The notes under the pieces: generated by a model
Told to the model about the DNA's origin: nothing
What the model saw: only the letters and a program-made list of their open reading frames with translations
Databases searched by the model: none
In this document: positions 1 through 64,000 of the stretch, piece after piece
Numbering within the stretch: position 1 is the first letter of the stretch
Layout of the letters: the number at the start of each line of letters is the position of its first letter
Made by a program: the position numbers and the translations under genes
Origin: a virus
Reading direction: 5' to 3' (one strand)
DNA: 64,000 nucleotides
Virus genome (UHGV): UHGV-0141439

Positions 1-229
1 GGCGAAATCCTGCATTCGTAAATACGGAACCGCCACCAACGAATGGTTCTATTAACCGCTTACCGTGTGGTAGATGCTCAAGCACTGTAGGCAATTCTGA
101 GAATTTACCACCTACCCATTTGAATATCGGACGCTCATATTCATCCGGAGTCCGAATGGTGCGCATATAGCTAATTTCAGCCATCGTATCCTGTTTTTCT
201 ATGGCTATGCTTGCTATAGATTTACTCAT
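1..229 (-). CDS. Dam-like N6-adenine DNA methyltransferase, N-terminal ~76 codons only (gene runs off window start)
   Basis: Reverse-strand ATG at 229-227 after a GGGGG RBS; hand translation MSKSIASI...PIFKWVGGKFSELPTVLEHLPHGKRLIEPFVGGGSVFTNAGF matches the Dam N-terminal motif (KWAGGK...VEPFxGxGSVF). Start overlaps the stop of the upstream gene. Confidence 0.7.
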   Translation of the reverse strand, partial: MSKSIASIAIEKQDTMAEISYMRTIRTPDEYERPIFKWVGGKFSELPTVLEHLPHGKRLIEPFVGGGSVFTNAGFR

Positions 230-971
230 AGAGCACCCCCTTATTCGCTTCGAAAACTGCCTTTGCGAATCCATGTGGAGTAGCACTTCGAAAATTAGCC
301 CTGTCAGGCCCTGGTGGCGCGGCATGGATTCTGTTATCTGGCTTGCCTAATGATTCGTCCATTAGGGCATCAGGCATGACAAAGCCCTGGCCGCTCCAGA
401 GGCATGTTTTTTTTGTGTAGTTATCTTCCTGACAATATGCAGTGAAGAAGTAAGGGTGAAAGATGTGATCTGGCTTACGCCAGAATGTCGATATTTTGCT
501 GACCGGATTTTCAATCATGTACGGACAACCGATCATCTTTGCAATGTCATAACACTGCCAGACAACCTGCATTGCTTTGAACTGGAAAACCGGATCTTTA
601 TTAGCCTTGTCCGAAAACCAGCGCGCGCCGGAAACAGCCAGGTCAGTACACGGTGGGAACCCGGCCAGAAACACGATGCGCTGCAAATTCTTACGGAGAA
701 AAGCGTATACTTCATCGCTATCGATGATCGCACTAATACGCGTCAGAACGGCACCTGATTGCATCCGCTCGTCACTGGTCGATAAGTGCTGTGGATCGAC
801 GATAGCGGCATCGACACCGTATTCCAGCCAGGGGGCAACCATTGCCCCCGTAAAATCACAAAGACTCACAACAAGCTGTCGGTTATTATCGTTCTGCTTC
901 ACCGCCAATGGCCTCCACCAGCGCGTTAAACAGTGCAGATAATTCGCCCGTAAAGAGCACGAAATCAGCAT
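222..971 (-). CDS. DNA methyltransferase-like protein with C5-cytosine-MTase-type motifs
   Basis: ORF-track protein has DFTGAM (degenerate FxGxG), GFPPC (PCQ-like) and ENPV (ENV-like) at C5-MTase spacing. Track start 974 is TTG; ATG at 971. Overlaps the 3' end of rdgC. Confidence 0.4.
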
Positions 972-1791
972 CAAATCGTTGTGCTACATCCTCCCGGTCG
1001 ATATCGTCGTTCTGGTCATAGAGATCATCACAGAATGTCAGGGCTTTGATACTCATATCATCGTTGACTCTGAACGACGCACGGTCCATCCAGTTAATTG
1101 CAACGGTCGTAGCTACTTTCCCCGCCTCAATGTGAGACATAATCTCGTCGGACTGTAGATCAACTTTGTTGCAGCGAACGGCACCACCATTATCGAGCAG
1201 ACCCTTTAATGTGGCGTCTTCACCTGCTGTAAATCCGGCAGGGAAGCCGCTTTTAAACCACTCGGTCATTGTAATTTCCAGCGGTTCGCGTGGTGTGAAT
1301 GGAATGACAGGCAGGCTGCCGAGCGACTTTCGCAATAAAGCCAGCTGGTCCTCTGCCTTTTTGGCGCTGCTTGCCTCAACGAATACCAGATGGTTGCTGC
1401 GGTCGATCAGGATTTTGGCGAGTGATTTTCTCGTGAACGCGCGAGGCAAAAGTGAATGCAGGACTTCATCTTTAAGACTGTCTCTTTCCGTTTTCTTCAG
1501 CTTGCGGGCTTGCTCTTCTTCGAGTTTCAGGACTTTTTTCTGCAACTCTTCCTTGAGCACCTGCGAGGGGAGAATTTTTTCTTCTCGCTTATGCTGTATT
1601 AGCAGAAAACCCTGGTATTCATGGGTGAGGTTGTCACCAAGAACAGGTGTCCAACCGACTTTAGCTGTGTCCTGAGAACCGCAAGGAGTAAACACGAATT
1701 TGCTAAGAGCATCGGATACTTCTGCGGCACTCCAGTTAACTTCACGTGAAAGACGATAGATGAAGATGTTTTTGAAAGCGACTGATCTCAT
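886..1791 (-). CDS. rdgC: RdgC-like recombination-associated protein (HrdC of P1-type phages)
   Basis: 301 aa, collinear with E. coli RdgC (FKNxxxYRLSRE, [17 protein letters not shown](R/K)[16 protein letters not shown], [15 protein letters not shown]). Confidence 0.85.
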
Positions 1792-1797
1792 GTTTCA

Positions 1798-1841
1798 CCA
1801 ATTGTGTTAGAAAATTCTATTCAATTATCTAACACAATTGG
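1798..1841. promoter_or_regulatory. Perfect 14-bp inverted repeat CCAATTGTGTTAGA-N16-TCTAACACAATTGG (paired operator-like sites)
   Basis: Read directly; lies 7 bp upstream of the rdgC start codon and overlaps its RBS. Confidence 0.6.
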
Positions 1842-1850
1842 ATGTGTTTT

Positions 1851-2504
1851 CTATCCCTTCTTGAAATCAAAGTTGCTTGCGATGGCCTGGAAGGTGCCTC
1901 CAGCCTTGAAATCAATATTTTCGTCGGCTGTCACAGTAATGTTTTTGCCATTAACGCTGATGTTATCGGCTGATTTGACGTTAACACTCCCTCCCGCATT
2001 CACTACTACATCAGCCGGACCAATGATGTATATCTGCCCTGATTCATTCATTCCAATCCTTGAGCCTGCTGCCGTATTCGCTATTTCATATCCACCGCCA
2101 GCCGTTCGCACTTCGAGCACATTGTTGCGGTGAATCACGAAATCTTTTGTCGCCGAAAATTGCGGGCGGGGAGGCGCTCCGTCTACTTCTGGTGGCGTCC
2201 AGCCGCTACCATTGCCTGACGCCTCCGGCGCGACGTTTGGTACTCCTCCAGGCGCATCCTGAGCTGCGCCAACTATCATTGGGCGTCTGGTATCAATTCG
2301 ACCATTAACATCCAGATAAGGAAACTCTACCCATACCAGGTCGCCTTTTACTGTAGGTACAAACGCGTTACCTATGGGTAACAGGTATTCTGCCCAGGGT
2401 AGATCGTCATCAGGAACGCCATTCCAGTCTGGTAAAACACGGACCTGAGCACGCATAAGCCCTGCCGGGTGCACAGTTCCAACAATTTGCGCTCTACGCT
2501 TCAT
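1851..2504 (-). CDS. Baseplate spike/hub-like protein (gpV/gp5-like) candidate
   Basis: 217 aa; N-terminal region resembles an OB-fold and the C-terminus has short G-rich beta-helix-like repeats (GGSVNVKSADNISVNGKNITVTADENIDFKAGG). Assignment by pattern recognition only. Confidence 0.4.
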   Translation of the reverse strand: MKRRAQIVGTVHPAGLMRAQVRVLPDWNGVPDDDLPWAEYLLPIGNAFVPTVKGDLVWVEFPYLDVNGRIDTRRPMIVGAAQDAPGGVPNVAPEASGNGSGWTPPEVDGAPPRPQFSATKDFVIHRNNVLEVRTAGGGYEIANTAAGSRIGMNESGQIYIIGPADVVVNAGGSVNVKSADNISVNGKNITVTADENIDFKAGGTFQAIASNFDFKKG

Positions 2505-3481
2505 TTGTTCGGCACTCCTAATATCATTCGTGTTGTGTAGCCTACGCGGTCTTCAAAGTGCGCAACATTTTTTACTATCAGCTTGCGGGGCATTGATTCA
2601 TCAATGCGGTTTTCCTGGTCATAGCGGTATACGATAATCTCTATTACCATTCCCGGTTTTATATCCGGATTGCCTGCGACTTCTATATCCATTTTGGGGA
2701 CGAGAGACAGCTGCATATTGCGAAGAGTTTCCATATCAGAGTCGGATATATAACGCACTGGGAGTGAGCTATCGCCATATTCGACGTAGCCATCGGTCAT
2801 GGAATACCCAACAAAACGATATTGATTCTTTGCTGTTGTCGCATGTTCCTGTTGGAGTAGGCGCATTTTGGACAAAGTGTATTCTGCTTTAGGGTTATTC
2901 CCCTCGTAGGTAAATGATGGCGTTTGCTTCATCAGATCAGCCAGGGTGTAAAAGTTAAATTCCCCACGGCATACCCAACATAATGCACCTTTGTCTCGCG
3001 CTATCTGCGAGAGCATTTTTGACGGTTTGTCACCGGCATTCAGATGATATGTAACTGCGCGTTTTAGCACGCTGCTGGTAATTTTAAGCTTGCCGGAATA
3101 TGCCTTGAATATAGCGTCTGGTGTTTTGTTGGTATGTAAATTTGTGCGCGGGGAGGGGATCTTAAACCTGCGCACGTCTTCACTGACAGCAATAACGGTA
3201 ACAACATCACCAGCCAGCATTGCAGACGTAACAAAGAAGTCTGTTTTAAAAGTGCCTGCATTACCGTTTGGATCGCCCATTTCAGCCACCAGCGATGCAC
3301 CGTATTTGGCTTTCCAGTCATCAATTACAGTGCCGGTAGCGTCATGAATTTCCAGTTTTAGCAAAGGGGCTTTGAGGCTGGTTTTTTCTACATATACTGC
3401 GGTAAAAATCCAGTCTCGTGGCACTTTGTTATCGTTAATGAGCACTGACTGTAGAAAATATTGTTGTAACTCCTGGGCCAC
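2501..3481 (-). CDS. Hypothetical protein, translationally coupled in a four-gene operon
   Basis: 326-aa ORF; start overlaps the upstream stop, stop overlaps the downstream start. Confidence 0.4.
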   Translation of the reverse strand: MAQELQQYFLQSVLINDNKVPRDWIFTAVYVEKTSLKAPLLKLEIHDATGTVIDDWKAKYGASLVAEMGDPNGNAGTFKTDFFVTSAMLAGDVVTVIAVSEDVRRFKIPSPRTNLHTNKTPDAIFKAYSGKLKITSSVLKRAVTYHLNAGDKPSKMLSQIARDKGALCWVCRGEFNFYTLADLMKQTPSFTYEGNNPKAEYTLSKMRLLQQEHATTAKNQYRFVGYSMTDGYVEYGDSSLPVRYISDSDMETLRNMQLSLVPKMDIEVAGNPDIKPGMVIEIIVYRYDQENRIDESMPRKLIVKNVAHFEDRVGYTTRMILGVPNK

Positions 3482-3484
3482 TTA

Positions 3485-4252
3485 TCACCCCATAGATATC
3501 GAGGTTTCGGTAATAATACGTTTTGCGTCCAACTCCCATGCTGTGATCACGTCTGCAATCACACTTATCGGCGCTTGTGTGGCATAAATACGCTCTTCTC
3601 CAATTGGTGCCGAAACATCCGTAAATCCGACTTCTTTGGCATCCTGTATCGAGCAAATCAGCGGGACCGGGACACGAACAAGGTGAGTGGTTGCTTCAAA
3701 TTGTGTACCTGTCATCAGGCGAAGCCGTGCGCCCAGCGAATTACACATCAGACTCATGGTCGCTTTATCAGTTGCCATTAACGTAACGTCATACGTCAGA
3801 ATGGCCTGGGTGTATTCCAGTTCTGCTAAAGGCATTCCGGTATCCGGTTCGCAAAAACTGGCTACTTTTTTGCGGTCAATCTGCTGATCATCGTTGATAT
3901 AATTGATATCCATAGTGCGTGAGATATTGACCAGGGGGAGAGCATCCCGGTTAATGTTCTGGTTTTCAGGTTTTCTCCCTTGCCCGGCATTTGCGCGACG
4001 AACTGCTTTAAGAAACTCGATCGCATTGTCGAAACGGGCCACATAGACACGCTCTGCTGGTGGACGATTCAGGAATGACGCAAAGCGTTTTTCTTCCGGC
4101 GCGGGGGCCACCAGTAAGATATCAGAAAAGATATTGCTGATTAGCGTAGCAAACGCGTTATCCACGTTTTCAAAGCCCGTGGTCTGGAATTTTCCTGTGC
4201 GTGAGGTTTGCCATTCACCTGTTCGCGCCAGGAGGGTTTTATTTGAAGTCAT
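3485..4252 (-). CDS. Hypothetical protein (operon member)
   Basis: 255-aa ORF; 4-nt overlap with the upstream gene. Confidence 0.4.
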   Translation of the reverse strand: MTSNKTLLARTGEWQTSRTGKFQTTGFENVDNAFATLISNIFSDILLVAPAPEEKRFASFLNRPPAERVYVARFDNAIEFLKAVRRANAGQGRKPENQNINRDALPLVNISRTMDINYINDDQQIDRKKVASFCEPDTGMPLAELEYTQAILTYDVTLMATDKATMSLMCNSLGARLRLMTGTQFEATTHLVRVPVPLICSIQDAKEVGFTDVSAPIGEERIYATQAPISVIADVITAWELDAKRIITETSISMG

Positions 4253-5040
4253 TCGATCACTCCGTTTTGAGTCGTATCAAAATTCCTGGCAGGTATGCAG
4301 TAGTAAAGCGAACCAACATGCTGTGTGCCGTAGCTAAAAATACGGTGCACGTACCACCAGCGGCGGGCTACGCCGTTTACCATCTCTTCATTCCATTCAA
4401 GAATTGATCCGACGGGGACGTTATTTGCTGCAATACGCAGAATCAGAACATCATCGGTTAAGCCATCCTGCTCACCGTCTGCGTCAATCGCATGGAAAGA
4501 GTCACGCCCGTCCGGGTTATCCAGCACATAAACGATTTCAGGTTCCTGGTAAGTCAGTTCGCGCTGGTTGTTATCCAGTTCAGTGAATGACTCTTCTCCT
4601 GTTTCGTCGCTGACTACCCCATATGTGCCAACATCTGGTCGATATAAGAGAGCCTGAAACGCGTCTGGGCTGGATTCAATAATCAGCATCCAGTCTGCGC
4701 GGATTTGGTCGTTAAAGGCTTTATGCCCGTTATAGCGTGCTTTTAGCTGTGGAGTTGGTTCTCTGCCAGCCAGGGAAGGTGGAAGTATGGCTATATCTGA
4801 TTCGGCAGCATCCGGAGTAAGGCCAGCGTTGCTATCAGCAAAATTATCATGGCTATCAGCTTTGGCGGCGGGTTGCTCTTCCAGAATGCTGAATGAATCC
4901 GAACCGGTATTGCCATGTTCCGGCGCACCTCCTGCATTCGCTTCAATCGGCGCTGGCGTTTCTCTCTGCGTGCTGTCATGTTCTGACTCCTTACTTGCCA
5001 GGTTTGCATCGTCAGCAAACCATTCGTCAAAACGGCCCAT
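4249..5040 (-). CDS. Hypothetical acidic protein (operon first gene)
   Basis: Track ORF 4249-5142; likely start is the ATG at 5040 (MGRFDEW...), 6 nt after a GAGG. Confidence 0.4.
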   Translation of the reverse strand: MGRFDEWFADDANLASKESEHDSTQRETPAPIEANAGGAPEHGNTGSDSFSILEEQPAAKADSHDNFADSNAGLTPDAAESDIAILPPSLAGREPTPQLKARYNGHKAFNDQIRADWMLIIESSPDAFQALLYRPDVGTYGVVSDETGEESFTELDNNQRELTYQEPEIVYVLDNPDGRDSFHAIDADGEQDGLTDDVLILRIAANNVPVGSILEWNEEMVNGVARRWWYVHRIFSYGTQHVGSLYYCIPARNFDTTQNGVIE

Positions 5041-5202
5041 AAGCATCCTCAAAGGTCGATCTGTCAGGTATCGAAAGGAAGATTTTCGGGAGATTGTGAT
5101 TTTGGATGAAGGAGGGGGAATCCATAAAATGCACTTGCGCACAGTGCAACAGTGCGCTATAGTTATGGCATTCGGTAATCATCACGGAGGATCAAATGAC
5201 TA

Positions 5203-5505
5203 ATGACCAAAAAAATTAACATAAAGGATTTCAGGGATGCGTGGCTTGATGATTTTTTTGAATTTTCAACACCACATAGAAAGATACCTCCTGATATTCA
5301 TATGACATTGTCACGGAAGTTGGACATTATCAATGCCGCAACTACCTGTAAGGATTTAAGATCACCACCAGGTAATCGGTATGAGGAACTGTCAGGGAAG
5401 CTAAATGGCTATTCATCAGTAAGGGTGAATAAGCAATATAGGTTAATTTTTAAGTGGGTTAACGGAAAGGCCGAGGACTTGTATCTCGACCCTCACAAAT
5501 ACTAA
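5203..5505 (+). CDS. higB: HigB-family toxin (plasmid maintenance system killer, RelE/ParE fold)
   Basis: 100 aa; C-terminal pattern SVRVNKQYRLIFKWVNGKAEDLYLDPHKY is typical of HigB-like toxins; antitoxin follows. Confidence 0.75.
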   Translation: MTKKINIKDFRDAWLDDFFEFSTPHRKIPPDIHMTLSRKLDIINAATTCKDLRSPPGNRYEELSGKLNGYSSVRVNKQYRLIFKWVNGKAEDLYLDPHKY

Positions 5506-5575
5506 AACAGATACCCGGTTACGGACCGGGTTCTGACCAGAGTCCACTTAATACGCACGCTAGTAAGGGCAAAAA

Positions 5576-5914
5576 ATGAAACAGGCAACCAGAAAACCGA
5601 CGACCGTAGGTGATATCCTTCTGTACGAATACCTGGAGCCGTTAGAGCTGAAGATCAACGAGTTAGCAGAAATACTTCATGTTCATCGTAACACCGTAAG
5701 TGCTCTTGTTAATAATAATCGTAAGCTAACGATGGATATGGCATATCGCCTGGCAAAAGCATTCGATACTTCTGTAGATTTTTGGATTAATCTTCAGACC
5801 GCAGTAGATCTGTGGGAAGTCGAAAATGATATGCGCGTTCAGGAAGAGTTAAGTCGTATCAATACTGCTGAAAAATTTATTTCTCAGCGGAACCTGAATA
5901 AAAAAGCAGCCTGA
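5576..5914 (+). CDS. higA: HigA-family antitoxin, XRE-type HTH
   Basis: 112 aa; HTH segment LAEILHVHRNTVSALVNNNRKLTMDMAYRLAKAF...FWINLQ; immediately downstream of higB. Confidence 0.75.
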   Translation: MKQATRKPTTVGDILLYEYLEPLELKINELAEILHVHRNTVSALVNNNRKLTMDMAYRLAKAFDTSVDFWINLQTAVDLWEVENDMRVQEELSRINTAEKFISQRNLNKKAA

Positions 5915-5936
5915 TATAGTAAAACACATACAAAAA

Positions 5937-5964
5937 GCCCACTTAGCAAGTGGGCTTTCCTTTG
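5937..5964 (+). terminator. Rho-independent terminator after higA
   Basis: GCCCACTT-AGC-AAGTGGGC hairpin followed by TTTCCTTTG. Confidence 0.6.
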
Positions 5965-5970
5965 TAATTA

Positions 5971-6171
5971 ATGAACATTAAACCTATCCGTACAGAACAA
6001 GATTATGAGGCCGCACTGCGTGCGGTCGAACCGATGTTCGATAACGAACCGGAAATGAATACTCCGGAAGGTGATTTCTTTGAGGTTATGAGTCTTCTCA
6101 TTGAGGAGTACGAGAAGAAACATTACCCAATTCAGCCACCATCACCTGTTGAATCTTTTAACTATCCATAA
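5971..6171 (+). pseudogene. Orphan N-terminal fragment of a YgjM/HigA-type antitoxin (no HTH domain)
   Basis: 66 aa (IRTEQDYEAALRAVEPMF...LIEEYEKKHYPI) resembles the N-terminal half of HigA-type antitoxins; the reading frame stops before any HTH and AT-rich DNA follows. Confidence 0.35.
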
Positions 6172-6192
6172 TAAAAGTAATCAGGATAAGCT

Positions 6193-6921
6193 ATGATGTC
6201 AGAAAAAGTTACAGATAATCCGTCTATAAATGAAACAGAACTAAAATCATTTTCTGAAATAATAAAAGATAAAATATTTAACAAGGTTTTTGCATATGTT
6301 GTCATTTCTTTTCTAATTTTTAACTGGAAGGATATTTTAATTATATTAAAGTCAAAGGACGACATCCTATATACATTATCTATTGTTTTTGTTGGTGGTA
6401 ATGTCCCGTTCTTTGATAATTGGATTGTATCCCCGTGGGTTTATCACGTTGTAATCCCATTTGTTTATGGAGTATTTGCATCTGTGTTAGCTCCTATTCT
6501 CACACTGAAGATATCTAAGCTAACAAGTAAATTATACACTGAAATAAGATATTTAGATGAAGCTGCTGATTATGATAAAAGAATAGAATTGCAAAGAAAG
6601 AAAACAAAGTTAAATCAAGCAACCAATGACGCTAAATATTCAAAACAAATCTTAGATGAAAATGAAAATAAACTTAATGACCTAGCTAAGAAACAGCGAG
6701 AAATTTGCGGCGCGATAAAACTATTGCATACTGATGTTGGCAGTATTATTGAGCTATATAAAAATAAGGGGGTTAGCATTGAATCTCCGCAAGATTTATG
6801 TGATTTTATAGTCGCTATAAAAAGCACATCATTCTATAATGATGACAAGCATTTTAATAAATTGGTGTCTGATATTTCCAGTTTGTTTGATAATACTGGA
6901 ATTGATCTTTCAAAAAAATGA
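6193..6921 (+). CDS. AT-rich membrane protein with C-terminal coiled coil (possible abortive-infection/exclusion protein)
   Basis: 242 aa; three hydrophobic helices then a K/E-rich coiled coil; local GC far below the flanking DNA. Confidence 0.5.
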   Translation: MMSEKVTDNPSINETELKSFSEIIKDKIFNKVFAYVVISFLIFNWKDILIILKSKDDILYTLSIVFVGGNVPFFDNWIVSPWVYHVVIPFVYGVFASVLAPILTLKISKLTSKLYTEIRYLDEAADYDKRIELQRKKTKLNQATNDAKYSKQILDENENKLNDLAKKQREICGAIKLLHTDVGSIIELYKNKGVSIESPQDLCDFIVAIKSTSFYNDDKHFNKLVSDISSLFDNTGIDLSKK

Positions 6922-6928
6922 AAGCCCA

Positions 6929-6966
6929 GCATAAACTACTAGGCTATGTGTGGTTTATGCTTTTTT
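6929..6966. terminator. Bidirectional hairpin terminator between convergent genes
   Basis: GCATAAAC-N16-GTTTATGC followed by TTTTTT on the + strand and preceded by an A-run. Confidence 0.5.
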
Positions 6967-8148
6967 CACGTACTCTATAAACATCTTCTCAGCCTGTTCT
7001 TGTGGCGTTCCAGCCATGACAAGCGCATCAATGAACGCCTGCTTCTTCAGTGCGAACTGATCGGCAAGGCGTTGCTGAAGTTCCTTATTTTTCTGTTTCT
7101 CACGTTGCAAGGCCGCTTCTTTTGCAGCCGCCCGTTTTTTCTGTGCGTCTGACAACTTTCTGGCCCTGGTCAATTGGTCACGTAGCTTGTCGATCTTGCC
7201 GTTGTCCTTTGCCAGTTTTGTACTTAAAGCTGCCTGGCGTTTCTGATAGAGCCTCCATTCGCGTTTGGCGGCTTCAACGTTCGTTTTACTGCTACGATTG
7301 CGATTAAACTCCTTCTCGTCTTCTTTTGAGAAGTGTTTAGTTGTACGGCGGCGATCGTCACCAAATGCAATTTGCGTTGCAGCCTTTTGTAGCGCACGAG
7401 CAATACTCATTTGCCAACTGGCGGACTGTAACCGCGTCATTGAGTGGATCACGTGTTTACAGGCGACGCCTTGCAGCTTCGGGTTGCGAACTTTTGGATA
7501 GGCGTATTCTTTTGGCGGTGCCAGGGCAAAGTTACCCGCAGTGGCGATGTAACGATACCAGTATTGATGACGACCACAGTCACAATCGAAAGACACTCGC
7601 CCGGCGCACAGTGATTTAGTGATTTTGAGAGCTGATTTATCGTCTTCTGCGATGTCATCAACCATCTGATCCCATTCTTCAAAGCGTATCCGGACGATAT
7701 GGTGCTGGTGGACGGATATATCCGATGCTTCTACGCGGATATTAATCACATTGTGGCGAAGAGATACGGGGGTAGCTCTTTTGATACCAGATCCGTCATC
7801 CACGGCGTTATTTGCACGCTTAATATCGATTGCCTGGCTGGATGCCACCAGCTGGGCGTATGTGATGCCAGCCGTCTTGCTGTCATATTTTTCGCGCGTT
7901 TTACTCCGTAGCTTTTCGAAACCTTTCAGGTCGTCTCGCGTGAAGAACGTGCCGCCTTTTTTCTTCCCTAACTTGAGAATATCTTCGGCGGATTTGTTCC
8001 TCAGTCTACCTGGCGTCAGCGTCCGGTGAGCTTGTCGGCGCTTACGGGTTTGTTCTTTCCTGATAATCTCGAATAAACGCGTGAAGTCCTTAGAGGACAG
8101 GCCGTCAGTGATATAGCGCCCGTCCTGGTTTTTCAGGAAATCAGGCAT
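6955..8148 (-). CDS. SWIM-type zinc-finger protein with basic coiled-coil C-terminus
   Basis: 397 aa; CDCGRHQY...CKHVIH fits the CxCxnCxH SWIM pattern. Confidence 0.45.
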   Translation of the reverse strand: MPDFLKNQDGRYITDGLSSKDFTRLFEIIRKEQTRKRRQAHRTLTPGRLRNKSAEDILKLGKKKGGTFFTRDDLKGFEKLRSKTREKYDSKTAGITYAQLVASSQAIDIKRANNAVDDGSGIKRATPVSLRHNVINIRVEASDISVHQHHIVRIRFEEWDQMVDDIAEDDKSALKITKSLCAGRVSFDCDCGRHQYWYRYIATAGNFALAPPKEYAYPKVRNPKLQGVACKHVIHSMTRLQSASWQMSIARALQKAATQIAFGDDRRRTTKHFSKEDEKEFNRNRSSKTNVEAAKREWRLYQKRQAALSTKLAKDNGKIDKLRDQLTRARKLSDAQKKRAAAKEAALQREKQKNKELQQRLADQFALKKQAFIDALVMAGTPQEQAEKMFIEYVKKA

Positions 8149-8470
8149 TTTCTATCTCCGGTTCCGCGCTTGCGTAATCACGGATCTTGTTCCTCAGCCA
8201 TGCCACATCAGGAAGAGTTAACGTGGTCCCTGCGGGCATTTCTTCCATTTCTGACTCATGGCCCACCAGCACCCGGAATACCCAGCGCAAATCTGCATTG
8301 CCATACGCCCTGTAGGCTGCAAGGTCTGAACGATATACTTCATCAATCTTTATCGTGTACTGGAAATTATCAGAGTGATACTCCGATACCCGCTTAATCA
8401 TTTCCTGGTGAAACAGCGCACGAAAAATATCGTCTTCAATGTACCTATCGTCGAGTCTGCTATAGCCCAT
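8141..8470 (-). CDS. Hypothetical protein, translationally coupled upstream of the SWIM protein
   Basis: 109-aa ORF overlapping the downstream start by 8 nt. Confidence 0.4.
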   Translation of the reverse strand: MGYSRLDDRYIEDDIFRALFHQEMIKRVSEYHSDNFQYTIKIDEVYRSDLAAYRAYGNADLRWVFRVLVGHESEMEEMPAGTTLTLPDVAWLRNKIRDYASAEPEIENA

Positions 8471-8663
8471 AACAAAGCCTCTCAGTCATAACCTGGGGGA
8501 AACTGTATGCAGGGTGTGAAATGCGAGAAACAGACAGGCCACCAGTTCAGGGGGATGTGGTTCATAAATCCCCTCACTGGTGACAAGTGACTTTCATTAA
8601 TCTTTATGCGGGGGCCAGCTTCATTTGCTGGCATTAGATTAAAAATTAAACGGAGTGAATAAC

Positions 8664-8798
8664 ATGGATGTTATCTTCGAATTATTAATGCTAATTGATC
8701 TGTTTATGAACGCTTCATTGACCACTCAAATACTGGCGTCAATATTTTTGTTACTCTTCTACCTGGTATTGAGGGAGTTAACAAAGCTACTAATGTGA
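8664..8798 (+). CDS. Small hydrophobic peptide (44 aa), membrane-toxin-like
   Basis: ATG at 8664 after GGAG; hand translation MDVIFELLMLIDLFMNASLTTQILASIFLLLFYLVLRELTKLLM. Not in the ORF track (under 60 aa). Confidence 0.25.
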   Translation: MDVIFELLMLIDLFMNASLTTQILASIFLLLFYLVLRELTKLLM

Positions 8799-9452
8799 TC
8801 AAAGTATCACGGTATCTTCATCAACTTCTTTCCCAGTCAGTGTCTTTGACTGGGAGGTGCCTGCTTTAACTTTTTCATGCCCAATAATGGACAGGAACGA
8901 AGCGAGTATGCCTGTTTTTTGCTCTTTCTCGACTGTACCGGTCATCTGCTCTACGTAATCCGCACTGGCTACATTGTGGTATACGGTCGCGTAGCAACAC
9001 AGGATCATCAAAATATGCTCCGGCCTGATATCCTGCCAGTTCACCCGGTAGACTTCTTCTCCGTTACCGTTGTATTCGGTGTCAACGATGGAGTCAGGGA
9101 TTTCGAAAGCACCTTTGTTATTTTGCGGCAGGGATAATAGCTTCTGGAGTTTTAACTCTCTGTATCTTTCCATCCCGACGATGATTGCTGCTCTGCCATC
9201 GGCATGACGGGTCTTGAGAGTCACCTGGCTTGCTCCGGTGCCAGCGGAGATCGTTGGCGTAATTTCGTCTACCAGTACCTTAAATTTGCTTTTCCGCAGG
9301 GCTGCTATAGCTGGAGGAATTTTTTGCTTTTGCTCCAATGCTGACGCGGGAAGGGGTTTTACTTCGTTAATAATGAGAGCACCGTCTTTCAGTATTGCAG
9401 TGAGCATTTGAGGCTTGCTGGTGGTCAGGCTGAATATTGCGATCTTTTCCAT
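8799..9452 (-). CDS. Hypothetical protein
   Basis: Track ORF 8799-9494; best start is the ATG at 9452 (MEKIAIFSL...) after a GGAGGAAGG RBS. Confidence 0.5.
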   Translation of the reverse strand: MEKIAIFSLTTSKPQMLTAILKDGALIINEVKPLPASALEQKQKIPPAIAALRKSKFKVLVDEITPTISAGTGASQVTLKTRHADGRAAIIVGMERYRELKLQKLLSLPQNNKGAFEIPDSIVDTEYNGNGEEVYRVNWQDIRPEHILMILCCYATVYHNVASADYVEQMTGTVEKEQKTGILASFLSIIGHEKVKAGTSQSKTLTGKEVDEDTVIL

Positions 9453-9479
9453 TGTCCTTCCTCCACGGATGACGGATAC

Positions 9480-9503
9480 AAAAAAAGGCCGCACATGGCG
9501 GCC
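9480..9503 (-). terminator. Hairpin plus U7 on the minus strand, 28 nt upstream of the 9452 start codon (leader terminator/attenuator candidate)
   Basis: GGCCGC-ACATG-GCGGCC hairpin flanked by AAAAAAA on the + strand. Confidence 0.45.
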
Positions 9504-9720
9504 TGCTTTGGCGTTATGACTCCCTACCGCGCTTCGGCTGAAAGTTAATCGTCAAAAGAACCTTCAACGGGAGCCGTTAGCGCGATGGATTATGTGCAGT
9601 TTGTGATTTCCAAAATAGTGTCAACCACTTTTGGTGGATTTTATTTTTTAACCGAAATTTGGCCTAAATCATGTTTATGTAGTTAATTGTTTTTATAACA
9701 TAAAACTTCATTTTGTTTGC

Positions 9721-10344
9721 ATGAAGGATGGTGTAGTGAAGTTAAGGGCTTTAGGGGCCGCGCTCGCGGCTATGTTGGGATGCGTATCTGCTAATACTGC
9801 CAATGCAACTGCGTTACCTGCACAATTCAGGGCAGGGCAGCAGGTTATGAATAACGCTGGTGGAGATCATTCACAAGCGGCCATTATGGACTTTTGCAAG
9901 AGGGAGGGCATTCCATTACGGCCTGTTGGAACTCAGTTTATTGGTAAAACTGACTTTTGCGTTTTTGCATATACAGCATATCTGACGGACAAAGCTATAA
10001 CAAAAACAGGTTATTCAACCAAAGATACTCTTTCCAGATTAAGTCAGGGATGGCAGCAATTCGAAGTGTATCGCCAGCAAGGATTAGGTGAGTTATTGCA
10101 ACCTCTTTTTATGCTTGCGTTGGTGCCAGAGGGGCAGCAATTTTTGGTTAAAAAGGGAATGCTTCGCCAAAGTGATATTGCCGGGTTCGATAGCATGATG
10201 GCTTATGAGCGCAAACTAACCGAGCAGCGAAATAAAAAACCATCTGCTTCATGTGTGCAAAGTAAAACAGCAGAATACAGTGCAGTAGCCGGGCCTTTAG
10301 CCAAACAAATGGCAGAGCAATGGTGTAAAAAATACGGGCAATAA
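9721..10344 (+). CDS. Secreted protein or lipoprotein
   Basis: 207 aa; N-terminal signal peptide with a possible lipobox (AAMLGC). Confidence 0.45.
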   Translation: MKDGVVKLRALGAALAAMLGCVSANTANATALPAQFRAGQQVMNNAGGDHSQAAIMDFCKREGIPLRPVGTQFIGKTDFCVFAYTAYLTDKAITKTGYSTKDTLSRLSQGWQQFEVYRQQGLGELLQPLFMLALVPEGQQFLVKKGMLRQSDIAGFDSMMAYERKLTEQRNKKPSASCVQSKTAEYSAVAGPLAKQMAEQWCKKYGQ

Positions 10345-10364
10345 GTTACGCAGCGGAGGCAGAA

Positions 10365-10757
10365 TTGAAAAGATTGGCTATTGCTTTACTGGCGTCTTTC
10401 CCTTTGATCGCGAGCGCCGGAAATTTACAAGTTAAGTGCGGTCGGTTTGATATAAAAATCTATCCAGATGCCATATTTCTGAATGGGAATAAGGTTGATA
10501 ACGCACACCGAAAAACTGAATCTGACGTAATGAGCTATGTGTTCCAGGAGTATGCGGAGATGGGGGGAACTTACACGCTGTACTCGCTGGATGTTCCTTC
10601 TCGCGGTGATATGACATTATCCCATCAATGGCAGAACGCCGATGGCGAAGCTCTGCGCGAGGTTAAAACAGAAAAATGTGGCACTTTCCATTCTTTTAAA
10701 GGGAAAGCGCCAAATGTTAAATCTGTGCTTGAAAAACAGCGCGCAGGTGAGCTTTAA
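10365..10757 (+). CDS. Periplasmic protein
   Basis: 130 aa; signal peptide MKRLAIALLASFPLIASA; TTG start per ORF track. Confidence 0.45.
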   Translation: MKRLAIALLASFPLIASAGNLQVKCGRFDIKIYPDAIFLNGNKVDNAHRKTESDVMSYVFQEYAEMGGTYTLYSLDVPSRGDMTLSHQWQNADGEALREVKTEKCGTFHSFKGKAPNVKSVLEKQRAGEL

Positions 10758-11144
10758 ACACCTTTAACCACGGAGATGCCGTTCCCTGCACGATAGCGGC
10801 GGGGAACGGAATTCTCCATCAGGTCACGAATTACTCCCGCCTCATGTAGTTCCACTGTTTCCCAGTATCTGTTTGTCACCAATTACGCCCCTTTCCGCCA
10901 GGGGAAGGTATGAACGAGCTTCTGCTTCGGTTGCAGCCATGACGCAGATATACAGGTGTTTTTGGCAGGAATAGAAACGCCAGATAAATTCAGAATGAGT
11001 TGGGGTGGGGATAGTAGCGATATTGGCAGCCTCCTTTGACTAAGTTAAGGAGCTACCGCGTGAGGTTCCAATCCCGGCACCCGTTTTTCTAAGGTGCCGT
11101 AGAAATATACCCCACGATAAGGCCAGGGCGCAAAAGTCAGTATT

Positions 11145-11312
11145 TTATGCTTTGGCGGATTTCTTCCGGGCTTGCTTGCAGGCGTAGGCCATTGCTTTAG
11201 CTTTCACTTCATCCAGCTTCCCGGTGATCACTTCTTTTCCGAGAGTGACAAACCAGTCATAGCAACCGCCAGTGATGTTCTGGATTTGAAAGTTGAGGTA
11301 GCGAACGGTCAT
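11145..11312 (-). CDS. Small protein (55 aa), hypothetical
   Basis: Hand-translated MTVRYLNFQIQNITGGCYDWFVTLGKEVITGKLDEVKAKAMAYACKQARKKSAKA; GGGGG upstream. Confidence 0.25.
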   Translation of the reverse strand: MTVRYLNFQIQNITGGCYDWFVTLGKEVITGKLDEVKAKAMAYACKQARKKSAKA

Positions 11313-11633
11313 TTTGACACCCCCAGCGCGAGTAAAGAATGCAGATTATCGCGTGAGTGGCGGACAACGAGTGATGGGAAAAGACAGTAGCTGTTCATAG
11401 TGTAGTGACTCCTTGCTTTCGGAGCCGCCTTCGACTGTTCCACGGTCTGGTGGCGGCGCAATAAAGGCTGGAACACCGTGAGTCAACGGGGGCTTTTCAG
11501 CCACCTATATTGCACCGCCATAGGTATAGCGGCGGCAATAATACGAAAAACTAAACAGTTTGTCTCAAAAAGTTGACCGGTGTGCCAATCGGTAGTGAAT
11601 GTACATCGGAGAAATTTACAATTCAACTTAAAA

Positions 11634-11650
11634 TGTTAGAAAACTAATTT
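11634..11650. promoter_or_regulatory. 17-bp operator-like site TGTTAGAAAACTAATTT
   Basis: Matches the window-wide consensus; overlaps the ref stop codon. Confidence 0.5.
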
Positions 11651-12222
11651 ATCAATTCAATCGCCATCTGATACAACGTCATTTCATCGGCATTGTGCCG
11701 CATGAAATCTGCTTTTCCGCCTATTTTTCCATCAGCATGAACAGGGACCAGCCAGGGATATTGTTCTCGGACCTCGGCTGGCGCTGCGTACTGGTGGTGC
11801 CATTTACACAAAGGGAGGACATATTTATGCGCGTTCTCTGCCGTTCTCCCGAAGATATGGTGCAGGGATACCACTGGGCTATGTTGCCCGTGAATATGGC
11901 AGGCAATGCAGGGGAGAGTACCGATAGCGGTCTGTATCCGGCGTTCATCGGCTGTGAGTGATCTGCCCTTCAGGCCGCGTGACGTGCGTGTTTTTTTGGG
12001 CGGAGCGGATACCGCTTTATCTTTTCTCCGCTGTTCATATTGCTTTGCTTTTTCAATTTTCTTTTGCCGATATTCAGGCGATGCGGCTTTTTCTCTCGCT
12101 CGCTGCTGCTGGCGTTGAGCTTGTTGAAGGCGCTTTGCCCTTTGTTCCTCTCGCCAGGCTGGGTCAGCCAATTTTTGCATGGCTTTTTGTCTCTGTTTCT
12201 CCCAATAACTCTGTTTCTGCAT
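11644..12222 (-). CDS. ref: Ref-like HNH endonuclease (recombination enhancement function)
   Basis: 192 aa; very basic N-terminal half; C-terminal Cys/His cluster CIACHIHGQH...HH...CKWHH. Operator pair lies upstream, as for P1 ref. Confidence 0.6.
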   Translation of the reverse strand: MQKQSYWEKQRQKAMQKLADPAWREEQRAKRLQQAQRQQQRAREKAASPEYRQKKIEKAKQYEQRRKDKAVSAPPKKTRTSRGLKGRSLTADERRIQTAIGTLPCIACHIHGQHSPVVSLHHIFGRTAENAHKYVLPLCKWHHQYAAPAEVREQYPWLVPVHADGKIGGKADFMRHNADEMTLYQMAIELIN

Positions 12223-12270
12223 GATGGCAGTCTCTTACTTTTCAACGATTTTTCTATGATTGATCAAAAT

Positions 12271-12300
12271 TGTTAGATATTCAAAATTGATTTTCTAACA
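12271..12300. promoter_or_regulatory. Paired operator-like sites TGTTAGA-N16-TCTAACA
   Basis: Read directly; sits in the divergent region between ref and the 12495 gene. Confidence 0.6.
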
Positions 12301-12494
12301 CAAAATATTAATATCATTCCTGATAACTGTTTGGAGGACATGATGCTTATAGCTTTAAGTGCGATCCACCAGCCATCTGTGAATGAAATTGGCCTGTTCT
12401 ATGTGTTGTTTTTCGGGGCGTTGGCGCTACTTGAGCTTGGTATTGAGCTTTTCGCAGTGCTTATGTTTTGCGTCACGATTTTGGGGAAATTTTG

Positions 12495-13118
12495 ATGGTG
12501 AAACGTGTTTTGAAAATTTACATCGCGGGGCCGATGACTGGTTATCCAGATTACAACCGTGCGGCGTTTAATGCGAAAGCGAGCGAGCTGATGGCTGAAG
12601 GGCATATCGTTCTGAATCCAGCTGTGTTACCTGGTGGCCTTTGTCAGAGTGAATACATGGATATTTGCCTGGCAATGGTGCGTTCTGCTGATGCGATCTA
12701 TCTGCTTAAGGGATGGGATGTGTCCGCAGGAGCACGTGCAGAACACGCTCTGGCTGAAAAACTGGGGTTGACGGTAATTTATGAAGCACCATCTGACACA
12801 GATTGCAGAATGGCAGCGCATCTTTACCGTGAACTGGTCGATGCGTTACGTGATGTTGCTATTGAATGTCACGGCACGGATCAGCTTCGCGCTCGCTTAA
12901 GCCAAACCCTTTCCAGTTACCTGTCTTTAGCTGAAGGATACAACCTCCGGCAGCGGAGAATGGTCAAATTAATCACGCGTTTATCTCAATCCCTGGCAAA
13001 TGCCGAACCAACTAATCCGCTACCTAATGACGCAATGAATTATCTGAAGTCATGCGGCGTTGTTTCTGAAGATGCAGTTCGTTTTGTGGAGTTTATGTCT
13101 CAGAGGATGTCGGCGTGA
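12495..13118 (+). CDS. DUF4406-like (nucleoside 2-deoxyribosyltransferase-like) protein
   Basis: N-terminus KIYIAGPMTGYPDYNRAAFNAKASEL...DAIYLLKGWDVSAGARAEHALA; ATG at 12495 after GGGGA. Confidence 0.55.
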   Translation: MVKRVLKIYIAGPMTGYPDYNRAAFNAKASELMAEGHIVLNPAVLPGGLCQSEYMDICLAMVRSADAIYLLKGWDVSAGARAEHALAEKLGLTVIYEAPSDTDCRMAAHLYRELVDALRDVAIECHGTDQLRARLSQTLSSYLSLAEGYNLRQRRMVKLITRLSQSLANAEPTNPLPNDAMNYLKSCGVVSEDAVRFVEFMSQRMSA

Positions 13119-13432
13119 GCTGGCGGGGATGGGGAAGGGCAGAAATCATGATACTCCGCCAGTGCGCCGGAACTATGACGGTAGAGAGTATTGGGAAGCT
13201 GATCGGTCGTACCGGTGATGCCGTCAGGACTAAAGCGCGAGAGCTGGGGATCAGAATGATTCTGAAAGGTGACTTTCACCAGTCAGCCAAATATCGGCAG
13301 AGCGATATAGAGCTGGCGCGGCAGCTTCATCAGTGCGGTGTTCCCCGCCGTGAGATCGCAGAAAAACTCGAAATGCCCCTGGGCATGATTAATCAGTACG
13401 TTTATTTCGAAAGGAGAGTGCATGAAGTCTGA
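13115..13432 (+). CDS. Small HTH-like protein
   Basis: 105-aa ORF overlapping the upstream stop. Confidence 0.4.
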   Translation: MSWRGWGRAEIMILRQCAGTMTVESIGKLIGRTGDAVRTKARELGIRMILKGDFHQSAKYRQSDIELARQLHQCGVPRREIAEKLEMPLGMINQYVYFERRVHEV

Positions 13433-14123
13433 AGGTTTAACGCCAGAGCAACTGGCGGAGATCGAGCTTTACTATCCGTTACGTGAACGTTATTCACCGA
13501 AACCAGCGCCTAAATGCCCTGTTTGTGGCGAGGAAATGTCAATGCAGCGCATATCTGGATCACATGTTGTTTATGCCTGTTCCGGCATGGAGGATGACGG
13601 ATGCTTCAAAACTGGACGAACTTATGCTGACGAGCATTACAAAAATTCGCGCATATCAGTAGTTGATGGTAGCGATCCTGATGTGATTGAACTGCTTGAC
13701 GAGAAAGTGGAGATGGCCCTAACGCTTGAGAAGCTGCGTGTTGAGCTGGAGGCCGCTAAAAAGTGTATTGCAGAGCTGGAAAGCAATAGCGGGGCGCTGG
13801 TGGCGGAATGCCAAAACAAAAAAGCAGCACTTGAGGCAATTCTTAGCCATCTCCCAATTAATCATCCAGATATAGACATCGCATGCGTAGCGAACATAGC
13901 TCATAACGAGTTAGGTGAAGCGAAAAGCACTATATCTGAGGCTTATCTTGTAGAAATACAGGCTCAGGGATTGGAGGCATTCGCTTTGACGATGCGCGAT
14001 ACCGGAGATGATCCATTTTTTGATTCCGTTGCTTCTGCTTGCGCGGATGCGGCCGACAGGTTCGCAGCCCTGCTTCGTAAAGGACAATCCTGCCTGCGCC
14101 CGAACTTTGAAGGGGAAAGATGA
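13422..14123 (+). CDS. Ea22-like family protein, paralogue 1
   Basis: Coiled-coil segment [10 protein letters not shown]; shares central and C-terminal motifs with three other ORFs in the block. Confidence 0.45.
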
Positions 14124-14446
14124 TGACCACATCTCATTCTGCAATTACCCAGGAAAAAGCCTTCCACATACTCGAACGATTAGAAACGCTCGCTACGGAG
14201 GAGAAGATATCCCCGGAGATGCTGGTCGAGTGCAGCCGTGTGATATTGCGTCGCAAGAACGACATCGCGCGGCTGACATCTGGCGCACCATCCGTATCAG
14301 CCAGTCCAACGCTTTATTGCAGCTTCTGCAACAAATCCCAGCACACCGTTAAAAAGTTAATTGCCGGGGACAACGCTTTCATCTGCAACGAGTGCGTGAA
14401 AGATTGCAACAACATTATCCAGGAAGAGCAAAGGGAATCAGCATGA
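14120..14446 (+). CDS. ClpX-type C4 zinc-finger protein
   Basis: [17 protein letters not shown]...FICNECV matches the ClpX N-terminal zinc ribbon. Confidence 0.5.
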
Positions 14447-15159
14447 AATTTTCCAAATTTTCTGAGTTGGTGAATCGTATTTTGTCCGACAACCACAGCC
14501 ATCGTCGCGATATGGATGTAACGATCGTTGTTCATTCGCCTGGTCGCATCGGTTCAACACCATCAGTTGAGGTTCAGTCAATTCAGGTGGGTTTTGATTG
14601 GGATGCCGGGAAAGTGCTGATTTTCCCAGCACAGCCACTGACCACGCTAACACCAGAACAGATTACTGATATCACGGATAGTGTGCGCAAAGGTCAGTCT
14701 TGGCACGCATATCAGGAATACAAGAAGCATAAAGAGCAGTTGGAAAAATTGTCGATTGAACTGGATGCTGCAAGACGGCGCATTACAGAACTGGAGAGCG
14801 AACGCGCGGTGCTGGCGGCGGAGAATGCGGAGCTGAAGTCTGTGCACCCTCAACCATTCGGAGCTGAGATGATGAAGGCTCTTGATGCGTATGAGAAGCA
14901 TCAGGATGAAGTGCCAGAGACTGGAATGCTCAATGCATTTTTCATCTTGCGCGACAGTATCTGTGTTGACACCCCAGCCACCGATGCTTTCCTGGCTGAA
15001 GTACGGGCGCAGGGGGTAGAGATGTACGCAGATAACCTCGACAACGGAGCAGACGACGCAGAACGAGGTGGTTTTGATTATGCCGTTAAGTTTCTACGCA
15101 GTGAAGCGTCTAGTGTACGTTTGTTCGCCGACCAGCTTCGCAAAGGAGGCAGCCAGTGA
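14443..15159 (+). CDS. Ea22-like family protein, paralogue 2
   Basis: Start ATG at 14443 overlaps the upstream TGA; C-terminus [17 protein letters not shown]...QLRKGGSQ is shared with 17734-18351. Confidence 0.45.
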
Positions 15160-15449
15160 ATATCGACACGACAATAACGATCGATACGCTCCTAAATACC
15201 GGTCTGGCACTTCTCGGTTGGCTTTACATCATGTCCCGTACATGGCGATGGCTGGGTTCCATTTTCCTGAAACAGTGGAAAAAACGGCGCAAACAGGAAC
15301 TACGCCAGAAGGCATTAGAAGCGTTCTATGACGCATTTGAACTTGGCAGCATTGAACCAGGCACAACAGCGAGGATAGCGACAAAAGGTGACCTGATGAT
15401 CGTGATGTTCCGACAGGAGAAAGCAAATGGCAGCAAAGCGAATGACTAA
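15156..15449 (+). CDS. Small membrane protein
   Basis: 97-aa ORF with one hydrophobic helix. Confidence 0.35.
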   Translation: MNIDTTITIDTLLNTGLALLGWLYIMSRTWRWLGSIFLKQWKKRRKQELRQKALEAFYDAFELGSIEPGTTARIATKGDLMIVMFRQEKANGSKAND

Positions 15450-15654
15450 TCGCGAACTTGTTGATGCCGCGATTGAACTTGCTGGCGATTTTTATTCCAT
15501 GATGGGTTACGAGCATCGACCTGGTTTTAAGTATTGGGAGTCACCGCATCCGCAAGAACAACAGGTGTTTGAAATGGCCTGCCGCGCTTTTGAAGTTATT
15601 CGCGGTTCTGATGTGATGGACGCGGTTGCTGATTTGGAGGATGTTGCAGAATGA
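15427..15654 (+). CDS. Hypothetical small protein
   Basis: 75-aa ORF in operon context. Confidence 0.35.
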
Positions 15655-16334
15655 TCACCGTTAACGACCAGGCGTTATATAGCCGTATTGATGGTTCAGG
15701 ATACAGAAACATATGGGTTGTTGGTGATTTGCACGGTTGCTACACCCTGCTTATGAATGAACTCCATCGTGTGGATTTTGACCCGGCGCAGGATTTACTG
15801 ATATCAGTCGGCGACCTTATCGATCGCGGCACTGAAAATGTCGAATGCCTGGAGTTATTGCAAATGCCCTGGTTCCGGGCTGTCATGGGTAACCATGAGC
15901 GGTTGATGATCGATGCGTTAAGCCCAGCTGGAAACGTGAATAACTGGCTAATGAATGGCGGTCAGTGGTTCTTTATGCTGGATAGTGATAAGGAAGTTTT
16001 AGCCAGGGCGCTGGTGGAGCTGGTAAGGCAATTGCCTCATATCATTGAGCTGAACACCGGGCAGGAGACTATTGTCATTGCTCATGCTGACTATCCGGAT
16101 AGAGAGTATCAGTTCGGTAAGGCTGTGCCGCTTTTCAATGTCATCTGGTCGCGCGACCGTGTTAGTGATTCGATAGATGGCATCGGTGAAGAAATTACAG
16201 GTGCAGATCGATTTATCTTCGGACACACCCCGGCTAAAAGCCCAAAAGCATTCTGGAACCAGCATTATATCGATACTGGTGCTGTATTTTGCGGAAACCT
16301 GACGCTAATGCAGGTGAAGGGAGGGCAATCGTAA
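15651..16334 (+). CDS. Ser/Thr protein phosphatase (lambda PPase-like metallophosphatase)
   Basis: GDLHGC, GDLIDRG and GNHE motifs in canonical order. Confidence 0.8.
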
Positions 16335-16366
16335 GCCGGGTTACATCGTTTACGCGCTCAAAAGTG

Positions 16367-16396
16367 TGTTAGATTGTTGATTTTAATTTTCTAACA
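16367..16396. promoter_or_regulatory. Paired operator-like sites TGTTAGA-N16-TCTAACA
   Basis: Read directly; about 45 bp upstream of the 16439 start. Confidence 0.6.
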
Positions 16397-16438
16397 TATT
16401 ATTTTACCGCTCGGAACAAAACAGAGTCGGTATGCATT

Positions 16439-17434
16439 ATGAGTGCAATAATCACCCCATATGTCGTAAATGAAACTGGTGTGGCTGTCTTTCCTGTAGA
16501 TAAGCCCACCAGCAATTACATCGGCGCAGGCCGCCGTTTTCTTATCTCCCCATTGCCGCGCGAACAGGCTGAAAACACCCCTGATGGCGTCGTGGACCTG
16601 AATTATTCCCTGGTTGCCAACCAGTCACTGACACCCTTTTTTCAAAGTGAGCGCGTATTTAATGCGTTAGGTGGCGAGGATTCTATCGTTCACTGGGTTA
16701 GCACCAACATTCACGATTGCCAGGCGCATGATAAGCGCGATTGTAGCCACCAGCTAACCACTCACTTCTATAACGGTTCTGCCGTTCGCCTGTGCTGGAA
16801 GCATGATGCGGAATACATGATGAAGGGGTACAGCAAGCTGGACGACCAGTTATCCCTGAATCGCGCCAACTGGGTTATGAACTGGGCTGCGAGCGAGTTA
16901 AAACTACCGCCAGAACGCGATCTGAGCATGGTTGAACTCACTTTTTGGGCCATTCGCCGGAATCTGAAAGATGAGCTGCCAGATGAAGCCGGGCGCATTG
17001 CATTTTGTCAGCCAAAAACTGAAATCCCTACCGGTACGCTGAAAGAATCAGATATCACCTGGGAGCGCAGTACGCGCGAGCTGGTGGACATAACCGCAGA
17101 GCAGATCGTCAACCTGTCTGTAGATGAGGATTCTGGCCTCCTATATATGCGCCGTCCAAAAACCTTACTCGGAAAAAGCCCGGCTTATCTCCGCTTTGTG
17201 GTTTCTCGTCCGTGCATCGGATGCGGTGGCAAAGTTAACCACCCGTTCATGTACCGCGCCCGCTCGTTAAACGAACACGACCGCTGGGCTGTTCCTCTTT
17301 GCGATGACTGCGCCAGAAGCGCAGAAAACGATGTCCGGGCATGGGAAAAAGCACATGGCATACGCCTTTACGTAGCCGCTAACCAGCTTTTTGACTTCGC
17401 CATCGAGCGCGGAGTGATCACGTTCAATAACTGA
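16439..17434 (+). CDS. Prophage protein with C-terminal Cys/His-rich (DUF968-like) domain
   Basis: 331 aa; C-terminus RPCIGCGGK...HPFMYRARSL...PLCDDCARSAEND. Confidence 0.35.
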   Translation: MSAIITPYVVNETGVAVFPVDKPTSNYIGAGRRFLISPLPREQAENTPDGVVDLNYSLVANQSLTPFFQSERVFNALGGEDSIVHWVSTNIHDCQAHDKRDCSHQLTTHFYNGSAVRLCWKHDAEYMMKGYSKLDDQLSLNRANWVMNWAASELKLPPERDLSMVELTFWAIRRNLKDELPDEAGRIAFCQPKTEIPTGTLKESDITWERSTRELVDITAEQIVNLSVDEDSGLLYMRRPKTLLGKSPAYLRFVVSRPCIGCGGKVNHPFMYRARSLNEHDRWAVPLCDDCARSAENDVRAWEKAHGIRLYVAANQLFDFAIERGVITFNN

Positions 17435-17447
17435 TGGGAACAATGCA

Positions 17448-17747
17448 ATGAGTCAAGGTAATGGTGACGGAGCTGCAAAGTGCAGAATCTCCACTTGTTT
17501 GATTAATGACAAAAAAATAGAACCGTGCGCGGCGTTGGCACAATCTCTGGAGCAGGATGCTGAATACACGACGCGGAAAGGTCTGCTGAAATACAAAATC
17601 TATAACCATGAATTAATTCATTCACAAGACCTGATCATGCTGCGATCAGGCGAGTTTTCTAAATCGCCGATTCGAATTTCATTTTGCCCGTTCTGTGGTG
17701 AAAGTCTGAAAACGCGGGAAGCGGAGGCAACCAGTGAGCAAAATTAA
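17448..17747 (+). CDS. Small zinc-ribbon-like protein
   Basis: 99 aa with Cys pairs near both ends. Confidence 0.35.
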   Translation: MSQGNGDGAAKCRISTCLINDKKIEPCAALAQSLEQDAEYTTRKGLLKYKIYNHELIHSQDLIMLRSGEFSKSPIRISFCPFCGESLKTREAEATSEQN

Positions 17748-18351
17748 CTATCAAGAACTGCGCGAGGCGGCGGAACAGGCAACGCAAGATGAATGGGTAG
17801 CATATATTTTGCCGGGTCATAACGGCATTTATCCTGCGCGCACATCTGAGGGTAGGCATTGCGGATACTTTATTGACTGGCCTGGCATTGATGGACAAAG
17901 GAATGCTGGTGCTAATGCCCGTTATATCGCTGCTATCCCACCAAAAGTTGCGTTGTCACTACTGGATGAAATTAAACGTCAGGAGGACTCAAATATTGAT
18001 GCTATGTGCCGTATTGCAGAGCTTGAAACTAATATCGCGGCGCTGGTGGCAGAGAACGCCGGACTGAAACACGCAATGGCCGTAACTCTTGAGCATGTGT
18101 CGGTAACGGATGCAGGGCAGGCCGGAGTTGCTGCGATGATTATTAATGATGCCCTGCACCACAGCGAAACGCCAGCTACCGACGCTTTCATGGCGGAAGT
18201 GCGGGCGCAGGGGGTGGATATGGCTCGTAACGCGATGATTGATTTTGTTGATGGTGAAGTTGGGCCAAACAAGAACGTTCCGGGTCTGATTAGAGGCGCA
18301 GAGATATGCGTAAGTATTGCTGAACAGCTTCGCAAAGGAGGCAACCAGTGA
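17734..18351 (+). CDS. Ea22-like family protein, paralogue 3
   Basis: N-terminus MSKINYQELREAAEQAT; C-terminus [16 protein letters not shown]...QLRKGGNQ. Confidence 0.45.
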   Translation: MSKINYQELREAAEQATQDEWVAYILPGHNGIYPARTSEGRHCGYFIDWPGIDGQRNAGANARYIAAIPPKVALSLLDEIKRQEDSNIDAMCRIAELETNIAALVAENAGLKHAMAVTLEHVSVTDAGQAGVAAMIINDALHHSETPATDAFMAEVRAQGVDMARNAMIDFVDGEVGPNKNVPGLIRGAEICVSIAEQLRKGGNQ

Positions 18352-18833
18352 GCGAAATTAATTACCAGGCACTGCGTGAGGCGGCGGAACGTGCAACTCC
18401 AGCAATGGAACGCCTGTTAATGTTGCCAGCTGATGATGATTTGTTAAGTGAACAGGAACTTAAAGATTACGGTGTGGATATTGATGCGCTCAACGCCTTC
18501 AAATTTCTGATCGGACCAGAAACCGTGCTGGCGCTGCTGGATGAACGGGAAAGAAACCAGCAATACATAAAACGCCGCGATCAGGAGAACGAGGATATTG
18601 CGCTAACGGTAGGGAAGCTGCGCGTTGAGCTTGAGGCAGAAAAACAGCGGGCAAAGGATCTGTTTATGGAAAATGCTCGGCTTAAGTCAGGTATAGCCGG
18701 TCTGATACACCTCGGTATTCGATATGCGGATGTTGAGGTCATGAAAATTGCTGGAGATGCCCAGCTTTCTACCCCATGCACTGACAGCATCATAAACAGC
18801 ATTGCAACAGGCATTCGCATCGAAGGAGAGTGA
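18348..18833 (+). CDS. Ea22-like family protein, paralogue 4
   Basis: N-terminus MSEINYQALREAAERAT; coiled coil LRVELEAEKQ. Confidence 0.45.
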   Translation: MSEINYQALREAAERATPAMERLLMLPADDDLLSEQELKDYGVDIDALNAFKFLIGPETVLALLDERERNQQYIKRRDQENEDIALTVGKLRVELEAEKQRAKDLFMENARLKSGIAGLIHLGIRYADVEVMKIAGDAQLSTPCTDSIINSIATGIRIEGE

Positions 18834-18834
18834 C

Positions 18835-19608
18835 ATGACCACTTTAACCGACAAAGAACTGATTAAAGAAATCAAAGAGCGCATAGGCAGCTTGGACGTT
18901 CGAGACAATATTGAGCGCCGTGCTTATGAAATTGCACTGGCATCGATGGAAGCAGATCCAGTTGCTTATATTTTCAAACATCCGGCCGGGAAATTATTCT
19001 GGGCTTTAACGGATGAAAGCAATAAAGAGCAAGCGGACGTTATTCCTGTTTATGCCGCCCCTCCAGTACCAGTAGTACCTGCTGCATTACCTGAGAACGA
19101 CGATGATGACGGGCATGACATTGATTATCTTGAGCCATCTGAAGTTTACTCGCTTGGGCGAACAGCTGGCTGGAACGCCTGCCGTGCTGCCATGCTTCAT
19201 GGTGCCGAACCTGTAAGCCAAACTTACAAGTTGCCTCCCCTGTCATCCAACGAAGTAAACGACGCGGCATGGAAATTACGCAACATGCTTACTGAACACG
19301 GTCCTCTTAATGGGCGTCAGTTCAACAATCTGAAAGGTTGCTTCTATGAGGCATTAAAGGTCGCAATGCGCAACTATCCGGTAACTCCGGATGGTTGGAT
19401 AAGCTGTAGTGAGCGAATGCCGGATACCAAAACAGCCGTTCTTGTTGCCAAGGAGTTTGATAGGAAAGGTGACTGGCGAATGAAATGGGCGACTTACATC
19501 CCGGGGCATCCTGACGCTAATGATGGGTGGATCATTCCTGGGGCGTCGTGGAAACCGTCACACTGGATGCCGCTACCAGAACCGCCGCAGGAGGTTAACC
19601 GTGGCTAA
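18835..19608 (+). CDS. DUF551-domain prophage protein
   Basis: C-terminus WISCSERMPD...HWMPLPEPP; ATG at 18835 after GAAGGAGAG. Confidence 0.55.
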   Translation: MTTLTDKELIKEIKERIGSLDVRDNIERRAYEIALASMEADPVAYIFKHPAGKLFWALTDESNKEQADVIPVYAAPPVPVVPAALPENDDDDGHDIDYLEPSEVYSLGRTAGWNACRAAMLHGAEPVSQTYKLPPLSSNEVNDAAWKLRNMLTEHGPLNGRQFNNLKGCFYEALKVAMRNYPVTPDGWISCSERMPDTKTAVLVAKEFDRKGDWRMKWATYIPGHPDANDGWIIPGASWKPSHWMPLPEPPQEVNRG

Positions 19609-19882
19609 CCTTCAACTGGCAGTTAACGGTGAATATTTCGACCAGATGAAGTCTGGAGAGAAAACGGAAGAGTATCGCTTGTGTAATGACTACTGGAATA
19701 AGCGAATTCTGTTCCGCGAGTATGACCGCCTGATTATCACAAAGGGATATCCGAAGCGCGATGATTCCAGCCGCAGAATAGACGTCCCGTATGACGGATA
19801 TGAAATCAAGACAATCACGCATCCCCACTTCGGCGATAAACCGGTAAAGGTTTACGCGATAAAGGTAAATATCAATGGCTAA
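19601..19882 (+). CDS. Hypothetical protein
   Basis: GTG at 19601 preceded by GGAGG; overlaps the upstream stop. Confidence 0.4.
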   Translation: MANLQLAVNGEYFDQMKSGEKTEEYRLCNDYWNKRILFREYDRLIITKGYPKRDDSSRRIDVPYDGYEIKTITHPHFGDKPVKVYAIKVNING

Positions 19883-20279
19883 ATTTCAAAGAAATATTAT
19901 TTTTCTGGCAATGTTATCTGCCTGTCATTTATCTCATGCATCGGTTATTGCTGCGGGAGCTGCGGCAACCGCTGTAATTAGCGCCTCATCCGCCAGCGAG
20001 CATGAGCAACGTACTGCAATCAATGCATCTGCCAATACCACCACGGTATCAGTAACACAAGAAAAGCCGAATATCGGCTTTGTTACTTGTGGCAAGCGAT
20101 ATGGTGAAATGGTTGGCTCTCTTGGTTGCGTAATGTGGCAAGACGACGACCGAACAGAAATTCCGTGGAACTCATGGCCTGGCTACATTCTTGGTAAGAA
20201 GCTGCCCACCAGCTATGAAGTAAATGCTATTTCGTTCGACCAATATAACAGTGTTGCAACGGTCTATTTCTCTTATTAA
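19875..20279 (+). CDS. Secreted protein
   Basis: 134 aa with an N-terminal signal peptide. Confidence 0.45.
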   Translation: MAKFQRNIIFLAMLSACHLSHASVIAAGAAATAVISASSASEHEQRTAINASANTTTVSVTQEKPNIGFVTCGKRYGEMVGSLGCVMWQDDDRTEIPWNSWPGYILGKKLPTSYEVNAISFDQYNSVATVYFSY

Positions 20280-20291
20280 CACGGAGTAATT

Positions 20292-20585
20292 ATGTGGCGC
20301 GGTAATAATCATGGTGGAAGCCAGATGATACTTACCGAATATCAGCTCGACCACAAAACCAATAAATCACGCTCAGTATATTTGCTTCGGCACAATAGCC
20401 GCGTAAGGAATACCGTGCTGGAGCAAAATCTGACCGTTGAAATGGATAATTCGGGGAACTTCAAGCCAACAATTTCGCTTGATGATTTTCCGCGTGGTTT
20501 AAGCGAAAGAGAAGCCATGCTGAAATTAGCAGAATGGCTTCAGAGGTTAAGTATTGTTATTGAAGATAACTGGAGTCAACCATAA
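20292..20585 (+). CDS. Hypothetical protein
   Basis: 97-aa ORF. Confidence 0.4.
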   Translation: MWRGNNHGGSQMILTEYQLDHKTNKSRSVYLLRHNSRVRNTVLEQNLTVEMDNSGNFKPTISLDDFPRGLSEREAMLKLAEWLQRLSIVIEDNWSQP

Positions 20586-20739
20586 TGAAAAACAGAAAGA
20601 AATTTTGGATTACTTTTTTGTTTGTATGCCTTTGCGGTTTATTTATTTTATTAGCTGGTGGTGTTAAATGGGGTACGGTGGGGTGTGGTTTTTGGAGCGG
20701 GGTTACTCTTTTCGCAGCCTGGCTTATCGCCAACTTTGA
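20584..20739 (+). CDS. Small membrane protein (51 aa)
   Basis: Hand-translated MKNRKKFWITFLFVCLCGLFILLAGGVKWGTVGCGFWSGVTLFAAWLIANF; not in the ORF track. Confidence 0.3.
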
Positions 20740-20781
20740 GTCAGGCGGAGGGTATTGGTAAGTGGTCTTATTCCCCACTTC

Positions 20782-20834
20782 ATAACGGATATCACGCTCG
20801 TGATAACGGATATTCCAATTTTGATAACGGATAA
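20782..20834. repeat. Three direct repeats of (G)ATAACGGATA at 21-bp spacing
   Basis: Copies begin at about 20782, 20802 and 20823; upstream of the 20841 gene. Confidence 0.6.
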
Positions 20835-20840
20835 GGCCAA

Positions 20841-21050
20841 ATGAAGCATTTTTTAAGGTTGGCATTTGTTCTGGCGCTATTTGATCCTCCGGCTGCAATG
20901 GCTGGAGAACAGCAACATTGCACAAAAGAGAATGAACCCCCTTTCATCGTTATTCAATGCGATGACGGAACGGTGACTGTGGTTAATGTAAGAAATGACC
21001 GTGTAGCTGTTTGCCGTAAAGGCGAACCATGCAAGGAAATAAAACTATGA
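20841..21050 (+). CDS. Small secreted Cys-containing protein
   Basis: 69 aa with signal peptide. Confidence 0.4.
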   Translation: MKHFLRLAFVLALFDPPAAMAGEQQHCTKENEPPFIVIQCDDGTVTVVNVRNDRVAVCRKGEPCKEIKL

Positions 21051-21805
21051 CAAGAATCACTAAAGAGCGTATTTCAGATATTATTTCCCGTATCGAAATG
21101 TATGGTCACGGTGCTGGATATACGGCAGATGAAGTATTGGCACTTGCCCAAATGGCTTTGGCGGCTTGCAAAGATGATAAAAAAATGAAGCTTATCGACT
21201 TGTTAGTGAAGGAGCTGCCTAAGTGCGGCGGGTGGCCTGATGGTATGATCGATTGTCGCCTGCTCAGTGCCAATTTAATGGCGCCATGCGCGACTTTTGC
21301 TTTTGGCTCAGACCACAAAAAAGACACGTTCTTTGGGCGCAATTTTTGTTGTGAGATTGAGCTTCCAATTGGTGACCTTGATAGCGATGAATACCTGTCA
21401 GTTGTCACTCGCGAACAATACGAATCAGCTCTCATAGCGTCGCAGAAAGTCGAGTTCAATGGTGATGAACTTGAAAGTAAGACTTACAGGTTGGATTTTG
21501 GGCAATGGCTGGAACAGCAACGCGGGAAAATCGATGTGGACTGTGGTTGTGTGTCCACTGAAACATTCATGCACTGGCTGCGGGTAGCTTACGAGGCTGG
21601 CAACCATCCGGATTTTCCGGATAGTTCCCAACAATCGCCCAAGAAAAGCGTAAAAACCACTCTGGAAAGAGGCTATCTTGAGGCCGCATTAAAGATTAAG
21701 CCTGGCCATACGCTAGGCGTCATTGATGCCATGTTGGTTCATGAAATGGCGAAGGCTTTATTGCCGCTGGTGGCTGATAAAATTCCGAATAAAGCCGATA
21801 TCTGA
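21029..21805 (+). CDS. Hypothetical protein
   Basis: 258-aa ORF. Confidence 0.45.
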   Translation: MQGNKTMTRITKERISDIISRIEMYGHGAGYTADEVLALAQMALAACKDDKKMKLIDLLVKELPKCGGWPDGMIDCRLLSANLMAPCATFAFGSDHKKDTFFGRNFCCEIELPIGDLDSDEYLSVVTREQYESALIASQKVEFNGDELESKTYRLDFGQWLEQQRGKIDVDCGCVSTETFMHWLRVAYEAGNHPDFPDSSQQSPKKSVKTTLERGYLEAALKIKPGHTLGVIDAMLVHEMAKALLPLVADKIPNKADI

Positions 21806-21844
21806 TCACCATGCTAAAATCCCCTCAATTCACAGAGGGGATTT

Positions 21845-22117
21845 TTGTATATGTTGCATAGAGTTTTATGGAAAAGCGTTATTGTCGGCGCGATACTGGC
21901 TATATCTGGGTGTGCAATGGTGCAATACAACGACGGTGAAAAGGTAAGCATACAGTCAGATGGTTGGTATGGCCTGGATAGCCTGCAAAAAACCGCAGAT
22001 AAAGCCTGTCAGCAATATGGGAAGTCTAAAGCAGTATATCAGCATAGCGCGAACGCTAACCCTCATCTAGCGCCCGGTTCTGGTGTTCAGAATACCATCT
22101 GGAAATGTGAGCCTTAA
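21845..22117 (+). CDS. Lipoprotein
   Basis: Signal peptide with lipobox ISGC. Confidence 0.45.
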
Positions 22118-22119
22118 AT

Positions 22120-22371
22120 ATGAGCGACTGGAATATTGCAGCTAAAAGTCAGGAAGAACGGGATAAGGTTAACGTTGATCTGGCTGCCAGCGGTGTGGCG
22201 TACAAAGAGCGATTGAACATACCTGTCATAGCTGAACAGGTAGCCCGCGAGCAACCAGAGAATCTGCGCACCTATTTCATGGAACGGCTACGGCACTACC
22301 GGCAGTTAAGCCTCCAGTTGCCAAAAGGGAGCGATCCGGTGTATCAGAACGAGGATGCACCAAAAAAATAG
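22120..22371 (+). CDS. Hypothetical protein
   Basis: 83-aa ORF. Confidence 0.4.
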
Positions 22372-22494
22372 CGGCAAGATGGGGGAGAAATGTGATTAGC
22401 CCCCAGCGTGGCGCGCCTACAAACCCAGCTTTCACAAACTATGCCTTTTCAATGTATACTGTATGAATAAACAGTATCATTAAGGTAAAACGCT

Positions 22495-22884
22495 ATGGGC
22501 TTCCCTTCTCCTGCGGCGGATTATGCAGAGAGCCGCATTTCTCTTGATCAGCAACTAATCAGACATCCTTCCGCGACCTACTTCATGCGGGCGGCAGACA
22601 GCCATCACCGTGAGGGAATATTGCAAGGTGCTTTGCTGGTGGTTGATTCCTCACTTACTCCGGTTGATGGTTCACTGCTTATATGCGCTATGGAGGGTGA
22701 ATATCGCATAAAGAGATACAGGAAGTATCCGCGCCAGCACCTGGAGGATTTAAGCACCGGGAAGAAAGAGGCGTTACCAGTAGATGACGATGGATACACG
22801 GGCAGTAATGCTGTTTTTGGTGTGATCACTCATGTCATCAATGATGCCCGAAGTGGGGAGTTTGATTATAGACCTGTGATTTAA
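22495..22884 (+). CDS. humD: UmuD'-like protein (HumD-type)
   Basis: Begins GFPSPAADY...HPSATYF, i.e. at the processed UmuD' N-terminus; Ser/Lys region retained. Confidence 0.75.
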   Translation: MGFPSPAADYAESRISLDQQLIRHPSATYFMRAADSHHREGILQGALLVVDSSLTPVDGSLLICAMEGEYRIKRYRKYPRQHLEDLSTGKKEALPVDDDGYTGSNAVFGVITHVINDARSGEFDYRPVI

Positions 22885-22897
22885 GGCGCATAAAGAA

Positions 22898-22925
22898 GCC
22901 CGCCAGACCAGGCGGGCTTTTTGTT
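22898..22925. terminator. Rho-independent terminator after humD
   Basis: GCCCGCC-AGACCA-GGCGGGC followed by TTTTTGTT. Confidence 0.65.
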
Positions 22926-22929
22926 GATA

Positions 22930-24024
22930 TCATTCAATGATTTTTTCGGCTGTCAGCCAGCTAATTTCGTGCCTGTCTTTCGGCGGTTTTAGCATGTGAG
23001 CATATTCAGCGACATGCTCCCACGGAATTGTTTTTGCCCACTCAACGATAGCATTGTGATCTGCAGTGAAGAGTGGAATAGTGTGCGATTTCAACCATTC
23101 TAATGTCGTGACGCCATGTTTTTTGGCGTGGTGCTGCGCATGATGCCGGGCTATCACTCGTAATGGCATTGTCCATTCACTACCATCAGGCATCGAAAAG
23201 CGCATTGTCTTCGGCATATCTGATTCAAGAACAGCCTCCCTAATACCAGGGAACTCACCAAGAATCATACGACGATAGTCATCACTATTTCGCCCGCCAT
23301 ACCTTTCGGCAAAATGATCAAGATATTCTTGGGTAATAAATGGTGAATCCTCCGCACTCAGCTTAATGGCTTTATATACACCACTCGGATTATCTTCAGC
23401 TAAAGCACGTCCATGATGTGAATCATAAAAAAAGCCTATTTCCTCTGGTGACGGAATTGAAGTGAGCAATATGCGTGAATCACCACTAGTCATGCTTGCC
23501 CACACAATGCTGTATGCCCGATCGCTGATATGTGCGGAATCCACAATAATGAATAAAAGATGGTCGGCGTAGTGACCTGCAATGCTATCTTCATAGTTAA
23601 GGCGGTAGTTACAAAAGCACATTCCCCAAAATTCATTGAACATCAGACCGCTATCACCGACCTTAAAATACTCAATGATAAAAGGTTGTTTTTTCAGCAA
23701 TGCCTCCCAACATTGCCACACATATGCAACAATTCCTCTTTTGCAAACATTTGATTTTGGATAAACAATTACTGTCCGGGAATCAGGATACATAATCGTA
23801 TAAAGGGTACTAATAACAGCAAGCACTTGCGGTCGTCCGATCCCATACGGAGTGGTGACAGTAGCTTTTGCATTATTGGGCTGTATAGCTTCAACAATTT
23901 GTTGTTGCTGGTGGCTTAAATCAATATCAAACAATTCTTTTGCTGCCAGTACCCAATTGTCTTTATATTTCTCCACCAGCGACAGCCAGCGCGGATCTTT
24001 ATAAATATTGCTCTTAGTCGCCAT
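22930..24024 (-). CDS. PacB paralogue: terminase-large-subunit-like ATPase domain with degenerate Walker motifs and a different His-rich C-terminus
   Basis: Collinear with PacB at 29172-30680 (DPRW, SHQQQ, HLLxI(V/L)D, FYDSHH, YGGR...GxFP); Walker A GHGTGKS is replaced by PYGIGRP and DEAS by DSAH. Start at Met98 of the track ORF. Confidence 0.5.
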   Translation of the reverse strand: MATKSNIYKDPRWLSLVEKYKDNWVLAAKELFDIDLSHQQQQIVEAIQPNNAKATVTTPYGIGRPQVLAVISTLYTIMYPDSRTVIVYPKSNVCKRGIVAYVWQCWEALLKKQPFIIEYFKVGDSGLMFNEFWGMCFCNYRLNYEDSIAGHYADHLLFIIVDSAHISDRAYSIVWASMTSGDSRILLTSIPSPEEIGFFYDSHHGRALAEDNPSGVYKAIKLSAEDSPFITQEYLDHFAERYGGRNSDDYRRMILGEFPGIREAVLESDMPKTMRFSMPDGSEWTMPLRVIARHHAQHHAKKHGVTTLEWLKSHTIPLFTADHNAIVEWAKTIPWEHVAEYAHMLKPPKDRHEISWLTAEKIIE

Positions 24025-24781
24025 CTGCCACTTCCTTAACTTCTTCTTTGGCCTGTTCTGCAATCGCCGCACGGCATTTCGCCCTGGCCGTAGCGATTGC
24101 TTCAGCACGCACATCATCAGGAATCGTTGACGTGATATACATATCCAGTTCTTCGGCGCGGAACACTGTTTGGTCCAGATATTCGCGTAGCATCCAGGTA
24201 AATTCGAAATCACACGCGATAATCTCTGCGCTACCTTCTGCACCATTTGGGAAATGAATAAAAGCCTGTTTAGCCAAACCGATAACACGACATGCGGTTG
24301 CCAAAACAGCGGCAACCAGGTTTACATTTTCACACGCTACGGGCTGATTAACGCCGGAGATTACTCCATTTAACTGTCGGTTATATGGAAGGTAGTTTGA
24401 GATGCGTTCTACGCGCCATGTGCCAGTCAGGCTGCCATTCTTAAAGATAATTGGTGTAACGGATAGCCCAAGCTCGCGTATAAGTCGTTGCGCTATAGCA
24501 GGATCATTAAACATGTCTAATGCTACACATTCGAAAGACTGTGCAAGGGTAAACAGTTCTTCCAGAGAGTAGTCTTTGCCCCTGGCGGTGATGTAACGAT
24601 GAACGCCGCTTTCTGCATCACTCCATATAGCTACGCCATGCTCTTCATTCAGCTCTTCATTAAAGCCGAGATACGTCATGATAGTACGTTCAATCGTGTC
24701 AAACGGCAGTGACATGTCGGCGTTAACAGCCACCAGCAGGCCATTACGCAAGCGGTATTGAATTGCTTTAGTATTTTCCAC
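24014..24781 (-). CDS. Hypothetical protein
   Basis: 255-aa ORF; overlaps the downstream start. Confidence 0.4.
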   Translation of the reverse strand: MENTKAIQYRLRNGLLVAVNADMSLPFDTIERTIMTYLGFNEELNEEHGVAIWSDAESGVHRYITARGKDYSLEELFTLAQSFECVALDMFNDPAIAQRLIRELGLSVTPIIFKNGSLTGTWRVERISNYLPYNRQLNGVISGVNQPVACENVNLVAAVLATACRVIGLAKQAFIHFPNGAEGSAEIIACDFEFTWMLREYLDQTVFRAEELDMYITSTIPDDVRAEAIATARAKCRAAIAEQAKEEVKEVADGD

Positions 24782-24787
24782 GTTAAA

Positions 24788-25252
24788 TCACTCCACTACA
24801 AACCAGTCACATGCCAGTAAGTCGCCTACAGAAGGCGCCCACGGAACAACTACACCTTGTGCATTTTTTAAGGCGAAATAAGCACCATACGGAACGAGAT
24901 CGCCGGGGAAATATCCCTTAATGGCTTCCATTCGTGCCGGGTACTGTCCTTCAGGAACCAGCCAGCAGAATTGGTTTTCGCCGTTCCACCCGCGCCGGGC
25001 AACTTTCTTGCCATCCTTCAGCCACATCAGCGCGTCAGAAAAGTCGGCTGCTTCAAGGTCGATTTCTTCTTGCTGGGTGGTGATGCCACCAGCAGAAATA
25101 GTTACGCTCCCGGTAAGATTAATCATCACGCCGTTGTCATCCGTAATGATGACCGTGGTTCCATTTTTGGAGGCGTCGTTAACCAGGCCATAGCGTTCCT
25201 CAGATGATTTGGGAAGGAACTTAAAAAGCTCTTTCGTTGCCATGTTATTCAT
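24788..25252 (-). CDS. DUF2829-domain protein (Tad2-like fold) with N-terminal extension
   Basis: C-terminal half ALMWLKDGKKVARRGWNG...VPWAPSVGDLLACDWFVVE matches the DUF2829 pattern as I recall it. Confidence 0.5.
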   Translation of the reverse strand: MNNMATKELFKFLPKSSEERYGLVNDASKNGTTVIITDDNGVMINLTGSVTISAGGITTQQEEIDLEAADFSDALMWLKDGKKVARRGWNGENQFCWLVPEGQYPARMEAIKGYFPGDLVPYGAYFALKNAQGVVVPWAPSVGDLLACDWFVVE

Positions 25253-25266
25253 AGTCTTTTCTCTGC

Positions 25267-25761
25267 TTATAACTTTTCGTACTGAAGCGGTGAACGCTTA
25301 ATTTCAAAGTGGCCTTCCGATGTGCTACCAAAGCCACCAGCGCCTCGCTCTGTTTCATCGAGTTCATCAACTTCTACCAGCGATACCGGTTCAACACGCT
25401 CAAAAATGCCTTGCATGACCGCCATTCCTGGCTTGAGGCAAACGCCTTCACCACCGGGATCTGTAATCAGTTTTGCCATGATTTCACCGCGATAATCGGA
25501 GTCGATAATTCCTACGCAGTTAGCCAGGCGAGTATGTTTTTTGCAGCCCAATCCGGAACGCGGATAGAGTTTCAGACACCAGCCGGGCGGGATCTCCATA
25601 GCCAGTCCGGTGTACACCCACCAGCTTGAGGAAATTGCACCATTGCTATCGACACATGGTTTTATTTCAACAGCCTCAAAATCCATCGCCGCCGATCCGG
25701 AGGTGGCATAAGCTGGAAGTTTTGCTGCCGGATGTAGGCGTTTCACTTTTACGTAAATCAT
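25267..25761 (-). CDS. dut: dUTP diphosphatase (dUTPase)
   Basis: Motifs RSGLG, GIIDSDYRGE and GGFGSTS. Confidence 0.7.
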   Translation of the reverse strand: MIYVKVKRLHPAAKLPAYATSGSAAMDFEAVEIKPCVDSNGAISSSWWVYTGLAMEIPPGWCLKLYPRSGLGCKKHTRLANCVGIIDSDYRGEIMAKLITDPGGEGVCLKPGMAVMQGIFERVEPVSLVEVDELDETERGAGGFGSTSEGHFEIKRSPLQYEKL

Positions 25762-26234
25762 TGTTTTTTAGCTCTCTGCGTGAATGTGTAAACCCGACGT
25801 TTGATATGTGGAACGGTAGGAACAGGAAGACAGGAACTTTCAATAACTCCTTGCTCCTCCAGCGATCGCACCGCCCGCAAGAACTGCGACGTGTCGCCGC
25901 CAAACTGGCGGGCATAGGTGCTGCCGTTATGAAGTATTTGAGCTATTACCCGAGCTTTTGTCTGGCTGTCACGATATGCGAATAGCCGCACGGCCTCTTC
26001 TGGCGCAATCGCTAACTGATAGCCTTTCCCGGCACGGTGTCGAATGAATCCATGCGCCAGTAGGTTTTTGAGTTCGTTACGAGTGCGAACAGATCCGTAA
26101 CCCAGGAAGTGTGGATTGATAACGACTGGCTTAAACCATTCCGTAGGTGCTTTAGCTAATAGAGCTAACAGCTTCCCGGATAATTCTGGATAGGAAGACG
26201 GGTAACAATTCAGAGATGGGTAATAAGTTTTCAC
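25758..26234 (-). CDS. Hypothetical protein
   Basis: 158-aa ORF, 4-nt overlap with dut. Confidence 0.4.
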   Translation of the reverse strand: MKTYYPSLNCYPSSYPELSGKLLALLAKAPTEWFKPVVINPHFLGYGSVRTRNELKNLLAHGFIRHRAGKGYQLAIAPEEAVRLFAYRDSQTKARVIAQILHNGSTYARQFGGDTSQFLRAVRSLEEQGVIESSCLPVPTVPHIKRRVYTFTQRAKKQ

Positions 26235-26575
26235 CGACGCCCCCTTGCAGGATATCGACCGGCATTAGTATCCGGTGCAATAAAGCCGGTAGTGGGGCGA
26301 GTGAAAGCGAGATTAATCTTCTCGACCATAGTGCGATAATTTTCCTGATAGTGGGCCAGGAGTTTTTCGGCGGCAATGATGGTTACTTTCCGGACGTAGC
26401 TTTCTGCTTCCTCCAGATTTCGCCAGTTTTTTTCGAGGGTAAACACAGGGACGGCCTCAAGCCCGGTCATGATGCCGAACACAACGACAGCATGACTGTT
26501 CTTAACACCAGCGGCGAAGGTTACGGTGTAACCATCCACCTTGAAGCGTCTTGATTCCGTGATTTGACTCTGCAA
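26231..26575 (-). CDS. Hypothetical protein
   Basis: 114-aa ORF. Confidence 0.4.
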   Translation of the reverse strand: MQSQITESRRFKVDGYTVTFAAGVKNSHAVVVFGIMTGLEAVPVFTLEKNWRNLEEAESYVRKVTIIAAEKLLAHYQENYRTMVEKINLAFTRPTTGFIAPDTNAGRYPARGRR

Positions 26576-26633
26576 AGCACCCTCCTAAATAGGCGAGGGT
26601 ACTTTACAGCAAAGACGTTAATCTAAAAAGATG

Positions 26634-26650
26634 TGTTAGAAATTTAATTT
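26634..26650. promoter_or_regulatory. 17-bp operator-like site TGTTAGAAATTTAATTT
   Basis: Exact consensus; overlaps the cre stop. Confidence 0.5.
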
Positions 26651-27677
26651 ACGAATCCATCAGGCGGCTATTAGCCCCCACAGACACGCCGCCACGGCGA
26701 AGATACCGCATAAGTGTTTCCGGTTTCTTCCAGGTTCCTTCCTGCATGATCTCCACCATAGACACCTGCTTTTCAGCCATATCAATAGCGGCCCCGACGC
26801 GTGCACTATGCCCGGTCCACGTCCGGTATCTTCCTTTGTTTGGCGTAGCATCTCTTTTATTCAGCAACACCCAGGCGTCGCTGAATATTTTCTCCATTGC
26901 AGGTGCAGTAAGGGGCGTTGTCGTGATCCTGGCCTTATTGCTACGGTGTATCGGCGGGAACAGCACTGCGTCAGGATGTTCGCGAAGCCCGGAAACATCC
27001 AGCCAGTCATTCAGCACAGCGGTAGTGCGACGGGAAAGCACCTTATCAAGCCCGGCGGCGGTCGTTATTGTCTTCGTGTGTGAAATATGTAGCGTGACAG
27101 TGTCACCTGTTTGGTCCAGATCTCCTACACGAATACGCGAGATTTCCGACATACGCATCAGCGTATTGTATGCAACAAAGAGAAAAGCCCGGTTGCGCAG
27201 GTCCACCAGCCGTTCTGACCTGGACAACAGGACGTCGAGCAGTTTCAGATCGTCCCACCGCAGCGGTATAGCCTGGCCTGTTCGTTCGCCTTTTTCAGTT
27301 GCCGCTTCGCGCCGGATGCGCCGCATAGCCAGAGAAACACTTTTATCATCCGAAAGTGGCGGAAGGCCACAATGCGAAAGCAGCATGTTCAGCATGGCGT
27401 AGTGCTTATCAATGGTGGTCGAAGCCAGATCGGCATCATGCAGCTGAAGAAAATACTCGCGGGCCATTTCTGGTGAGATCGGAAACCAGGCAAGCTGGCG
27501 AGCGTGACACCAGCGCGCCCAGGAATGAAACACCAAACGGAGGTCGCGCAGAGTATTCGGCGCATAAGCTCCCTGGTCATTCATGAACCGCATAAAGTTT
27601 TCTGCGGCTTCCTGGTACTCTTTGCCAATGTTGCGCAGAAAACCACCGGAACTGCCAGAGATAATTAATTCACTCAT
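26649..27677 (-). CDS. cre: Cre-type tyrosine recombinase
   Basis: 342 aa, collinear with P1 Cre (WFP..PE..R(E/D)YLL, VSL(A/V)MRRIR, AYNTL(M/L)R..EI.RIRV.D, W(T/S)GHSARVGAA.DMA, EIMQ.G.W); lox-like site upstream. Confidence 0.85.
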   Translation of the reverse strand: MSELIISGSSGGFLRNIGKEYQEAAENFMRFMNDQGAYAPNTLRDLRLVFHSWARWCHARQLAWFPISPEMAREYFLQLHDADLASTTIDKHYAMLNMLLSHCGLPPLSDDKSVSLAMRRIRREAATEKGERTGQAIPLRWDDLKLLDVLLSRSERLVDLRNRAFLFVAYNTLMRMSEISRIRVGDLDQTGDTVTLHISHTKTITTAAGLDKVLSRRTTAVLNDWLDVSGLREHPDAVLFPPIHRSNKARITTTPLTAPAMEKIFSDAWVLLNKRDATPNKGRYRTWTGHSARVGAAIDMAEKQVSMVEIMQEGTWKKPETLMRYLRRGGVSVGANSRLMDS

Positions 27678-27828
27678 GAAACTATTTAACCTCTATATAC
27701 AGATGACGCTACGCGAAAAATATAAAAATGACAGGGTAGCTATAAGTTAATTTTCAAGATTCAAGCCTTTGATTCGATGCACGTATTTTCAGTGATGTCA
27801 ATACTGATCATCTACCCATGATTATAGC

Positions 27829-27862
27829 CTAACTTTAAATAATGCCAATTATCTAAAGTTAG
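27829..27862. other. lox-like site: 13-bp inverted repeats around an 8-bp spacer (CTAACTTTAAATA-ATGCCAAT-TATCTAAAGTTAG)
   Basis: Read directly; 12 of 13 arm positions are symmetric; about 150 bp upstream of cre; same 34-bp architecture as loxP but different sequence. Confidence 0.6.
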
Positions 27863-28034
27863 AAATTTAGGAATTTTTTTCCTTTCCGCGCAGATGGGCA
27901 ATGCATTGCTGGTGTGGGCTTTAAGTTATGCCTGGCAGTTTTTAAGCAGAATTTTCTAAATTGGATGATAAAAAAATGCATCTTGATCCTTTACTCACCC
28001 TGTTATTCGGCATAGATTTGTCATAGTAATTTTA

Positions 28035-28051
28035 TGTTAGAAAACTAAATC
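28035..28051. promoter_or_regulatory. 17-bp operator-like site TGTTAGAAAACTAAATC
   Basis: 12 bp upstream of the 28063 start codon. Confidence 0.5.
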
Positions 28052-28062
28052 GAGTAGGAATA

Positions 28063-29100
28063 ATGAGTAAGAAGTCGATCGAGAAAGAGTACAAACGGTT
28101 CCTGCAAACCGCTGAACGGTGGAAAGAGCTGGTGGTCGCAAACTCTGTTTTCCATGATACCAGTTATTCCGGCGAGGAATTCCGCCATGTTGCACTAACA
28201 CATGATCAGAATGTGCTAGAAGAAGCTGAAAAGTGCCTCACAGAATGGAAAGCCTTTGTTGACTTGTGCCGTAACGCTGACGGCAAAGCGTCTAACATTG
28301 TTGAGTCTGTATATTCTCCGATCCCATTCATTATCGAGGACACAAATCAAAGCACGCATATTGTTGTGCAAAGCGCGACCACCACCCGCTCATTTACGCG
28401 CGAAAATCTGCTCAAAAAATATGATGCAATTATAAAGAAAAGCCTGAAAAACAAGATATTTTCGCAGATTGTTGGTGCACTTGAAGAAGAGCGCCGTTTT
28501 TTCGCATCAGAACCTGAAGGGGAAGTTTACCGGGCGCGCAAAGATGGATACACAGATGTAGTGCTTACAACAAACATTGAAGGCAGCAATGCTCTGTCAC
28601 GATTCAGGGTAGGCGCACACGGAGCCTTAGTGTTCGCAAAACTTCCGAACACCACAGTGCCCGTTGTTAATAATGTCGGCGAACGTCGCAGCATTACTAT
28701 TTATTCTGGGGTTGAGTCGATACCTTGCGGCCTGCTTGGTGACTTTAGTCTCTATCGCGTTCGCGATCTGGAGAAACACCAACCAAGCTATGTTGCGAAG
28801 TCATACATCTTGCGAAACATCGACATCCGCAATGAGAGCTTAAAGAACAAATCAGCCAAAATGCTTGAGGAAGCCGATCCGGCTATTCGCCATATCATTG
28901 AGCGTAAAATACAGACAGCACGCGAAGCGATGGCGAGACTGAATAAAATGGATCTGGAGTTGTTAGACGTAATGATGACATCCGGAGATGACCTGACAGG
29001 CATAAAACTGACAGACGCGCGGAAAAGATACGGTAAAACCATAGAAGAACGTTACGGGTTCACTTTCTCCCAAACACAGCACGCCGCTAAACTCTGGTAA
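28063..29100 (+). CDS. Hypothetical 345-aa protein; candidate C1-type immunity repressor by position only
   Basis: Convergent with pacB, next to lox and cre (the place c1 occupies in P1), with an operator-like site over its promoter; no sequence motif recognised. Confidence 0.4.
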   Translation: MSKKSIEKEYKRFLQTAERWKELVVANSVFHDTSYSGEEFRHVALTHDQNVLEEAEKCLTEWKAFVDLCRNADGKASNIVESVYSPIPFIIEDTNQSTHIVVQSATTTRSFTRENLLKKYDAIIKKSLKNKIFSQIVGALEEERRFFASEPEGEVYRARKDGYTDVVLTTNIEGSNALSRFRVGAHGALVFAKLPNTTVPVVNNVGERRSITIYSGVESIPCGLLGDFSLYRVRDLEKHQPSYVAKSYILRNIDIRNESLKNKSAKMLEEADPAIRHIIERKIQTAREAMARLNKMDLELLDVMMTSGDDLTGIKLTDARKRYGKTIEERYGFTFSQTQHAAKLW

Positions 29101-29171
29101 TCACAAGCCCCGCATTGCCGGGGCTTTATCCGGTGCGCCGTAAAACCCCGTCCTTCAGGGCGTGGAGGATG

Positions 29172-30680
29172 TCAAATATCCAGATCTGGCATTTCTACAT
29201 CTGCAAGAACCTGATCGCGGAAGGTAGCCATTTCAGCGCCGATATCTTCATTAGCAGGAACATAGTCCACCAGCATTGTAAAGCAGTAGGTATCCCATCG
29301 GTCAGGTGATTTGATGTTCAGCTTTTGCCGCATGTGCTCCTTGCGCATCATCGCCATCTTCCCTTCTTCATTAAGTAAAAAGGGGATTTTTGACGCTTGC
29401 TCTGCCGTTTTAGGGTCGCTGTCTATTCGCATACGACCTGACTTTATGGCATCACGAGCCATAATATTTGCGTAGGCACGCTGGTTAACAAAACGCTCCT
29501 TGTCTTTGTTCGAAAACATGGGTTTCCCCCACCGAATCCGTACCGGATTAGCCCCACGGCGCACCAGCTGCGCACAGGTATCTGAACCAAAACCGTCTGC
29601 GTCAACCGCGATTGTAATATTCGGGTATTTATCCGGCGTGCATTCGTTGTATATAAAGTCAGCAAAAGCCAGCGGGTCCATAGTCCCTGGCATTTCCATT
29701 ACCTTAAAGTTAACAACACGCCGCTTTTCCCGGTGACCAGACACTTTACAGATATTAAGAACTGACTTGTCTCGCCCGTTACCAACGTCAGCAGTAGCCA
29801 CCCATCCCCAGTTTTTCTCCAACAACACCTTGCGCCGCGCAGCGCGATCGCATTCATCACGACCAAGCAAATAGCCGTTAATCTCCCGAGGAAACTGACC
29901 AAGAACCTTGACCATGTACTCAATAGAATCGCGCCCGCCATATTCTAGGAGTTTCTGCCTGATGAATTGTGGTGTGACGAACGGTGATTCTTCTGAGTTA
30001 AGAACAATTGCTGTCCAGATCCCTTTCGGGTTGTCTGGGGTTTTAGCTTGAGAATGGTGCGAATCGTAGAAATAACCACTTGGCCTTGTTGGCTGGGATA
30101 GCATCAACATTCGGTTATCTTCTTCAGTCAGAGCGCCAGTCATTACGCCGATCGCTTTATCAGATATACCTGATGCTTCATCCAGAATTAGAAGCAAATG
30201 TGCCGCGTGCTCCCCCGCCAGAGCTTCTTCGTTACCGAGTCGATAGCCTTTGCAGAGAACTTCCCAGATCCCCTTTCGAGAGCGTTCATAAAACATGGTG
30301 TCAGACAGGACAAAATAGGTCTGTAACCACCCATGACGCTTAACGGCATTCGCCCAATACTGTTTAACGTATTTGAATACACCTGTCTTAACCTGACCTA
30401 TTTTGTTAGCAACAATGATGACACGGGCATCGGGGAACAGAATCAAATAAATCAGCAACAACATAGCCGTTAGCGACGATTTCCCTGTACCGTGACCAGA
30501 GGTAACAGTGGTTCTGCTCCCTTTTTGCTGTACGGACTGGATAATCTCCTGCTGCTGGTGGGAGGGAAACATCCCGAATATATCAACAACAGCCTGGGTA
30601 AAGTTGTAGCGGTATTTGATTACCATATCGCGCCAGCGTGGATCGCTGGTGACGCATTTAATCTTGCGCCCACCAGCCAT
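29172..30680 (-). CDS. pacB: Terminase large subunit (PacB-type)
   Basis: 502 aa; Walker A SGHGTGKSS, Walker B LLILDEAS; follows the pacA-like gene. Confidence 0.75.
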   Translation of the reverse strand: MAGGRKIKCVTSDPRWRDMVIKYRYNFTQAVVDIFGMFPSHQQQEIIQSVQQKGSRTTVTSGHGTGKSSLTAMLLLIYLILFPDARVIIVANKIGQVKTGVFKYVKQYWANAVKRHGWLQTYFVLSDTMFYERSRKGIWEVLCKGYRLGNEEALAGEHAAHLLLILDEASGISDKAIGVMTGALTEEDNRMLMLSQPTRPSGYFYDSHHSQAKTPDNPKGIWTAIVLNSEESPFVTPQFIRQKLLEYGGRDSIEYMVKVLGQFPREINGYLLGRDECDRAARRKVLLEKNWGWVATADVGNGRDKSVLNICKVSGHREKRRVVNFKVMEMPGTMDPLAFADFIYNECTPDKYPNITIAVDADGFGSDTCAQLVRRGANPVRIRWGKPMFSNKDKERFVNQRAYANIMARDAIKSGRMRIDSDPKTAEQASKIPFLLNEEGKMAMMRKEHMRQKLNIKSPDRWDTYCFTMLVDYVPANEDIGAEMATFRDQVLADVEMPDLDI

Positions 30681-32044
30681 TAGTCATCCTCCGGCGGTTC
30701 TATCGCAATATCATCATCTCCGGCGTCATACCCTGCATCTGATGCATCATAATCACCGTAAATTTCAGCCGTTGCCGAAGGGTCAATGTCCAACTCTTCA
30801 TCGTTGGCCTCGAATTCCCCAGCCTTACGCTCGCCATTGTGGTCGTAATCTCCGCACCCCAGATCTTCAACAATGGTTGCCACATCCGCCCGGCGCTCTG
30901 CCAGCCATTGCGGATGGTTAGCCTGAAGCGATGCAAACTCCTTCGCTTCTTTGTCCAGCTGTTCATCATCAACATCATTGATGTCAGAAACTGGAGGTTC
31001 GAGAAGAGTGATAGCTTTCGCCGCGCGCGCCGCGAGGATAGCCGGGACACTGACACCCTGACGCTCGATGTATTCAGCAACACCGATATCGTCCAGCTCC
31101 TCGCGCTCACGCATACGTATAGCGGCGGCGATAACTCTGGCTGCGCGTGCGTCAGCGCCAATGCGATATTCAATCTCTTTGCCACGCTGTTCGGCCTGTA
31201 GGCGTGCTAATTCGAGTTTTTCTCTGGCCTCGGCCTCTCTGAATGCTTGCTGGCGAGCACCCTGACGAAGTTTTTCATCACCCTGTCGCAGCTTTTGTTC
31301 GGACTGATATATCGCTGCCAACCTACTGATAAAATCGTTCATGTAGTAGGCCGCGTCACTGATTAGACCGAGAAGTCGCTGCCCAGGGTGCATTCCTTCT
31401 GGCTGTTCATCACCCAGGGCGTCTATCTCCGCCTGTAGGCGTTCGGCCTCCTGATCAACAATGCTTTGGTACTGAAGTGCGCGTTCTTGCGCCATTTGAA
31501 TTGCTAACCGCAGGTGCTCTTCTGCGCCGTTCTTCATCATGTCGCGAGCCACACTCGTAGTGGGCAACGTGGCACGCTGCACAGCACCGCCAGGGATCAT
31601 TGCTGAAGATCCCTCGATTTTTGAGGCGCATTTATCTTCGGTGGGGATCATTTTCGCCATTTTTTCGCGCAATGATCTCCTGACAGATTCTTTTATCTCA
31701 TTGTTATTATTTGCATTATTTTCATGATCCGAAGTTTTCTTTCTCGGCATACTTCGGAAAGAACCTGTGCCCTGCGAATTGTCAATTTCTGTAAATTTTG
31801 TTGTTTCTGTACCCTCTTCTGGTCTTTTTTTTGCTCTTCCTGCCCGTTTTTTTTGAGGTGATTTGGTGCTTTTTTTTGTAGTCTTCACCTGCGACCGCAC
31901 CTCATTTTTTTTCATATTGAGATGCTTTCTGGCGGTATTGAAGCTAAGGTCGTGTTGCTCGCAGTATTCCTTTACGGTGATCCCTTTTTCTTCACGCAAC
32001 GCTATAAATTTGGCGCGGTGCTCTTCCCAATTAACCAGACTCAT
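30680..32044 (-). CDS. pacA: Terminase small subunit (PacA-type) with acidic C-terminus
   Basis: 454 aa; N-terminal HTH-like segment; stop overlaps the pacB start; contains a GATC cluster. Confidence 0.55.
   Translation of the reverse strand: MSLVNWEEHRAKFIALREEKGITVKEYCEQHDLSFNTARKHLNMKKNEVRSQVKTTKKSTKSPQKKRAGRAKKRPEEGTETTKFTEIDNSQGTGSFRSMPRKKTSDHENNANNNNEIKESVRRSLREKMAKMIPTEDKCASKIEGSSAMIPGGAVQRATLPTTSVARDMMKNGAEEHLRLAIQMAQERALQYQSIVDQEAERLQAEIDALGDEQPEGMHPGQRLLGLISDAAYYMNDFISRLAAIYQSEQKLRQGDEKLRQGARQQAFREAEAREKLELARLQAEQRGKEIEYRIGADARAARVIAAAIRMREREELDDIGVAEYIERQGVSVPAILAARAAKAITLLEPPVSDINDVDDEQLDKEAKEFASLQANHPQWLAERRADVATIVEDLGCGDYDHNGERKAGEFEANDEELDIDPSATAEIYGDYDASDAGYDAGDDDIAIEPPEDD
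31595..31729. other. Cluster of five GATC sites (TGATC(C/T) repeats in both orientations) inside pacA: candidate pac site
   Basis: GATC at 31595, 31608, 31646, 31674 and 31726; GGGATCATT occurs twice. Confidence 0.4.
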
Positions 32045-32433
32045 AAAGCAACACCACGCTTTTTAACGGCGGCATTCCACAGCTTATTCGCCATGTCCAC
32101 CAGCTCTCGTTGCTCTTTTCGCGCCTGTTCGACTGATTTCCTGCTACAGTTTTTAACCAGTAAGCTACCGTATTCAGGGGTGCGCCCGCGCACCTTGAAC
32201 TGATATCCGTTCAGGCCATGCAACCAGTATTTCCGTGGGTAAACACGATCATCAAGCTCACAAATAGCTCGGCTTGACCGCACAAAATGCCGAATGATGT
32301 TGGTTACACTTACTCGTGAAACATGAAGGTGAGGATATTTTTCTTTAGCTAGAGTGGTGATTTCGGTGACTGTCAGATAGCAGTCAGCCCTAATCATGAT
32401 ATCCGCAATTTCTGCGCTGCTGATATGCTCCAT
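32041..32433 (-). CDS. Lpa-like late-promoter activator candidate (by position upstream of pacA)
   Basis: 130-aa ORF overlapping the pacA start (ATGA); an operator pair lies upstream. Confidence 0.4.
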   Translation of the reverse strand: MEHISSAEIADIMIRADCYLTVTEITTLAKEKYPHLHVSRVSVTNIIRHFVRSSRAICELDDRVYPRKYWLHGLNGYQFKVRGRTPEYGSLLVKNCSRKSVEQARKEQRELVDMANKLWNAAVKKRGVAL

Positions 32434-32511
32434 TAATCCCCCAGGCAGGAAATGACCGAGGGGATGATAATGAGAATGTTATTTCTGTATAGACTGGCAA
32501 AAAGTTGGTTA

Positions 32512-32541
32512 TATTAGAAAATTAATTCCATTCATCTAACA
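32512..32541. promoter_or_regulatory. Paired operator-like sites TATTAGA-N16-TCTAACA
   Basis: Read directly; upstream of the Lpa-like gene. Confidence 0.55.
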
Positions 32542-32934
32542 CTACCAGCGAGATAAGCGAACGACGTGTTTTACCTTAGCGATCCACTTACCACGTGAGT
32601 TATTAATTACGGCCTGCGCCACCTTTAAGCTGACTTCAAAATCAGCCTTACGACCATCAGAATCCACCAGCGTTGCACCGTCTATTTCCGGCAGGCTTAA
32701 ATAATCCTGTTCTACCTCTAATGGCATTGACGGCTCTCTGAATGGTGTCAATTGCCGAGCTTTCCAGATAAAGCGAACTCTCAATCCCCTATAAGCCATT
32801 ACCATGTAGCCTGTTATCGTGCTCTTATGGCCTGCATCAGTACGCGCAGCATTACACGATACAATCTTACAGGTGACGATATTCCACTCCACGTTGGAGA
32901 CTTCGTGAATGCTTAATTTTGTTGTCTCGTACAT
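32542..32934 (-). CDS. Hypothetical protein
   Basis: 130-aa ORF. Confidence 0.4.
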   Translation of the reverse strand: MYETTKLSIHEVSNVEWNIVTCKIVSCNAARTDAGHKSTITGYMVMAYRGLRVRFIWKARQLTPFREPSMPLEVEQDYLSLPEIDGATLVDSDGRKADFEVSLKVAQAVINNSRGKWIAKVKHVVRLSRW

Positions 32935-33509
32935 CAGAATGCCTCCCAGTCAGTTGCGATAATATCCACGCCAGTTGCGAACCAGTCTGTCTGCGCCTGT
33001 AAATCCCCATTCATCATTACCAGGCGAGGCATAACCATCACATCGCACCCTTCCACAATATCGAATGCCTCTTCCGGCAAGAATTCGAAGAGCTTTTCTT
33101 TGCTGCCAATGCTGCCACGGAACATCGATAAATAGCTCCCTTTAGGCCATGATGCCCGGCGGGCATCCAGCCCCTTCATCATCCAGAACATGGCGGCAGA
33201 AAAATTGATGTTCTTTTTGGCGATGAAAACATTATTGGCTTCTGTTTGCTTCAGAAACTTAATTAGCCTTGCCATCGACTCGGATAACGCTACGTATGGC
33301 TCATGATTGGCTGCGGACACGCTCACACCATGTAATCCAACACTGACTACCGTCATATCGCCGCTTTGAGCGGTTTCAATGTTGACACCTTTGCGAACTA
33401 ACGAGGCATAAAGTTCCTCTCGCTTTTGTGTCCAGCGTTCCCGCTGACCGATGAAGTCACTCAATATGAGGTCTGCTTCTGCATACGCGTTATCGTTCGC
33501 CGTTAACAT
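32934..33509 (-). CDS. Hypothetical protein
   Basis: 191-aa ORF; AAAAGGAG RBS. Confidence 0.4.
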   Translation of the reverse strand: MLTANDNAYAEADLILSDFIGQRERWTQKREELYASLVRKGVNIETAQSGDMTVVSVGLHGVSVSAANHEPYVALSESMARLIKFLKQTEANNVFIAKKNINFSAAMFWMMKGLDARRASWPKGSYLSMFRGSIGSKEKLFEFLPEEAFDIVEGCDVMVMPRLVMMNGDLQAQTDWFATGVDIIATDWEAF

Positions 33510-33629
33510 AACGTCTCCTTTTTACACGCGCGACCATCCCTCGGTTAAACCGATAGAGATGTCGAAACTTCGTATTAATTAAGGGTTACAGCCTGAGCGG
33601 CTATATGATGAATTGAAAGGAGTTGTGGC

Positions 33630-33644
33630 GGTGGTGCCTCCACC
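33630..33644. other. Hairpin GGTGG-TGCCT-CCACC
   Basis: One of three hairpins with an identical loop and different complementary 5-bp stems. Confidence 0.4.
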
Positions 33645-33962
33645 TGCCAGGTTAGCCACTCCTGGCGACGTCACTTATCAGAACGTAGTGAATGAAAATG
33701 GCTTCGTCACGAGCGCATAGCCGCAATTACCACAACGGAAACGGCGCTCACGCTAATTAAACGCCTTTTCCTGTTGTGCGCCGTACTCTTCCGGCTGTCA
33801 CACCGAATCGCCAGGGTGGTGAGTCCTCGGTCCGACGATATGAACGGGGCTTGCACATTCCGGCTACCTGGTTTGTTGCCTGAGCTAGGGGAAAAGGTAA
33901 CCCCTTTAACGTCACCAGACCGCTAACGACGCATGTGCCATACGCCGTGTTACAACCAAATA

Positions 33963-34038
33963 TGGTGGCCCCTACCGGACTTGAACCGGTGACCGTGCGA
34001 TTATGAGTCGCCAGCTCTAACCACTGAGCTAAAGGGCC
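33963..34038 (-). tRNA. tRNA-Ile2/Met type, anticodon CAU
   Basis: Hand-folded 76-nt cloverleaf with encoded CCA; closely resembles E. coli ileX. Confidence 0.8.
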
Positions 34039-34208
34039 AGATTACTGTTAATTCCGCTTACGCTTTTTGCCAGAACCGCGTAAGGCTTTTGCCGCTTGCT
34101 CGATCCCATATGCAACCACCAGCAGAAATAAAAATGTCCAACCAGGGTTCTTATCGGCAAAGGCCCAAAAATCCATCACTTGCAGCTACCTTTTAAGACA
34201 AAACGCCA

Positions 34209-34223
34209 TTGCTGTTAGATTGC
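34209..34223. other. Hairpin CCTGG-TGCCT-CCAGG
   Basis: Second member of the covarying hairpin set. Confidence 0.4.
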
Positions 34224-34450
34224 GGTGCCTGGTGCCTCCAGGTGACGTTAACCAGTTAACAATTAACGCCGGGATGTTTGATTTAACCACTAAGGAGGAT
34301 TGTTTTAACTGTTCCGCGTGCGCTTAGCCGCATTCACCGCAATGGTAAGAGCACTTGGCTGGCTGGGCGGCGATGACGCCTGTACGCATTTGGTGATCCG
34401 GTTCTGCTTCCGGCATTCGCTTAATTAGCCAAATACTCTTAACGTTGCGC

Positions 34451-34537
34451 TGGCGGAGAGTAATGGAATCGAACCATCATCGCTTGCGCAATGGGACGGT
34501 TTTCAAGACCGCTTGAGCACCATGCTCCCTACTCTCC
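34451..34537 (-). tRNA. tRNA-Ser, anticodon UGA (class II, long variable arm), tentative
   Basis: 87 nt; GGAGAGT/ACTCTCC acceptor stem, loop CUUGAAA, GGTTCGATTCC T-arm, encoded CCA; D-arm spacing is atypical. Confidence 0.55.
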
Positions 34538-34682
34538 GGCCGTTGTGGTGGCCGGTACTGAATCTCCGGCATACGGTGCAGCCAATTAGGACTACGGACG
34601 ATCACCGCTCGCGAAAGGGAAGATTTGCGGCCGCATTTCCCTAACATCCAAGAAAGCTATCGCATCAGTCTGCGAATCCACC

Positions 34683-34774
34683 ACAACGTTGAGAACACTG
34701 GTTGTCACGCTGCAACGCAACATTTATTCGTAGATTGGGATATGACCCCGTTACGTCAGTGTTCTCAACGTTGT
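34683..34774. repeat. Perfect 18-bp inverted repeat ACAACGTTGAGAACACTG with 56-bp spacer
   Basis: Arms at 34683-34700 and 34757-34774. Confidence 0.6.
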
Positions 34775-35002
34775 AGTACCGGTTACGGTTCCGGCCAGGC
34801 CTCTTCCTCAACGGGGTATTCTCCATACGGACTACCGTTTATTGGTCGTTCCTGCGGTTTATGTTGTGAAGCCAGATGCTTATCTTCTGGTTGCTTCAAA
34901 GAGCTGCACTTCATCACAACGGTAAGGGTACTTCGTAGGGATTCGAACCCTCTGCCAAGCACGGCGATCTCCGACGTCGCAAAATACCCTTACCTGTTGT
35001 GT

Positions 35003-35078
35003 TGGTGCCGATTAACGGACTCGAACCGCTGACATCCTGCTTACAAGGCAGGCGCTCTACCAACTGAGCTAAACCGGC
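35003..35078 (-). tRNA. tRNA-Thr, anticodon UGU
   Basis: Canonical 76-nt cloverleaf, loop CUUGUAA, encoded CCA. Confidence 0.8.
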
Positions 35079-35080
35079 AT

Positions 35081-35157
35081 TGGCGATGGTGGGTGGATTC
35101 GAACCACCGACCGACAGCTTAGAAGGCTGCTGCTCTATCCTACTGAGCTACACCATC
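35081..35157 (-). tRNA. tRNA-Arg, anticodon UCU
   Basis: Canonical 77-nt cloverleaf, loop CUUCUAA, encoded CCA. Confidence 0.8.
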
Positions 35158-35660
35158 ACTTGCCGGTTACGTCTCCGGCGAGGGCTTCCACCTCCGTATG
35201 CTTTTCGGCGCACCGCGCCCTGGCTGCAATTCGGTAACAGGGGATGCACAACCCTGGCTTCCAGCGTGATTAGCGCCTTCAGCATGACGGGATATACCCG
35301 TAACCAACAAACTTTCCCATATACCATCAAACAATGGCTGTTACGCGGGAGGGACGTAACAGGTAAGGGCGCTGACCAGAAAGACCTGACCCTTCTCATT
35401 CATCTGGTTAATCACACCAGCGCCCTTGCCTGTTATGCCTCCCCGTTCCCTAATACACAGACGGGGACACTCTGCGGTCGATTTTTTGACGGGGGACGAC
35501 TCATACCCCGTGGCGTCTGGCTTCTTAGGCCGCTACCATCATCAGATCATCGTTTGCATTTACTTTAATGGTCGGTTTCTAAACCGCCGCAAAGCCGCTA
35601 ACCATGACGAAAACCCTAAAAAAGCCCACCCGAAGATGGGCAAATACGCTACATCTCACA

Positions 35661-35739
35661 CAAGAAAGAAGCCGACTGCCTGAGCTGGATTCACTTTCAA
35701 ATGCCCGCAGAAAGGGAACACAAGTCGGCTTCTTTCTTG
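35661..35739. repeat. Perfect 17-bp inverted repeat CAAGAAAGAAGCCGACT with 45-bp spacer
   Basis: Arms at 35661-35677 and 35723-35739. Confidence 0.6.
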
Positions 35740-35856
35740 ATGCGGCACTCTCTCCGCCCGTCACCGCTCTGTCTCGGTTGTCGCGTTTGCCACGCCAGCC
35801 ATAACGAGGTTTAAAGTCTTTGCACGTTTCCATCACTCGACTGCCGTCTGTGGCTG

Positions 35857-35871
35857 TTCGTTGCAGCGGGG
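35857..35871. other. Hairpin GGGGG-TGCCT-CCCCC
   Basis: Third member of the covarying hairpin set; followed by the palindrome GGGGATATCCCC. Confidence 0.4.
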
Positions 35872-35956
35872 GTGCCTCCCCCTGGGGATATCCCCGGCCT
35901 TACCCCATTCTTTCAAGACACAATGCAAGGCCGCATCCGCATAGGTGCATTACCGC

Positions 35957-36021
35957 AACATTAAGGAGACTTAGGGCAAAAGGTAATCGCCACAAAAAAA
36001 TCCCTATGCCTCCTTAATGTT
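35957..36021. repeat. 12-bp inverted repeat AACATTAAGGAG with 41-bp spacer
   Basis: Arms at 35957-35968 and 36010-36021. Confidence 0.55.
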
Positions 36022-36030
36022 GAGGATGTG

Positions 36031-36088
36031 CATTGATGATGATTCGATGCGGCGAGTCCCGTTACTCTCTGCCGGACCATCATCAATG
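36031..36088. repeat. 11-bp inverted repeat CATTGATGATG with 36-bp spacer
   Basis: Arms at 36031-36041 and 36078-36088. Confidence 0.55.
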
Positions 36089-36221
36089 AACATCTTAAAA
36101 AGACCTTCCGTGGCTCAACATGTCTTGTCGTTTACTCCGTAAAGTGCTCTCTCTGAAACCACTTTACGCACTAAACCTGCTGAACTTTGGCTTGCTCGGT
36201 GCCAAAGCGAATCCCTGTATG

Positions 36222-36238
36222 CATGTAATTTTCTAACA
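36222..36238. promoter_or_regulatory. 17-bp operator-like site (reverse orientation)
   Basis: Plus strand CATGTAATTTTCTAACA. Confidence 0.45.
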
Positions 36239-36377
36239 CTTTAATTTGTTATTTGCTGGTGGGCGAACAACAACCAATAAGTGACTATCAAGCCCAGCAA
36301 GCGAAATGTGGCAACGCTCCACCAGCAAGGAAAATTCTAAGTTAAGTTACTCTCACAATCAATATGTTCGTTTGGTG

Positions 36378-36394
36378 AAATTAGATTTCTAACA
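36378..36394. promoter_or_regulatory. 17-bp operator-like site (reverse orientation), with a degenerate partner TGTTCGT 16 bp upstream
   Basis: Plus strand AAATTAGATTTCTAACA; overlaps the stop region of the 406-aa gene. Confidence 0.5.
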
Positions 36395-36396
36395 CA

Positions 36397-37617
36397 TTAT
36401 TTCCCATAAAGATCTTCTACGCCCCCATTCTTCTTGTCCCATTCGTTAGCCCACACCCGGCAGGCATCAATAATTTCTTGACGACGGTCGCCCTGCATAA
36501 AGGGGATGCTTTCATGAAAACTACTTGGGATACAGGCCACGCTGAATACGGTATCAAACGCAGTCTGTTTGATAGCTTCCAACGTCTCTGGGCGCATTTT
36601 CAATTCATCGATCGGCGCATCCTTAGAGTCCATAATCCGGCGATGCAGGCGCGGGAAATCAGTCTCCAGGTACGCCATAATTTTATCTGCCAGGCATTCG
36701 TCTATATCGGTATTCCAGTCCGTTTCGAAGCCGGGCAGGCGATAGTAAAGCGGCGTTCCCCATACTGATGGGATCACATCCATCGTCAGCAGGCGGTTGG
36801 TTCTAATTTGTTGATGGTAATTAGCCGTCAACAGAGCTTCACCACGCTGACCAGTCTCCGCAACCAGACCATGCGGGTACTCATGGATATAGGCAATAGC
36901 ATCCACCCCGTCATACATGAGCGGGAATGTCTCTGGCCTTTGTCCCATACCACAAGCGCGGTTCAGATCATGACCAAGCTGTGAGCACTCTCGTTTCAGC
37001 GTTTCAATAATGTTCTGCGCTGCTGCTAACTTTTTACGCAGTGTGACGCCTTCGCCTTGATACTTAATGCATTGCTGATTCAGCTCTGTTAAACGCTCTT
37101 TTAGTTCCCGACGCTCTCTTTTCAGCGCACGGTTATCCTTCTCCGCAACATCCAGTCGTTTTGACAGACTGGCTGGATAGTCTTTTTTGTAACGACTCAA
37201 ATCGGCTTCTGCGGATTTGCGCAGTGTGTTTGCCTGTTCAAGACGCGCTTCCAGATTGCCGATCTCACTACGCATATTCGCGGCAAATTGATTAACAGCA
37301 TTGCCAAGACTTTCAACTGTCGCTGATACGCCTGTGACTTGTGAAAAACGGATCAAGCCATCATTAACGGCTTGTTGATATTCCTCAAACTGATCCACCA
37401 GCTTGTTGTAATCAACCGTCCCTTCCTCAAGTAGCTGGTTGATCTCCGCGACCAGGTTATCAGTAGTGGCAATGACGCTCTCATGTAGCCGTCTAGACAG
37501 GTCATCCCCCGGATTCCGCTTTTGAATAAGGGCGATCTGTGTCCGCAGCGTTTCAATCGCGGCTGAGATGATTTCCAGATTAGAAGTATCAGTTTGTTGA
37601 CTCATTGCAGTTCCCAT
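36397..37617 (-). CDS. Hypothetical 406-aa protein, N-terminal coiled coil plus C-terminal globular domain, flanked by operator-like sites
   Basis: Track ORF; likely start at MSQQTD (37605); no recognisable catalytic motif. Confidence 0.5.
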   Translation of the reverse strand: MGTAMSQQTDTSNLEIISAAIETLRTQIALIQKRNPGDDLSRRLHESVIATTDNLVAEINQLLEEGTVDYNKLVDQFEEYQQAVNDGLIRFSQVTGVSATVESLGNAVNQFAANMRSEIGNLEARLEQANTLRKSAEADLSRYKKDYPASLSKRLDVAEKDNRALKRERRELKERLTELNQQCIKYQGEGVTLRKKLAAAQNIIETLKRECSQLGHDLNRACGMGQRPETFPLMYDGVDAIAYIHEYPHGLVAETGQRGEALLTANYHQQIRTNRLLTMDVIPSVWGTPLYYRLPGFETDWNTDIDECLADKIMAYLETDFPRLHRRIMDSKDAPIDELKMRPETLEAIKQTAFDTVFSVACIPSSFHESIPFMQGDRRQEIIDACRVWANEWDKKNGGVEDLYGK

Positions 37618-37627
37618 TGTTTTTGCA

Positions 37628-37644
37628 AAATTAGTTTTCTAACA
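37628..37644. promoter_or_regulatory. 17-bp operator-like site (reverse orientation) upstream of the 406-aa gene
   Basis: Plus strand AAATTAGTTTTCTAACA. Confidence 0.5.
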
Positions 37645-37719
37645 TATTTTATTAGTATGAGAACAAGATCGAAAGATGTGATAAACAAAAAACCCGCTAA
37701 TCGGCGGGTTTTTGAGCGG

Positions 37720-38034
37720 TTATTGTGTCATTGCCTGGTAGATAAAATACACGATGCATACCGGTACGATAGCCCATTGCAGCAATGAAAGCAGCCTCAT
37801 GGCTGTCATTGGAGTAACTCCGTCTACGTATTCCTTCTCTGACATTTTCCCTAACCAACTAACCGACAAAAGGGTCGAGTTCTCCCCCATTTCCAGCTCC
37901 CTGAGGGCTTCCCGGATTAAAGGCGCTGTTACCACCTTGCGGGCAGTGTTGAGCGTAATGCTCCGCGTCCTCCCGGCGTCATCGGCAAACGCCAGGTTCA
38001 CATGATATTTTTTGCTCAATGTACAAACTCCCAA
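37720..38034 (-). CDS. Small protein with C-terminal transmembrane helix
   Basis: 104 aa; C-terminus LLSLLQWAIVPVCIVYFIYQAM. Confidence 0.35.
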   Translation of the reverse strand: MGVCTLSKKYHVNLAFADDAGRTRSITLNTARKVVTAPLIREALRELEMGENSTLLSVSWLGKMSEKEYVDGVTPMTAMRLLSLLQWAIVPVCIVYFIYQAMTQ

Positions 38035-38216
38035 TCATCAGCGCCTGTACTTTCCGGGGTAATGTGAACCTTATCACCAGTGACAATATTCCGAGCCTCT
38101 ATTGTTCCATTGCTGTGTTTCAACAACTCAACACACAATGGTTGCTGCCAGGAACGACGGCGAGCAACAACGTTAGCACCAGCAGGGATAAGTTCAGCCA
38201 CGTTAAGTAAACGCAA
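38016..38216 (-). CDS. Small hypothetical protein
   Basis: 66-aa ORF overlapping the downstream start. Confidence 0.3.
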   Translation of the reverse strand: MRLLNVAELIPAGANVVARRRSWQQPLCVELLKHSNGTIEARNIVTGDKVHITPESTGADDWEFVH

Positions 38217-38230
38217 AACGATTTCTCCGT

Positions 38231-38722
38231 TTAATCAAGACAAACATATTCCGTGATAGCTTTTATGGCTTCAGCGGCACTGCGCGCCTCAAAGCAGTAG
38301 TAACCTGCTTCGGTGAGGCGAGTCATCCAGACGAGTTGTTCGGGAGTCAGGCGATTTCTCCCATGTTTCATCTCAATGCGCATTCCGTGGTATCCCCCAC
38401 AAGCAAGGTCTATAGAAAGATCGGGATATCCCTTCTTTTGGCCCTCTGCCACCATTTTTATTGCCGTCCTTATGCCTCGCAGACCGCCGTTTGGAGTGGC
38501 GTGTGTATGCTCATACACATAGCGCATATTGCGATACAACCAATCCAGGACGCGTACCTGCTCGTAATGCTCATGGTTCCTTTTGATTAGATCTGGGTTT
38601 TTCTCCAGTTCTCTGAGAGCTGCGGCATGTGGTGATGTTTCAGAATATTCACTGCGACGCCTTCTTTTTCTCGCTATTTTTCTAACACACCCATTGATAG
38701 TAAATAAGCGAAATAATAACAA
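38231..38722 (-). CDS. VRR-NUC domain nuclease (PD-(D/E)xK-type)
   Basis: EHYEQVRVLDWL...HATPNGG...GYPDLSIDLA...GMRIEMKHGRNRLTPEQLVWMTRLTEAGY matches the VRR-NUC pattern; start codon uncertain (TTG at 38722); an operator-like TCTAACA lies inside the 5' end. Confidence 0.5.
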   Translation of the reverse strand: MLLFRLFTINGCVRKIARKRRRRSEYSETSPHAAALRELEKNPDLIKRNHEHYEQVRVLDWLYRNMRYVYEHTHATPNGGLRGIRTAIKMVAEGQKKGYPDLSIDLACGGYHGMRIEMKHGRNRLTPEQLVWMTRLTEAGYYCFEARSAAEAIKAITEYVCLD

Positions 38723-38861
38723 CTGCGTTAGATTTGTAAAACAAGAGAGATACTACTCAAGGCTGGGCTATATGCAACAGGTCGGATTTGCTTTTAGAGT
38801 AAAAAGTGACCTTAATCAACAAGGAGGGTAAATCGCATGGCATTTACCCAACTTGTTATTT

Positions 38862-39122
38862 TTAAAGGTTTATTTTATCCGGTTCGGATATTTCTGTGAT
38901 TGTCTTGTCGATTGCGATCAACCACCCTTCATAGGTTAAATCATCAACAAGCTCTACCAGTTTGTCTTCTGTATGAGGGAAGTATACCCAGCTCCAGCTC
39001 GCTGGGTTTTCTGCTTTTCGCAGCGTAAAAACCTTCTTGTAACGGTGAAACTCAAGGACATACCCCTTCGATATGGAATATTCCTTTAGGTCTTCGACCG
39101 TAAACCTACGATTCTTTCGCAT
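38862..39122 (-). CDS. Small hypothetical protein
   Basis: 86-aa ORF. Confidence 0.35.
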   Translation of the reverse strand: MRKNRRFTVEDLKEYSISKGYVLEFHRYKKVFTLRKAENPASWSWVYFPHTEDKLVELVDDLTYEGWLIAIDKTITEISEPDKINL

Positions 39123-39124
39123 GG

Positions 39125-39559
39125 CTACCCCATGATTCGATATTTCTCTATTGACTCGTCGTAACTTGTGTACACGTATGGCTCTGTATCATCAGCATAA
39201 GGTGCGACTTCCAGAGCATGAACGGGATTGTATACCGCGTCATTTTCCAGGCGATCGCTCGAATACAGATGCCCAGCCAAAACCGTAAGCGCCGGGCGAC
39301 TCATTTTGTAGATCTCTGCCACATCACTATCTACAACTTGTCCAAATGATATGTCGCCGCGCTCCAGCAATATCGTTTTGAGCGCGGGCCACCACGGACC
39401 ATAAAGGTGATAAAGCTGTGGATTTTTCTTCAGTCTTTCTACCATGCCATCAAGATAAACTGTCAGGTATTCTTCTTCACTCCTGCCATTGAGTGCCTGC
39501 GGCAAGATTTCCTCAAGGTAGGATTCCGTCGGTTTTACAGTGTCAATTAGTGTCGTCAT
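39125..39559 (-). CDS. Hypothetical protein immediately downstream of the DarB-like gene
   Basis: 144-aa ORF. Confidence 0.4.
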   Translation of the reverse strand: MTTLIDTVKPTESYLEEILPQALNGRSEEEYLTVYLDGMVERLKKNPQLYHLYGPWWPALKTILLERGDISFGQVVDSDVAEIYKMSRPALTVLAGHLYSSDRLENDAVYNPVHALEVAPYADDTEPYVYTSYDESIEKYRIMG

Positions 39560-39595
39560 TCAAATTCGGCCCCGGTTGGGGCCGCTCCTTATCTG

Positions 39596-42500
39596 TTAGG
39601 CCGCATCGGCGATTATTTTACGCAGTTCATCTACCGAGTAACGCGTAGATACCATCCACGCCGGACGGTCAAAGTTCACATCAGCAACCGGGTTTGCTTC
39701 AAAATTCCAGAAACGCCCGCCAATCTTCTTAATCGCGTCTTTGGCGTTCCGTATTGTCGAGGAACCTGGCTGGTCGGCAATGAGATAAACCGCGCCAACG
39801 TCTTCGCTGACGCTCCACCAGCGCCCGCGAACACGCGCCTTAGCGCGAATCGGCTTATCATTAACCACAATGATATAGTCATCATTCGCCGCTTCATCAG
39901 CTCTGGCTTCAGCCACTGCCGCCTGCTCTTCTCTTTTGCTTTCAGCCTGCTCAAGCCTTTCCGCGATCTCTGATTCAGTGGCCCCGCCGTTTTTCAGCGA
40001 TACATAGTCCTGCCACGTTGCCGATTTGAGCGCATCCGGCAACTCATTCACATAGTCGCCGTCTTTCAACTCACGGGCGCGACGGGTAGCCATTTCTACC
40101 AGGCGATTAACAGAAACAGCATCAGCAAAATCGTCCTTACTAATGTGTTTTTCATCAAATGCATTGATGACAGCCCCCACCTTAATCCACTGTGCTGCTG
40201 GCGAATCCAGAGGATTATCGGCCTGAACAATGGCTAATTTCGCTCCATCGACACCATTATTAGCCAGCTGCTCCAATGCCGACCAGCCATCGGCATCGCT
40301 GAGTGATTTATATTGCTCAAACAATGCATCGCGCCAGGCCACCAGCGCAGCTCGTGTTTTCTCAATTTTCGCCGTAATTTTCGCGGCCTTCACCTGATTA
40401 AACATCCGTTCAATGTCATCAGTGTTGCTAAAGGCTTTCATCCTGCCCTGGAATAAACGGTATGCCACCACGGTCTTCCAGAAAGATTCCAGCCCTTCTC
40501 CGGACGGTTTACGGAACAGGCTAAGAATATCTTCAGAAGTAACTTTATTAAGTGAGCGACCGGACAAACCACGCCCTGCCATCCAGTTTTCAAACTCCTG
40601 GGAAACATCATCCATCGTGGCCTGTGACCCCCATGCCTGCATTCCCTGGATGTAATCATATCCATACAATGCCTGGAGGAATCCCTCTCCGTCCACGATA
40701 TTCAGCGGGTTATCACTGGCTTGTATTTTTGCCACTTCACGCTTCAGCGCCTCATCGTTGCCATCAGGGTAAATCCACCGCTCAGGCGCTATATCCGATG
40801 CTCGCCCGATTTTTTGACCTATTACGCCATCATAAGCCGATGACAGTGCAATCTGACCATCATCGGTGCGATAAGCCCAGTATTTAATAGCTGAACCACC
40901 GCCCCATACTCTACCAGGCTTCCCGGCAGTGACATTCATTACCCCATTGCGAATAGCATCATAGAACTGATCGCGCGTAAGTGTTGTTGATAGCTGGTGG
41001 CATTGAACACCACGTGCAGCTGTTTCACGCGATTCTGCAACTCCCTCTTCAAAGGTTACCGATTCAATTATCAGGTTAAAGGGCAAAAATAATGCCGTCC
41101 CCGGAGAACGAGAGTAACGACTAGCCACATCCAGCCAGGATATGCGGCACGTACACCCGCCCCTTTCCGCATCAATGGCGGTAACACGAACAATTGCTGT
41201 CGTATTGTGATTCTCATCGATGATCGCGCGATAATGGCTGCCCTTGTGCAACAAGATATTTTTCTCAGTGCGTACATACTCCTGTGGGTTCTGCAATACA
41301 TCGGCATCAAGCTCCAGAACCCCGGCTTTAATCGCACGTTCCAGATCACCACGAGAACGTTTCATAACGGTGTCAGCGTCTTTAGCTCTGGTGATCGCAA
41401 AGCGTAGCTCCCGCACACGTTTTCTGTAGTCTCGCAACTGTTCCAGAACATATTTCTGCCCGTTCCTGTTCGTCCCCGCTTTAATCAGGTCGTCAACATT
41501 GCGCTGGTAATGCTCTACCTGCTCCATCGCGCTTTTCAGTTCAGTCTCCATCATGCCGATATCTTTCCCGGCAGCATTCGCCGCTTTCAGGTAGTTATCG
41601 AGAGCATTATTGGCTTCGCGTAGGGCTTTCAGTTTCAGACGTTCTTCACGCTCTTGCGCCTGACGACTCATGATTGCACGGCGTTCTTCCGGATTTGCCG
41701 CCAGCATAATGGCGCGTTCATCTGCGTCATCCGCATCACCATTGGCGATCTCTGACATGTCGGAGGTCATCACCATATTGATCCAGTCCTTCTTACGTTT
41801 CAGCGTATCCAGACGGAAGTCATCAAATGTGCCTTTGCCACAATAGTAGTGAACATTGACCTTTTCTTGTGGTGAGCCTACCCGAGCGCCGCGTCCATTA
41901 CGTTGGTCGATACTGGCAGGAGTCCAGGGTAGTGTCAGATGGTGGATATCGGTTGTCCCGATGTGCAAGTTAATACCTACTTCAGCCTTCTTGTTACAGA
42001 TTATGATGCGCGTGCGACCTTCGTTATAGTCGGCGGCAATACCTTCCATGCCCTCAAGGCCAGCATCATTTTTAGCTGAGAGATAATCCTCATATTGGGC
42101 AAGTTTGCTGTAGTAGGTTTCCCATGCACCTTCTTTGTATTCACCGTTTTTATTTGGCGTAGGTTCAGTCGGCTTATTCACCTTCTTCAGCTTGACGCCG
42201 CCAGCCTGGCTAACTGTCGTCGCATTGATAATGCCTATCTCCTGCTCCGGCATTTGCAGTGCACTGGCAATAATACGGCGCAGCTTCTGGTGCTGGGCTT
42301 TTTCATCAATGAAGACGATTTGTTTACCGTTCTTCAGACCTTCACGAAGGTTTTCGATCAGCGCGGCATACTTCGGCGGGATGGGGTGTGATACCTGCTG
42401 CATATCAATACCGGCAGCCGCAATGGCCTTCAGTATTTCAGCTTCCAGTTCAATGCCAGCACGTATTTCAACATGCGACGGATGTTCGCTAAAGGTGGTC

Positions 42501-45500
42501 TTCACTACCTTGCTGGTACGCGTACTGACCAGCCCACCAGCGCCATCTTCTTCGGCATCGTCTACATCATCTGCCACTTTACCGCCAGCTACTTTTGGCA
42601 GGGCATCAGCAATAGCTTTTACCTTGTCTGCAAGCTCAACGGGGAACTGGAATGTAATCGCACTGGCATACAGATCAGGATCTATAGCAACCTTATCCAT
42701 GTCGCGGATGATGGAGAAGATGAAATCATCCGGTTTTTCGTTTGTGATATGCCCGTTTTCATCGACCGTCAGCGCATCTTTACTGCTTAACTCCTGTGCA
42801 CGCTTACGAAGTTCTTCGTAAATGGCCTCTTGCTCTCCTGTCATCGGGATCTGCAAGGTATTCTCGACAATATCAGGGATTTTTACCGTCGCCCCGACGT
42901 CAGCAGCAGTCTTCAGAGTAGTCCAGCGATGGAAAATACCACGCAGACCATCCAGGTTCTGGAAGCCCACCAGTCCCTGCTTCTCTTCCACCTCACCGGA
43001 AATTTTCTGAACCTGAACTGTGGCTGTTTTACCGAACACGCGAACGAAATCATCCGGCGTAACAATACCCATGCGCATCCACTCTTCCTGCGGAATGACA
43101 GTAGACAGCATGTTGAAAGCATCAATCGGGCTGTTCACCAGCGGTGTTGCCGTCAGCATAACCACACCACGCCCGTTGTTGCGTTTCATCATGTACGCAG
43201 CTTTTACAGCCATGTCGCGGGCCATTTTGGATACTGCCGGGTTAGGCAAATATGCCAGTTGCCCCGCTTCGCGCCCGGCGCTAAAGGAGTTGCGGTAGTT
43301 ATGCCCTTCGTCGGCAATTACGCTATCGAAGTTCATATCCTCAAAGTACGGGATATTCTGCTTCTTCGTTGTACCGGTATTTGCGGCCTGGTCCTTAATC
43401 TTGTTCTTCTTCTGCGCGTCACGGTGTTTGCCAGATGCCAGGTCAAGACGCCCCATTTCCACAGCATTAAAGACCGCTTGCTGTGAGTTTTCCTCAATGG
43501 TTTCTTCTCGTAGCGGGATAGACGCGAATTGCTCTTTTGTCATGATGACCGTTCGCCAATTTGACGACGGGATCATGTTCATGCGCTGAACGATAACGGC
43601 GCTGGCGGACTCTTTCACAACATTTCTGGTAAGAGCCTGCCCGTTACTGTCGAGGCGTGGTTCGCCATTTTCATCAAGCACCGGCGCGGTCAGAATATTT
43701 CCGCTGTCATCACGAACTTCATCCAAACCGATAAACATCATATTGGCGAAGGCATCAGCACTGTAGAAACTCTGTGCCTCGTGATACCAGTTCTGATAAA
43801 CCGCCTTCGGAACAACAATACACGTGCGTTTAGTGCGACCTGTTTCGAAGTTATACGCCTCAAGCGCAAGCGCGGTCGTGGTTTTACCCAGCCCGGTGCC
43901 AAATCCCATGATGCCGCGCCCATCTTCTGATAAGCGACGAACTTCTTCATTCTGATAAGTCAGAGGAATGCGCTTCCCACTAATCCCCTCCAGGCCAAGC
44001 GGTGCGTCAGAATGCGTAAACGGGATGAAGCCATTAAATGCGTCGTTATAGTCGCGGGCTATCTGATCAGCCTGCGGGTGAGTGCGTAACCAGTCGTTGA
44101 AGCTAATTTCCAGTTGAGCAATCTTATCCAGGTACTCGTTAGCGTTCTGCCCACGCGGTTTAATGCCGTTCAGGTAGTTTTCTAACTGGTTCAGGAAGCC
44201 GTCTTTATTGTTGGCCTTCTTGAACTCATTCCCGTTTTTGCCGTTTACGGTTCGTAGTTGATAGCCAGTAAATACCCCGTCCTTACCTTCGTAATCGTCC
44301 GGAGATACCAGAATGCCGTCCTCAACCTTAAGGTCGGGTTCTGTATACTTAAACTCGTCATAGCCTTGCTCTGCCAGGAACTCTTTTATCAAGCGGCGAT
44401 CCAGCCAGCGGGCGTTCAGATTAACGGTGACTTTATTTAGTGGCGTGAAAATGCGTTTCTCTTCGATTTTCGCCAACTGACGCTCAAAGTTCGCTTTCTG
44501 CTCACCTGTTGACGCATCACGCCAGCCCACCAGCAATGCTGTTTTGGTTGCAATATCGCCGCTGGTGGCGCGGTCCATAGGCAGCAGGCAGCCATACCCA
44601 TCAATAGCGATATCATCAAATTTCGCCAGGTATTCCAGAGCAGCATCGTCGTCTCCTGGCAGTTCGCCAGCAAACGCCTCACGAAAATAGTCCAGTGTGA
44701 TTGGATTAAGTGCCACGTCACTGAAAAGGTGGGTTACAACTTGTTCCGGGCGTGTAAAGTCAATACCGGCAGCACCATCCGTTACATCAAGTCGTCCAGC
44801 AAGGAGGTCAGAAGCAGAGCCGTCCTGTTTCACGTTGCCAGTGAAAGTCATCCAGTTTTTAGCGCCAGCTTCAGCAATCCCATTCAGCTTAATCGCGTGC
44901 GGCGGACCATACTTCGCAATTTCGGCTTCCGCCAGGCGCGCGGCATCAGCAAGTTCATCATCAACATTTTCCCCCAGATTACGCTTATCAAGCGCCTTGT
45001 TGATCAACTGCCCTATCAGTGCGCCGCGCATAACGCGTTCTCTGTCTTTTTCTCTCTGCTTGCCAGCAAAGCGAATCATTGCCGCTACTTCATCACTGAT
45101 AACCGACGGATAGTCGGACGCGATCGCCGATATCTGGTCCCATGACAACGCCAGAATGCCATTTGTTGACTGAAACGCGATCTGCAGATCACCAAACGTC
45201 GTAACACCATATCGATTTACATCAAGCGCGGAGGATTTGGTTGTCGCGTCCTTGACCCATTTCAGACCATCAAACTCATGCCAGATGCCGCCTACAAGGC
45301 GTTTATCGCCCACTTTCGCGCCCTGCCATGCCTGAGTAGTTACGCCAAGCAAATCCCAATTAATGCGGCTTTCAAAGCGGCGCGATAGAGCGGTTTTCAT
45401 CGACTCATTGGATACACGACCGTCCTTTTTCACCACCAGGGTATTGCGGAAGCTGGTACGCTCCATATCGCCGTAAACAAATCGCTTCCCTTCGGTTGTA

Positions 45501-46435
45501 AACCATTTCCCTTTGAGGAAGGTATCCCAAAGGACGTTTGCCGACTTGAGCGTTGCATCATCCGTGTCGGGGATCATCTCCAGGAAGGTTTCCGGGTGTT
45601 TACGCAATACCCATACGTCCACCACTGTATCTGTACCGGATTCGCTGAACGTACCAGAAGGCATACGATGTGCGCCCAAAAATTCCGCTTTACGGCTGAC
45701 TTTATCGCGCAATTTTTTGTATTTCGTACCATCGGTCATGCCATTCGGCACCACCAATACAATTAGTCCACCAGGCTTAACCTTGTCGATCGTGCGCAGC
45801 ACAAAATAATTGCCAACGTTCTTCTCGTTTGCATATGCCGGATCAAGCCCGGCGACACCGGAACGCCCTTCGCCAAACGGTACGTTACCAACAGCATGGT
45901 CATACATTGCGTCTTTCGCCGCCAGAGCTTCAAACGCCCCGATATTCACATCGTCTTCCGGGTGCAAAAGCTGGTTTATTCGACCGGAAATCGGAGACAG
46001 TTCGGCGCTGGTCATTATCATGCCCTGCCGTTTTGTCTCCTGGAAAATACCTGTGCCCGCTGATGGTTCCAGTACGTGCCCACCATCAATACCGTAGTCA
46101 GCAAACAGATCCCATATACCTTCAGCCATAAACTGTGGCGTGTAGTATTCGTATTGGCTGCCCTCACCATCTGTCAGGCCACCTTCACCGGTATACCCGG
46201 CAAGAATCTGACGTTGTTCGTCAGTTAATTTCGCCCCATCGAAGCCGGGCGGAAGGGAATTAAGAAGATTTACTGCGGCATTGTTTGCTGCCCGGCGTGT
46301 TTTCTGAATACTGACGCCATCGGCTTTCCTGACGCCAAAGGTCGCAACAGCACGTAATTTATGCAACCGACTAACAATTTCAATCAGTTCGCCTAAGCTG
46401 GAGGCTTCACTGATTGAATGAAGTAGTTTGTCCAA
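39596..46435 (-). CDS. darB: DarB-like giant methyltransferase-helicase (2279 aa)
   Basis: N-terminal N6-MTase motifs (VLEPSAGTGIF; NVPF) and C-terminal SF2 helicase motifs (GTGLGKT, DEGH, TATP, QRNGRGAR); size close to P1 DarB; TTG start after a GAGGGGG RBS. Confidence 0.7.
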   Translation of the reverse strand: MDKLLHSISEASSLGELIEIVSRLHKLRAVATFGVRKADGVSIQKTRRAANNAAVNLLNSLPPGFDGAKLTDEQRQILAGYTGEGGLTDGEGSQYEYYTPQFMAEGIWDLFADYGIDGGHVLEPSAGTGIFQETKRQGMIMTSAELSPISGRINQLLHPEDDVNIGAFEALAAKDAMYDHAVGNVPFGEGRSGVAGLDPAYANEKNVGNYFVLRTIDKVKPGGLIVLVVPNGMTDGTKYKKLRDKVSRKAEFLGAHRMPSGTFSESGTDTVVDVWVLRKHPETFLEMIPDTDDATLKSANVLWDTFLKGKWFTTEGKRFVYGDMERTSFRNTLVVKKDGRVSNESMKTALSRRFESRINWDLLGVTTQAWQGAKVGDKRLVGGIWHEFDGLKWVKDATTKSSALDVNRYGVTTFGDLQIAFQSTNGILALSWDQISAIASDYPSVISDEVAAMIRFAGKQREKDRERVMRGALIGQLINKALDKRNLGENVDDELADAARLAEAEIAKYGPPHAIKLNGIAEAGAKNWMTFTGNVKQDGSASDLLAGRLDVTDGAAGIDFTRPEQVVTHLFSDVALNPITLDYFREAFAGELPGDDDAALEYLAKFDDIAIDGYGCLLPMDRATSGDIATKTALLVGWRDASTGEQKANFERQLAKIEEKRIFTPLNKVTVNLNARWLDRRLIKEFLAEQGYDEFKYTEPDLKVEDGILVSPDDYEGKDGVFTGYQLRTVNGKNGNEFKKANNKDGFLNQLENYLNGIKPRGQNANEYLDKIAQLEISFNDWLRTHPQADQIARDYNDAFNGFIPFTHSDAPLGLEGISGKRIPLTYQNEEVRRLSEDGRGIMGFGTGLGKTTTALALEAYNFETGRTKRTCIVVPKAVYQNWYHEAQSFYSADAFANMMFIGLDEVRDDSGNILTAPVLDENGEPRLDSNGQALTRNVVKESASAVIVQRMNMIPSSNWRTVIMTKEQFASIPLREETIEENSQQAVFNAVEMGRLDLASGKHRDAQKKNKIKDQAANTGTTKKQNIPYFEDMNFDSVIADEGHNYRNSFSAGREAGQLAYLPNPAVSKMARDMAVKAAYMMKRNNGRGVVMLTATPLVNSPIDAFNMLSTVIPQEEWMRMGIVTPDDFVRVFGKTATVQVQKISGEVEEKQGLVGFQNLDGLRGIFHRWTTLKTAADVGATVKIPDIVENTLQIPMTGEQEAIYEELRKRAQELSSKDALTVDENGHITNEKPDDFIFSIIRDMDKVAIDPDLYASAITFQFPVELADKVKAIADALPKVAGGKVADDVDDAEEDGAGGLVSTRTSKVVKTTFSEHPSHVEIRAGIELEAEILKAIAAAGIDMQQVSHPIPPKYAALIENLREGLKNGKQIVFIDEKAQHQKLRRIIASALQMPEQEIGIINATTVSQAGGVKLKKVNKPTEPTPNKNGEYKEGAWETYYSKLAQYEDYLSAKNDAGLEGMEGIAADYNEGRTRIIICNKKAEVGINLHIGTTDIHHLTLPWTPASIDQRNGRGARVGSPQEKVNVHYYCGKGTFDDFRLDTLKRKKDWINMVMTSDMSEIANGDADDADERAIMLAANPEERRAIMSRQAQEREERLKLKALREANNALDNYLKAANAAGKDIGMMETELKSAMEQVEHYQRNVDDLIKAGTNRNGQKYVLEQLRDYRKRVRELRFAITRAKDADTVMKRSRGDLERAIKAGVLELDADVLQNPQEYVRTEKNILLHKGSHYRAIIDENHNTTAIVRVTAIDAERGGCTCRISWLDVASRYSRSPGTALFLPFNLIIESVTFEEGVAESRETAARGVQCHQLSTTLTRDQFYDAIRNGVMNVTAGKPGRVWGGGSAIKYWAYRTDDGQIALSSAYDGVIGQKIGRASDIAPERWIYPDGNDEALKREVAKIQASDNPLNIVDGEGFLQALYGYDYIQGMQAWGSQATMDDVSQEFENWMAGRGLSGRSLNKVTSEDILSLFRKPSGEGLESFWKTVVAYRLFQGRMKAFSNTDDIERMFNQVKAAKITAKIEKTRAALVAWRDALFEQYKSLSDADGWSALEQLANNGVDGAKLAIVQADNPLDSPAAQWIKVGAVINAFDEKHISKDDFADAVSVNRLVEMATRRARELKDGDYVNELPDALKSATWQDYVSLKNGGATESEIAERLEQAESKREEQAAVAEARADEAANDDYIIVVNDKPIRAKARVRGRWWSVSEDVGAVYLIADQPGSSTIRNAKDAIKKIGGRFWNFEANPVADVNFDRPAWMVSTRYSVDELRKIIADAA

Positions 46436-46586
46436 AGGATTTCCCCCTCTAAACCGTAAAAAATTCCGCTATGCGGTACGGTTGAGAGGGTATGGAGAAT
46501 GTTATTTTCATGGGGACGATACTACCGTCAAAATCACATACTCCCCATAGTTTGCCTACTTATTAACCCATGACCGGGAGAAAAAT

Positions 46587-47072
46587 ATGGCAAATATTGA
46601 ACCTCGCTGGCTAATTGAAGCCCGTAAGCACATTGGCCTGACTGAAATAAAAGGCGCTAAACACAACCCTGAAATCGTTCAGTTCTGGCGCGACATCAAG
46701 CGCGGCGGAATTAAAGACGATGAAACGCCGTGGTGCGCAGCATTTGTCGGTGCAATGCTGGAACGTGTAGGCATCCACTCAACAAGATTTGAGTCGGCAA
46801 AATCCTATCTGGATTGGGGCGAGAAATTAGATACACCGGCATACGGATGTATCGTTGTATTTACCCGCGTAGGCGGTGGGCACGTAGGCTTCGTTGTCGG
46901 ACGCCGTGCCAATGGCGATCTGCTTGTCCTGGGTGGGAACCAGGGGGATGCGGTTAATATTCGCGCATTCCCAACATCAAGAGTGTCTGGCTATCGCTGG
47001 CCTGCTGGCGAACCACGCAATACCGCTCTGTTACCAGTCGGAGACGCAGCAACCTCAACTAATGAGGCATGA
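46587..47072 (+). CDS. TIGR02594-like protein (CHAP-like putative cell-wall hydrolase)
   Basis: 161 aa; conserved Cys (PWCAAFV) and His (GGHVGFVV). Confidence 0.5.
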   Translation: MANIEPRWLIEARKHIGLTEIKGAKHNPEIVQFWRDIKRGGIKDDETPWCAAFVGAMLERVGIHSTRFESAKSYLDWGEKLDTPAYGCIVVFTRVGGGHVGFVVGRRANGDLLVLGGNQGDAVNIRAFPTSRVSGYRWPAGEPRNTALLPVGDAATSTNEA

Positions 47073-47096
47073 AAAAAGCCCCGGCCTGGCCGGGGC
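47072..47096 (-). terminator. Hairpin terminator ending the ant operon (minus strand)
   Basis: GCCCCGGCC-T-GGCCGGGGC with an A-run on the + strand (U-run on minus). Confidence 0.55.
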
Positions 47097-47104
47097 ATCA
47101 CGCT

Positions 47105-47305
47105 TCAAGTCACGATCCAATCATTACCGACTATATCAGCCGTCGATAAATCAACTTCCCGGATCTGGAGTCCATTAATACAAAACCATCCGGTAGTAGA
47201 GTAATTATCAGGCCAGGCCCATACACCAACACTCCATGCTTTACGGCGGCACACTTCAGCCTGTTCTTCCCTGATTTTTTTTACCGCCTGCATGATGTCC
47301 ATCAC
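47105..47305 (-). CDS. Small hypothetical protein, translationally coupled after ant
   Basis: 66-aa ORF; ATGA overlap with ant. Confidence 0.35.
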   Translation of the reverse strand: MMDIMQAVKKIREEQAEVCRRKAWSVGVWAWPDNYSTTGWFCINGLQIREVDLSTADIVGNDWIVT

Positions 47306-48009
47306 TCACCTCCCCAACCGATCACCTGGAATTGCCCCATTTTTGGGTGATACCAGCGTTTTCCTCGGTGTTCAGCCTCCGACATCATCCGGTTAAAAGC
47401 ATTCATGAAGGGAGATAAGGCCACGATGGATCGACGCGACAATACCCCCTCTGGAGTTAAAAACTCATGTGTATCGGTGGGAATCCGGTAAGCGTTGACC
47501 AGGTTGCGACATTTGGCTTTGGTCAGGCCGCATTTTGCCGCCAGCTGGCGGTAGCCAATGTAGCCTTCCGGCATATTGCCTTTCTTGATTTGCTCAACGG
47601 TTTCAGCGACCTGGCTAACCTTTGACTCAACAGCATGAAGCCGCTTTTGCTGCTGAACTGCATTTGCAGCCATTGCGGCGATCATCTCTATTTCGGTCAA
47701 CGGCTGGCGTACTTGTTCTTCCAGTTCGCGCCAGCGGTCCACCAGCCGGGCGGTGAATTCCGGAGAGAGCTGCGCAACGACAATAATGCTGTCTCGTTTG
47801 CCTTGCTCGCCTTCGAAGACGTAAGCCTCGACACTACGGCGTAGTCCTAAGTTATTGATTTTTTCGAAAACCTGCAATGCAGGAAGTTGAATAACTCCAG
47901 ATTTAGCCAGGCGCTCTATTGATATTTTTACGTTATCTGGACGACTTCCCACCAGCTCCGCGATCTCAATGCTGGTCATTGATGGCTTTTCAAGAATGCA
48001 GATATCCAT
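47302..48009 (-). CDS. Antirepressor-like protein with Rha-type N-terminal domain
   Basis: MTSIEIAELVGSRPDNVKISIERL matches the Rha-family N-terminus; ATG at 48009 overlaps the icd-like stop (TGATG). Confidence 0.55.
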   Translation of the reverse strand: MDICILEKPSMTSIEIAELVGSRPDNVKISIERLAKSGVIQLPALQVFEKINNLGLRRSVEAYVFEGEQGKRDSIIVVAQLSPEFTARLVDRWRELEEQVRQPLTEIEMIAAMAANAVQQQKRLHAVESKVSQVAETVEQIKKGNMPEGYIGYRQLAAKCGLTKAKCRNLVNAYRIPTDTHEFLTPEGVLSRRSIVALSPFMNAFNRMMSEAEHRGKRWYHPKMGQFQVIGWGGE

Positions 48010-48233
48010 CAGTGTGCCTCCGCAATTCCGGGATTGGTAATATTGCGATACCAAGGATTAGTGTTTGGTTGTGATGAAGTAGAGAAACGGCCAGTCAGGA
48101 CGCCATGTTGATCAGGGATCAGAGAACGGGCTTCTTTTTCAGTTGCGGCAATTGCGAAGTGATCACAGTGTTTTTGCAGGGAGTGGAAACGCCAGATAAA
48201 TTCCGGGCGCGAGCAAGGATTGGCATTAACCAT
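48009..48233 (-). CDS. Icd-like cell-division inhibitor
   Basis: 74 aa (MVNANPCSRPEFIWRFHSLQKHCDHFAIAATEKEARSLIPDQHGVLTGRFS...); ATG at 48233 after a GAGG RBS. Confidence 0.5.
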   Translation of the reverse strand: MVNANPCSRPEFIWRFHSLQKHCDHFAIAATEKEARSLIPDQHGVLTGRFSTSSQPNTNPWYRNITNPGIAEAH

Positions 48234-48272
48234 AGTTACGGCCTCATTCGTAGGTTTAACAACCTGCGCCCC

Positions 48273-48453
48273 GCTGCTAAACGGGTGGCAGGACGTGACG
48301 GGGTTAGCAGACTGGCACGAATGAAACCAGCAGGCCGAAGCCTCCCCATCACGCCCCACCATAATTCGGGCGTAACGTGGTTTTACGGACACAAAAATAC
48401 CGCAATATCGGATATCTGCGGTTGTCCGCATTCGTATTCAGGCTGCTAAACCC
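48273..48453 (-). ncRNA. Candidate C4-like antisense-RNA control region
   Basis: On the minus strand GUUUAGCAGC occurs at 48453-48442 and 48282-48273 and its complement GUCUGCUAACCC at 48312-48301, giving alternative pairings just upstream of the icd RBS. Confidence 0.3.
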
Positions 48454-48576
48454 GGTCGCAGAATTTGCTACGACGACATGAATATAAGCCTGAAAACATG
48501 GAAGATCAACTAAAAATTTCAGCAATGGATGACTTCAGTCGATGATGCAGATCATACATTCCGATTTAGAAACAGC

Positions 48577-48593
48577 AAATTAATTTTCTAACA
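48577..48593. promoter_or_regulatory. 17-bp operator-like site upstream of the icd/ant module
   Basis: Plus strand AAATTAATTTTCTAACA; degenerate partner ATTTAGA 16 bp upstream. Confidence 0.5.
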
Positions 48594-48647
48594 CAAATTA
48601 TCGGGCGAGCATTTTCCGATCATTGGGATGCTTTGTAGACACACAGG

Positions 48648-49610
48648 TCATCCCCTAAATCCCGCAGGGATTGACCAATCCTCACGGTCAAATTCAGACC
48701 GATAGCCACGCTGTTTCATCAGGTCAAAGGCTTCACCAATGGTTGCACACCCCTGGGAGCCAGAATAATCCATTGAGAAATCCAGGGCACTGGATTGTTT
48801 AGGCTTATTCACTGCGGTAGCGGCACTACGTATCCATGCAAATTTTTTTGCCAGCTTTTCAGCGGTACGATACAGAGCCTGCCGTTTTGTGTGCCCCTCG
48901 TCTGAACGACGCTTTGCAGCTCTCGCTTTTGCCGCCGCCAGGCAGTGGTTGGTATGTTCTTCCCTGATTGCTGTTTTTTTATCCAGTACCCCGTGATCCG
49001 TTTGAGAACTATCTGCTGGTGAAGCCTTTGGCTGAACCGCGCATGATCTTTCTCTTCTTTTGGCTATAGAGTGACTCTTATTTTCTATTGGCTGTTCATT
49101 TTGAACATGGGGGGACTTGTTCAATTTGAACAGGGGGTTCCCAGTTTCAAAAAAATAACGAACCTTTGAAATCAACTGCTTAACCAGTTTTGTGGCGTTG
49201 GCAAATTTGATGCCCTGCTTACCCCCTATCTCCATTGCTACATGAATGAAGTGGAGAAATTGTGTCGTAAACCGATATACGTTACACACCTGGGCATTGT
49301 TATTCGCTACCTGATGTTGCTTAACAAGCATTCCGCACTTCGTCGCTTCAGCAAATGCCCGGCGTACAGTAGAAATACTGCGTCCTGTAATCTCGGACAT
49401 ATCAGCATATGAGCGACGGATCATGTATTCATCGGTAGACCCTGCCAGGTTGGCGAACTCGGCAATAATGGCGCTATGTGAAGGAGAAAGAAGACCACTA
49501 TGACGAGCAAAAAAACTCAACTGATGACCTTTGATTTTTTTGTGGTATTCAGTGTTGTTTTTATACTCAGAAGTGTTGAAAGTTACTGAAACTGAATTTA
49601 AAATATTCAT
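48648..49610 (-). CDS. HTH-domain protein; RepL-like replication initiator candidate
   Basis: 320 aa; HTH-like MSEITGRSISTVRRAFAEATKCGML; position upstream of the immunity module. Confidence 0.35.
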   Translation of the reverse strand: MNILNSVSVTFNTSEYKNNTEYHKKIKGHQLSFFARHSGLLSPSHSAIIAEFANLAGSTDEYMIRRSYADMSEITGRSISTVRRAFAEATKCGMLVKQHQVANNNAQVCNVYRFTTQFLHFIHVAMEIGGKQGIKFANATKLVKQLISKVRYFFETGNPLFKLNKSPHVQNEQPIENKSHSIAKRRERSCAVQPKASPADSSQTDHGVLDKKTAIREEHTNHCLAAAKARAAKRRSDEGHTKRQALYRTAEKLAKKFAWIRSAATAVNKPKQSSALDFSMDYSGSQGCATIGEAFDLMKQRGYRSEFDREDWSIPAGFRG

Positions 49611-49671
49611 CAGATAGTTCCGTGCAAAAATCTATCTACCGTATAAATCTATGCCAGTGGATTTATACACC

Positions 49672-49707
49672 AAAAAGCCGCTTCTCAGCGGCTTTTGCTT
49701 TTTTTGG
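49672..49707. terminator. Bidirectional rho-independent terminator
   Basis: AAAGCCGC-TTCTCA-GCGGCTTT flanked by an A-run and TTGCTTTTTTT. Confidence 0.65.
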
Positions 49708-49783
49708 CAGTCGCTACCGGAGCAGTGACCGCGATCCTACTCGATCACATCGGACAGGATCAACAGTGTATATAAATACACTA

Positions 49784-49800
49784 TGTTAGAAATTTAATTT
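49784..49800. promoter_or_regulatory. 17-bp operator-like site TGTTAGAAATTTAATTT
   Basis: Exact consensus; lies between the stop at 49811 and the terminator. Confidence 0.5.
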
Positions 49801-49810
49801 CATGCAGCGG

Positions 49811-50809
49811 TTATCCCCGTCGCGAAACGAAGAGTAATGGGGTAGTATTTTTGCTCTCCTTCGGCGATAACTCCGGCTCTTTCTTGCCTGATATCGGCAA
49901 GCCATAAGTCGCATTTGCCCCCAGAGATTCAAGCATCGCAGCCACTATGCGAGCATCATCTTCAGACTGCATACGGCAGAGCGCCCGACGCTGTTCTGCG
50001 CTGATAAAAACAGGCAGCTCCTGGATAGCATCACGCAAAATCCTACGGCATTTCTTCGCATCTTCGCCCTGGCTTTCCATCATTGCGGCCTGGTTGCGTA
50101 ATTTGTCGCGAAGTTGCATATTTTCCACTTCAAGGAGCATCAATTCTGACTCAAGGGCTTCACGCTGTGCTGACTCGAAAATAGCCTGCTGATTCTTCAT
50201 TGCTGAAAAGTGGTGAACAAGATCCGTAGCCGCGTTATCGGTAAAACCTTGTTCGATAAGTGCCGCATGAATAGCCGCGTCGCGCTCTTCTGCTGATTCA
50301 AGCATCAGGCTTTTCTTGTCGAGGCTGATATAGTTAGGAACAGTTACGTAATCAAAGCCGTGGAAAGACTTTACCAGGGATACCGATGAATCTGGACCAG
50401 ATGTAGCCCACGACCAACCACCAGCACCAGAGTTAATCATGCCCTGAACAATACGCCCGGTGTCTGTATCCAGTATTTCCTGCGTATGAGTAACAATGCC
50501 GTTGTCGTCAATCGAAATGTCGATAGTCCTGTTTGACGGCACGTTCTCCAATACAACAGGCTTCCCATCTACCATCACAACAGAGACTTCCGGCAAGTTC
50601 AGGCTTTTCGTTTTGTTATAGTGCATCGCCCGGCGACCATGACCGTAATAACCATACATCTCACCCAGCGCGATACGCTCTTTTGTTTCTGGCGAGTTGA
50701 ATGTGTCTCGTACCGACTGAATGACGTAATTTCGGTTGTTCTGCGGTGTGTGTTTGCGGATTTTCTCTACCAGGGAGAAGCGATCCGTAACAGTATTCAG
50801 TGATTGCAT
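49811..50809 (-). CDS. Hypothetical protein; prohead protease/scaffold candidate by position only
   Basis: 332 aa; C-terminal half helical and charged; follows the portal-like gene. Confidence 0.3.
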   Translation of the reverse strand: MQSLNTVTDRFSLVEKIRKHTPQNNRNYVIQSVRDTFNSPETKERIALGEMYGYYGHGRRAMHYNKTKSLNLPEVSVVMVDGKPVVLENVPSNRTIDISIDDNGIVTHTQEILDTDTGRIVQGMINSGAGGWSWATSGPDSSVSLVKSFHGFDYVTVPNYISLDKKSLMLESAEERDAAIHAALIEQGFTDNAATDLVHHFSAMKNQQAIFESAQREALESELMLLEVENMQLRDKLRNQAAMMESQGEDAKKCRRILRDAIQELPVFISAEQRRALCRMQSEDDARIVAAMLESLGANATYGLPISGKKEPELSPKESKNTTPLLFVSRRG

Positions 50810-50822
50810 TATTTCCCTCCGG

Positions 50823-52505
50823 TTAATTGCTCATCACAAATTTTGCAAAGTTTATTAACTGTTCTGGCGTCCAGTTTTCCGGATCGTCACCGGACGACAA
50901 CGGCGCGGATTCGTACATACCATGCTCGTTGTTTTGCTCTGATTCATTCGCCTTAAACTCTTTGATCATGGTGTTGAGAGTGTCATCGTCGATGTGCAAC
51001 TGCTCAGTGAACAGATAACGCATAAACGCGTCGCTACCAGCCAGTTTCGGGTTGTTCTGGATCTGGTCCATAATTTGGGAGATGACAGCAACAAAGTTGG
51101 CGCGTGCATCCAGTTCTCGGTTTTCCTCTTCCTGGATAGCAGTGTTCATTGAGTTGAATTGCACGTCATAAGGGCGGTTTGTTTCGGTGTAAACCTTGCC
51201 GTATTTATAAGCGAGGTGAATGTCCAGAAGCCGATAAATAGTTCGCTGGGCGGCCTGTCTGATCCAGTTCGCACGCAATGCAGCCTGGATAGCAGTTTGC
51301 TGCCAGCCGCCTTCTCCAAGCCCTCCGCTCATCTGATCAGCCCAGCCAAGCATTGTTGCGTCAATGCCGAGGCTTGCAGCAAGCTGCCGGAGGTGAAACA
51401 TAACGTCTTCGATACCACTGATATCTGCGGGTATGGATTGCGTATCAATGGTGATGCCGTTCTTCCCGTCTCCCATAACAGGTATCAGATGGTTAAGCAC
51501 AGTCGGAATAGCGTTGGCATTAATCGACCTTTGCGCCACCAGGTCACTATGACGCTTCAATGCCTGGCTGACGCCACGCGTATAGTTCGCCGCATTAACC
51601 GGGTCCAGTGTGTTCGTCGTAAGAGCAATCAGGCGGTCAATTTTGGCTGCATTATTTCGCGTTGATTTCAGCGCGGCGAGCGAAGCACATAAATTAAGGT
51701 AAGGTTCATAGCTGTATTCCAGGAATGAAGTTCCGTAATTCTGCGTCTCCATTAACGGCTTATCAGCCTGATCACTTAACAGTGAATACCCTTTTGTACC
51801 GTAGCTAACCGGAATAACCTTATGCTGCGGCGTCCAATACGGGTTTTTCATGGAAACAAGATTCCACGGTTCGGTTATTACCCTGCGCAAACTATGCGTA
51901 TCCAGAATGTAATCACCACTGAAACCGACCAGCTGGCTACCGCGATAAAATTCCTGGACGAAGTGTGGAAGAGTGTAATAACTGGATTCAATGCCAGTTA
52001 TCCCTCTGCCCTGTTCAGCATAAGGTCGGACATAAGACACCCCAAAGATCGCCATAATCATGGCCCATGAAGGAAGTCCGTCATTAATCATTGCCCCCAA
52101 ATCAGCTGTTAACTCTTCACACCTACTTACCGCCTCGGCATCGGAACCATCTTTTGGCGAAAGCATGAATGCCAGCCCGGTTTTCTTTGAAGGCGCAAGC
52201 GCATGTGCAATATGAATGTTTAAAGCCGTTGAGATAGTCGGGCTTTTAGCCATCGTTTCCAGGATGTTGTACTTTTGCAGGCGCTCGCCGGGCAGTTCAG
52301 CGGATAAAGAAATTGAATCTGCTGCACTCGTCATGCCATCGCTGTTGCCACCCAGGATGCCTGGACGTAAAGCGGACAGGCCGGAACGAGCAACGACACT
52401 ATGCCCGCTCGTAAAAACGACCGGATCGGCGGGCGTAACATCACCACCGTTGAAGGCTTTCTTCAATGCCGACAGAAAGCCTTTGTTTTTGTCTTTCGTT
52501 GCCAT
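50823..52505 (-). CDS. Hypothetical 560-aa protein; portal-like candidate by size and position
   Basis: ATG after a GGTGA RBS; no diagnostic motif recognised. Confidence 0.35.
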   Translation of the reverse strand: MATKDKNKGFLSALKKAFNGGDVTPADPVVFTSGHSVVARSGLSALRPGILGGNSDGMTSAADSISLSAELPGERLQKYNILETMAKSPTISTALNIHIAHALAPSKKTGLAFMLSPKDGSDAEAVSRCEELTADLGAMINDGLPSWAMIMAIFGVSYVRPYAEQGRGITGIESSYYTLPHFVQEFYRGSQLVGFSGDYILDTHSLRRVITEPWNLVSMKNPYWTPQHKVIPVSYGTKGYSLLSDQADKPLMETQNYGTSFLEYSYEPYLNLCASLAALKSTRNNAAKIDRLIALTTNTLDPVNAANYTRGVSQALKRHSDLVAQRSINANAIPTVLNHLIPVMGDGKNGITIDTQSIPADISGIEDVMFHLRQLAASLGIDATMLGWADQMSGGLGEGGWQQTAIQAALRANWIRQAAQRTIYRLLDIHLAYKYGKVYTETNRPYDVQFNSMNTAIQEEENRELDARANFVAVISQIMDQIQNNPKLAGSDAFMRYLFTEQLHIDDDTLNTMIKEFKANESEQNNEHGMYESAPLSSGDDPENWTPEQLINFAKFVMSN

Positions 52506-52589
52506 GAATCACCGCGAATTGTTTCCAGTTTCGCGGCAGCATAATCAGTATGTGATTTGATAGGAGAGTTTTATTGGTGCTGTTAATGA

Positions 52590-52922
52590 TTACTTACACG
52601 CTTCCCTGCCCACATAGTCAGCGATGGAACCACTTACAATCCCCACCATTTTGGGATCAGGTTTTGAATTTTTCATCTGTTCAAGCGTCTCCCCAGAACC
52701 AAGATACTTCACTTCATTTGTCATGCAATTATATATTCTCTTCGAATATGCTGTCCCAGATGGGCCTTCCCTTTTTGTAATGATAGTTTTATATTCACCT
52801 TCACGACCAATATCCAGCACTGTATAAGTAGCTTTTGGATCAGAAGGGATTTTTATCTTATAGGGCGCAGCACAAACTGATGCAGAAGCTAATAAAGCAC
52901 AAACCAGGATTATATTTCTCAT
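52590..52922 (-). CDS. Small secreted protein in the AT-rich cassette
   Basis: 110 aa with signal peptide MRNIILVCALLASASVCAAP and two Cys in the mature part; a GPSGTAY segment weakly recalls the MliC/PliC SxSGAxY motif. Confidence 0.45.
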   Translation of the reverse strand: MRNIILVCALLASASVCAAPYKIKIPSDPKATYTVLDIGREGEYKTIITKREGPSGTAYSKRIYNCMTNEVKYLGSGETLEQMKNSKPDPKMVGIVSGSIADYVGREACK

Positions 52923-52966
52923 AACTATACTCCATGTTATAAATTATCAAAGCTAAGTAAGTAAAA

Positions 52967-53524
52967 CTAATCTGGATCAACAATAAGTTGTGAAACCTTC
53001 GCTGCAAGTCTTATATAGCGTTCAGCTTCATTTCTGGTGATTTCAAAATCCAGAAAGTGCGCGGCTTCATTTCTTAGCGAGCGAAGCCGTTTTAACAGCA
53101 AAGCAGCGGAATCTTCAAGTTTTCCTTCTTGAATCAACCAGTCAATGAATAGTTCTGGATTCCGTTTCGGCTTTAACCCTCCCTGTATAAAACCAGAGCG
53201 CCCGGCAGCCTCCTCTACCATCAACCATGACTCCATAATAGCAGCTCTAGGTGAAAAATCAGCAATTCTCTCTAATTGTGCGATTTTATTTATATATTCA
53301 GAGTTATTATTACCATTGTTAATATTTTTATTCCCAACTGATGCATCTGTTGCTAATACTTCTGCTGCGGTTAGTCCCGCATTAAACTCAGCTTCAGCTG
53401 CTCCAATCTTGAATCTACTCAGACGTACTATTAACTCCTTAATATCAACCCCATACTTATTAACAAACCACACAAACACCAATGGCCATGCAAGAGCTGA
53501 AACCAAATCTGTAAATGATGACAT
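52967..53524 (-). CDS. HEPN-motif protein with N-terminal membrane anchor (candidate Abi/defence RNase)
   Basis: 185 aa; hydrophobic N-terminus; C-terminal LRSLRNEAAHFLDF contains an Rx4H motif; own TATAAT and GAGGA RBS; AT-rich. Confidence 0.45.
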   Translation of the reverse strand: MSSFTDLVSALAWPLVFVWFVNKYGVDIKELIVRLSRFKIGAAEAEFNAGLTAAEVLATDASVGNKNINNGNNNSEYINKIAQLERIADFSPRAAIMESWLMVEEAAGRSGFIQGGLKPKRNPELFIDWLIQEGKLEDSAALLLKRLRSLRNEAAHFLDFEITRNEAERYIRLAAKVSQLIVDPD

Positions 53525-53649
53525 CGGTTATCCTCATTCATTATATTCTCAGCTAGTTTACATATTATTAAACAGGAACAAAAATGAATTATGCGCCCAT
53601 CTTCAGATATGTTATGAACGCACAGAAAGAGCATTAAGTTACATTGATG

Positions 53650-55014
53650 TTACCCAACAGAGGTTGACTCAAACATAGAAAAAATTAACCCTTTACCTTC
53701 GCCAAACTCAGTCTCAATTTCATCAGAAACGGCAGATAAAATGCTACGCAGATCGACATCTCCGCCGCCGAACATATCGCCTAACGCTTGTTGCTGGTGA
53801 ATAAGCTCATCGTTAATTTTTTGCGCCAGTTTCTTGAAAGCAGCCCCCATACGCTTAGCGCTTCTGTTGTTGGCAACAATAAACAGAGCAAGCGCTTCCG
53901 CTTCCGGAGTGCTATCTCCAAACAATCCGCGCTGTGCGATCACCTCTTCTACTGCCTGACCGTTATCTTTTGCTTCACGAACAAGGTTAATTGCTTCCTG
54001 TAGCGCGGCAATAGCCTGTTTATCCAGCCCATTCAATTGCTCTATGCCGTCTACTAGTCCGGTTACCGTGTCATGGTGAACATCGCCTGAAAGTGACTGC
54101 ATTTGCGCAAAATCGCTGGCTGCCGTATTTAATGCGGTAAGGATGTTACGCATTTCCGGATCTGGCTCTTCCGCCACCAGCCGGACAAGCCTTTCATCCT
54201 TGTACGCTTTGGCAAAAATTGCATTCTGGATGCGGTCGATAAGTTGTTTCGTTGGACGCCCATCGGCAGTAAGCAAACCTGCCGTCGCCGTATCACCTAT
54301 TTCGCGCAGAAACGCACGAATAAACGCATCATTGGACCGCGCCAGTAGATTCCCATCATCTGAAGGATTAAATAGCGCCATGACGCTCTCAGTGAGAAAT
54401 TGCGCATCCGCATACGCTTTTTCACTTGCAGCCATCTCTTGCAGATCGCTGATGTTTGAATCGCGGGCAAATTGTGCGCGGTCTACATCTGTGAGTCTTT
54501 CGCGCACCAATACGGGCATAGACATTTGTGAAATGTCGTCAGGATTCAGACCAAACTCTTTTGCATGATCGATCAGGTACTGGCGATATTCATCCGCCTG
54601 CCCTTGCTCATAGGCACGCCAGATACCCATGCTCCTTCCGTTGCCGGATTCAACAACGTTGTCCGGACCAACTATCGGCGCTCCGTGGCTGCTCATGCCG
54701 GAATCCGTTAATTGTGCCGGGCGTAAATTGGAGGCAATACGGTTAACCTGGAGTTTGCTGGATAGCCGTGTACGGTCACGTGGCTGGAGTTCTTCCGGGA
54801 AGGCCGGATTAATCGTACCGTCAAGGTTGTTCGAAATGATCAGGCTGCTGGCATCAACGACCTTAAAAGCCGTCTTTACCTCTGCCCCTTTACTGGTGAC
54901 TACGTAACTACTGCGCCCCTGGCGTGTTTCTCGCCTCTCTAATGAAGAAACCAGCGCAATAACACTGTTAATGTCTGCTGCTTCGGATATCGCGGAAGTA
55001 ACTGACTTGTTCAA
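53650..55014 (-). CDS. Hypothetical 454-aa protein (DarA-operon-like position)
   Basis: Track ORF; no motif recognised. Confidence 0.4.
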   Translation of the reverse strand: MNKSVTSAISEAADINSVIALVSSLERRETRQGRSSYVVTSKGAEVKTAFKVVDASSLIISNNLDGTINPAFPEELQPRDRTRLSSKLQVNRIASNLRPAQLTDSGMSSHGAPIVGPDNVVESGNGRSMGIWRAYEQGQADEYRQYLIDHAKEFGLNPDDISQMSMPVLVRERLTDVDRAQFARDSNISDLQEMAASEKAYADAQFLTESVMALFNPSDDGNLLARSNDAFIRAFLREIGDTATAGLLTADGRPTKQLIDRIQNAIFAKAYKDERLVRLVAEEPDPEMRNILTALNTAASDFAQMQSLSGDVHHDTVTGLVDGIEQLNGLDKQAIAALQEAINLVREAKDNGQAVEEVIAQRGLFGDSTPEAEALALFIVANNRSAKRMGAAFKKLAQKINDELIHQQQALGDMFGGGDVDLRSILSAVSDEIETEFGEGKGLIFSMFESTSVG

Positions 55015-55107
55015 AATACACTCCCCTTACATAGAAAGCAGGAAGTGTAAAAAGTGTGTGATTTATGGACTTACAGGAAAGTGAAAGGGGCATTTCAGCC
55101 CCTTTGA

Positions 55108-55476
55108 TTACCCTGCATAACCGTTGGCTTTCACCCAGCTTATGGTCTGCTCTTTAGCCTGTTCCAACGTAAGGAACTCGCCTACATAGTTTGAGATCCC
55201 ACGTAGCGCATCAATAAATTCCATTTGCGTGGACTTTGTGAATGCACCTCCAAGGAAGTCTGTCACTATCTTAGGAATGTCACCTGCAACAGTATCTGGC
55301 TGCGCCTGCGGGTCCGATACTGATTGGGCCGCAGCCCCAAGCCCCAGTTTAAGCATCACATCAACAATCTGCTTACCAATTGAGACGCGTTGCAATACTG
55401 GCGCGGTTTTCTGCGCCTGCATTAGATCTGATAGCTCTTTACCTAATTTCAGGCGTTCTAAAACAGAGATAGCCAT
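55108..55476 (-). CDS. Hypothetical 122-aa protein
   Basis: Stop abuts the start of the 654-aa gene. Confidence 0.4.
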   Translation of the reverse strand: MAISVLERLKLGKELSDLMQAQKTAPVLQRVSIGKQIVDVMLKLGLGAAAQSVSDPQAQPDTVAGDIPKIVTDFLGGAFTKSTQMEFIDALRGISNYVGEFLTLEQAKEQTISWVKANGYAG

Positions 55477-57440
55477 TAAGCACCTCCCTGCTGAATTTCA
55501 GCCAGAATATTGATCAGGTAGTCAACGGCTGCACCTACAGTTGCTTCGTTCTCGTCATATCGACCAGCACTGATTAGAGCGTTTGCTGCTTCCTGCACAT
55601 GATCAAGTTCAGCACTGATGACCGTCAGATCGCGGGATGTAAACTGCTTCGGCACGGATTTCAGGTACTCCAGCGCTTTATCTGCCTCCTGATCAGCTTC
55701 ACTTGCTGATTCACCAGCTTCTTCTGGCTCCGGCTCCTGTTCTGGTGCTGGTTGTGGTTGTGATTCCGGCTCAACCACATGCTCTGTTTTTACTTCGCTT
55801 GAATGATTTTGAAGGGCGTTATACACGTCCATAATGAAAAGGTTCTCCCCATCACCAAGTGGATACGCCACGTTTGGAAACGCTTTGCGGAAAAGAATTT
55901 TCACTTGCGCCTTGAATGTTTTCAGGTCACTGCCAAACAGGTCTACATAGCCATCAATATGTTTCGACATGCTGGACACAACCAATTGGCCTGCAAAATC
56001 TTTCAGCTCATCTTCATCAGGAAGATAGAGCAACTCGTACTGGCTGACTTCTTCATCTGTCAGTTTACGGTCATACGTAATGATACCGTGACGAGCATAT
56101 TCGTAATACTGATCAGCCTGGTCAGGACGATCAAGCACGGCTTTATTTCCATCCGGCACAGCACCAACACCAGCCGGGCGAGATTGAAGTGCATAGTGGT
56201 ATTTACCTACATCTTGGCTCTCTGGTTGTGATACTGGGTTCGTCTCGGGGTCTGTCTGTGGTGGTTCGGAGTCTTCCTGCTGGCCTGGTAACACATCAAC
56301 TTTATATTTATCTGCGTTATGCTCTCGGTAGGCTTTAAGTAATTTGGTTGCAGCATCTGCCAAACTGCCTCCTTTGACAGCACTGGCATCAATACTGAAT
56401 TTACCTTCAGGTGCTACTATCGTAACGAAATTGTCACTGCCGGACGTGACATAATTAACTTCAGCGCCATTATCCAGCACTGTTTTTCCGTCAATGGCAA
56501 GATTATGTTTTACATGTCGCAGCTGGTCACTAAACGCTCGTTCTTTCGTTTTTTCACCTTTAGCAGACAACAATTTATCGCGTTTTGCTTGTAATTCCTC
56601 GTTGATGGCTTTCTGGGCATCAAGTTTTTTTTGCATCTCCGTAAGAGCAGCACGCTTTTCAGTCAGCCCACGTTGTGCAACGTCCACCTGATCAATCATT
56701 ATTGACCGTTCTTCTGCCAGTTTATCTGCCTCATTGAGATAACTCTCAATATCTGCCTTCATTTTGTCCTGGCGCTCTTTTGCTTTCTTAAATTTTTCGC
56801 TGTTACGCTCAATCAAATTAGATAGCGCCTGGCATACCTGGCTTAAAGAAACATCTCTCCCACCAATCGGGGCGACAACGTGAGTTACGTTACGCTTATT
56901 AAGTAAAAACTGAAATGCAACAAGCTCGTCGTTACTCTTTATTTTTGCCCCGTCAGCTGTTGGAGAGTGGAAAATTATGCTTGTACTCTGCCCGTCAGTA
57001 AGCGGTATCTGCGCGGTCAAAACAGGGATATTAGCTACCCGACGCACACGACCGATAATCGCACCACCAATACAATTACGTCCATTTTCATCGGTCCCGG
57101 CTTCATCAGTCCCTGCCATAATATTCGTACCATTCAGGCCACGATTCAGCGCACGGACGAAAGCTCGCATTGTTTGAGCTAACCGAATTCTGGTTGTAGT
57201 TATGGACTCAAACATAGCTTCGTCAGACACAACCAGTATTTCATTGCCCATATAGGCAAGCTCAATATCTTCTAAGGTCGCCGCCTCAAAAATCAGGTCA
57301 TCTTCGCTTAATTCTTCTGAAGACCAGCGACTTGGCACATAGCCGGGGATCGTATCAGCAAAAGTAGACTGAATATTAATTCGTAAAGGATTGTTAATCA
57401 TGCTCATCCTCCAGGCGCGCGATTTCTTCTTTAAGAGCAC
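55476..57440 (-). CDS. Acidic 654-aa protein; DarA-like candidate by size and position
   Basis: Follows the LydA/LydB-like genes in the same direction, as darA does in P1; no sequence-level confirmation. Confidence 0.35.
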   Translation of the reverse strand: MLLKKKSRAWRMSMINNPLRINIQSTFADTIPGYVPSRWSSEELSEDDLIFEAATLEDIELAYMGNEILVVSDEAMFESITTTRIRLAQTMRAFVRALNRGLNGTNIMAGTDEAGTDENGRNCIGGAIIGRVRRVANIPVLTAQIPLTDGQSTSIIFHSPTADGAKIKSNDELVAFQFLLNKRNVTHVVAPIGGRDVSLSQVCQALSNLIERNSEKFKKAKERQDKMKADIESYLNEADKLAEERSIMIDQVDVAQRGLTEKRAALTEMQKKLDAQKAINEELQAKRDKLLSAKGEKTKERAFSDQLRHVKHNLAIDGKTVLDNGAEVNYVTSGSDNFVTIVAPEGKFSIDASAVKGGSLADAATKLLKAYREHNADKYKVDVLPGQQEDSEPPQTDPETNPVSQPESQDVGKYHYALQSRPAGVGAVPDGNKAVLDRPDQADQYYEYARHGIITYDRKLTDEEVSQYELLYLPDEDELKDFAGQLVVSSMSKHIDGYVDLFGSDLKTFKAQVKILFRKAFPNVAYPLGDGENLFIMDVYNALQNHSSEVKTEHVVEPESQPQPAPEQEPEPEEAGESASEADQEADKALEYLKSVPKQFTSRDLTVISAELDHVQEAANALISAGRYDENEATVGAAVDYLINILAEIQQGGA

Positions 57441-58029
57441 GTGTCTTAGCTACTTCCTGAGACAAGGCAGCTTTAACGTTACCCGTATCTTGCATTACTT
57501 TGTCTGACTTGCTCTGGAGTTTAGACAGTTTGTCGTTAGCATTAGCGATATCTTCACGGAGTGCATCACGTGATTCTTTCGCTTCAGCTAATTTCTGAGC
57601 GTTAGATTTAACTCCCTGCCGCTTCTTATTTCCGTCATCAATATTTTTTGCTGCACGAGCAAGTTTTCGAGCTAATGACTTCTGGAAAGAAGTTGCTCCG
57701 CGATTAAATAAAGCCGCAAGAGATTGCCCCAAAGCCGACATTGTTTTTACTGGCTTGAACGGTACTGTTTTACCATTCAGTTTGATCCCAGATATATCAC
57801 CGGTATCGTTAACCTGAACTTCCATTGTCTGTTCATCAATACCAATAAGGGTAAACGTGCGCGTCATGATCCCATCTTTCTTCCTGCCATTACTTGCAGG
57901 GATCACCCTCGCTATCTTGTAACCACCTTTGCTGATTTCTTTGACGAGTTTTGCCAGCCCCTTTTCGTTTAACTCATCATAATTAAGAAGAACATAATTA
58001 TTCTTATTTGACATCCCAGTCTCCTTCAC
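57394..58029 (-). CDS. Hypothetical lysine-rich 211-aa protein
   Basis: Track ORF overlapping its neighbours. Confidence 0.35.
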   Translation of the reverse strand: MKETGMSNKNNYVLLNYDELNEKGLAKLVKEISKGGYKIARVIPASNGRKKDGIMTRTFTLIGIDEQTMEVQVNDTGDISGIKLNGKTVPFKPVKTMSALGQSLAALFNRGATSFQKSLARKLARAAKNIDDGNKKRQGVKSNAQKLAEAKESRDALREDIANANDKLSKLQSKSDKVMQDTGNVKAALSQEVAKTRALKEEIARLEDEHD

Positions 58030-58450
58030 GCTTTTCGATCGTAAACTGGCGCTCTATGCAGTCATTGATAGGGAAAATGCGATAAAGCGGATTCAGTCGA
58101 CAGTTACCGTTAGTCAATGTGACTTTCAGATCCCACTTCGTTGGCTCAAGATATTTCGTATCGATGAGCAAATACTCTTCTCTCTCACCGCGTTTTGAGG
58201 CGTCAACTGGTCGCGTTTTCCCTGAAATAACCACAGATGGATTTTTCAGGTCTTGCAACCAATATTCGATTTGAGCATTGCTGACCCAGCTTCGCTTAAC
58301 ACGTAGCGAAACAGGAAATGCTATAGCGGATTCTTTCACTACAGCGTCACCAATACTCAAAATCTCAACACTCTTGCGACGAAAAATGAAACGGTCAATG
58401 ATGGCAACAAATGCCATGATAAAAATGAAATAATTTCCAAAGTTACCCAT
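58004..58450 (-). CDS. LydB-like antiholin candidate
   Basis: 148 aa with an N-terminal hydrophobic helix; immediately downstream of the holin-like gene. Confidence 0.4.
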   Translation of the reverse strand: MGNFGNYFIFIMAFVAIIDRFIFRRKSVEILSIGDAVVKESAIAFPVSLRVKRSWVSNAQIEYWLQDLKNPSVVISGKTRPVDASKRGEREEYLLIDTKYLEPTKWDLKVTLTNGNCRLNPLYRIFPINDCIERQFTIEKREGDWDVK

Positions 58451-58776
58451 TATTTCTCTCCACCTTTTCCCCCATTCGCTATTACGCTTAAGAGATTCAA
58501 GACGTTACTAGCTCTGGACTTCAAGCCCTGTAAAATTTCACTACCGTTGTTACTGGCAATCAGAACAACGCAGAAAATGATACCTTCAGGCCATTCTTGG
58601 CTAACCGCCACCCCATACCCCGCAAGCCCGGCTGTTACCGCAGTAAACAATTCACTCGCAAGATTGAGCAGGGACGCAGAAATGCGCCCGTCTCTAACTC
58701 CGAGAAGGAATACGCCGGTTCCACTTAGTAGGGATGTTATGACTACTACAGCCAGATTTTCATAATCTGCAAACAT
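58450..58776 (-). CDS. Holin-like protein (LydA-like)
   Basis: 108 aa with two to three hydrophobic helices and a charged C-terminus; GGAGGG RBS. Confidence 0.5.
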   Translation of the reverse strand: MFADYENLAVVVITSLLSGTGVFLLGVRDGRISASLLNLASELFTAVTAGLAGYGVAVSQEWPEGIIFCVVLIASNNGSEILQGLKSRASNVLNLLSVIANGGKGGEK

Positions 58777-58852
58777 ACCCCTCCAGAAATAACATCTAAT
58801 GCGCCACTAACTTAGTCAGTTTGTTATTTCCTTACAGGACATCTTCTAGAAT

Positions 58853-58878
58853 CTCCCCCCTTAACATACAAGGGGGGA
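58853..58878. other. GC-rich hairpin CCCCCCTT-N7-AAGGGGGG between lydA and cin, overlapping the cin RBS
   Basis: Read directly. Confidence 0.5.
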
Positions 58879-58881
58879 CAT

Positions 58882-59442
58882 ATGCTTATTGGATACATTC
58901 GCGTATCAACTAATGACCAAAACACCGCTTTACAACGAAACGCCCTTGAAAGCGCAGGATGTGAGCTAATTTTTGAGGATAAGGCGAGCGGCAAAAAGGC
59001 TGAACGCCCAGGGTTAAAAAAGGTTCTGCGTATTCTTTCCAGAGGTGACACCCTGGTCGTATGGAAGTTAGATCGTCTTGGGCGCAGCATGCGTCACTTG
59101 GTTGTGCTGGTGGAAGAGCTGCGTGACAGAGGCATTAACTTCCGGAGTCTCACTGACTCCATCGACACCAGTACACCAATGGGGCGCTTTTTCTTTCACG
59201 TAATGGGGGCGCTGGCAGAAATGGAACGTGAGCTTATCATTGAACGTACACGCGCTGGACTTGATGCAGCTCGCGCAGAAGGTCGTATAGGTGGGCGTCG
59301 GCCTAAATACCAAGAAGAAACATGGCAGCAAATGCGGCGATTGCTGGAGAAGGGCATCCCTCGTAAGCAAGTTGCAATCATCTATGATGTGGCTGTTTCC
59401 ACGCTTTATAAGAAGTTTCCGGCATCATCATTTCAATCCTAA
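58882..59442 (+). CDS. cin: Serine DNA invertase (Cin/Gin/Hin family)
   Basis: 186 aa, near-collinear with Gin (MLIGY(I/V)RVSTNDQNT, DTLVVWKLDRLGRSM, SPMGRFFFHVMGALAEMERELIIERT). Confidence 0.9.
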   Translation: MLIGYIRVSTNDQNTALQRNALESAGCELIFEDKASGKKAERPGLKKVLRILSRGDTLVVWKLDRLGRSMRHLVVLVEELRDRGINFRSLTDSIDTSTPMGRFFFHVMGALAEMERELIIERTRAGLDAARAEGRIGGRRPKYQEETWQQMRRLLEKGIPRKQVAIIYDVAVSTLYKKFPASSFQS

Positions 59443-59458
59443 ACCTTGGTTTAAGAGA
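59433..59458. other. Left recombination site (gix/cix-like)
   Basis: AATCCTAAACCTTGGTTTAAGAGAA resembles the gix/hix consensus; directly after the cin stop. Confidence 0.55.
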
Positions 59459-59590
59459 ACTCGGTACCAGCGGTGAAAAGATCCCCCTGTTGAGTACGGC
59501 TAACACATGGAGTGCGCGCCAGACTTTCAACGGCGGGATCACCGGGGCGCTGACAGGGAACGCCGACACCGCGACGAAATTGAAAACAGC
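59443..59590. repeat. Left arm of a ~148-bp inverted repeat
   Basis: Matches the reverse complement of 63182-63329 with two mismatches. Confidence 0.85.
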
Positions 59591-60554
59591 TCGAACAATC
59601 AACGGGGTGGGATTTGATGGTTCTAAAGATATTACACTGACTCCTGAAAATCTTGGCTTGACGGATATCGTGTCTCAAGCTGGTAACGCCGTTCAGCGTT
59701 CCGGCGATAAAATGACCGGAGAACTGAAAATTGGTACGGTGAATGCGCTTCGGATATTTGATGAAGCATTCGGTCTTATTTTCCGTCGTTCAGAAGATTT
59801 TCTTCATTTCATTCCGACGGCTGAAGGACAAGGCGAAAACGGTGATATCGGCCCATTAAGGCCATTCGCTATAAATCTGAGAACAGGTGCTATATCTGTC
59901 AGCCACGGGGCCAAAATTGAAGGAGGTCTAGCTATTGGTGCTACTGATAACGCACTGGGTGAAAACTCCATTGTTCTGGGAGATAACGACACCGGATTTA
60001 GGCAAGATGGAGATGGTATTATTAGCTTCTATTCAAATGGTTCGCGCATCGGACATATTGATGGGTTAGGATTATATCTTTATAAAGATATTGAATCTAA
60101 TGGCAGCAATTTTAGATTAAAAAGTAATTACCGCCACCACATTACATTCGCCAACGAAGACGGAAGTATTCGTATGTTTTTGTGGAAAGATAACGGTGGT
60201 GATGGTGTTCATATTAATAACGGTTCAGATGGTGGTGGTGACTTCATCTTTAAAAGGGATGGCGGTTTCACTCTGGGAAGTGGTGCGCAAGTCGCGTCTA
60301 GTGGCGATATTTATGGTTCAGTGTGGGAAAACAACTGGTTAAGCACATGGCTGCATAATCATGTCGTTCGGGATATTCGTCTTGGCAGCATTGAACATAA
60401 AAACGTATGGCGCGACTACGGCTTTGGCGATGCGTCAGGTTATGTTTTAACAGCCGCAATTAACAGCAATGCGGATGATATTGTCGACACTGTTGCCAGA
60501 AGGCCAATTCAGAAATTGATTGGGGGAATATGGTACAACGTGGGGAGTGTTTAA
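59490..60554 (+). CDS. Alternative tail-fibre C-terminal segment (Sv'), expressed only after inversion
   Basis: Its N-terminus [36 protein letters not shown] is the same as the segment encoded across the right repeat of the S gene. Confidence 0.7.
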
Positions 60555-60555
60555 G

Positions 60556-61083
60556 ATGATGCACCTGAAAAATATTAAGGCCGGGAATCCGAAAACACCG
60601 GAACAATACCAGCTAACTAAAAAAGCGGGCGTGGTATGGCTCTTTTGCGAAGATGGCAAGAACTGGTATGAGGAACAAAAGAATTTTCAGCCAGACACCA
60701 TAAAAATTGCTTACGATGAGAACAACATCATCGTTGCTGTCAGTAAAGACGTTTCAACTATTAATCCTGAAGGGCTAAGCATAGTTGAAGTTCCTGATAT
60801 TACGGCAAATCGTCGCGCAGACAATAACGGAAAATGGATGTTTCTGGATGGTAAAGTAGTAAAGAGGGAATATACAGAACAGGAACTGCAACAACAGGCC
60901 GAATCACAAAAGGCCGCGTTACTTTCCGAAGCAGAAAGCGTTATTCAGCCACTGGAACGCGCCGTCAGGCTGAATATGGCGACGGATGAGGAACGCGCAC
61001 GACTGGAGTCATGGGAACGCTACAGTGTTCTGGTCAGCCGTGTGGATACGGCAAATCCTGAATGGCCACAAAAGCCTGAATAA
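60556..61083 (+). CDS. Tail-fibre assembly protein, alternative copy (U')
   Basis: [45 protein letters not shown] is paralogous to 61112-61645. Confidence 0.75.
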
Positions 61084-61111
61084 AAATTAAGGCCCGATAT
61101 CGGGCCTTGTC

Positions 61112-61645
61112 TCATTCAGGTTGTTCGGGAAACGTTACTGGCAGGCAGGAGGTGTCTGTGGATTCGACTTTCTGCGCATAGAGCATCCACTCTGTTAATT
61201 TTTGTTTATTCTCGTCGGAAATGATACCCAGCCGTAGCTGTGAGTCCCATAGCTGTGTTTTATCCCTGACGAGCTGTAGCAGGCTTTGCTTTTCATTTTC
61301 CGCTTGTTGCCTCTGCTCTTCCTCGGTATAAGTTCGCTTTATCACTACGCCATCTTTGAACATCCATTTACCCGAAATATCAGCCCGGCGATTTGCTGTA
61401 ATGTCAGCAACCTCAACCACACTTAAACCTTCTGGATTTATTGTAGATACGTCTTTATTTATAGCCACAATAATTCCATCTGATGTGTAAGCAATTTTTA
61501 TAGTGTCATCCTGGAAGTTCTTTTGTTCCTCATACCAGTTTTTACCGTCTTCAGAATACAACCAGACAACACCAAATTGTCGCGTCAATTCATATTGTTC
61601 AACAGTTTTTGGATTACCTGATCTGATGTTTTTTAAGTGCTGCAT
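61112..61645 (-). CDS. Tail-fibre assembly protein (U)
   Basis: 177 aa, [45 protein letters not shown]; follows the S gene. Confidence 0.8.
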
Positions 61646-61647
61646 AA

Positions 61648-64000
61648 TTAAATACTTCCCGCGTTATACCAAGTGCCATTGATACAATACTGCACTGGCC
61701 TTGCTTGAGTTGTATCAATAAGTTCGTCCCCATTTGAGTTGATTGAGGCAGTAACAACATAACCAGATTTATCACCCCAACCAGGGCCATTCCATGTTTG
61801 CACTGACGATTTTGTACCTAATCGAATACCTGTAATAAATCGTGAATTGCATTCTGCTTTGGTATATGCCCCAACATCTCCCGCAGATGGTTTACGTGTT
61901 GTAGTGTAAAATTCTGACCAGTCGGCTTCAAAACCATAATCGTCACGCGCTGAACGATAAAAGATACCGCCGTTCGTATAATTCACGCGGAACTGTACAG
62001 CAGGGCAACTCCCCACATTCATATTGAAGTGGAGGATTAATGTCGTTGCACCACTGATATCTGCATCATAAACACCGCTATTCCAGTTCCAGCCAACAGC
62101 TTTATCATTTGCAACCCTGCTTCCTGTTTGCCCTAAAGCGAATGCAGGCTGCTGGTTTTTCGTGTTGTAGTCTCGTCGCCAGCCAGGAGCATAAGCATCA
62201 CCATGATTAATATAAGTGAATTGAGCGTTAGTGGTGCCGCCTCCGCTGGAAGTGCTCGGTGTGGTTATACGAATGGTCATTGCGCCTTTATTGCCCATAA
62301 CTTCAATAACGCAACCCGCAAGGTGAATAAGTCCACATCCGGTGTCAGTAATAATTTTATTATTGCCGTATGACCATGAGCATTTACACATCCAGTATGG
62401 ATGATTGAAGGCCCACTGAGATTCCAGCCATTCAATAAATTGCGCCGTCGTCCAGTTTCCTGCACCTGTGCTAATAGAGCCATGAAAAGAGCGGCAAGCA
62501 CCTATTGTTTGCGTAAATTTATCTTTGTTTGGAATATCTGCGCCGTTCTGGTTTTTCTGTAATGCTCCTGCGGCTAATTCTACAGTTTGCTCAAGATTTA
62601 AATCTGCCGCCGTTAGCTCAATATTTTTAGAACCATCAAACGACACCCCATTTATAGTTCGAGCGGTTTGTAACTTGGTCGCTGTCGCTGCATTACCTGT
62701 TGTATTCTGATTGCCAGTGGCATTCACACCAGGAATGGAGTCCCTTGATGTATAGACCTGCGCCCACGCTGACCATTCCGAACCTACGGTATCTCTTCGT
62801 GAGCGAATGAAAACTGGCGCATGTGCACCGCTCGTACCACTCCAGCCAATAAGCAACTCTCCCTCACCAGAAGCACTCGCACCTTTCATGTGCAATACGT
62901 TGCCATACATGGTCGGGTAGCTATTGTTGTACGCCTCATACATTTGAATACCAGCAGTACCCTGAGTAGAGCCACTTAACGCCGTTACGGGCCCGCGTGA
63001 TACCAATGTATTAATGTTGATATCGCCTGAGCCATCAAACTTAACACCATTGATGTTTCTCGCCGTCGCAAGTTTTGTCGCGGTAGCAGCATTCCCCGTG
63101 GTGTTCTGGTTACCAGTTGTATTTACACCTGGAAGATTGATATTGGCCGAGCCATCAAATGCCACACCGCCAATAGTGCGTGCTGTTTTCAATTTCGTCG
63201 CGGTGTCGGCATTCCCTGTCAGCGCCCCGGTGATCCCGCCGTTGAAAGTCTGGCGTGCACTCCATGTGTTAGCCGTACTCAACAGGGGGATCTTTTCACC
63301 GCTGGTACCGAGTTCTCTTAAACCAAGGTATTGGATAACAGCAAGAACGCTTGTTTTGGCCAGAATATCGCGACCGACTGACGTTAAGTCAGTCTGAGAA
63401 ACAGTGTCTGTACCGGTAAAGTACGGCAATTTATTTGCGCCTGTCGCAAGACCAGCAAGCGCGGTTAAAGTTGCATCAAGTGGCTGTTTCCCTGCCAGCG
63501 CATTTGTCATTGTTGTCGCAAAGTTCGGGTCATTGCCCAGTGCTGCTGCAAGCTCATTCAGGGTATCAAGAGCTTCTGGTGATGAACCAACCAATGCGGA
63601 TATGGCAGCTCTTACATAAGCGGTCGTAGCAATCTGCGTGTTATTCGTACCCTGTGCAGCGGTAGGCGCAGTAGGTATTCCCGTTAATGCAGGACTTGCC
63701 AAAGGCGCTTTGAGAGCTAGGACATTGTTGATAGTTGTGCTGAAATTCGGGTCGTTATTGATCGCAGCCGCTATTTCTTTCAGCGTATCCAGTGTGCCAG
63801 GTGCGCCGTTGATAAGTGCCGTTATAGCTGCCTTAACAAAGGCTGTATTTGCAATCTGCGTGCTATTTGTGCCTTGTGAGGCCGTAGGTGCTGTCGGCGT
63901 ACCTGTGAACGCCGGGCTTGCCAAAGGCGCTTTGAGAGCCAGGGAATTGTTGATAGTTGTGCTGAAATTCGGGTCGTTATTGATCGCAGCCGCTATTTCT
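61648..64000 (-). CDS. Tail-fibre protein S (constant N-terminal part plus currently expressed variable part); 5' end lies beyond the window
   Basis: The frame stays open past the track start (TTG at 63924) to the window edge; repeated PAFTG..PTAPTA.QGTN.TQIA motifs; crosses the right inverted repeat. Confidence 0.8.
63182..63329. repeat. Right arm of the inverted repeat
   Basis: Reverse complement of 59443-59590. Confidence 0.85.
63313..63338. other. Right recombination site (gix/cix-like)
   Basis: Reverse complement TTATCCAATACCTTGGTTTAAGAGAA, compared with gix TTATCCAAAACCTCGGTTTACAGGAA. Confidence 0.6.
63661..64000. repeat. Near-identical tandem repeat (~230-bp unit) in the 5' part of the S gene
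   Basis: 63661-63790 closely matches 63891-64000; encodes a repeated ~76-aa unit. Confidence 0.7.

Follow-up and report, generated by a model that had tools for sequence, protein, structure and literature searches.

A putative C1-type operator family dispersed through a D6-like, P1-related plasmid prophage

P1 C1 operators and the D6-like prophages

The C1 repressor of phage P1 has been reported to bind its operator as a single molecule. D6-like phage-plasmids, to which the DNA described here belongs, are frequently found in E. coli, Shigella, and Salmonella. The whole stretch that was analysed, hereafter the window, comprises 64,000 nt of UHGV-0141439 and is a D6-like, P1-related plasmid prophage with approximately 90–97% DNA identity to phage D6. 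The P1 C1 operator consensus, ATTGCTCTAATAAATTT (PMC8546580), had been given correctly in the original prediction and agrees with the C1 operators of AF234172, of which 20 are annotated; this P1/P7 consensus has no match in the window at up to three mismatches, and the motif of the window has no strong match in P1.

Phage D6 (immC AY753669; genome MF356679/NC_050154) encodes a C1 protein 90% identical to that of the window and, as the proposed comparison with P1 and D6 brought out, carries the window motif at the same junctions, in contrast to P1. The D6 equivalents include the hrdC-dmt pair (64116/64145), the pdcB pair (80709/80738), and the c1 site (199). Several partner half-sites (lpa and ref) are degenerate in D6, and D6 has one extra motif site, upstream of orf52, outside the range covered by the window. 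Only a remnant of the first icd-ant copy of D6 is found in the window. The D6 records contain no annotated operators, and the immunity circuit of D6-like phage-plasmids has been unannotated so far, although a D6-type operator set may already have been described; the present analysis defines a candidate operator and its regulon.

A dispersed motif in non-coding DNA

The 17-base motif TGTTAGAAAWYTAATTT is present in the window as 16 strong half-sites at 12 loci, and one weak conserved site brings the count to the approximately 17 that had been predicted. The four face-to-face pairs with cores 16 bp apart were all found where they had been placed, the span 1798–1841 being a palindrome around 1805–1834 (Table 1). 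The motif is dispersed and asymmetric, with a strongly constrained 9–10-bp core, TGTTAGAAA[A], and an AT-rich tail that is less constrained; its information content stays high between positions −1 and 17 and falls steeply at 18. In a leave-one-locus-out test, all held-out half-sites ranked within the top 26 of approximately 128,000 positions, and among the 8-mers of the window only Chi is more over-represented than the motif words. The same 8-mer method applied to P1 recovers the known C1 operator words.

The AT-rich tail, and nothing more, would suit a chance AT-rich word or a functionless remnant of a dispersed repeat. This explanation is refuted by the shuffle controls, in which the motif count lies far above chance: the exact degenerate 17-mer occurs six times (0.00 expected), the 17-mer with up to three mismatches 12 times (0.85 expected), and the 9-mer core TGTTAGAAA 12 times (0.67 expected), while the inverted pair TGTTAGA-N16-TCTAACA has four matches at up to one mismatch and six at up to two (0.18 expected). 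In addition, all 12 loci are non-coding in a window of which non-coding DNA makes up 9.8% (binomial p = 7.5e-13), no flanking repeat homology was found around the motif sites, and divergent relatives retain the core better than its flanks, so that the probability of a functionless word is practically nil. A weak match at 27858 was rejected as a site, as it is merely the edge of the rox recombination site.

Table 1. Putative operators and associated features of the window, with P1 operators in corresponding positions (positions in nt; strand where assigned).
Feature	Position	Strand	Context	P1 counterpart
Bivalent operator, putative	1805–1834		Inside 44-bp palindrome 1798–1841; 14 bp upstream of hrdC-dmt operon start 1791 (−)	Odmt
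Truncated icd remnant	10902–11000		After second C4-like RNA	
Second C4-like antisense RNA	11446–11525	−	Downstream of operator 11634	
Single operator, putative	11634–11650	+	Overlaps ref stop codon, as P1 Omat does	Omat
Bivalent operator, putative	12271–12300		Between divergent ref (−, start 12222) and early operon (+, from 12383)	Oref
Bivalent operator, putative	16367–16396		43 bp upstream of pdcB-like (DUF968/HNH) gene at 16439	
Single operator, putative	26634–26650	+	Overlaps stop codon of Dre (Cre-like) recombinase gene; upstream of orf117-dut operon (−)	
Single operator, putative	28035–28051	+	11 bp upstream of c1 start codon	Oc1
c1, candidate C1-type prophage repressor, 345 aa	28063–29100	+		
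Bivalent operator, putative	32512–32541		Left half TATTAGA; upstream of late-gene activator lpa (32041–32433, −)	Olpa
Single operator, putative	36222–36238	−	Upstream of 1-kb leader, tRNA cluster, and tciAB (−)	Oban (Obanab)
Single operator, putative	36378–36394	−	3 bp downstream of pmgS stop codon; upstream of tRNA/tciAB unit	
Single operator, putative	37628–37644	−	11 bp upstream of pmgS start (37617)	OpmgR
Weak operator, putative	38671–38687	−	Perfect TGTTAGAAAA core, poor tail; upstream of pmgM-like gene	
C4 antisense RNA; a1/b1 target element	48281–48366; 48435–48487	−	Directly downstream of operator 48577–48593	
Single operator, putative	48577–48593	−	c4-icd-ant immunity module	Oc4
Single operator, putative	49784–49800	+	Between pro stop codon and lytic replication gene repL (48648–49610, −)	OrepL

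The sites head lpa, repL, two c4-icd-(ant) antirepressor modules, ref, and hrdC-dmt, as well as the early operons at 12383 and 16439, tRNA/tciAB, pmgS (and pmgM), orf117-dut, and c1, which are units that a lysogen has to keep silent. The C4 RNA region (48281–48487) is recognised by RF01695 (71.9 bits) and RF03163 (52.2 bits). The operator at 11634–11650 heads a second c4-icd-type module on the minus strand, the C4-like RNA of which scores 40.2 bits (E = 7e-6), under the Rfam gathering score of 45. Degenerate partner half-sites accompany two single operators, one at 30-bp spacing from 36378–36394 (36365–36394) and one at 48564 beside 48577–48593. For the pmgM-like gene, a GTG is likely to be the true start, judging from the RBS and GTG read in the DNA.

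Several sites overlap or adjoin predicted promoter elements. Predicted −35 boxes lie inside the operator at 12271–12300, the −35 box of the predicted pdcB promoter (TTGATT-17-TATTTT) lies inside that at 16367–16396, and a −35-like TTGCTG overlaps the 3′ end of the operator at 48577–48593, as one does at the same position of the operator in P1 Oc4/P2c4; a −10-like TAAAAT immediately precedes the operator at 37628–37644. The position of the sites at promoters, their AT-richness, and the lack of enrichment of a P1-type late-promoter box in the window would also fit a promoter element, whether an early-promoter or UP-like element or the target of an Lpa-type activator. However, the motif stands in mixed orientation to the regulated gene (five forward, three reverse) and forms four inverted pairs, and no conserved −10 box or hexamer was found at a fixed distance from it, and hence it is not a fixed promoter element. 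Moreover, it is early, immunity, and replication genes and lpa that have sites in front of them, rather than late morphogenesis or lysis operons, and one site separates the c1 promoter region from the c1 start codon, which makes a promoter element very unlikely. A strict sigma-70 consensus scan detected no strong promoters over the motif sites, and the promoters predicted there are weak matches.

The candidate repressor and its covariation with the motif

The gene at 28063–29100 is a distant but genuine C1 homologue as judged by sequence comparison. Its product shows 20% pairwise identity to P1 C1 (E = 6e-8) and belongs to PHROG 1678 (E = 7e-159), the same PHROG as P1 C1; PF27008 (Phage_P7_repressor_C1) is assigned on a 96%-identical relative (P0001) and is also named on relatives with 53–45% identity. 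As the window protein scores only 23 bits against the NCBIfam equivalog cut-off of 500 bits, it belongs to the family without being an equivalog. It has an extra C-terminal helical region, its 345 aa comparing with 283 aa in P1 C1. Among 1.8 billion proteins, the C1-type repressors (PHROG 1678/PF27008) account for only approximately 107 clusters at 50% identity, and the C1 family of the window is present on 157 PLSDB plasmids.

In relatives with 72–81% C1 identity, the 9-bp core is 95% conserved, compared with 80% for the flanks (Fisher p = 3e-8), and the motif tail is no more conserved than the flanks. TGTTAGAAA(A) is retained where C1 is at least 45% identical (L008, L012, and L015–L017). 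In L008 and L012, the operator at 37628–37644 stands out as a conserved island, the core of 36378–36394 is kept in L008 at 68% local identity, and L017 likewise has a motif site upstream of its DUF968 gene. Elements in which C1 is only 21–29% identical carry another word on the same TTAGA core at the same junctions: CC-TTAGAAT replaces the window word in Citrobacter and Leclercia (28% C1), TT-TTAGAATTGYRTGTG in Pantoea (29%), and AATTAGAC in Serratia (21%), and the form in P1 (20%) is ATTAGAGCAAT. In Citrobacter, seven of seven sites occupy junctions orthologous to window sites, including those of 1805–1834 and 49784–49800. Clade-specific motifs are also found at the junction of 26634–26650 (L008, L009, L010, L011, L015, and L016) and at that of 38671–38687 (L009 and L010). 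At least five operator classes thus occupy conserved genome positions (TG-TTAGAA-A, CC-TTAGAA-T, TT-TTAGAA-T, A-TTAGAC, and A-TTAGAG-C), and the comparison supports a motif that changes with the C1 clade while its positions stay constant.

We estimate a probability of roughly 80% that the D6-type C1 encoded in the window has (T/R)TGTTAGAAAAYTAAWTT as its operator. As the whole genomes diverge together, covariation would be apparent with any phage protein, and the motif could be a real cis-regulatory site bound by another protein, such as the HTH protein beside a toxin–antitoxin pair, an Lxc-like co-factor, or a host nucleoid protein, with C1 recognising something else. Neither the P1 co-repressor Lxc nor the inactivator Coi has a homologue in the window by tblastn or blastp, and the ORF in the lxc position (38862–39122) shows no similarity; further immunity factors must therefore exist, and the circuit of the window is not a copy of that of P1. 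Nevertheless, the site set follows the P1 C1 regulon one gene after another, down to the promoter of c1 itself; Chi apart, no word but the motif is strongly over-represented, just as is the case for the C1 operator in P1, and no second dispersed motif able to serve C1 was found in the window. The site of a host factor, moreover, would not change between closely related enterobacterial hosts. Another binder is accordingly unlikely, and recognition by C1 is preferred. The C1-type regulon with altered operator specificity that the original prediction proposed is upheld, as far as sequence can tell, by the site positions, the C1 homology, and the covariation with the C1 clade.

Under recognition by C1, the repressor would bind each 17-mer as a single molecule and block RNA polymerase, either by overlapping the −35 box (orf88-like, pdcB, and c4), by sitting just downstream of the −10 box (pmgS), or by sitting between promoter and start codon (c1), where the operator likely mediates c1 autoregulation. 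The 30-bp pairs would hold two C1 molecules on the same DNA face, as the TTAGA cores lie 21 bp, or two helical turns, apart, and lpa, ref, hrdC-dmt, and pdcB may be more tightly controlled through such pairs. Derepression would proceed through the Ant-type antirepressor, itself predicted to be under the control of both C1 and C4 RNA.

Such an operator set would mark early and immunity promoters, predict homo-immune and hetero-immune elements, and add an orthogonal repressor/operator pair to Dre/rox, which comes from the same region and is already exploited. Related elements with constant positions and changed words form a natural experiment on how a repressor acting as a monomer and its dozen dispersed sites change specificity jointly.

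Comparison with Tus–Ter, P1, and lambdoid immunity

Tus binds an asymmetric site of approximately 21 bp as a monomer, and Tus–Ter is taxonomically narrow, being found in Enterobacterales, the same hosts as those of the P1/D6-like plasmid prophages. In a PDB comparison with the AlphaFold model of the window C1, E. coli Tus was the only significant match, with TM-scores of only 0.37–0.42. Sequence comparisons gave no parallel signal: a PDB sequence search with C1 returned no match, PF05472 (Tus) matched none of 79 C1 family members, and hhalign of the C1 and Tus profiles gave a probability of 6% at best and 0.2% with a shallow alignment. The operator has some resemblance (TATGTT...CTAA) to TerB as taken from the E. 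coli genome, but an equal score was reached by 9% of shuffles, so that the resemblance is not significant (p of about 0.09). TerB precedes the tus ATG by 10 bp and the c1 operator precedes the c1 ATG by 11 bp, whereas Tus halts replication forks and C1 is a transcriptional repressor. A predicted Tus-like fold could be the structural reason for the asymmetric site, and we tentatively raise the doubtful possibility that C1-type repressors are structural relatives of Tus, with asymmetric operators in which the TTAGA core is invariant and the flanks act as a diversifying "immunity code". If confirmed, the fold would provide the first structural model for C1 action and a lead on the origin of Tus; if the similarity reflects common descent, Tus–Ter and the repressors of P1/D6-like plasmid prophages would share an origin.

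The likeness to P1 extends over the whole regulon. Both elements have an asymmetric 17-bp site dispersed at about 12–20 places, and the regulated genes in common are c1, lpa, repL, c4-icd-ant, ref, hrdC-dmt, the tRNA/tci unit, and pmgR/S. Compared position by position with AF234172, the window sites map one-to-one onto the experimentally based P1 operator annotation, which bears out the predicted placement at ref, lpa, icd/ant, repL, and c1. P1 bivalent Obanab and Oc1ab parallel the window pairs in being overlapping inverted 17-mers, but the pairs are 28 bp long (17 + 17 − 6) with outward cores and lie at ban and c1 in P1, whereas those of the window are 30 bp long (17 + 17 − 4) with inward cores and lie at lpa, ref, hrdC, and pdcB. 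The window also has two c4-type modules, unlike P1, and the operators share only the TTAGA pentamer (on the opposite strand in P1) and/or the AT-rich tail. Read from sequence, the window almost certainly follows the same regulatory plan as P1 with a different operator word.

In lambdoid phages, the repressor acts as a dimer at symmetric operators that are grouped in two control regions. As in lambdoid CI/Cro immunity, in which the master repressor silences lytic promoters and regulates its own synthesis, C1 is proposed to do likewise here; unlike the lambdoid operators, the window has asymmetric sites that, like those of P1, are spread over more than 48 kb.

The motif and its sites

The asymmetric 17-bp motif, a putative operator, recurs in the window far beyond chance. 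The degenerate 17-mer occurs in 6 exact copies against 0.00 expected and, at up to three mismatches, in 12 copies against 0.85 expected, which bears out the excess implied by the original prediction of a window-wide operator family; its 9-mer core, TGTTAGAAA, is found 12 times where 0.67 would be expected. Among the 8-mers of the window, only Chi is more over-represented than the motif words, and the same procedure, applied to P1 as a positive control, recovered the experimentally known C1 operator words. Chi itself (GCTGGTGG) is the top 8-mer in the window, with 48 copies where 5.9 are expected (18 + strand, 30 − strand; e.g., at 922, 4056, 28128, 36255, and 36326), and it holds the same rank in P1 (50 against 7.1) and in all the relatives examined. 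The over-represented word TAAGGTCG was rejected as a motif, its flanks being unrelated.

Listing every GTTAGA with its context leaves a clean set of four 30-bp inverted pairs and eight single sites, arranged and placed as first proposed, together with a weak site at 38671-38687 (−). The pair, TGTTAGA-N16-TCTAACA, occurs four times at up to one mismatch against 0.18 expected, and two of the "single" sites, 36378 and 48577, have degenerate partner half-sites at pair spacing. None of the 12 loci falls in coding sequence, and the non-coding share of the window is 9.8% (p = 7.5e-13). The proposed length of 17 bp is upheld, because the information content stays high between positions −1 and 17 and drops abruptly at 18. 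In a leave-one-locus-out matrix, each held-out half-site was among the 26 best-ranked of about 128,000 positions, so the site set is not circular. A further GTTAGA at 38726-38732 (+), back-to-back with the weak operator at a distance of 39 bp, is kept in D6. The weak match at 27858 was rejected as an operator, since it belongs to the rox site, and a candidate for a second operator of c1, near 27960, gave no score. The rox site, the Dre target (27830-27861), is one base off that of D6, a T to C change at position 24 that breaks the symmetry of the right arm.

Gene context and the P1 operators

Extraction of the 20 C1 operator half-sites annotated in P1 (AF234172) gives the consensus ATTGCTCTAATAAATTT, as in the literature (PMC8546580). 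A search of the window with this consensus returned no match, in keeping with the earlier claim that the P1 operator differs from the window motif. The junctions at which the sites lie are compared with those of P1 in the table.

Putative operators of the window and their P1 counterparts
Gene context	Coordinates	P1 operator
hrdC-dmt	1805-1834	Odmt
Overlap with ref stop codon	11634-11650	Omat, same position
ref and divergent early operon	12271-12300	Oref
pdcB operon	16367-16396	none annotated
Overlap with dre stop codon, upstream of orf117-dut operon	26634-26650	none annotated
c1, 11 bp before ATG	28035-28051	Oc1
lpa	32512-32541	Olpa
tRNA cluster and tciAB, all − strand	36222-36238, 36378-36394	Oban
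pmgS	37628-37644	OpmgR
a1/b1 element and C4 RNA (Rfam), then icd and antirepressor	48577-48593	Oc4
repL	49784-49800	OrepL

Site 11634 is likewise at the head of a second C4-like RNA (11446-11525), which is sub-threshold, and of an icd remnant. In the window, the first of the D6 icd-ant modules has been replaced (9778-11069); this RNA and the 33-codon remnant (10902-11000) are its sole remains downstream of the operator, and the gap is filled by two + strand ORFs (9721-10344 and 10365-10757) with signal-peptide-like N-termini. At the tRNA cluster, ARAGORN and Rfam place all tRNA genes of the window (33963-35157) and of D6 (6084-7850) on the − strand, where they run in the same direction as tciAB and lie downstream of the operators, whereas the D6 RefSeq record places them on the + strand and omits tRNA-Met (D6 6084-6159). 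The window carries tRNA-Arg(tct) in place of D6 tRNA-Asn(gtt). Between the operators (36222 and 36378) and the cluster lies about 1 kb without a convincing ORF (35158-36222); this leader has no Rfam match and occupies the position of the P1 dicF-like region downstream of Oban.

A promoter search with a scoring matrix puts plausible −35 boxes, which are weak predictions, within several operators or at their 3′ edge, while a strict sigma-70 scan around six sites found no promoter of consensus type overlying the operators. The −35 box predicted at the c4 operator begins at operator position 15-16, a feature shared with P1 Oc4. The motif was also considered as a late-promoter (Lpa) signal, and this was rejected, as it is absent from the late operons. 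AARTKACTT, the −22 box of P1 late promoters, shows no enrichment in the window (3 against 2.4 expected) and is found in its late operons only at, e.g., 8585-8593. The Lpa homologue of the window has 31% identity, and the late-promoter signal of D6-type phages probably also differs from that of P1.

The repressor candidate and its predicted fold

The proposed C1-type repressor (ORF 28063-29100, +, 345 aa) is 90% identical to D6 C1 and 20% identical to P1 C1 over 239 residues (E = 6e-8). An identical C1 is encoded by the complete plasmid NZ_CP034790. PHROG 1678 is matched end to end by this protein, by P1 C1, and by the Citrobacter and Pantoea plasmid homologues, and PF27008 (Phage_P7_repressor_C1) is a precomputed Pfam assignment on a 96%-identical relative (P0001) and on more distant ones. 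The protein is a family member and not an equivalog, because it scores 23 bits against the cut-off of 500 of the NCBIfam C1 equivalog model. No homologue of Lxc or Coi was found in the window, and the modulators of C1 are therefore either different from those of P1 or unrecognisable. An 86-aa ORF at 38862-39122 (−), without detectable similarity to Lxc, occupies the P1 lxc position downstream of ulx and darB, and is a positional candidate for an Lxc-analogous co-repressor.

An AlphaFold2 model of the repressor, built from 11 input sequences (mean pLDDT 85, pTM 0.57), was searched against the PDB with Foldseek at E ≤ 0.001, and the sole matches were four E. coli Tus–Ter DNA entries (E = 1e-7 to 4e-6, about 300 aligned columns, TM about 0.4). 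Tus acts as a monomer on an asymmetric site; the start codon of tus is preceded by TerB at a distance of 10 bp, and c1 by its operator at 11 bp. Sequence comparison yielded no evidence of homology. Profile comparison of C1 with Tus by hhalign gave a probability of 6% even with a 79-sequence C1 profile, no Pfam Tus match was found in the C1 family, and a BFVD fold search with the model returned no matches. The resemblance between Ter and the operator (TATGTT...CTAA) is not significant. No paper linking C1 to Tus was found in the searchable full-text literature. The relationship is best taken as a predicted fold similarity that would fit an asymmetric operator, not an established homology.

Putative operator words across relatives and the proposed mode of binding

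By megablast, the window belongs to the D6 group of P1-related plasmid prophages, with about 90% identity to Escherichia phage D6 in the immC region and 96–98% identity to E. coli plasmids of 88–93 kb, and its collinearity with D6 extends from the hrdC-dmt region, by way of rox/c1, as far as the tail-fibre inversion segment. In the comparison envisaged in the original prediction, D6 carries the motif at all the orthologous junctions, plus one beyond the window, and P1 lacks it. Among more divergent D6-type elements (C1 72–81% identical), conservation is 95% in the 9-bp core against 80% in the aligned flanks (p = 3e-8), and the tail is no better conserved than the flanks. Contigs with C1 53, 50, and 45% identical (L015–L017) keep TGTTAGAAAA with different tails. 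In plasmids with C1 21–29% identical, the window motif gives way to other words with a TTAGA core at the same junctions: CC-TTAGAAT-TA in Citrobacter, with 7 of 7 copies intergenic (hrdC, ref, recombinase-stop, c1, lpa, pmgS-stop, and pro/repL); a word of the Citrobacter type in Leclercia; TT-TTAGAATTGYRTGTG in Pantoea; and AATTAGAC in Serratia, which includes an inverted pair upstream of c1 and whose count, 6 against 0.58 expected, is weak alone. An Enterobacter element (L013, C1 24% identical) has no clear motif.

The P1 word is given as ATTAGAGCAAT; TTAGA is common to all the operator words because the P1 operator reads AAATTTATTAGAGCAAT on the opposite strand. P1 and D6 operators may be related either by a common AT-rich tail or by a common TTAGA core on the opposite strand; the orthologous single sites divide two to two in their orientation. 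That positions and core are conserved while the flanks shift with the repressor clade is the strongest available argument, though an indirect one, that the motif belongs to C1.

The P1-type C1 regulon is a well-known kind of system, and the c1 gene of D6 is already annotated; no operators are annotated in the D6 records (AY753669; NC_050154/MF356679). The D6 group's operator sequence and regulon, its particular arrangement of pairs, and the series of operators across clades appear to be undescribed in the reachable records and literature, with roughly one chance in three that D6-group operators have been described before: a full-text search, which did not cover the D6 genome paper, found no paper describing them.

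In the P1 model, a single C1 molecule binds a single operator. By analogy, D6-type C1 would probably bind as one molecule per 17-mer, a model that fits because the 17-mers are asymmetric and dispersed. Within each pair, the TTAGA cores point towards one another at a distance of 21 bp, a spacing that would probably place two C1 molecules on one face of the DNA. The bivalent operators of P1 span 28 bp with the cores pointing outward, whereas the pairs in the window span 30 bp with the cores pointing inward.

Follow-up and report, generated by a model that had tools for sequence, protein, structure and literature searches.

A hypervariable membrane-protein gene beside a truncated higA in D6-like phage-plasmids: a long-standing resident and candidate anti-phage determinant

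Between tail genes 7 and 25 of D6-like phage-plasmids lies a gene for a 242-aa membrane/long-helix protein, here called Mem. Sequence comparison across relatives identifies Mem as a long-standing occupant of this site in P1-like elements, independent of the antitoxin gene upstream of it. The window analysed here, a single stretch of 64,000 nucleotides, is a D6-like phage-plasmid of the P1 family, and its version of the gene (allele 1; 6193..6921, + strand; PHROG 8191) follows the stump of a truncated antitoxin. The interpretation we favour, at a little short of an even chance, is a moron island made up of a toxin–antitoxin (TA) pair, a dead higA half and Mem, the last protecting the lysogen through single-protein abortive infection.

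Genomic setting of the island

The gene belongs to a small accessory ('moron') island at 5203-6945, which splits the late tail operon and is encoded on the opposite strand. The left flank is the homologue of P1 tail gene 7 (4249..5142, - strand; 98% identity to D6 orf69, annotated as 'similar to P1 gene 7'), and the right flank is the homologue of P1 tail gene 25 (6955..8148, - strand; 98.5% identity to D6 orf74, 56% to P1 gp25). In P1 itself, genes 7 and 25 are only 3 nt apart and no island occupies the equivalent position. What marks the segment as a moron in the Hendrix/Juhala sense is extra DNA relative to P1 at a conserved position together with a deviant base composition: its GC content is 0.295-0.42, versus 0.475-0.50. 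With regard to signals of its own, terminator-like hairpins are present at 6923-6961, and a promoter scan found no promoter-like site between the terminator at 5934-5958 and the Mem start at 6193. An Rfam scan of 5000-7200 gave no RNA family above threshold, and a repeat scan of the same interval found no IS-like or att-like flanking repeats. Literature searches returned no publication on the Mem protein or on the island locus.

A replacement TA pair and the remains of an older one

The island begins with an intact gene for a 100-aa RelE/HigB-like toxin (5203..5505, + strand; Pfam PF05015 HigB-like_toxin, 4.4e-35), which is 100% identical in D6 and related plasmids. It is followed by an intact antitoxin gene, HigA112 (5576..5914, + strand; HTH_3, Pfam PF01381, 7e-11), which D6 and plasmid annotations list as a HigA family antitoxin. 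HigA112 is the partner of the RelE-like toxin, and the two form a replacement TA pair. Their operon is closed by a terminator-like hairpin (5934..5958) with an 11-13 bp stem, 5 G-C pairs and then a T-rich tail, directly upstream of the ATG of a 66-aa ORF.

This ORF (5971..6171, + strand) is a stump of a K-12-type antitoxin gene, higA119, and is identical to the 5' part of D6 orf72, which encodes a HigA-type protein of 119 aa. The stump DNA corresponds to the first ~177 nt of orf72 and diverges from window position 6148 onward, dividing the ORF into a conserved 5' half (5971-6147, +) and a foreign tail with its stop codon (6148-6171, +); over residues 1-58 its product matches D6 HigA119 identically or nearly so. 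The stump matches the PADLOC profile PD-Lambda-2_B over positions 1-65 of 402 (2.5e-16) and PHROG 1373, 'transcriptional regulator', in its N-terminal part only. Full-length HigA119 aligns with residues 24-132 of E. coli K-12 HigA (5IFG/5YCL; 8.7e-8), and the HigB100 toxin encoded with it in relatives aligns with K-12 HigB (1.1e-7). Because the match ends early and the HTH of K-12 HigA is C-terminal (PMC6987408), the stump represents only the N-terminal half; it has no Pfam HTH match, and the alignment shows the HTH half to be missing. Of the features of a functional K-12-type HigA, the N-terminal toxin-binding region is present and the C-terminal XRE-type HTH is absent, the ORF ending at residue 66; where an adjacent upstream higB is expected, the terminator and the unrelated RelE/HigA112 pair are found. 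The stump is probably a pseudogene, a non-functional remnant. In plasmid pMTY12355_3 an IS3 element sits inside it, and the downstream Mem gene is still intact.

Related plasmids carry an intact HigB100-HigA119 pair at the same site, with Mem in one (L005) and without it in another (L006). A further relative (L004) combines RelE/HigA112 with an orphan full-length higA119 and an empty Mem slot. By tblastn, homologues of HigB100 and HigB103 are absent from the 64-kb window. The loss of higB is an event separate from the truncation of the antitoxin: RelE/HigA112 and its terminator replaced higB, the terminator having arrived with the RelE/HigA112 segment that took its place. The alignment further shows that the GGAG Shine-Dalgarno sequence once provided by the 3' end of higB is gone in the window. 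An earlier sequence-only reading of this DNA had described the 66-aa ORF as resembling only the N-terminal half of a HigA-type antitoxin, as an orphan truncated copy and as the relic of an older TA module; the orf72 match without the HTH, the missing cognate higB and the intact modules in relatives bear out all three descriptions.

The recombination junction at 6148

Sliding DNA identity delimits an allele-specific variable cassette (6148..6945) composed of a 45-nt leader, the Mem gene and a 3' spacer. Compared with five relatives, the DNA is 97-100% identical to the left of 6148, 46-73% within the cassette, 83-91% over 6945-7041 and 94-100% beyond, placing sharp boundaries at 6148 on the left and at about 6945-7041 on the right. 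The HTH half of higA119 was lost at a recombination junction at 6148. In 200-nt windows, GC is 0.415 at 6000-6199 and 0.245-0.33 across 6100-6999, with flanks at 0.47-0.53. This drop agrees with the earlier observation that the antitoxin ORF ends where AT-rich DNA begins, the truncation coinciding with the left edge of the AT-rich segment.

Local alignment of the 45-nt leader with the intergenic regions of other alleles scores within the range of shuffled sequences, giving no significant similarity. A simple 200-bp deletion was considered as the cause of the stump; since the leader resembles no other allele's intergenic DNA, replacement at the junction is as likely as deletion. No donor context for allele 1 was found in PLSDB, IMG/VR, one genome per species or metagenomes, and every copy has the same junction.

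On the right, only the last ~18 codons of the gene 25 homologue vary with the cassette. The gene 25 C-terminus and the Mem allele were considered as a recognition pair and set aside: these last ~18 residues differ slightly, in a manner that fits junction scatter. Between the convergent ends of Mem and gene 25 (6923..6961), a terminator-like site (6945-6923, minus strand) and an inverted repeat (6928-6939 / 6950-6961) likely constitute a bidirectional terminator.

Alleles and distribution of Mem

Mem alleles share 30-58% identity, against 97-100% for the adjacent TA and tail genes; the frame and the motifs survive this divergence. In D6, a full-length orf72 is followed by orf73, whose product is 58% identical to the window Mem, and five or more other Mem alleles lie downstream of full-length higA119 in D6 and many plasmids. 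Every allele-1 copy examined carries the stump, and with all other D6-like alleles higA is full-length. The window type is the commonest form. Mem copies at >=90% identity, intact and with the upstream HTH deleted, occur in 71 PLSDB plasmids, and 51 of 5426 complete E. coli genomes have the exact window arrangement, in each case on a plasmid.

Across P1-like phage-plasmids, the gap that separates gene 7 from gene 25 holds members of the Mem family, preceded by any of five TA pairs or by none. Mem stands behind HigB103/HigA139 (L028, L035), ParE/HTH124 (L031) or TacA/GNAT (L041), and occurs without any TA genes in L038, L039, L040, L043, L046 and L007, of which the distant P1-like contigs L038 and L039 hold Mem alone between genes 7 and 25. 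It is found on its own in a P2-like contig, next to UmuC and a Bro-N protein, and in an Enterobacter chromosome. In L043 its neighbours are an OLD/AAA_21-type ATPase (PADLOC HEC-04, 1e-33) and a C5 methylase. The gene is dispensable, the slot being empty in L004 and L006. In about 54 Klebsiella plasmids Mem is split by IS903, which could reflect cost or mere chance. The HigB103/HigA139 locus of Cronobacter phage JK004 was considered as a further Mem locus and discarded, as it lies elsewhere in the genome and its next gene is a mat homologue.

These arrangements revise the sequence-only reading, in which an inserted cassette had truncated the TA module. The antitoxin is indeed cut at the cassette edge at 6148, but Mem is no newcomer. 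Its mere presence does not truncate the antitoxin, given that five or more alleles sit behind a full-length higA119, and a late insertion of Mem into the TA module is contradicted by its solitary occurrence in L038/L039 and its position behind unrelated TA pairs in L028/L031/L035. That reading had named a full-length gene without an insertion in related genomes as speaking against it; relatives do show full-length higA at this site, both with and without the Mem gene.

The same distribution bears on the idea that Mem forms part of a HigBA-type module, as its third component or its toxic effector, and is restrained by the upstream HigA; in that case the tripartite system in the window would have decayed or lost its repression. 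Three backgrounds share the order higB-higA-Mem, with the genes on one strand and spacers of 55-120 nt: HigB100/HigA119 precedes Mem in D6-like plasmids, HigB103/HigA139 does so in Enterobacter P1-like plasmids and in Klebsiella plasmids, and the third background is an unrelated phage contig, L042, whose HigBA shares 53-54% identity with the others and whose Mem shares about 26%. An HTH-less higA stump also adjoins Mem in two lineages that are independent of each other, that of the window type and that of L041. Obligate linkage to an antitoxin is nevertheless missing, since Mem occurs without TA genes or behind unrelated ones (RelE/HigA112, ParE/HTH124, TacAT). HigBA and Mem do not co-evolve, because HigBA is 98-100% identical between L028 and L035 and Mem only 49%; the commonest form, that of the window, lacks the HTH half and has no higB within 64 kb. 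The Klebsiella island includes 51 nt of gene 7 and is for that reason a captured phage-plasmid fragment, not a self-contained module. There is also precedent for an independent gene downstream of higBA in Caulobacter higX (PMC13384398). We regard a tripartite system as very unlikely.

A role in the phage-plasmid life cycle in place of defence, for instance in timing lysis, in assembling the tail or baseplate, or in the ejection and entry of DNA, appears still less credible. Mem is embedded in the tail/baseplate block at a position conserved across P1-like lineages, and a membrane anchor with a long helix loosely recalls spanin- or holin-associated proteins. It is, however, encoded on the strand opposite to the late operon with strongly deviant GC, is absent from P1 and from otherwise complete D6-like plasmids (L004, L006), and has an unrelated position in P2-like elements, in other elements and in the Enterobacter chromosome; such extreme allelic divergence would be unexpected for a structural or lysis accessory whose partners are 97-100% conserved.

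Sequence, predicted structure and evolution of Mem

The Mem gene has a GC content of 0.295 (GC3 0.235), compared with 0.475 for the whole window. Its product matches phrog_8191 over its full length (positions 1-242 of 242, 1.8e-122), a PHROG without assigned function. All 28 aligned family members match PHROG 8191 and 20-22 of them also match 13369 or 4780; these two, with 22645 and 35327, are related PHROGs that likewise have no assigned function. The family has 41 representatives among 1.84 billion proteins.

Conservation is concentrated in a membrane module, residues 24-122 (6262..6558, + strand), with hydrophobic helices at 32-54 and 77-108, 56-69% identity between alleles, the motifs KDK.FNK, NW, KSK.D and LP..G..AS, and residues N44 and P89 invariant in the 28 family members. 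The remainder (6559..6918, + strand), predicted to be cytoplasmic, is variable: between-allele identity is 21-47% in a stalk (residues 123-192) and 26-64% in a small helical C-terminal domain (residues 193-242). Kyte-Doolittle 19-mers exceed 1.6 at residues 32-54 and 78-108, and a shorter hydrophobic stretch spans residues 58-70; of the three hydrophobic helices proposed earlier, two are therefore clear (32-54, 78-108) and the third is only short. AlphaFold2, run with a 28-sequence alignment (mean pLDDT 80.9), models one unbroken helix over residues 81-192, followed by two short helices. The stalk can safely be modelled as a long helix. It is probably a coiled coil, as had also been proposed: the unbroken helix and the heptads at 150-192, a periodicity reached by 28 of 1000 shuffles, support this assignment, while periodicity at 108-150 is weak. 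Hydropathy and the AlphaFold2 model together predict an inner-membrane location, and hydropathy and charge give a predicted N-in/C-in topology. A hairpin, GGCGGTC...GACCGCC, lies upstream of Mem.

By sequence comparison, Mem is a real, fast-evolving gene, because its frame of 242 codons is intact in every allele-1 copy examined and its dN/dS is 0.2-0.58 (0.03-0.2 for tail genes). Searches for recognisable relatives were negative within their scope. As a single protein, Mem has no Pfam or NCBIfam family match and no match in PADLOC v2 at E<=0.1; the 28 family members gave only coiled-coil-type PADLOC matches (LmuB/JetC regions and similar models), and Pfam and NCBIfam searches with them likewise produced nothing but coiled-coil noise. 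A profile search of the family against PDB sequences, and comparison of Mem with solved and viral predicted structures, yielded nothing beyond coiled-coil noise. No housekeeping homologue, the other finding that the sequence-only reading had said would count against it, was encountered.

With function unconstrained by homology, Mem could instead serve some other form of lysogenic conversion without an anti-phage role (envelope-stress tolerance, bacteriocin resistance, host interaction or plasmid maintenance), or could be a selfish AT-rich cassette without benefit to the host. Morons have diverse roles (PMC3594210), and the empty slots and IS903-split copies in Klebsiella plasmids are compatible with such readings. 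Against them, sharp allelic diversification and recurrent TA/defence-type company are more typical of conflict systems, and the frame is intact in all allele-1 copies examined, with dN/dS below 1. We consider this group of explanations improbable.

A possible anti-phage role

On the basis of genomic context, it is plausible that Mem is a prophage-expressed anti-phage protein, with abortive infection favoured over exclusion. In this model, the resident plasmid prophage would express Mem, and the lysogen would thereby be protected from other phages or from rival phage-plasmids. A product of the invader would be sensed by the variable cytoplasmic parts, the stalk and the C-terminal domain; the conserved membrane module, oligomerised via the long helix, would respond by permeabilising or depolarising the inner membrane. 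We count in favour of an anti-phage role the TA modules found throughout Mem's company, the HEC-04-type ATPase and methylase in L043, and the traits shared with HK97 gp15-like morons, namely the GC shift, the position in the tail operon and the membrane protein itself. Counted against it are a hypervariability that also fits exclusion, anti-defence or surface-related roles, the failure of the family and structure searches to give more than coiled-coil noise, the lack of a promoter-like site between the 5934-5958 terminator and the Mem start, the dispensability of the gene in L004 and L006, and its disruption by IS903 in Klebsiella. Another reading, possible if doubtful, is that the Mem family is an immunity/exclusion determinant, with the upstream TA genes acting as anchors or expression drivers and the loss of the HigA HTH representing selected derepression.

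Superinfection or entry exclusion is a competing explanation that we judge rather unlikely. Mem would here block DNA delivery at the inner membrane, especially by P1/D6-like phage-plasmids that would otherwise compete with or displace the resident, and its alleles would be specificities. Discrete Mem alleles in otherwise near-identical plasmids resemble exclusion-group variation, known from TraS/Eex systems, and the protein needs no partner to control toxicity, standing alone in L038, L039 and L040. Like HK97 gp15, it is a membrane protein from a moron inside a tail operon, and P22 SieA is likewise an inner-membrane exclusion protein (PMC10883804). The pattern of variation points the other way: it is the stalk and C-domain, both predicted to be cytoplasmic, that vary, whereas the membrane module and its short predicted periplasmic loop are the most conserved, the opposite of what is expected of a surface recognising a tail tip. 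The gene 25 C-terminus shows no meaningful co-variation with the Mem allele, and Mem showed no similarity to gp15, to SieA or to any predicted viral fold.

On the more doubtful reading of the family as an immunity/exclusion determinant, PHROG 8191 and its relatives would be a previously unrecognised single-gene membrane determinant of temperate enterobacterial phages, and the range of invaders, phages or rival phage-plasmids, that a P1/D6-like lysogen withstands would depend on its swappable Mem allele. The HigA HTH, lost repeatedly (in the window type and in L041), would have gone by selection rather than neutral decay. E. coli, Salmonella and Shigella commonly carry D6/P1-like phage-plasmids, and a hypervariable membrane gene at a fixed site in them is a cheap, well-defined place to look for a new anti-phage or anti-plasmid function; swap experiments are straightforward, with no fewer than six natural alleles in near-isogenic backbones. 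Should Mem have no phenotype, the island would be an ordinary mosaic moron island. The locus also records TA exchange and decay in a hotspot: a toxin replaced, its antitoxin orphaned and then reduced to a stump.

Comparison with known systems

PD-lambda-2 consists of a HigB-like A component, a HigA-peptidase fusion B and a P4-antitoxin-like C (PMC9519451). The HigB100 of related plasmids has a match to PD-Lambda-2_A (1e-41), and their HigA119 covers positions 1-119 of PD-Lambda-2_B (4e-43), of which the window stump matches the first 65. The system, however, needs the HigA-peptidase fusion described by the 402-position profile, and no relative has the peptidase part; the window lacks both the toxin and the third gene. 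RelE, HigA112 and Mem have no PD-lambda-2 matches in PADLOC, and the three-gene set is incomplete. A counterpart of the older module is K-12 HigB/HigA (5IFG, 5YCL), with which the HigB100-HigA119 pair of relatives shares its toxin-first gene order; the stump corresponds to the N-terminal, non-HTH part of that antitoxin. Lacking HTH, Shine-Dalgarno sequence and toxin partner, the window copy is a remnant and not a working antitoxin.

Abortive-infection systems that act through a single protein or a membrane effector are known, for example RexB and the 2TM effectors. Mem resembles them in a predicted membrane module that could oligomerise, in combining a variable putative sensor part with a conserved putative effector part, and in its location in accessory regions of mobile elements among TA and defence genes. 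The likeness is predicted from sequence, and no PADLOC model matches the window Mem.

Among moron-encoded membrane proteins, HK97 gp15 blocks genome injection (PMC3594210). Mem shares with gp15 and with P22 SieA a small, GC-deviant unit in the tail gene block, absent there in P1, and a predicted inner-membrane location. It has no sequence or fold similarity to either and is far larger than gp15, with a predicted helix of ~110 residues and a cytoplasmic C-domain.

The organisation of the locus can be compared with that in Caulobacter, where higX, a gene for a membrane-associated protein directly downstream of higBA, acts independently and is the older resident, higBA being the newcomer (PMC13384398). 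HigX, a transcription factor that spans the membrane, has a DNA-binding domain, which Mem lacks; the two proteins are not homologous, and one is encoded on a chromosome and the other on a phage-plasmid. In both cases the downstream membrane-protein gene is the older resident; at the Mem locus it is conserved and the upstream TA pairs vary.

An opposite-strand island separates two tail genes

Escherichia phage D6, a phage-plasmid related to P1, matches this region, as do 122 plasmids in PLSDB from E. coli, Salmonella, and Shigella. It is flanked by minus-strand homologs of the P1 tail genes 7 (4249-5142, left) and 25 (6955-8148, right). Because genes 7 and 25 are separated by 3 nt in P1, all of the DNA between them in the window is an extra island, encoded on the opposite strand. 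The island comprises a RelE/HigB-like toxin gene oriented opposite to the tail genes (5203-5505; PF05015, 4.4e-35), the gene of its HTH_3 partner antitoxin HigA112 (5576-5914), a strong terminator-like hairpin (5934-5958), a 66-aa ORF (5971-6171), a 242-aa ORF (6193-6921), and hairpins at 6923-6961. The last two ORFs and the AT-rich stretch described in the sequence-only reading are present at these positions: GC content is 0.245-0.33 over 6100-6999 versus about 0.48-0.5 in the tail genes, and the 242-aa gene itself has a GC of 0.295 and a GC3 of 0.235. A scan between the terminator (5934-5958) and the start of the 242-aa gene at 6193 found no promoter-like site; promoter aside, the island fits the moron concept.

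Outside the island, the gene 26 and mat homologs are separated by another AT-rich gap (GC about 0.36-0.40), which contains a very hydrophobic 47-aa ORF (8655-8798); the D6 annotation places two tiny ORFs there. This ORF could represent a further small membrane moron.

The 66-aa ORF is a remnant of a K-12-type higA gene

The first ~58 residues of the 119-aa D6 orf72 product are the same as those of the 66-aa ORF, and the two DNA sequences are identical through window position 6147 and divergent thereafter. Full-length HigA119 aligns to E. coli K-12 HigA (5IFG/5YCL) at about 8e-8. Since K-12 HigA carries its HTH C-terminally (PMC6987408), the truncated ORF is without the DNA-binding half.

Elsewhere among D6-like plasmids, higA119 is preceded by its cognate toxin gene higB100, whose product resembles K-12 HigB (1e-7) and PADLOC PD-Lambda-2_A (1e-41), and the GGAG Shine-Dalgarno sequence for higA sits in the 3' end of higB. 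In D6 and the window lineage, RelE/HigA112 and its terminator precisely replace higB, the replacement ending a few bases short of the higA ATG, so that the toxin gene and the higA ribosome-binding site are both gone. No homolog of higB100 or higB103 was found anywhere in the 64-kb window. In the E. coli plasmid pMTY12355_3, an IS3-family element lies within the stump (window-equivalent 6071-6076) and puts 1.3 kb between the 242-aa gene and the upstream TA operon; the downstream gene is intact, indicating that the stump is dispensable. With both HTH and toxin-partner features missing, the ORF fails as a member of the K-12 HigA family, and we concluded that it is a decaying remnant. It does retain the part presumed to bind the toxin, and might in principle still neutralize HigB100 brought by a rival plasmid.

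PD-lambda-2 was considered for this locus and rejected, because the PADLOC PD-Lambda-2_B match of the stump covers only positions 1-65 of 402 and the system requires a HigA-peptidase fusion plus a third gene (PMC9519451). In RefSeq plasmids (e.g., NZ_CP195379.1), the names given to the stump include "helix-turn-helix domain-containing protein" despite the missing HTH half, a label that looks carried over from the annotation of the full-length gene.

The truncation is tied to one allele of the membrane gene

The 242-aa protein is allele 1 of a membrane protein family, here termed Mem. In two relatives (L004, L006) the slot after full-length higA119 is empty, and others carry at the same site at least five further Mem alleles, whose 242-259-aa products share 37-58% identity with the window protein. 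In a sliding comparison with five relatives, DNA identity was 97-100% up to 6148, 46-73% from 6149 to about 6945, and 83-91% across the final ~90 nt of gene 25, after which it returned to 94-100%. Among IMG/VR and metagenome contigs checked individually, the stump was present in every allele-1 copy, and intact higA119 accompanied all other D6-like alleles, the one exception being L027, in which the match falls into two pieces. A Mem copy at least 90% identical is carried by 71 PLSDB plasmids. Wherever a plasmid matches the 4800-7400 query in full, the match is one ungapped piece of the window's length. Together, these results indicate that the truncation was one event tied to allele 1.

For the 45-nt leader from the junction to the start codon, no similarity to the other alleles' leaders was detectable, and no donor context for allele 1 was found in PLSDB, IMG/VR, one genome per species, or metagenomes. 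The junction arose either from an incoming cassette joined inside higA or from a deletion followed by divergence. The exact window arrangement occurs in 51 of 5426 complete E. coli genomes, always on plasmids, a modest but real prevalence. In protein clusters P0001 and P0004 (6193-6921), many NCBI records are marked "partial" and end at the ends of ~55 kb contigs, which suggests that short-read assemblies often break within the very AT-rich Mem gene.

The membrane gene is constant and the TA pairs are variable

In distant P1-like contigs, Mem stands alone between genes 7 and 25 (L038, L039; gp25 73% identical to that of the window), follows HigB103/HigA139 (L028, L035), or follows ParE/HTH124 (L031). 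At this site, the membrane gene is the constant element and the TA pairs are the variable ones. The sequence-only reading, in which an inserted AT-rich cassette truncated an older TA module, therefore holds in part: related plasmids carry the older module as intact higB100-higA119, and the fall in identity at 6148 places the truncation at the cassette edge, but the order of events for the membrane gene is reversed, since Mem is kept across P1-like contigs while TA pairs vary.

The gene order higB-higA-Mem is found in three backgrounds, one of them an unrelated phage contig that keeps the three genes intact (L042, 3173-4660). About 54 large Klebsiella plasmids (IncFIB/IncHI1B) carry HigB103-HigA139-Mem, e.g., pKp1198 of Klebsiella pneumoniae (L034, 3959-6748); this island contains 51 nt of tail gene 7, indicating capture from a P1-like phage-plasmid, and an IS903-type element interrupts the Mem gene in it. 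A sister contig of L042 with the same backbone (L041, IMGVR_UViG_2906128962_000004, 2758-4693) carries TacA and a GNAT toxin, a 68-aa fragment from the interior of higA that lacks the HTH, and then Mem, a striking and independent parallel of the window layout in an unrelated phage backbone.

Elsewhere, Mem is found alone between ogr and gene D of a P2-like contig (L040), alone in an Enterobacter chromosome (L007), and adjoining UmuC and a Bro-N protein (L046). In L043 (IMGVR_UViG_3300048921_000549, 896-4603), it directly follows an OLD/AAA_21-type ATPase (PADLOC HEC-04, 1e-33) and a C5 cytosine DNA methylase, a defense-island-like setting. Given the solitary copies, the mismatch between L028 and L035 (HigBA 98-100% identical, Mem only 49%), and the lack of HTH and higB in the commonest form, that of the window, we treated Mem as functionally independent of the TA pair; a TA-linked role, for all the recurrence of the gene order, is less likely.

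Mem is a hypervariable predicted membrane protein

The Mem family is small, with 41 representatives (E<=1e-3) in a set of 1.84 billion proteins, and matched PHROGs 8191, 13369, 4780, 22645, and 35327, all function-unknown families. No Pfam, NCBIfam, or PADLOC family matched beyond coiled-coil noise, and neither fold searches nor a profile search of PDB sequences gave anything significant. The protein belongs to no described defense or exclusion family.

At its N terminus, the AlphaFold2 model (28-sequence alignment, mean pLDDT 80.9) has a helix over residues 12-28, which is followed by a hydrophobic helix with a kink (31-53), a short helix (58-67), and a hairpin (71-79). A single helix, hydrophobic over its first ~25 residues, then runs from 81 to 192, and two short helices make up the C-terminal end. 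Heptad periodicity is significant for residues 150-192 only. Hydropathy peaks at residues 32-54 and 77-108 are each bordered by Lys/Arg at both ends, suggesting an N-in/C-in topology in which the stalk would be cytoplasmic.

Between alleles, identity is 56-69% in the membrane module (24-122), 21-47% in the stalk, and 26-64% in the C-domain, and N44 and P89 are invariant throughout the family. For allele 1, a dN/dS of 0.2-0.58 versus 0.03-0.2 for tail genes indicates purifying but relaxed selection. All alleles (L001-L035) lie 9-18 GC points below their flanks or replicon, whether P1-like, P2-like, or Enterobacter chromosome; AT-richness is a family trait rather than the mark of one recent transfer.

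An anti-invader role is the favored function

Moron traits, the constant company of TA or defense-type genes, and cassette-like allelic diversity in conserved backbones favor a prophage-expressed anti-invader protein. A life-cycle role and a non-defense conversion role are less likely. Mem would be made from the prophage and act against invaders, its variable, predicted cytoplasmic parts serving as sensor and its conserved membrane module as effector, and the long helix would permit oligomerization. This predicted sensor-plus-effector layout leads us to lean toward abortive infection; the main rival is that Mem excludes incoming DNA, especially from rival phage-plasmids.

We regard the finding as an accessory membrane gene of a prophage, located in a hotspot next to TA debris. 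The locus structure is an ordinary mosaic; the hypervariable, unannotated Mem, with its numerous natural alleles, offers a clean target for experiments and could prove a new defense family. Its moron traits are like those of HK97 gp15 (PMC3594210), and its independence from the TA pair has a published precedent in Caulobacter higX, whose membrane-associated product functions on its own although the gene lies downstream of higBA (PMC13384398).

Follow-up and report, generated by a model that had tools for sequence, protein, structure and literature searches.

The two overlapping minus-strand genes described here lie in a virus genome, UHGV-0141439, of which a stretch of 64,000 nucleotides (the window) was analysed, and they almost certainly represent genes 26 and 25 of a D6-like plasmid-prophage belonging to the P1 group. 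The core of the gene 25 product (gp25) was found to carry an invariant CxC...CxH signature with the predicted fold of a SWIM-type finger. Our leading reading of its function, tentatively held, is that gp25 is a zinc-stabilised, basic factor of baseplate and tail assembly, low in copy number or transient, that works with the plug protein encoded by gene 26.

Identification of the gene pair

In this region the window is about 93% identical in DNA sequence to Escherichia phage D6, a P1-like plasmid-prophage. The 397-aa ORF is the orthologue of D6 orf74, recorded as 'similar to P1 gene 25; tail protein', and the 109-aa ORF is that of D6 orf75, recorded as 'similar to P1 gene 26; baseplate (wedge subunit)'. 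At the amino acid level, window gp25 shares 98.5% identity with D6 orf74 and 56% with P1 gp25, and window gp26 is 100% identical to D6 orf75 (tblastn). Window gp25 matched phrog_1722 from residue 2 to residue 396 (E 9e-196), a full-length similarity to the P1 gp25 family (PHROG 1722/4315). Window gp26 matched phrog_1269 'baseplate wedge subunit' (E 2e-36), the solved P1 Gp26 chain (9ay5_S, 9vzk; E 1e-16, residues 4-99) and, weakly, the Pfam families Phage_gp53 and Phage_tail_X. Its likeness to the T4 gp53/LysM plug or glue proteins lies in these matches, and judged by sequence similarity the small acidic product of gene 26 is a LysM/T4-gp53-like baseplate 'plug'. The small upstream partner reported in an earlier note on this DNA thus turns out to be a gp26 homologue, a plug with solved P1 structures. 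In P1, gp26 is present in six copies, which anchor the wedge ring of the baseplate on the central hub (PMC12810830); its placement in the baseplate comes from HHpred and two cryo-EM studies (including PMC12810830).

Common to the window, D6 and P1 are the position of gene 26 upstream of gene 25, the mat gene upstream of both and the tail genes 7, 24, 6 and 5 nearby (Table 1). In P1, genes 26-25-7-24-6-5 are contiguous, whereas D6 and the window both have a plus-strand insertion between 25 and 7, a cassette encoding the toxin HigB, the antitoxin HigA, an HTH remnant and a protein of 242 aa. P1 genes 26 and 25 are 9 nt apart, whereas those of the window overlap by 8 nt, and the N terminus of window gp26 is 16 residues shorter than that of P1 gp26.

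Table 1. Features of the gene 26/gene 25 locus and its surroundings, in positions of the window
Feature	Position	Strand	Details
Gene 26 orthologue, ORF	8141..8470	minus	109 aa, pI 4.77
Gene 25 orthologue, ORF	6955..8148	minus	397 aa, 45.6 kDa, pI 10.06
8-nt overlap	8141..8148	minus	ATGCCTGA; gene 25 start inside gene 26 end; sequence read directly
GGAG, putative Shine-Dalgarno sequence for gene 25	8156..8159	minus	inside gene 26 3' end
Terminator-like hairpin and T-run	6923..6945	minus	AGCCTAGTAGTTTATGCTGGGCT TTCATTTTTT, 9 pairs; from a consensus scan only
gp25 N-terminal basic helical region, residues 1-115	7804..8148	minus	net charge +14; R37 and G94 invariant
gp25 core alpha/beta domain, residues 116-262	7363..7803	minus	three-stranded sheet, then SWIM module
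SWIM signature C189-D-C191...C230-K-H232	7453..7584	minus	conserved 38-residue insert
gp25 long basic C-terminal helix, residues 291-378	7015..7278	minus	net charge +13; AF2
mat (maturation control) homologue	8799..9494	minus	phrog_1837, E 1e-93; upstream of gene 26
Rest of ancestral operon: 7 stopper, 24 tail terminator, 6 hub, 5 spike	1851..5142	minus	D6 annotation

Layout and coupling of genes 26 and 25

The ATG of gene 25 is preceded, 8 nt upstream, by GGAG, and the upstream sequence ends ...CCGGAGATAGAAAATG. Together, the octamer ATGCCTGA shared by the two genes and the GGAG within gene 26 point to translational coupling of 26 and 25. A putative terminator hairpin lies directly 3' of the gene 25 stop, and the plus-strand cassette comes next. 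Because of the cassette inserted on the 3' side and the terminator-like hairpin, we regard 26-25 as a real two-gene unit in the window; the earlier note had described a coupled two-gene operon with the same boundaries, and the overlap, the GGAG and the separability of the unit bear this out. According to the P1 record, the late promoter LP26 precedes 26-25-7-24-6-5. A search of the window for an LP26-like late promoter gave matches at chance level only, and a sigma-70 scan 5' of gene 26 gave nothing better than shuffled sequences.

In P1, the EOP was 0.11 upon CRISPRi knock-down of gene 25 and 0.12 upon that of gene 26, and the knock-downs of both genes were non-polar on 7, 24, 6 and 5 (PMC10695390). 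The authors of that study suspect ineffective roadblocks behind the mild EOP of 25 and 26 (PMC10695390); the similarity of the two values also fits with two products needed in small amounts. Considering the non-polar knock-downs in P1 together with the separate two-gene unit in the window, genes 7 to 5 are evidently expressible alone.

Conservation of the operon setting

The D6 counterpart of the window mat homologue is orf78 ('similar to P1 gene mat'), and the window homologue of gene 7 belongs to phrog_1906. According to the whole-virion structure of 2026, gp7 forms the connector stopper, gp24 the tail terminator, gp6 the hub and gp5 the spike (PMC12810830). A gp26-like ORF was found directly 5' of the gp25-like gene in 164 of the 165 loci that we fetched, which represent two clades only, the enterobacterial P1/D6-like and the Acinetobacter ABMM1-like. 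The metagenomic locus L166, at about 27% identity, has the order mat-26-25-7-24-6-5 as in P1, with the families phrog_1837, phrog_1269, the SWIM protein, phrog_1906/21442, phrog_1767, phrog_1390 and a Phage_base_V spike. At two further distant loci (L169 and L170), a 111-aa phrog_1269 gene is followed 3-4 nt on by the SWIM gene and then by a 160-170-aa phrog_4597 gene. Pairwise comparison of gp7 with phrog_4597, the 160-180-aa protein encoded downstream in the Acinetobacter-type clade, detected no similarity. The setting of the pair is a conserved tail/baseplate/connector operon, not a regulatory or anti-defence one. Among the well-studied plug relatives (T4, P2, Mu), we know of none with a SWIM protein encoded beside the plug gene.

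The proximity of terminase and capsid genes to the pair in Acinetobacter phage ABMM1 and Xanthomonas phage Rb1 had led us to consider a head-module protein, either a scaffold or a MuF-like minor head protein. We abandoned this idea: the ABMM1 neighbour annotated as 'tail-collar fiber' is truly fibre-like and not a portal, the gene order in ABMM1 and Rb1 is scrambled as in P1, and a distant relative keeps the P1 tail-operon order.

A divergent SWIM-type module in gp25

Residues C189, C191, C230, K231 and H232 are invariant in all 23 close relatives aligned (23/23). Across 63 diverse relatives with identities as low as 22%, these five residues are likewise invariant, along with E214, P218, N222, G227, R37 and G94. 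In view of this invariance, CxC-x38-CxH is no chance pattern, and the CxCxnCxH motif noticed earlier can be written as C189-x-C191-x38-C230-K-H232. The 38-residue spacer is itself strongly conserved (YWYRYxATxG...ExxFPKIRNPxLxG) and is longer than in typical SWIM fingers.

An AlphaFold2 (AF2) model of gp25, built on a 23-sequence alignment (pLDDT 82.7, pTM 0.71), places CxC where strand 185-189 ends and CxH where helix 231-239 begins. This placement is shared with SWIM fingers (ZSWIM8, SNF2-associated and small SWIM-type phage proteins), as are the CxC...CxH pattern and the CKH[VI] ending. The best PDB fold match of the model was ZSWIM8. Employing Foldseek against predicted viral structures, we obtained six matches at E<=1e-3, all of them small phage proteins, and those bearing a name were designated 'SWIM-type domain-containing protein'. 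In the structure-prediction check that the earlier note had proposed, the Cys/His spacing thus folds as a SWIM-type finger, according to both AF2 and Foldseek.

The Pfam SWIM model (PF04434) gave no match to window gp25, neither at its gathering score nor even at E<=1. It appeared below threshold in 5 of the 63 relatives scanned (best E 0.0024) and was the sole Pfam family to recur among them. A profile of the 85-residue SWIM core, searched against a 5.8-billion-protein set, retrieved nothing but fragments of the gp25 family, canonical SWIM proteins being absent. In the PDB, sequence searches with full-length gp25 and with the core-domain profile found nothing relevant. Based on the model and the conserved signature, we conclude that the gp25 core is a SWIM-type module of divergent sequence, whose conserved insert is unusually long and in which zinc would be held by Cys189, Cys191, Cys230 and His232. 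Unlike other SWIM proteins, gp25 is without an ATPase, transposase or kinase partner domain, and its context is virion assembly. SWIM domains in general have reportedly been proposed to bind DNA or proteins.

Architecture and charge of the gp25 family

Window gp25 has a net charge of about +35 and four cysteines in the whole protein. In the AF2 model, the SWIM module comes after a three-stranded sheet and before a single helix of 88 residues. In its best heptad register, 15 of the 26 a/d positions of this C-terminal helix are hydrophobic, so that residues 291-378 may possibly form a coiled coil; the sequence of the helix is poorly conserved, but the helix itself is present family-wide. The earlier description of a stand-alone SWIM protein with a basic helical tail and a coupled small partner holds.

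A gp25 profile search over 1.84 billion representatives (E<=1e-3) yielded 687 clusters at 50% identity, nearly all of them 330-450 aa long. The family is uniformly basic, with pI values from 9.3 to 10.45 (about 10.5) and net charges from +14 to +48, and the gp26-like partners are acidic to neutral (pI 4.8-6.7). At such pI values (9.3-10.5), nucleic-acid binding by gp25 would be physically plausible.

gp25 in P1 virions

The P1 record labels gp25 'tail stability', and genes 7, 24 and 25 all bear this label. Amber mutants of gene 25 are on record, and their phenotype has come down through database annotation and later summaries (including PMC10695390). In the near-complete model of the P1 virion, gp25 is absent, with 0 mentions (PMC12810830), and the proteins modelled in a preprint on the P1 baseplate do not include it. 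In CsCl-purified P1 virions analysed by LC-MS/MS, gp25 was weak (2 peptides, 8.4% coverage), and the signal of gp7 was comparable (2 peptides, 11.1% coverage) (Gonzales et al. 2022). HHpred on gp25 gave nothing above 50% probability in the same study, which left undecided whether the protein is structural or an assembly cofactor. The virion structure now shows gp7 to be structural, with six copies (PMC12810830).

Possible roles of gp25

Coupling to the plug gene, complementary charge, absence from the virion models and the tail-stability annotation are the grounds on which we favour an assembly factor, and we infer from them that gp25 interacts with gp26 and that its role is transient. Through coupling, gp25 would be made in fixed proportion to the plug and would act, in few copies or transiently, while the baseplate and tail are built. 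Zinc on Cys189, Cys191, Cys230 and His232 would produce a rigid module bearing the conserved insert; the SWIM module would offer a surface for protein-protein contacts, and the basic surfaces of gp25 would bind acidic parts of the tail, for example the plug or the interface of wedge and hub. Afterwards gp25 would depart or remain as a few disordered copies. Upon loss of gp25, tails would form with a mis-locked baseplate, and the sheath would fire or fall apart, which would appear as the 'tail stability' phenotype.

T4 gp51 and gp26 are assembly factors that are needed for the tail or baseplate and are absent, or nearly so, from the particle. Their likeness to gp25 is by function only; no sequence or fold relationship between these T4 proteins and gp25 was found. 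Gonzales et al. suggested a non-structural or assembly-type role for gp7, gp16 and gp25; later work established a structural role for gp7 and gp16 (PMC12810830), and we offer the T4-type analogy for gp25 as a hypothesis only. A purely transient role of gp25 is not established, because its MS signal is about equal to that of the 6-copy gp7. With its extreme basicity and its zinc finger, gp25 would be no less suited to binding nucleic acids than to binding proteins.

The main rival to an assembly factor, which we consider possible but doubtful, is that gp25 is a genuine low-copy virion protein at a site where cryo-EM averaging fails, either in the tail lumen beside the tape-measure protein Sit or at the DNA end in the head-tail junction. 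From there it would be ejected into the cell together with the DNA; through its SWIM module and basic helices it would bind DNA or the acidic lumen of the tube. The strong basicity conserved across the family, the long helix 291-378 of the AF2 model and the DNA or protein binding that has reportedly been proposed for SWIM domains would all suit such a protein, although DNA binding is here a prediction from charge and the SWIM module. The gp25 signal in purified virions, similar to that of the six-copy stopper gp7, also argues for it, but so weak a signal may be carry-over, as the authors say of the prohead protease. The tape-measure protein too is unresolved in the P1 maps (PMC12810830); against this, no gp25 density was assigned in two independent P1 structural studies, and the annotated defect is one of tail stability, not of infection by normal-looking particles. 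A more specific version, in which gp25 is an injected zinc-finger 'pilot' that sits in the tail, beside the tape measure or the leading DNA end, and binds the incoming DNA, seems unlikely to us.

We also regard as improbable that gp25 is a chaperone for a tail part other than the plug, be it the tape measure or the terminator/stopper step, with which the tail is finished and becomes attached to the head. Genes 7 and 24 directly follow 25 in P1 and in L166 and share its 'tail stability' label, and the long helix of the gp25 model could pair with a helical tape measure. However, the D6-like window and the Acinetobacter-type clade keep 25 with 26 and have 24, 6 and 5 elsewhere, phrog_4597 downstream of 25 in the latter clade is without detectable similarity to gp7, and in P1 the proposed tape-measure chaperone is PmgB, encoded beside sit (Gonzales et al. 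2022).

The role that the earlier note had envisaged, a nucleic-acid-binding regulator or anti-defence protein, here one merely located among structural genes, is very improbable: a strongly basic protein with a zinc finger, a Xanthomonas phage Rb1 homologue labelled 'transcriptional regulator MvaT', and the packing of anti-restriction proteins by P1-type phages (a DarB-like ORF is present in the window) speak for it, but 26/25 belong to a conserved tail operon in P1, the position of gene 25 between the plug gene and the stopper/terminator/hub/spike genes is strict down to about 27% identity, its coupling to a structural protein gene is tight, the annotation with amber mutants on record is tail stability, PADLOC gave noise only (E 0.013 and 0.017) with no defence-profile match and Pfam no DNA-binding match, and P1 late transcription depends on Lpa, which is essential in CRISPRi (PMC10695390). 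Models of MvaT or other DNA-binding proteins neither matched window gp25 nor occurred among the 25 families listed for its 63 relatives, a set that leaves out the protein of Rb1 itself.

Significance

As a discovery the locus is ordinary, since both genes carry annotations already and gene 25 is a classical one, known through its amber mutants. The literature that we searched nowhere mentions a SWIM domain for gp25; given this and the earlier HHpred failure, the SWIM assignment and the family-wide features constitute a modest gain in annotation. Misleading labels, such as 'MvaT regulator' on the homologue of Xanthomonas phage Rb1, are corrected. gp25 is one of the last P1 morphogenetic proteins without a molecular role, and the SWIM module, the strict coupling to the plug gene and the uniform basicity provide concrete handles for experiments. 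If gp25 did prove to be an injected pilot protein, a 'tail stability' gene would become one for an ejected DNA-binding virion protein, and its product would be the first SWIM finger to serve virion structure or genome delivery.

A plus-strand cassette splits the tail operon

In P1 the operon that includes the baseplate plug gene (gene 26), the gene for the SWIM-type 'tail stability' protein gp25 (gene 25) and genes 7, 24, 6 and 5 is contiguous, whereas in the window it is split between genes 25 and 7 by a plus-strand cassette.

Features of the cassette and other parts of the window
Feature	Coordinates	Strand	Remarks
Plus-strand cassette	5203-6921	+	between gene 25 and gene 7
HigB-like toxin	5203-5505	+	Pfam E 4e-35
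HTH antitoxin	5576-5914	+	cassette member
Bidirectional terminator-like hairpin	5932-5960		inside cassette
66-aa remnant	5971-6171	+	cassette member
242-aa protein, function unknown	6193-6921	+	phrog_8191
329-nt spacer, mat homologue to gene 26	8471-8798
2279-aa ORF	39596-46435	-	N6-methylase, SNF2-related and helicase C domains

Relative to the closely related phage D6, 109 nt (6153-6261) stand in place of 309 nt, and this replacement cuts D6 orf72 (HTH/HigA-like, 119 aa) to 66 aa. On the left of this segment the DNA matches D6 at 99.4% identity (5101-6152), and on the right identity falls to 92.8% (6262-9700); the step suggests a recombination junction at the replaced segment.

The spacer upstream of gene 26 contains an inverted repeat, TCACTTGTCACCAGTGA, and small plus-strand ORFs that correspond to D6 orf76 and orf77; it yielded no convincing candidate for a promoter of the 26-25 pair. 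Elsewhere, the 2279-aa ORF codes for the anti-restriction head protein of the DarB type that P1-like phages carry. An SNF2 ATPase is therefore present in the element, yet it is unlinked to the SWIM protein.

Neighbors of the SWIM gene in other phages

In the Acinetobacter-type clade and some metagenomic clades, represented by Acinetobacter phage ABMM1 (L005) and loci L169 and L170, a phrog_4597 protein of 160-180 aa is encoded next after the SWIM gene, where a recognizable gp7 stopper would otherwise stand. Pairwise BLASTP showed no similarity between the phrog_4597 protein and gp7.

The gp25 homologue of Xanthomonas phage Rb1 (PQ569993; locus L004, 5800-6879) is itself reported, in the paper on it, to be the region most similar to ABMM1. 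It is annotated as 'transcriptional regulator MvaT', an assignment that no profile search we ran backed, and the label looks like a mis-annotation. Upstream, tblastn detected no gp26-like ORF in L004, and the gap 5147-5800 carries no annotation.

Expression of genes 7, 24, 6 and 5

CRISPRi roadblocks in genes 25 and 26 of P1 had no polar effect on genes 7, 24, 6 and 5 (PMC10695390); the corresponding stretch of the window is 4249-5142. Independently of the CRISPRi result, the D6-type layout, in which these four genes (stopper, tail terminator, hub and spike) are detached from 26-25, implies that they have a putative promoter of their own.

Follow-up and report, generated by a model that had tools for sequence, protein, structure and literature searches.

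The window, by which we mean the whole 64,000-nucleotide stretch of DNA analysed here, belongs to a D6/P1-like phage-plasmid and is nearly identical to the E. coli plasmid pTB423 (rep_cluster_1704), a type whose gene content includes pacA/pacB, a giant SNF2-type gene, Ref, a lytic replication protein, an invertase, hot and humD. The locus considered here is a 79-bp gap between a 58-aa hydrophobic ORF and a 69-aa signal-peptide gene, within an accessory cluster of tightly packed, co-directional + strand genes (ead/Ea22-like, DUF551, ASCH, ... hot, humD) in which the neighbours at 18802-19608 and 21047-21805 match the mosaic families phrog_60/3323/924. The P1 and SJ46 records have the upstream 97-aa ORF in common with the window and lack the array of repeats that fills much of this gap, the parts of which are as follows.

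20585-20761, + strand: 58-aa hydrophobic (membrane) ORF, upstream of the array and unlinked to it
20740-20844, + strand: 34 codons, the only stop-free stretch in the frame ATA-ACG-GAT (the ITD frame)
20781-20791, + strand: repeat 1, CATAACGGATA, with the core ATAACGGATA at 20782-20791 and TTC before the core
20792-20801, + strand: spacer 1, TCACGCTCGT, unlike spacer 2 and variable between alleles
20802-20812, + strand: repeat 2, GATAACGGATA, with GTG in front
20813-20822, + strand: spacer 2, TTCCAATTTT, variable between alleles
20823-20833, + strand: repeat 3, GATAACGGATA, with TTG in front, its last two bases entering the ribosome-binding site
20832-20836, + strand: TAAGG, the likely Shine-Dalgarno sequence of the 69-aa gene as read from the sequence, 4 nt from the ATG and overlapping the end of repeat 3
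20841-21050, + strand: 69-aa signal-peptide gene with four cysteines, phrog_20764 (function unknown)

The initial annotation had described three direct repeats at 21-bp spacing just upstream of a small secreted-protein gene, and on both points it was right: the start-to-start distances are 21 and 21, and the 69-aa protein that begins at the ATG at 20841 opens with a typical signal peptide (MKHFLRLAFVLALFDPPAAMA/GEQQ). Its span and motif needed adjustment, as the three-copy array, although real, runs from 20781 to 20833, one base to the left of the limits first given, and the motif first given is exact in repeats 2 and 3 but has one mismatch in repeat 1, which begins with C. Exactly common to all three units is the 10-mer ATAACGGATA, and the segment 20778-20843 reads CTTC-ATAACGGATA-TCACGCTCGTG-ATAACGGATA-TTCCAATTTTG-ATAACGGATA-AGGCCAA-ATG. 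This is the sole 10-mer in the 64-kb window with three equally spaced copies (at 11-60 bp spacing); such triples numbered 0 in 20 shuffles, and their analytic chance expectation is ~3e-6. The array is non-random and a real feature, which these counts confirm. A search at 0 mismatches found no further copy of the core in the window or in the whole of pTB423, and on that ground we discarded the idea that other copies serve as distant operators. The 10-nt core is identical in 3/3 units, whereas the two spacers agree at 3/9 positions. Tandem Repeats Finder reported nothing at the array because the spacers are unrelated to one another, and the uniform similarity of the whole unit that characterizes a simple tandem duplication (minisatellite) is absent here, the core alone being repeated.

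Several other features of this phage-plasmid were recorded in passing. At 22930-24315 on the - strand, near humD and hot and apart from the pacA/pacB pair, lies a second terminase-ATPase-like gene, a 461-aa ORF with 37% identity over 259 aa (E = 3e-58) to a PacB-like terminase of a Pantoea P1-like plasmid. Four tRNA genes occupy 33963-35157 on the - strand (Met (CAT), Ser (TGA), Thr (TGT) and Arg (TCT)); the one with the CAT anticodon could, we presume, be a tRNA-Ile that reads AUA, like that of P1, and each repeat uses AUA as its Ile codon. In pTB423, 77686-79347 (L008 31686-33347) is annotated as a full-length glutamine-tRNA ligase gene, glnS, an unusual cargo for a phage-plasmid.

Possible protein binding at the DNA or the mRNA

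The initial annotation took the exact 21-bp phase as the mark of an iteron-like or transcription-activator array, bound by a multimeric protein on one face of the helix. Three identical cores at exactly 21 bp would suit such a protein, as would the Salmonella allele described below, in which the spacing is kept at 21 despite a seemingly shifted spacer 2. The anatomy of the locus, however, argues against it: no TANNNT -10 hexamer occurs on either strand of 20762-20843, a promoter scan of 20700-20900 found no promoter-like site, there is no terminator at the array, and repeat 3 ends just 7 nt before the ATG, so that no room is left for an activator-dependent promoter and its leader. No rep or regulator gene lies nearby, and no DNA-binding gene adjoins the array in the window, E. 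marmotae or Salmonella alleles. The real iterons of the plasmid are 20-mers at 22-23 bp (TTGAGGGCAAATCTTACACC x5, with three more close by) beside repB, and together with repB they occupy pTB423 600-1800, away from the array, whose neighbours are small accessory ORFs, hot and humD. Since TTGAGGGCAAATCTTACACC is unrelated to ATAACGGATA, which occurs nowhere else on the plasmid, we also rejected the array as a set of replicon iterons or an incompatibility locus. The likeness to plasmid iterons (the 19-mers of P1 RepA and the plasmid's own 20-mers) lies in having at least three direct repeats about two helical turns apart; the differences are a unit of 10-13 bp, the lack of an adjoining rep gene or origin, and a position in a transcribed gap 7 nt before a start codon. 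The identical 21-nt phase recurs, moreover, in translated repeats elsewhere. Taken together, these observations leave the proposal unsupported, and we regard an iteron or activator array as highly improbable.

A protein might instead act on the transcript. If the repeats were CsrA sites (GGA) in the mRNA, a dimer could bridge sites 21 nt apart and occlude the ribosome-binding site, and the sequence offers some of what this would require, with A-C-GGA-U in each core, the third GGA 2 nt upstream of the Shine-Dalgarno sequence, and a separation of 21 nt that falls within the CsrA bridging range of 10-63 nt and close to its optimum of about 18 nt (PMC7652899). The SELEX consensus RUACARGGAUGU, however, has a 100% conserved ACA and a GGA that is usually found in the loop of a hairpin (PMC7652899), whereas the cores read AUAAC-GGA-UA, without the ACA, and no conserved hairpin presents their GGA. 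In neither the minimum-free-energy nor the centroid folds are the cores covered by a conserved hairpin, and with z-scores of +0.2 and +1.6 the array RNA folds no better than shuffled sequence in the window and Salmonella alleles alike. A candidate hairpin between repeats 1 and 2 (ATCAC-GCTC-GTGAT) was dropped because its stem, judged by eye, is altered in the Salmonella allele, and an Rfam search of the array region returned no family at E <= 5. Multi-site CsrA leaders and CsrB-type sponges resemble the array in carrying GGA motifs ~20 nt apart, the last of them near the Shine-Dalgarno sequence, but they combine ACA with hairpin presentation, both of which the window array lacks. Natural sites within one leader are, in addition, not identical 10-13-mers like those found here, and copies in the middle of an ORF, of which there are many in other phages, are unexpected for a control of initiation; CsrA binding is accordingly a very unlikely account. 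To our knowledge, no C1 operator, Lpa late promoter, DnaA box, IHF site, type III toxin-antitoxin repeat RNA or integrase arm site fits the sequence or anatomy of the array.

Alleles of the locus and its coding potential

The search of related genomes that the initial annotation had proposed finds the repeat kept in some related elements, with the cores retained and the spacers diverged. Related plasmids present four kinds of allele at this locus. Window-type and E. marmotae-type alleles have an identical array and a diverged upstream flank. The Salmonella pCFSAN058545_02-type allele, also found in one metagenome contig, has an unrelated upstream gene and keeps a spacing of 21; its cores are CATAACGGATA, GATAACGGACA and GATAACGGATA, its spacers have diverged, and its homology with the window starts at the CTTC directly 5' of repeat 1. 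The E. albertii-type allele has the 58-aa ORF, no array and a different signal-peptide-coding 5' end, and the RHB43-type allele is without both the 58-aa ORF and the array; array-free alleles carry a different signal-peptide-coding 5' end. Because the Salmonella allele has an unrelated gene in place of the 58-aa ORF and E. albertii has the ORF but no array, we consider this ORF unlinked to the array. The same pattern across related plasmids indicates that the array and the signal-peptide-coding 5' end of the 69-aa gene travel as one module. More than 120 conjugative plasmids, all of those inspected being IncI2-sized, carry a homologue of the 69-aa gene at ~77% nucleotide identity and no repeats. 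In one IncI2 example (L005 2467-2718), genes for type IV secretion and entry exclusion follow a few genes downstream of the homologue.

Within the array, change is unevenly distributed. Between the window and Salmonella alleles the cores differ at 1/30 positions and the rest of the 63-nt segment at 10/33 (Fisher p = 0.005), and in the downstream 69-aa gene 19/69 third codon positions differ. The single core change, GAT to GAC, is synonymous in the ITD frame, and four further polymorphic sites among viral and metagenome alleles all fall outside the cores. Spacer 2 of the Salmonella allele looks shifted by one base, as by an insertion-deletion pair, and the spacing is nonetheless 21. Repeat 1 of that allele is intact despite being untranslatable, there being a TAG three codons upstream of it and no start codon.

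These comparisons bear on whether the array is itself still translated. The ITD frame from 20740 to 20844 gives VRRRVLVSGLIPHF-ITDITLV-ITDIPIL-ITDKAK*, its TGA overlapping the next ATG (ATGA), and its possible starts are TTG 20755, which would give 29 aa, and GTG 20800, which would give MITDIPILITDKAK*. Termination of such a mini-ORF at the ATGA could couple its translation to that of the 69-aa gene. In keeping with this, no allele of the array has a stop in this frame within the three units, every allele ends it at the ATGA overlap, the conserved codons fit the pattern h-I-T-D (h = hydrophobic) with the synonymous GAT to GAC as the sole core change, and NTG codons precede repeats 2 and 3. Yet TTG 20755 is TTA in E. 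marmotae, the Salmonella allele has its TAG before repeat 1 and no start codon, GTG 20800 is without a good Shine-Dalgarno sequence, and ~21 open codons arise by chance about one time in three, (61/64)^21. Continued translation with coupling therefore seems improbable to us, and the 34-codon stretch is probably a relic, at most a mini-ORF.

Two other ways of reading through the repeats were considered and rejected. Coding in the CAT-AAC-GGA frame (…HNGYHARDNGYSNFDNG*, ORF 20658-20834) lacks a start codon and meets a stop just upstream in E. marmotae. Past the end of the 58-aa ORF, the +1 frame runs through the repeats without a stop in the window but meets an early one in E. marmotae. The sequence there (20747-20761, GGAGGGUAUUGGUAA) resembles the +1 frameshift site of prfB (AGGGGGUAUCUUUGA), but UGG could not re-pair after the shift, and we put the resemblance down to coincidence.

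The same repeat in other phages

Viral contigs were scanned at a fixed 21-nt spacing for TAACGGA x3 and for ATAACGGATA x2, and at variable spacing for ATAACGGATA x2. These scans revealed many enterobacterial-type phage contexts in which 2-4 copies of ATAACGGATA follow one another, nearly always at 21 nt, and the spacers are unrelated. The majority have the array within a long ORF, in the frame ATA-ACG-GAT and between dissimilar protein parts, so that the translated unit is the seven-codon 'h-I-T-D-(S/N)-x-x', with the consensus NT(G/C)-AT(A/C)-ACGGAT-A(G/A)C plus about two variable codons. Contigs L133, L181 and L196 encode ...ALEIALPILEQQEM-ITDSQPV-ITDSAEM-ITDS...GEWIEWGGG, the array being preceded by ...EQQEM; L186 and L188 encode MTTITRER...GQPI-ITDNVDL-ITDK-QPEPVMVAEC..., and L184 encodes ...AAMLQGA...M-ITDSRGM-ITDNTEPVSQPYTLPDGWV (...M-ITDSRGM-ITDNTEPVSQPYTLPDGW). 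L187 also has an in-frame ITD array in a long ORF. The local layout of the window recurs in L191, where an 87-aa ORF ends in three units (...APV-ITDSGNL-ITDSGEM-ITDNKEDKC*) and its stop overlaps the ATG of a small signal-peptide gene, followed by a hot (theta) homologue, an arrangement presumed to be the ancestral layout of the window array.

The window copy fits this class in most respects: TTC, GTG and TTG precede ATAACGGATA, its cores are identical to those of at least 15 other contexts, it has the 21-nt period, the 2-4 units and the unrelated spacers, and it lies among phrog_60-type mosaic genes with allele breakpoints at the edge of the array. It departs from the class in lying outside any long ORF, vestigial or non-coding like the copies of L185, L194 and L282. 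The array-bearing proteins and the window neighbours match the same mosaic PHROGs of unknown function (phrog_60, 3323, 660, 924, 12449 and 26870); pairwise BLASTP of window 21047-21805 against L188 was not significant, the relationship being one of shared PHROG profile matches alone. Arrays are non-coding elsewhere as well (L185, L190, L194 and L218), and non-coding copies elsewhere have spacings of 14, 19 or 22.

A degenerate scan for ATH-ACN-GAY x3 returned mostly 7-bp microsatellites, and the only new arrays were those of L218 and L245; it found no enterobacterial-type array with other Thr or Asp codons, and its sole codon variants were ATC for Ile in L191, L218 and L245. The L218 array (reverse strand, 1794-1850) has three non-coding units at 21 nt, ATCACGGAT / ATAACGGAT / ATCACGGAT, whose ITD frame is interrupted by stop codons, and lies ~360 nt downstream of ptsG on an enterobacterial-type contig. 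L245 (reverse strand, 6540-6600) has a 662-aa ORF with in-frame IITDSDN-LITDNEE-LITDNEK in ATC-ACG-GAT codons, the N-terminus of which, by eye, is unlike a phage accessory protein, and the repeat family may thus not be confined to phrog_60-type genes. Searches of E. coli genomes with the contexts of L133 and L218 gave no match, and among the matches listed for TAACGGA x3 in genome contigs, most were coding tandem repeats from other phyla.

Two further observations concern similar sequences. In ~90 kb Pantoea P1-like plasmids, CATAACGGAT is repeated x2-4 at 21 nt (L158 8097-8145; also L131, L140, L148, L154, L157 and L192), antisense to the 3' end of a pacA-like gene and with heptads SVMTD; its copy number differs between contigs, and in L158 the array ends ~23 nt before a pacB-like start. 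In the window itself, the ORF 14392-15159 encodes ITDITDS at 14662-14682 (ATT ACT GAT ATC ACG GAT AGT), which may be a degenerate remnant of the same repeat in a neighbouring accessory gene.

The positions of the arrays point to mosaic joints. L183 and L188 have an N-terminal domain in common up to the second core and differ afterwards; in L194 and L185 the ORF terminates within the array, at a core read outside the ITD frame; and in L282 a 19-nt spacing places two cores in different frames. In L129, L133, L138, L181 and L196 (alignment A2), a ~130-nt block spanning GCCCTTGAGATTGCACTCCC...array...GGCTGGATTGAGTGGGGTGG is nearly identical and the flanking coding DNA is strongly diverged, which is the signature of a shared recombination patch. 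Arrays thus coincide with the joints of exchanged domains or genes, and from these breakpoint positions we infer a role for them in recombination. Mosaic lambdoid phages use short conserved patches at module joints for relaxed homologous recombination (PMC2327257, PMC3945230). Like such patches, the arrays lie at breakpoints between exchanged domains or genes and are common to otherwise dissimilar genes. Those papers concern diverged homologous sequences generally and not a periodic array of ATAACGGATA (PMC2327257, PMC3945230). Coding minisatellites of the heptad type are alike in their seven-codon period, their variation between 2 and 4 copies and their frameshifting indels, but here ~13/21 nt are conserved, the spacers have fully diverged, and the window copy lies outside a long ORF. 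Literature retrieved for the 10-mer ATAACGGATA held only unrelated primers and sequences, and no retrieved paper describes the 21-nt periodic array; the repeat family is itself undescribed in that literature, but it resembles known patches and coding minisatellites at mosaic joints.

Origin and possible roles of the array

The explanation that we prefer, and in which we place about half of our confidence, is that the array is a seven-codon phage repeat stranded at a recombination joint, where it provides the translation-initiation context of the 69-aa gene. It would have originated as a copy, three units long, of a 21-nt repeat that is widespread among mosaic accessory genes in Enterobacterales temperate phages and phage-plasmids, would have arrived jointly with the signal-peptide-coding 5' end of the 69-aa gene, and would have been left at a gene-swap junction, stranded in the 79-bp gap and no longer within a long ORF. 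The exact 21-bp phase would then be inherited codon periodicity and not an alignment on one helical face; as in-ORF copies are translated at a 21-nt period, codon periodicity explains the phase at least as well. Its present role would be that of a short leader and ribosome-binding context for the 69-aa gene, with repeat 3 extending into the TAAGG and the stop of the ITD frame overlapping the ATG, and it may have a second one as a patch common to other phage genes at which recombination swaps flanking modules. Against this reading stands the expectation that a pure relic decays evenly, whereas here the cores are conserved and the spacers changed.

That unevenness is what gives weight to a role for the nucleotide sequence. 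Across independent contexts, ACGGAT and the A that follows it are almost invariant, while S, N, K, T, I or M may follow D; a Leu preceding the core is invariably encoded by TTG and Thr by ACG, a single core departs from GAT for Asp, and GAT is followed by A in nearly all same-strand cores. This suggests that constraint may act on the nucleotide sequence itself, although the invariance could also reflect shared descent, spread among phages by recombination, or ascertainment through exact-DNA searches. Nor is the consistent ITD frame evidence of a peptide function, because the core holds stops in the other two forward frames (A-TAA-CGG; GGA-TAA/TAG) and only the ITD frame can persist within an ORF.

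The cores might accordingly be sites at which a sequence-specific host factor, or a widespread phage factor, acts on DNA or mRNA, which is the main alternative, though in our view an unlikely one. Bound at three sites, the last of them abutting the Shine-Dalgarno sequence, such a factor would repress or modulate translation of the 69-aa gene, and the motif would be tolerated within ORFs only in the ITD frame. The conservation of cores and not of spacers agrees with this, as do the invariance of T(G/C)-AT(A/C)-ACGGATA in unrelated contexts, synonymous positions and the variable residue included, the non-coding arrays of L185, L190 and L194 and that of L218 3' of ptsG, the position of repeat 3 next to the Shine-Dalgarno sequence, and an array RNA predicted to be unstructured and hence accessible. 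Set against it are that no candidate factor was found and no regulator gene adjoins the array in either allele, that the motif is absent elsewhere on the plasmid, that non-coding copies do not keep the spacing (14, 19, 22), and that the same gene is array-free in sister plasmids and IncI2 plasmids; shared descent and exact-DNA ascertainment may also inflate the apparent invariance. Phased protein-binding repeats are compatible with coding, as the iterons of the lambda ori lie inside gene O, and these iterons offer a model for a nucleic-acid signal tolerated in one coding frame. They bind the product of the gene that contains them and have an AT-rich unwinding region alongside, and nothing comparable is present at the window array.

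More broadly, it is conceivable, if doubtful, that ATAACGGATA arrays as a family are a nucleic-acid signal, a site for binding or cutting by a host or phage factor or a dedicated recombination hotspot, and not a mere peptide repeat. Arrays of that kind would drive the shuffling of domains and genes, or post-transcriptional control, in the accessory regions of lambdoid and P1-like Enterobacterales phages, and the window copy would be a functional untranslated instance that controls the 69-aa gene.

On the preferred reading, that of a stranded seven-codon repeat, the locus illustrates that exact two-turn phasing can derive from a coding repeat of seven codons, and our results remove a tempting but unsupported annotation of an iteron or activator array. 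More widely, they reveal a recurrent repeat, its core conserved in nucleotide sequence, at the joints where accessory genes of Enterobacterales temperate phages and phage-plasmids are mosaic. Should that core turn out to be a recombination or binding signal and not only a peptide repeat, it would open a concrete, testable way into the shuffling of domains and small genes between such elements.
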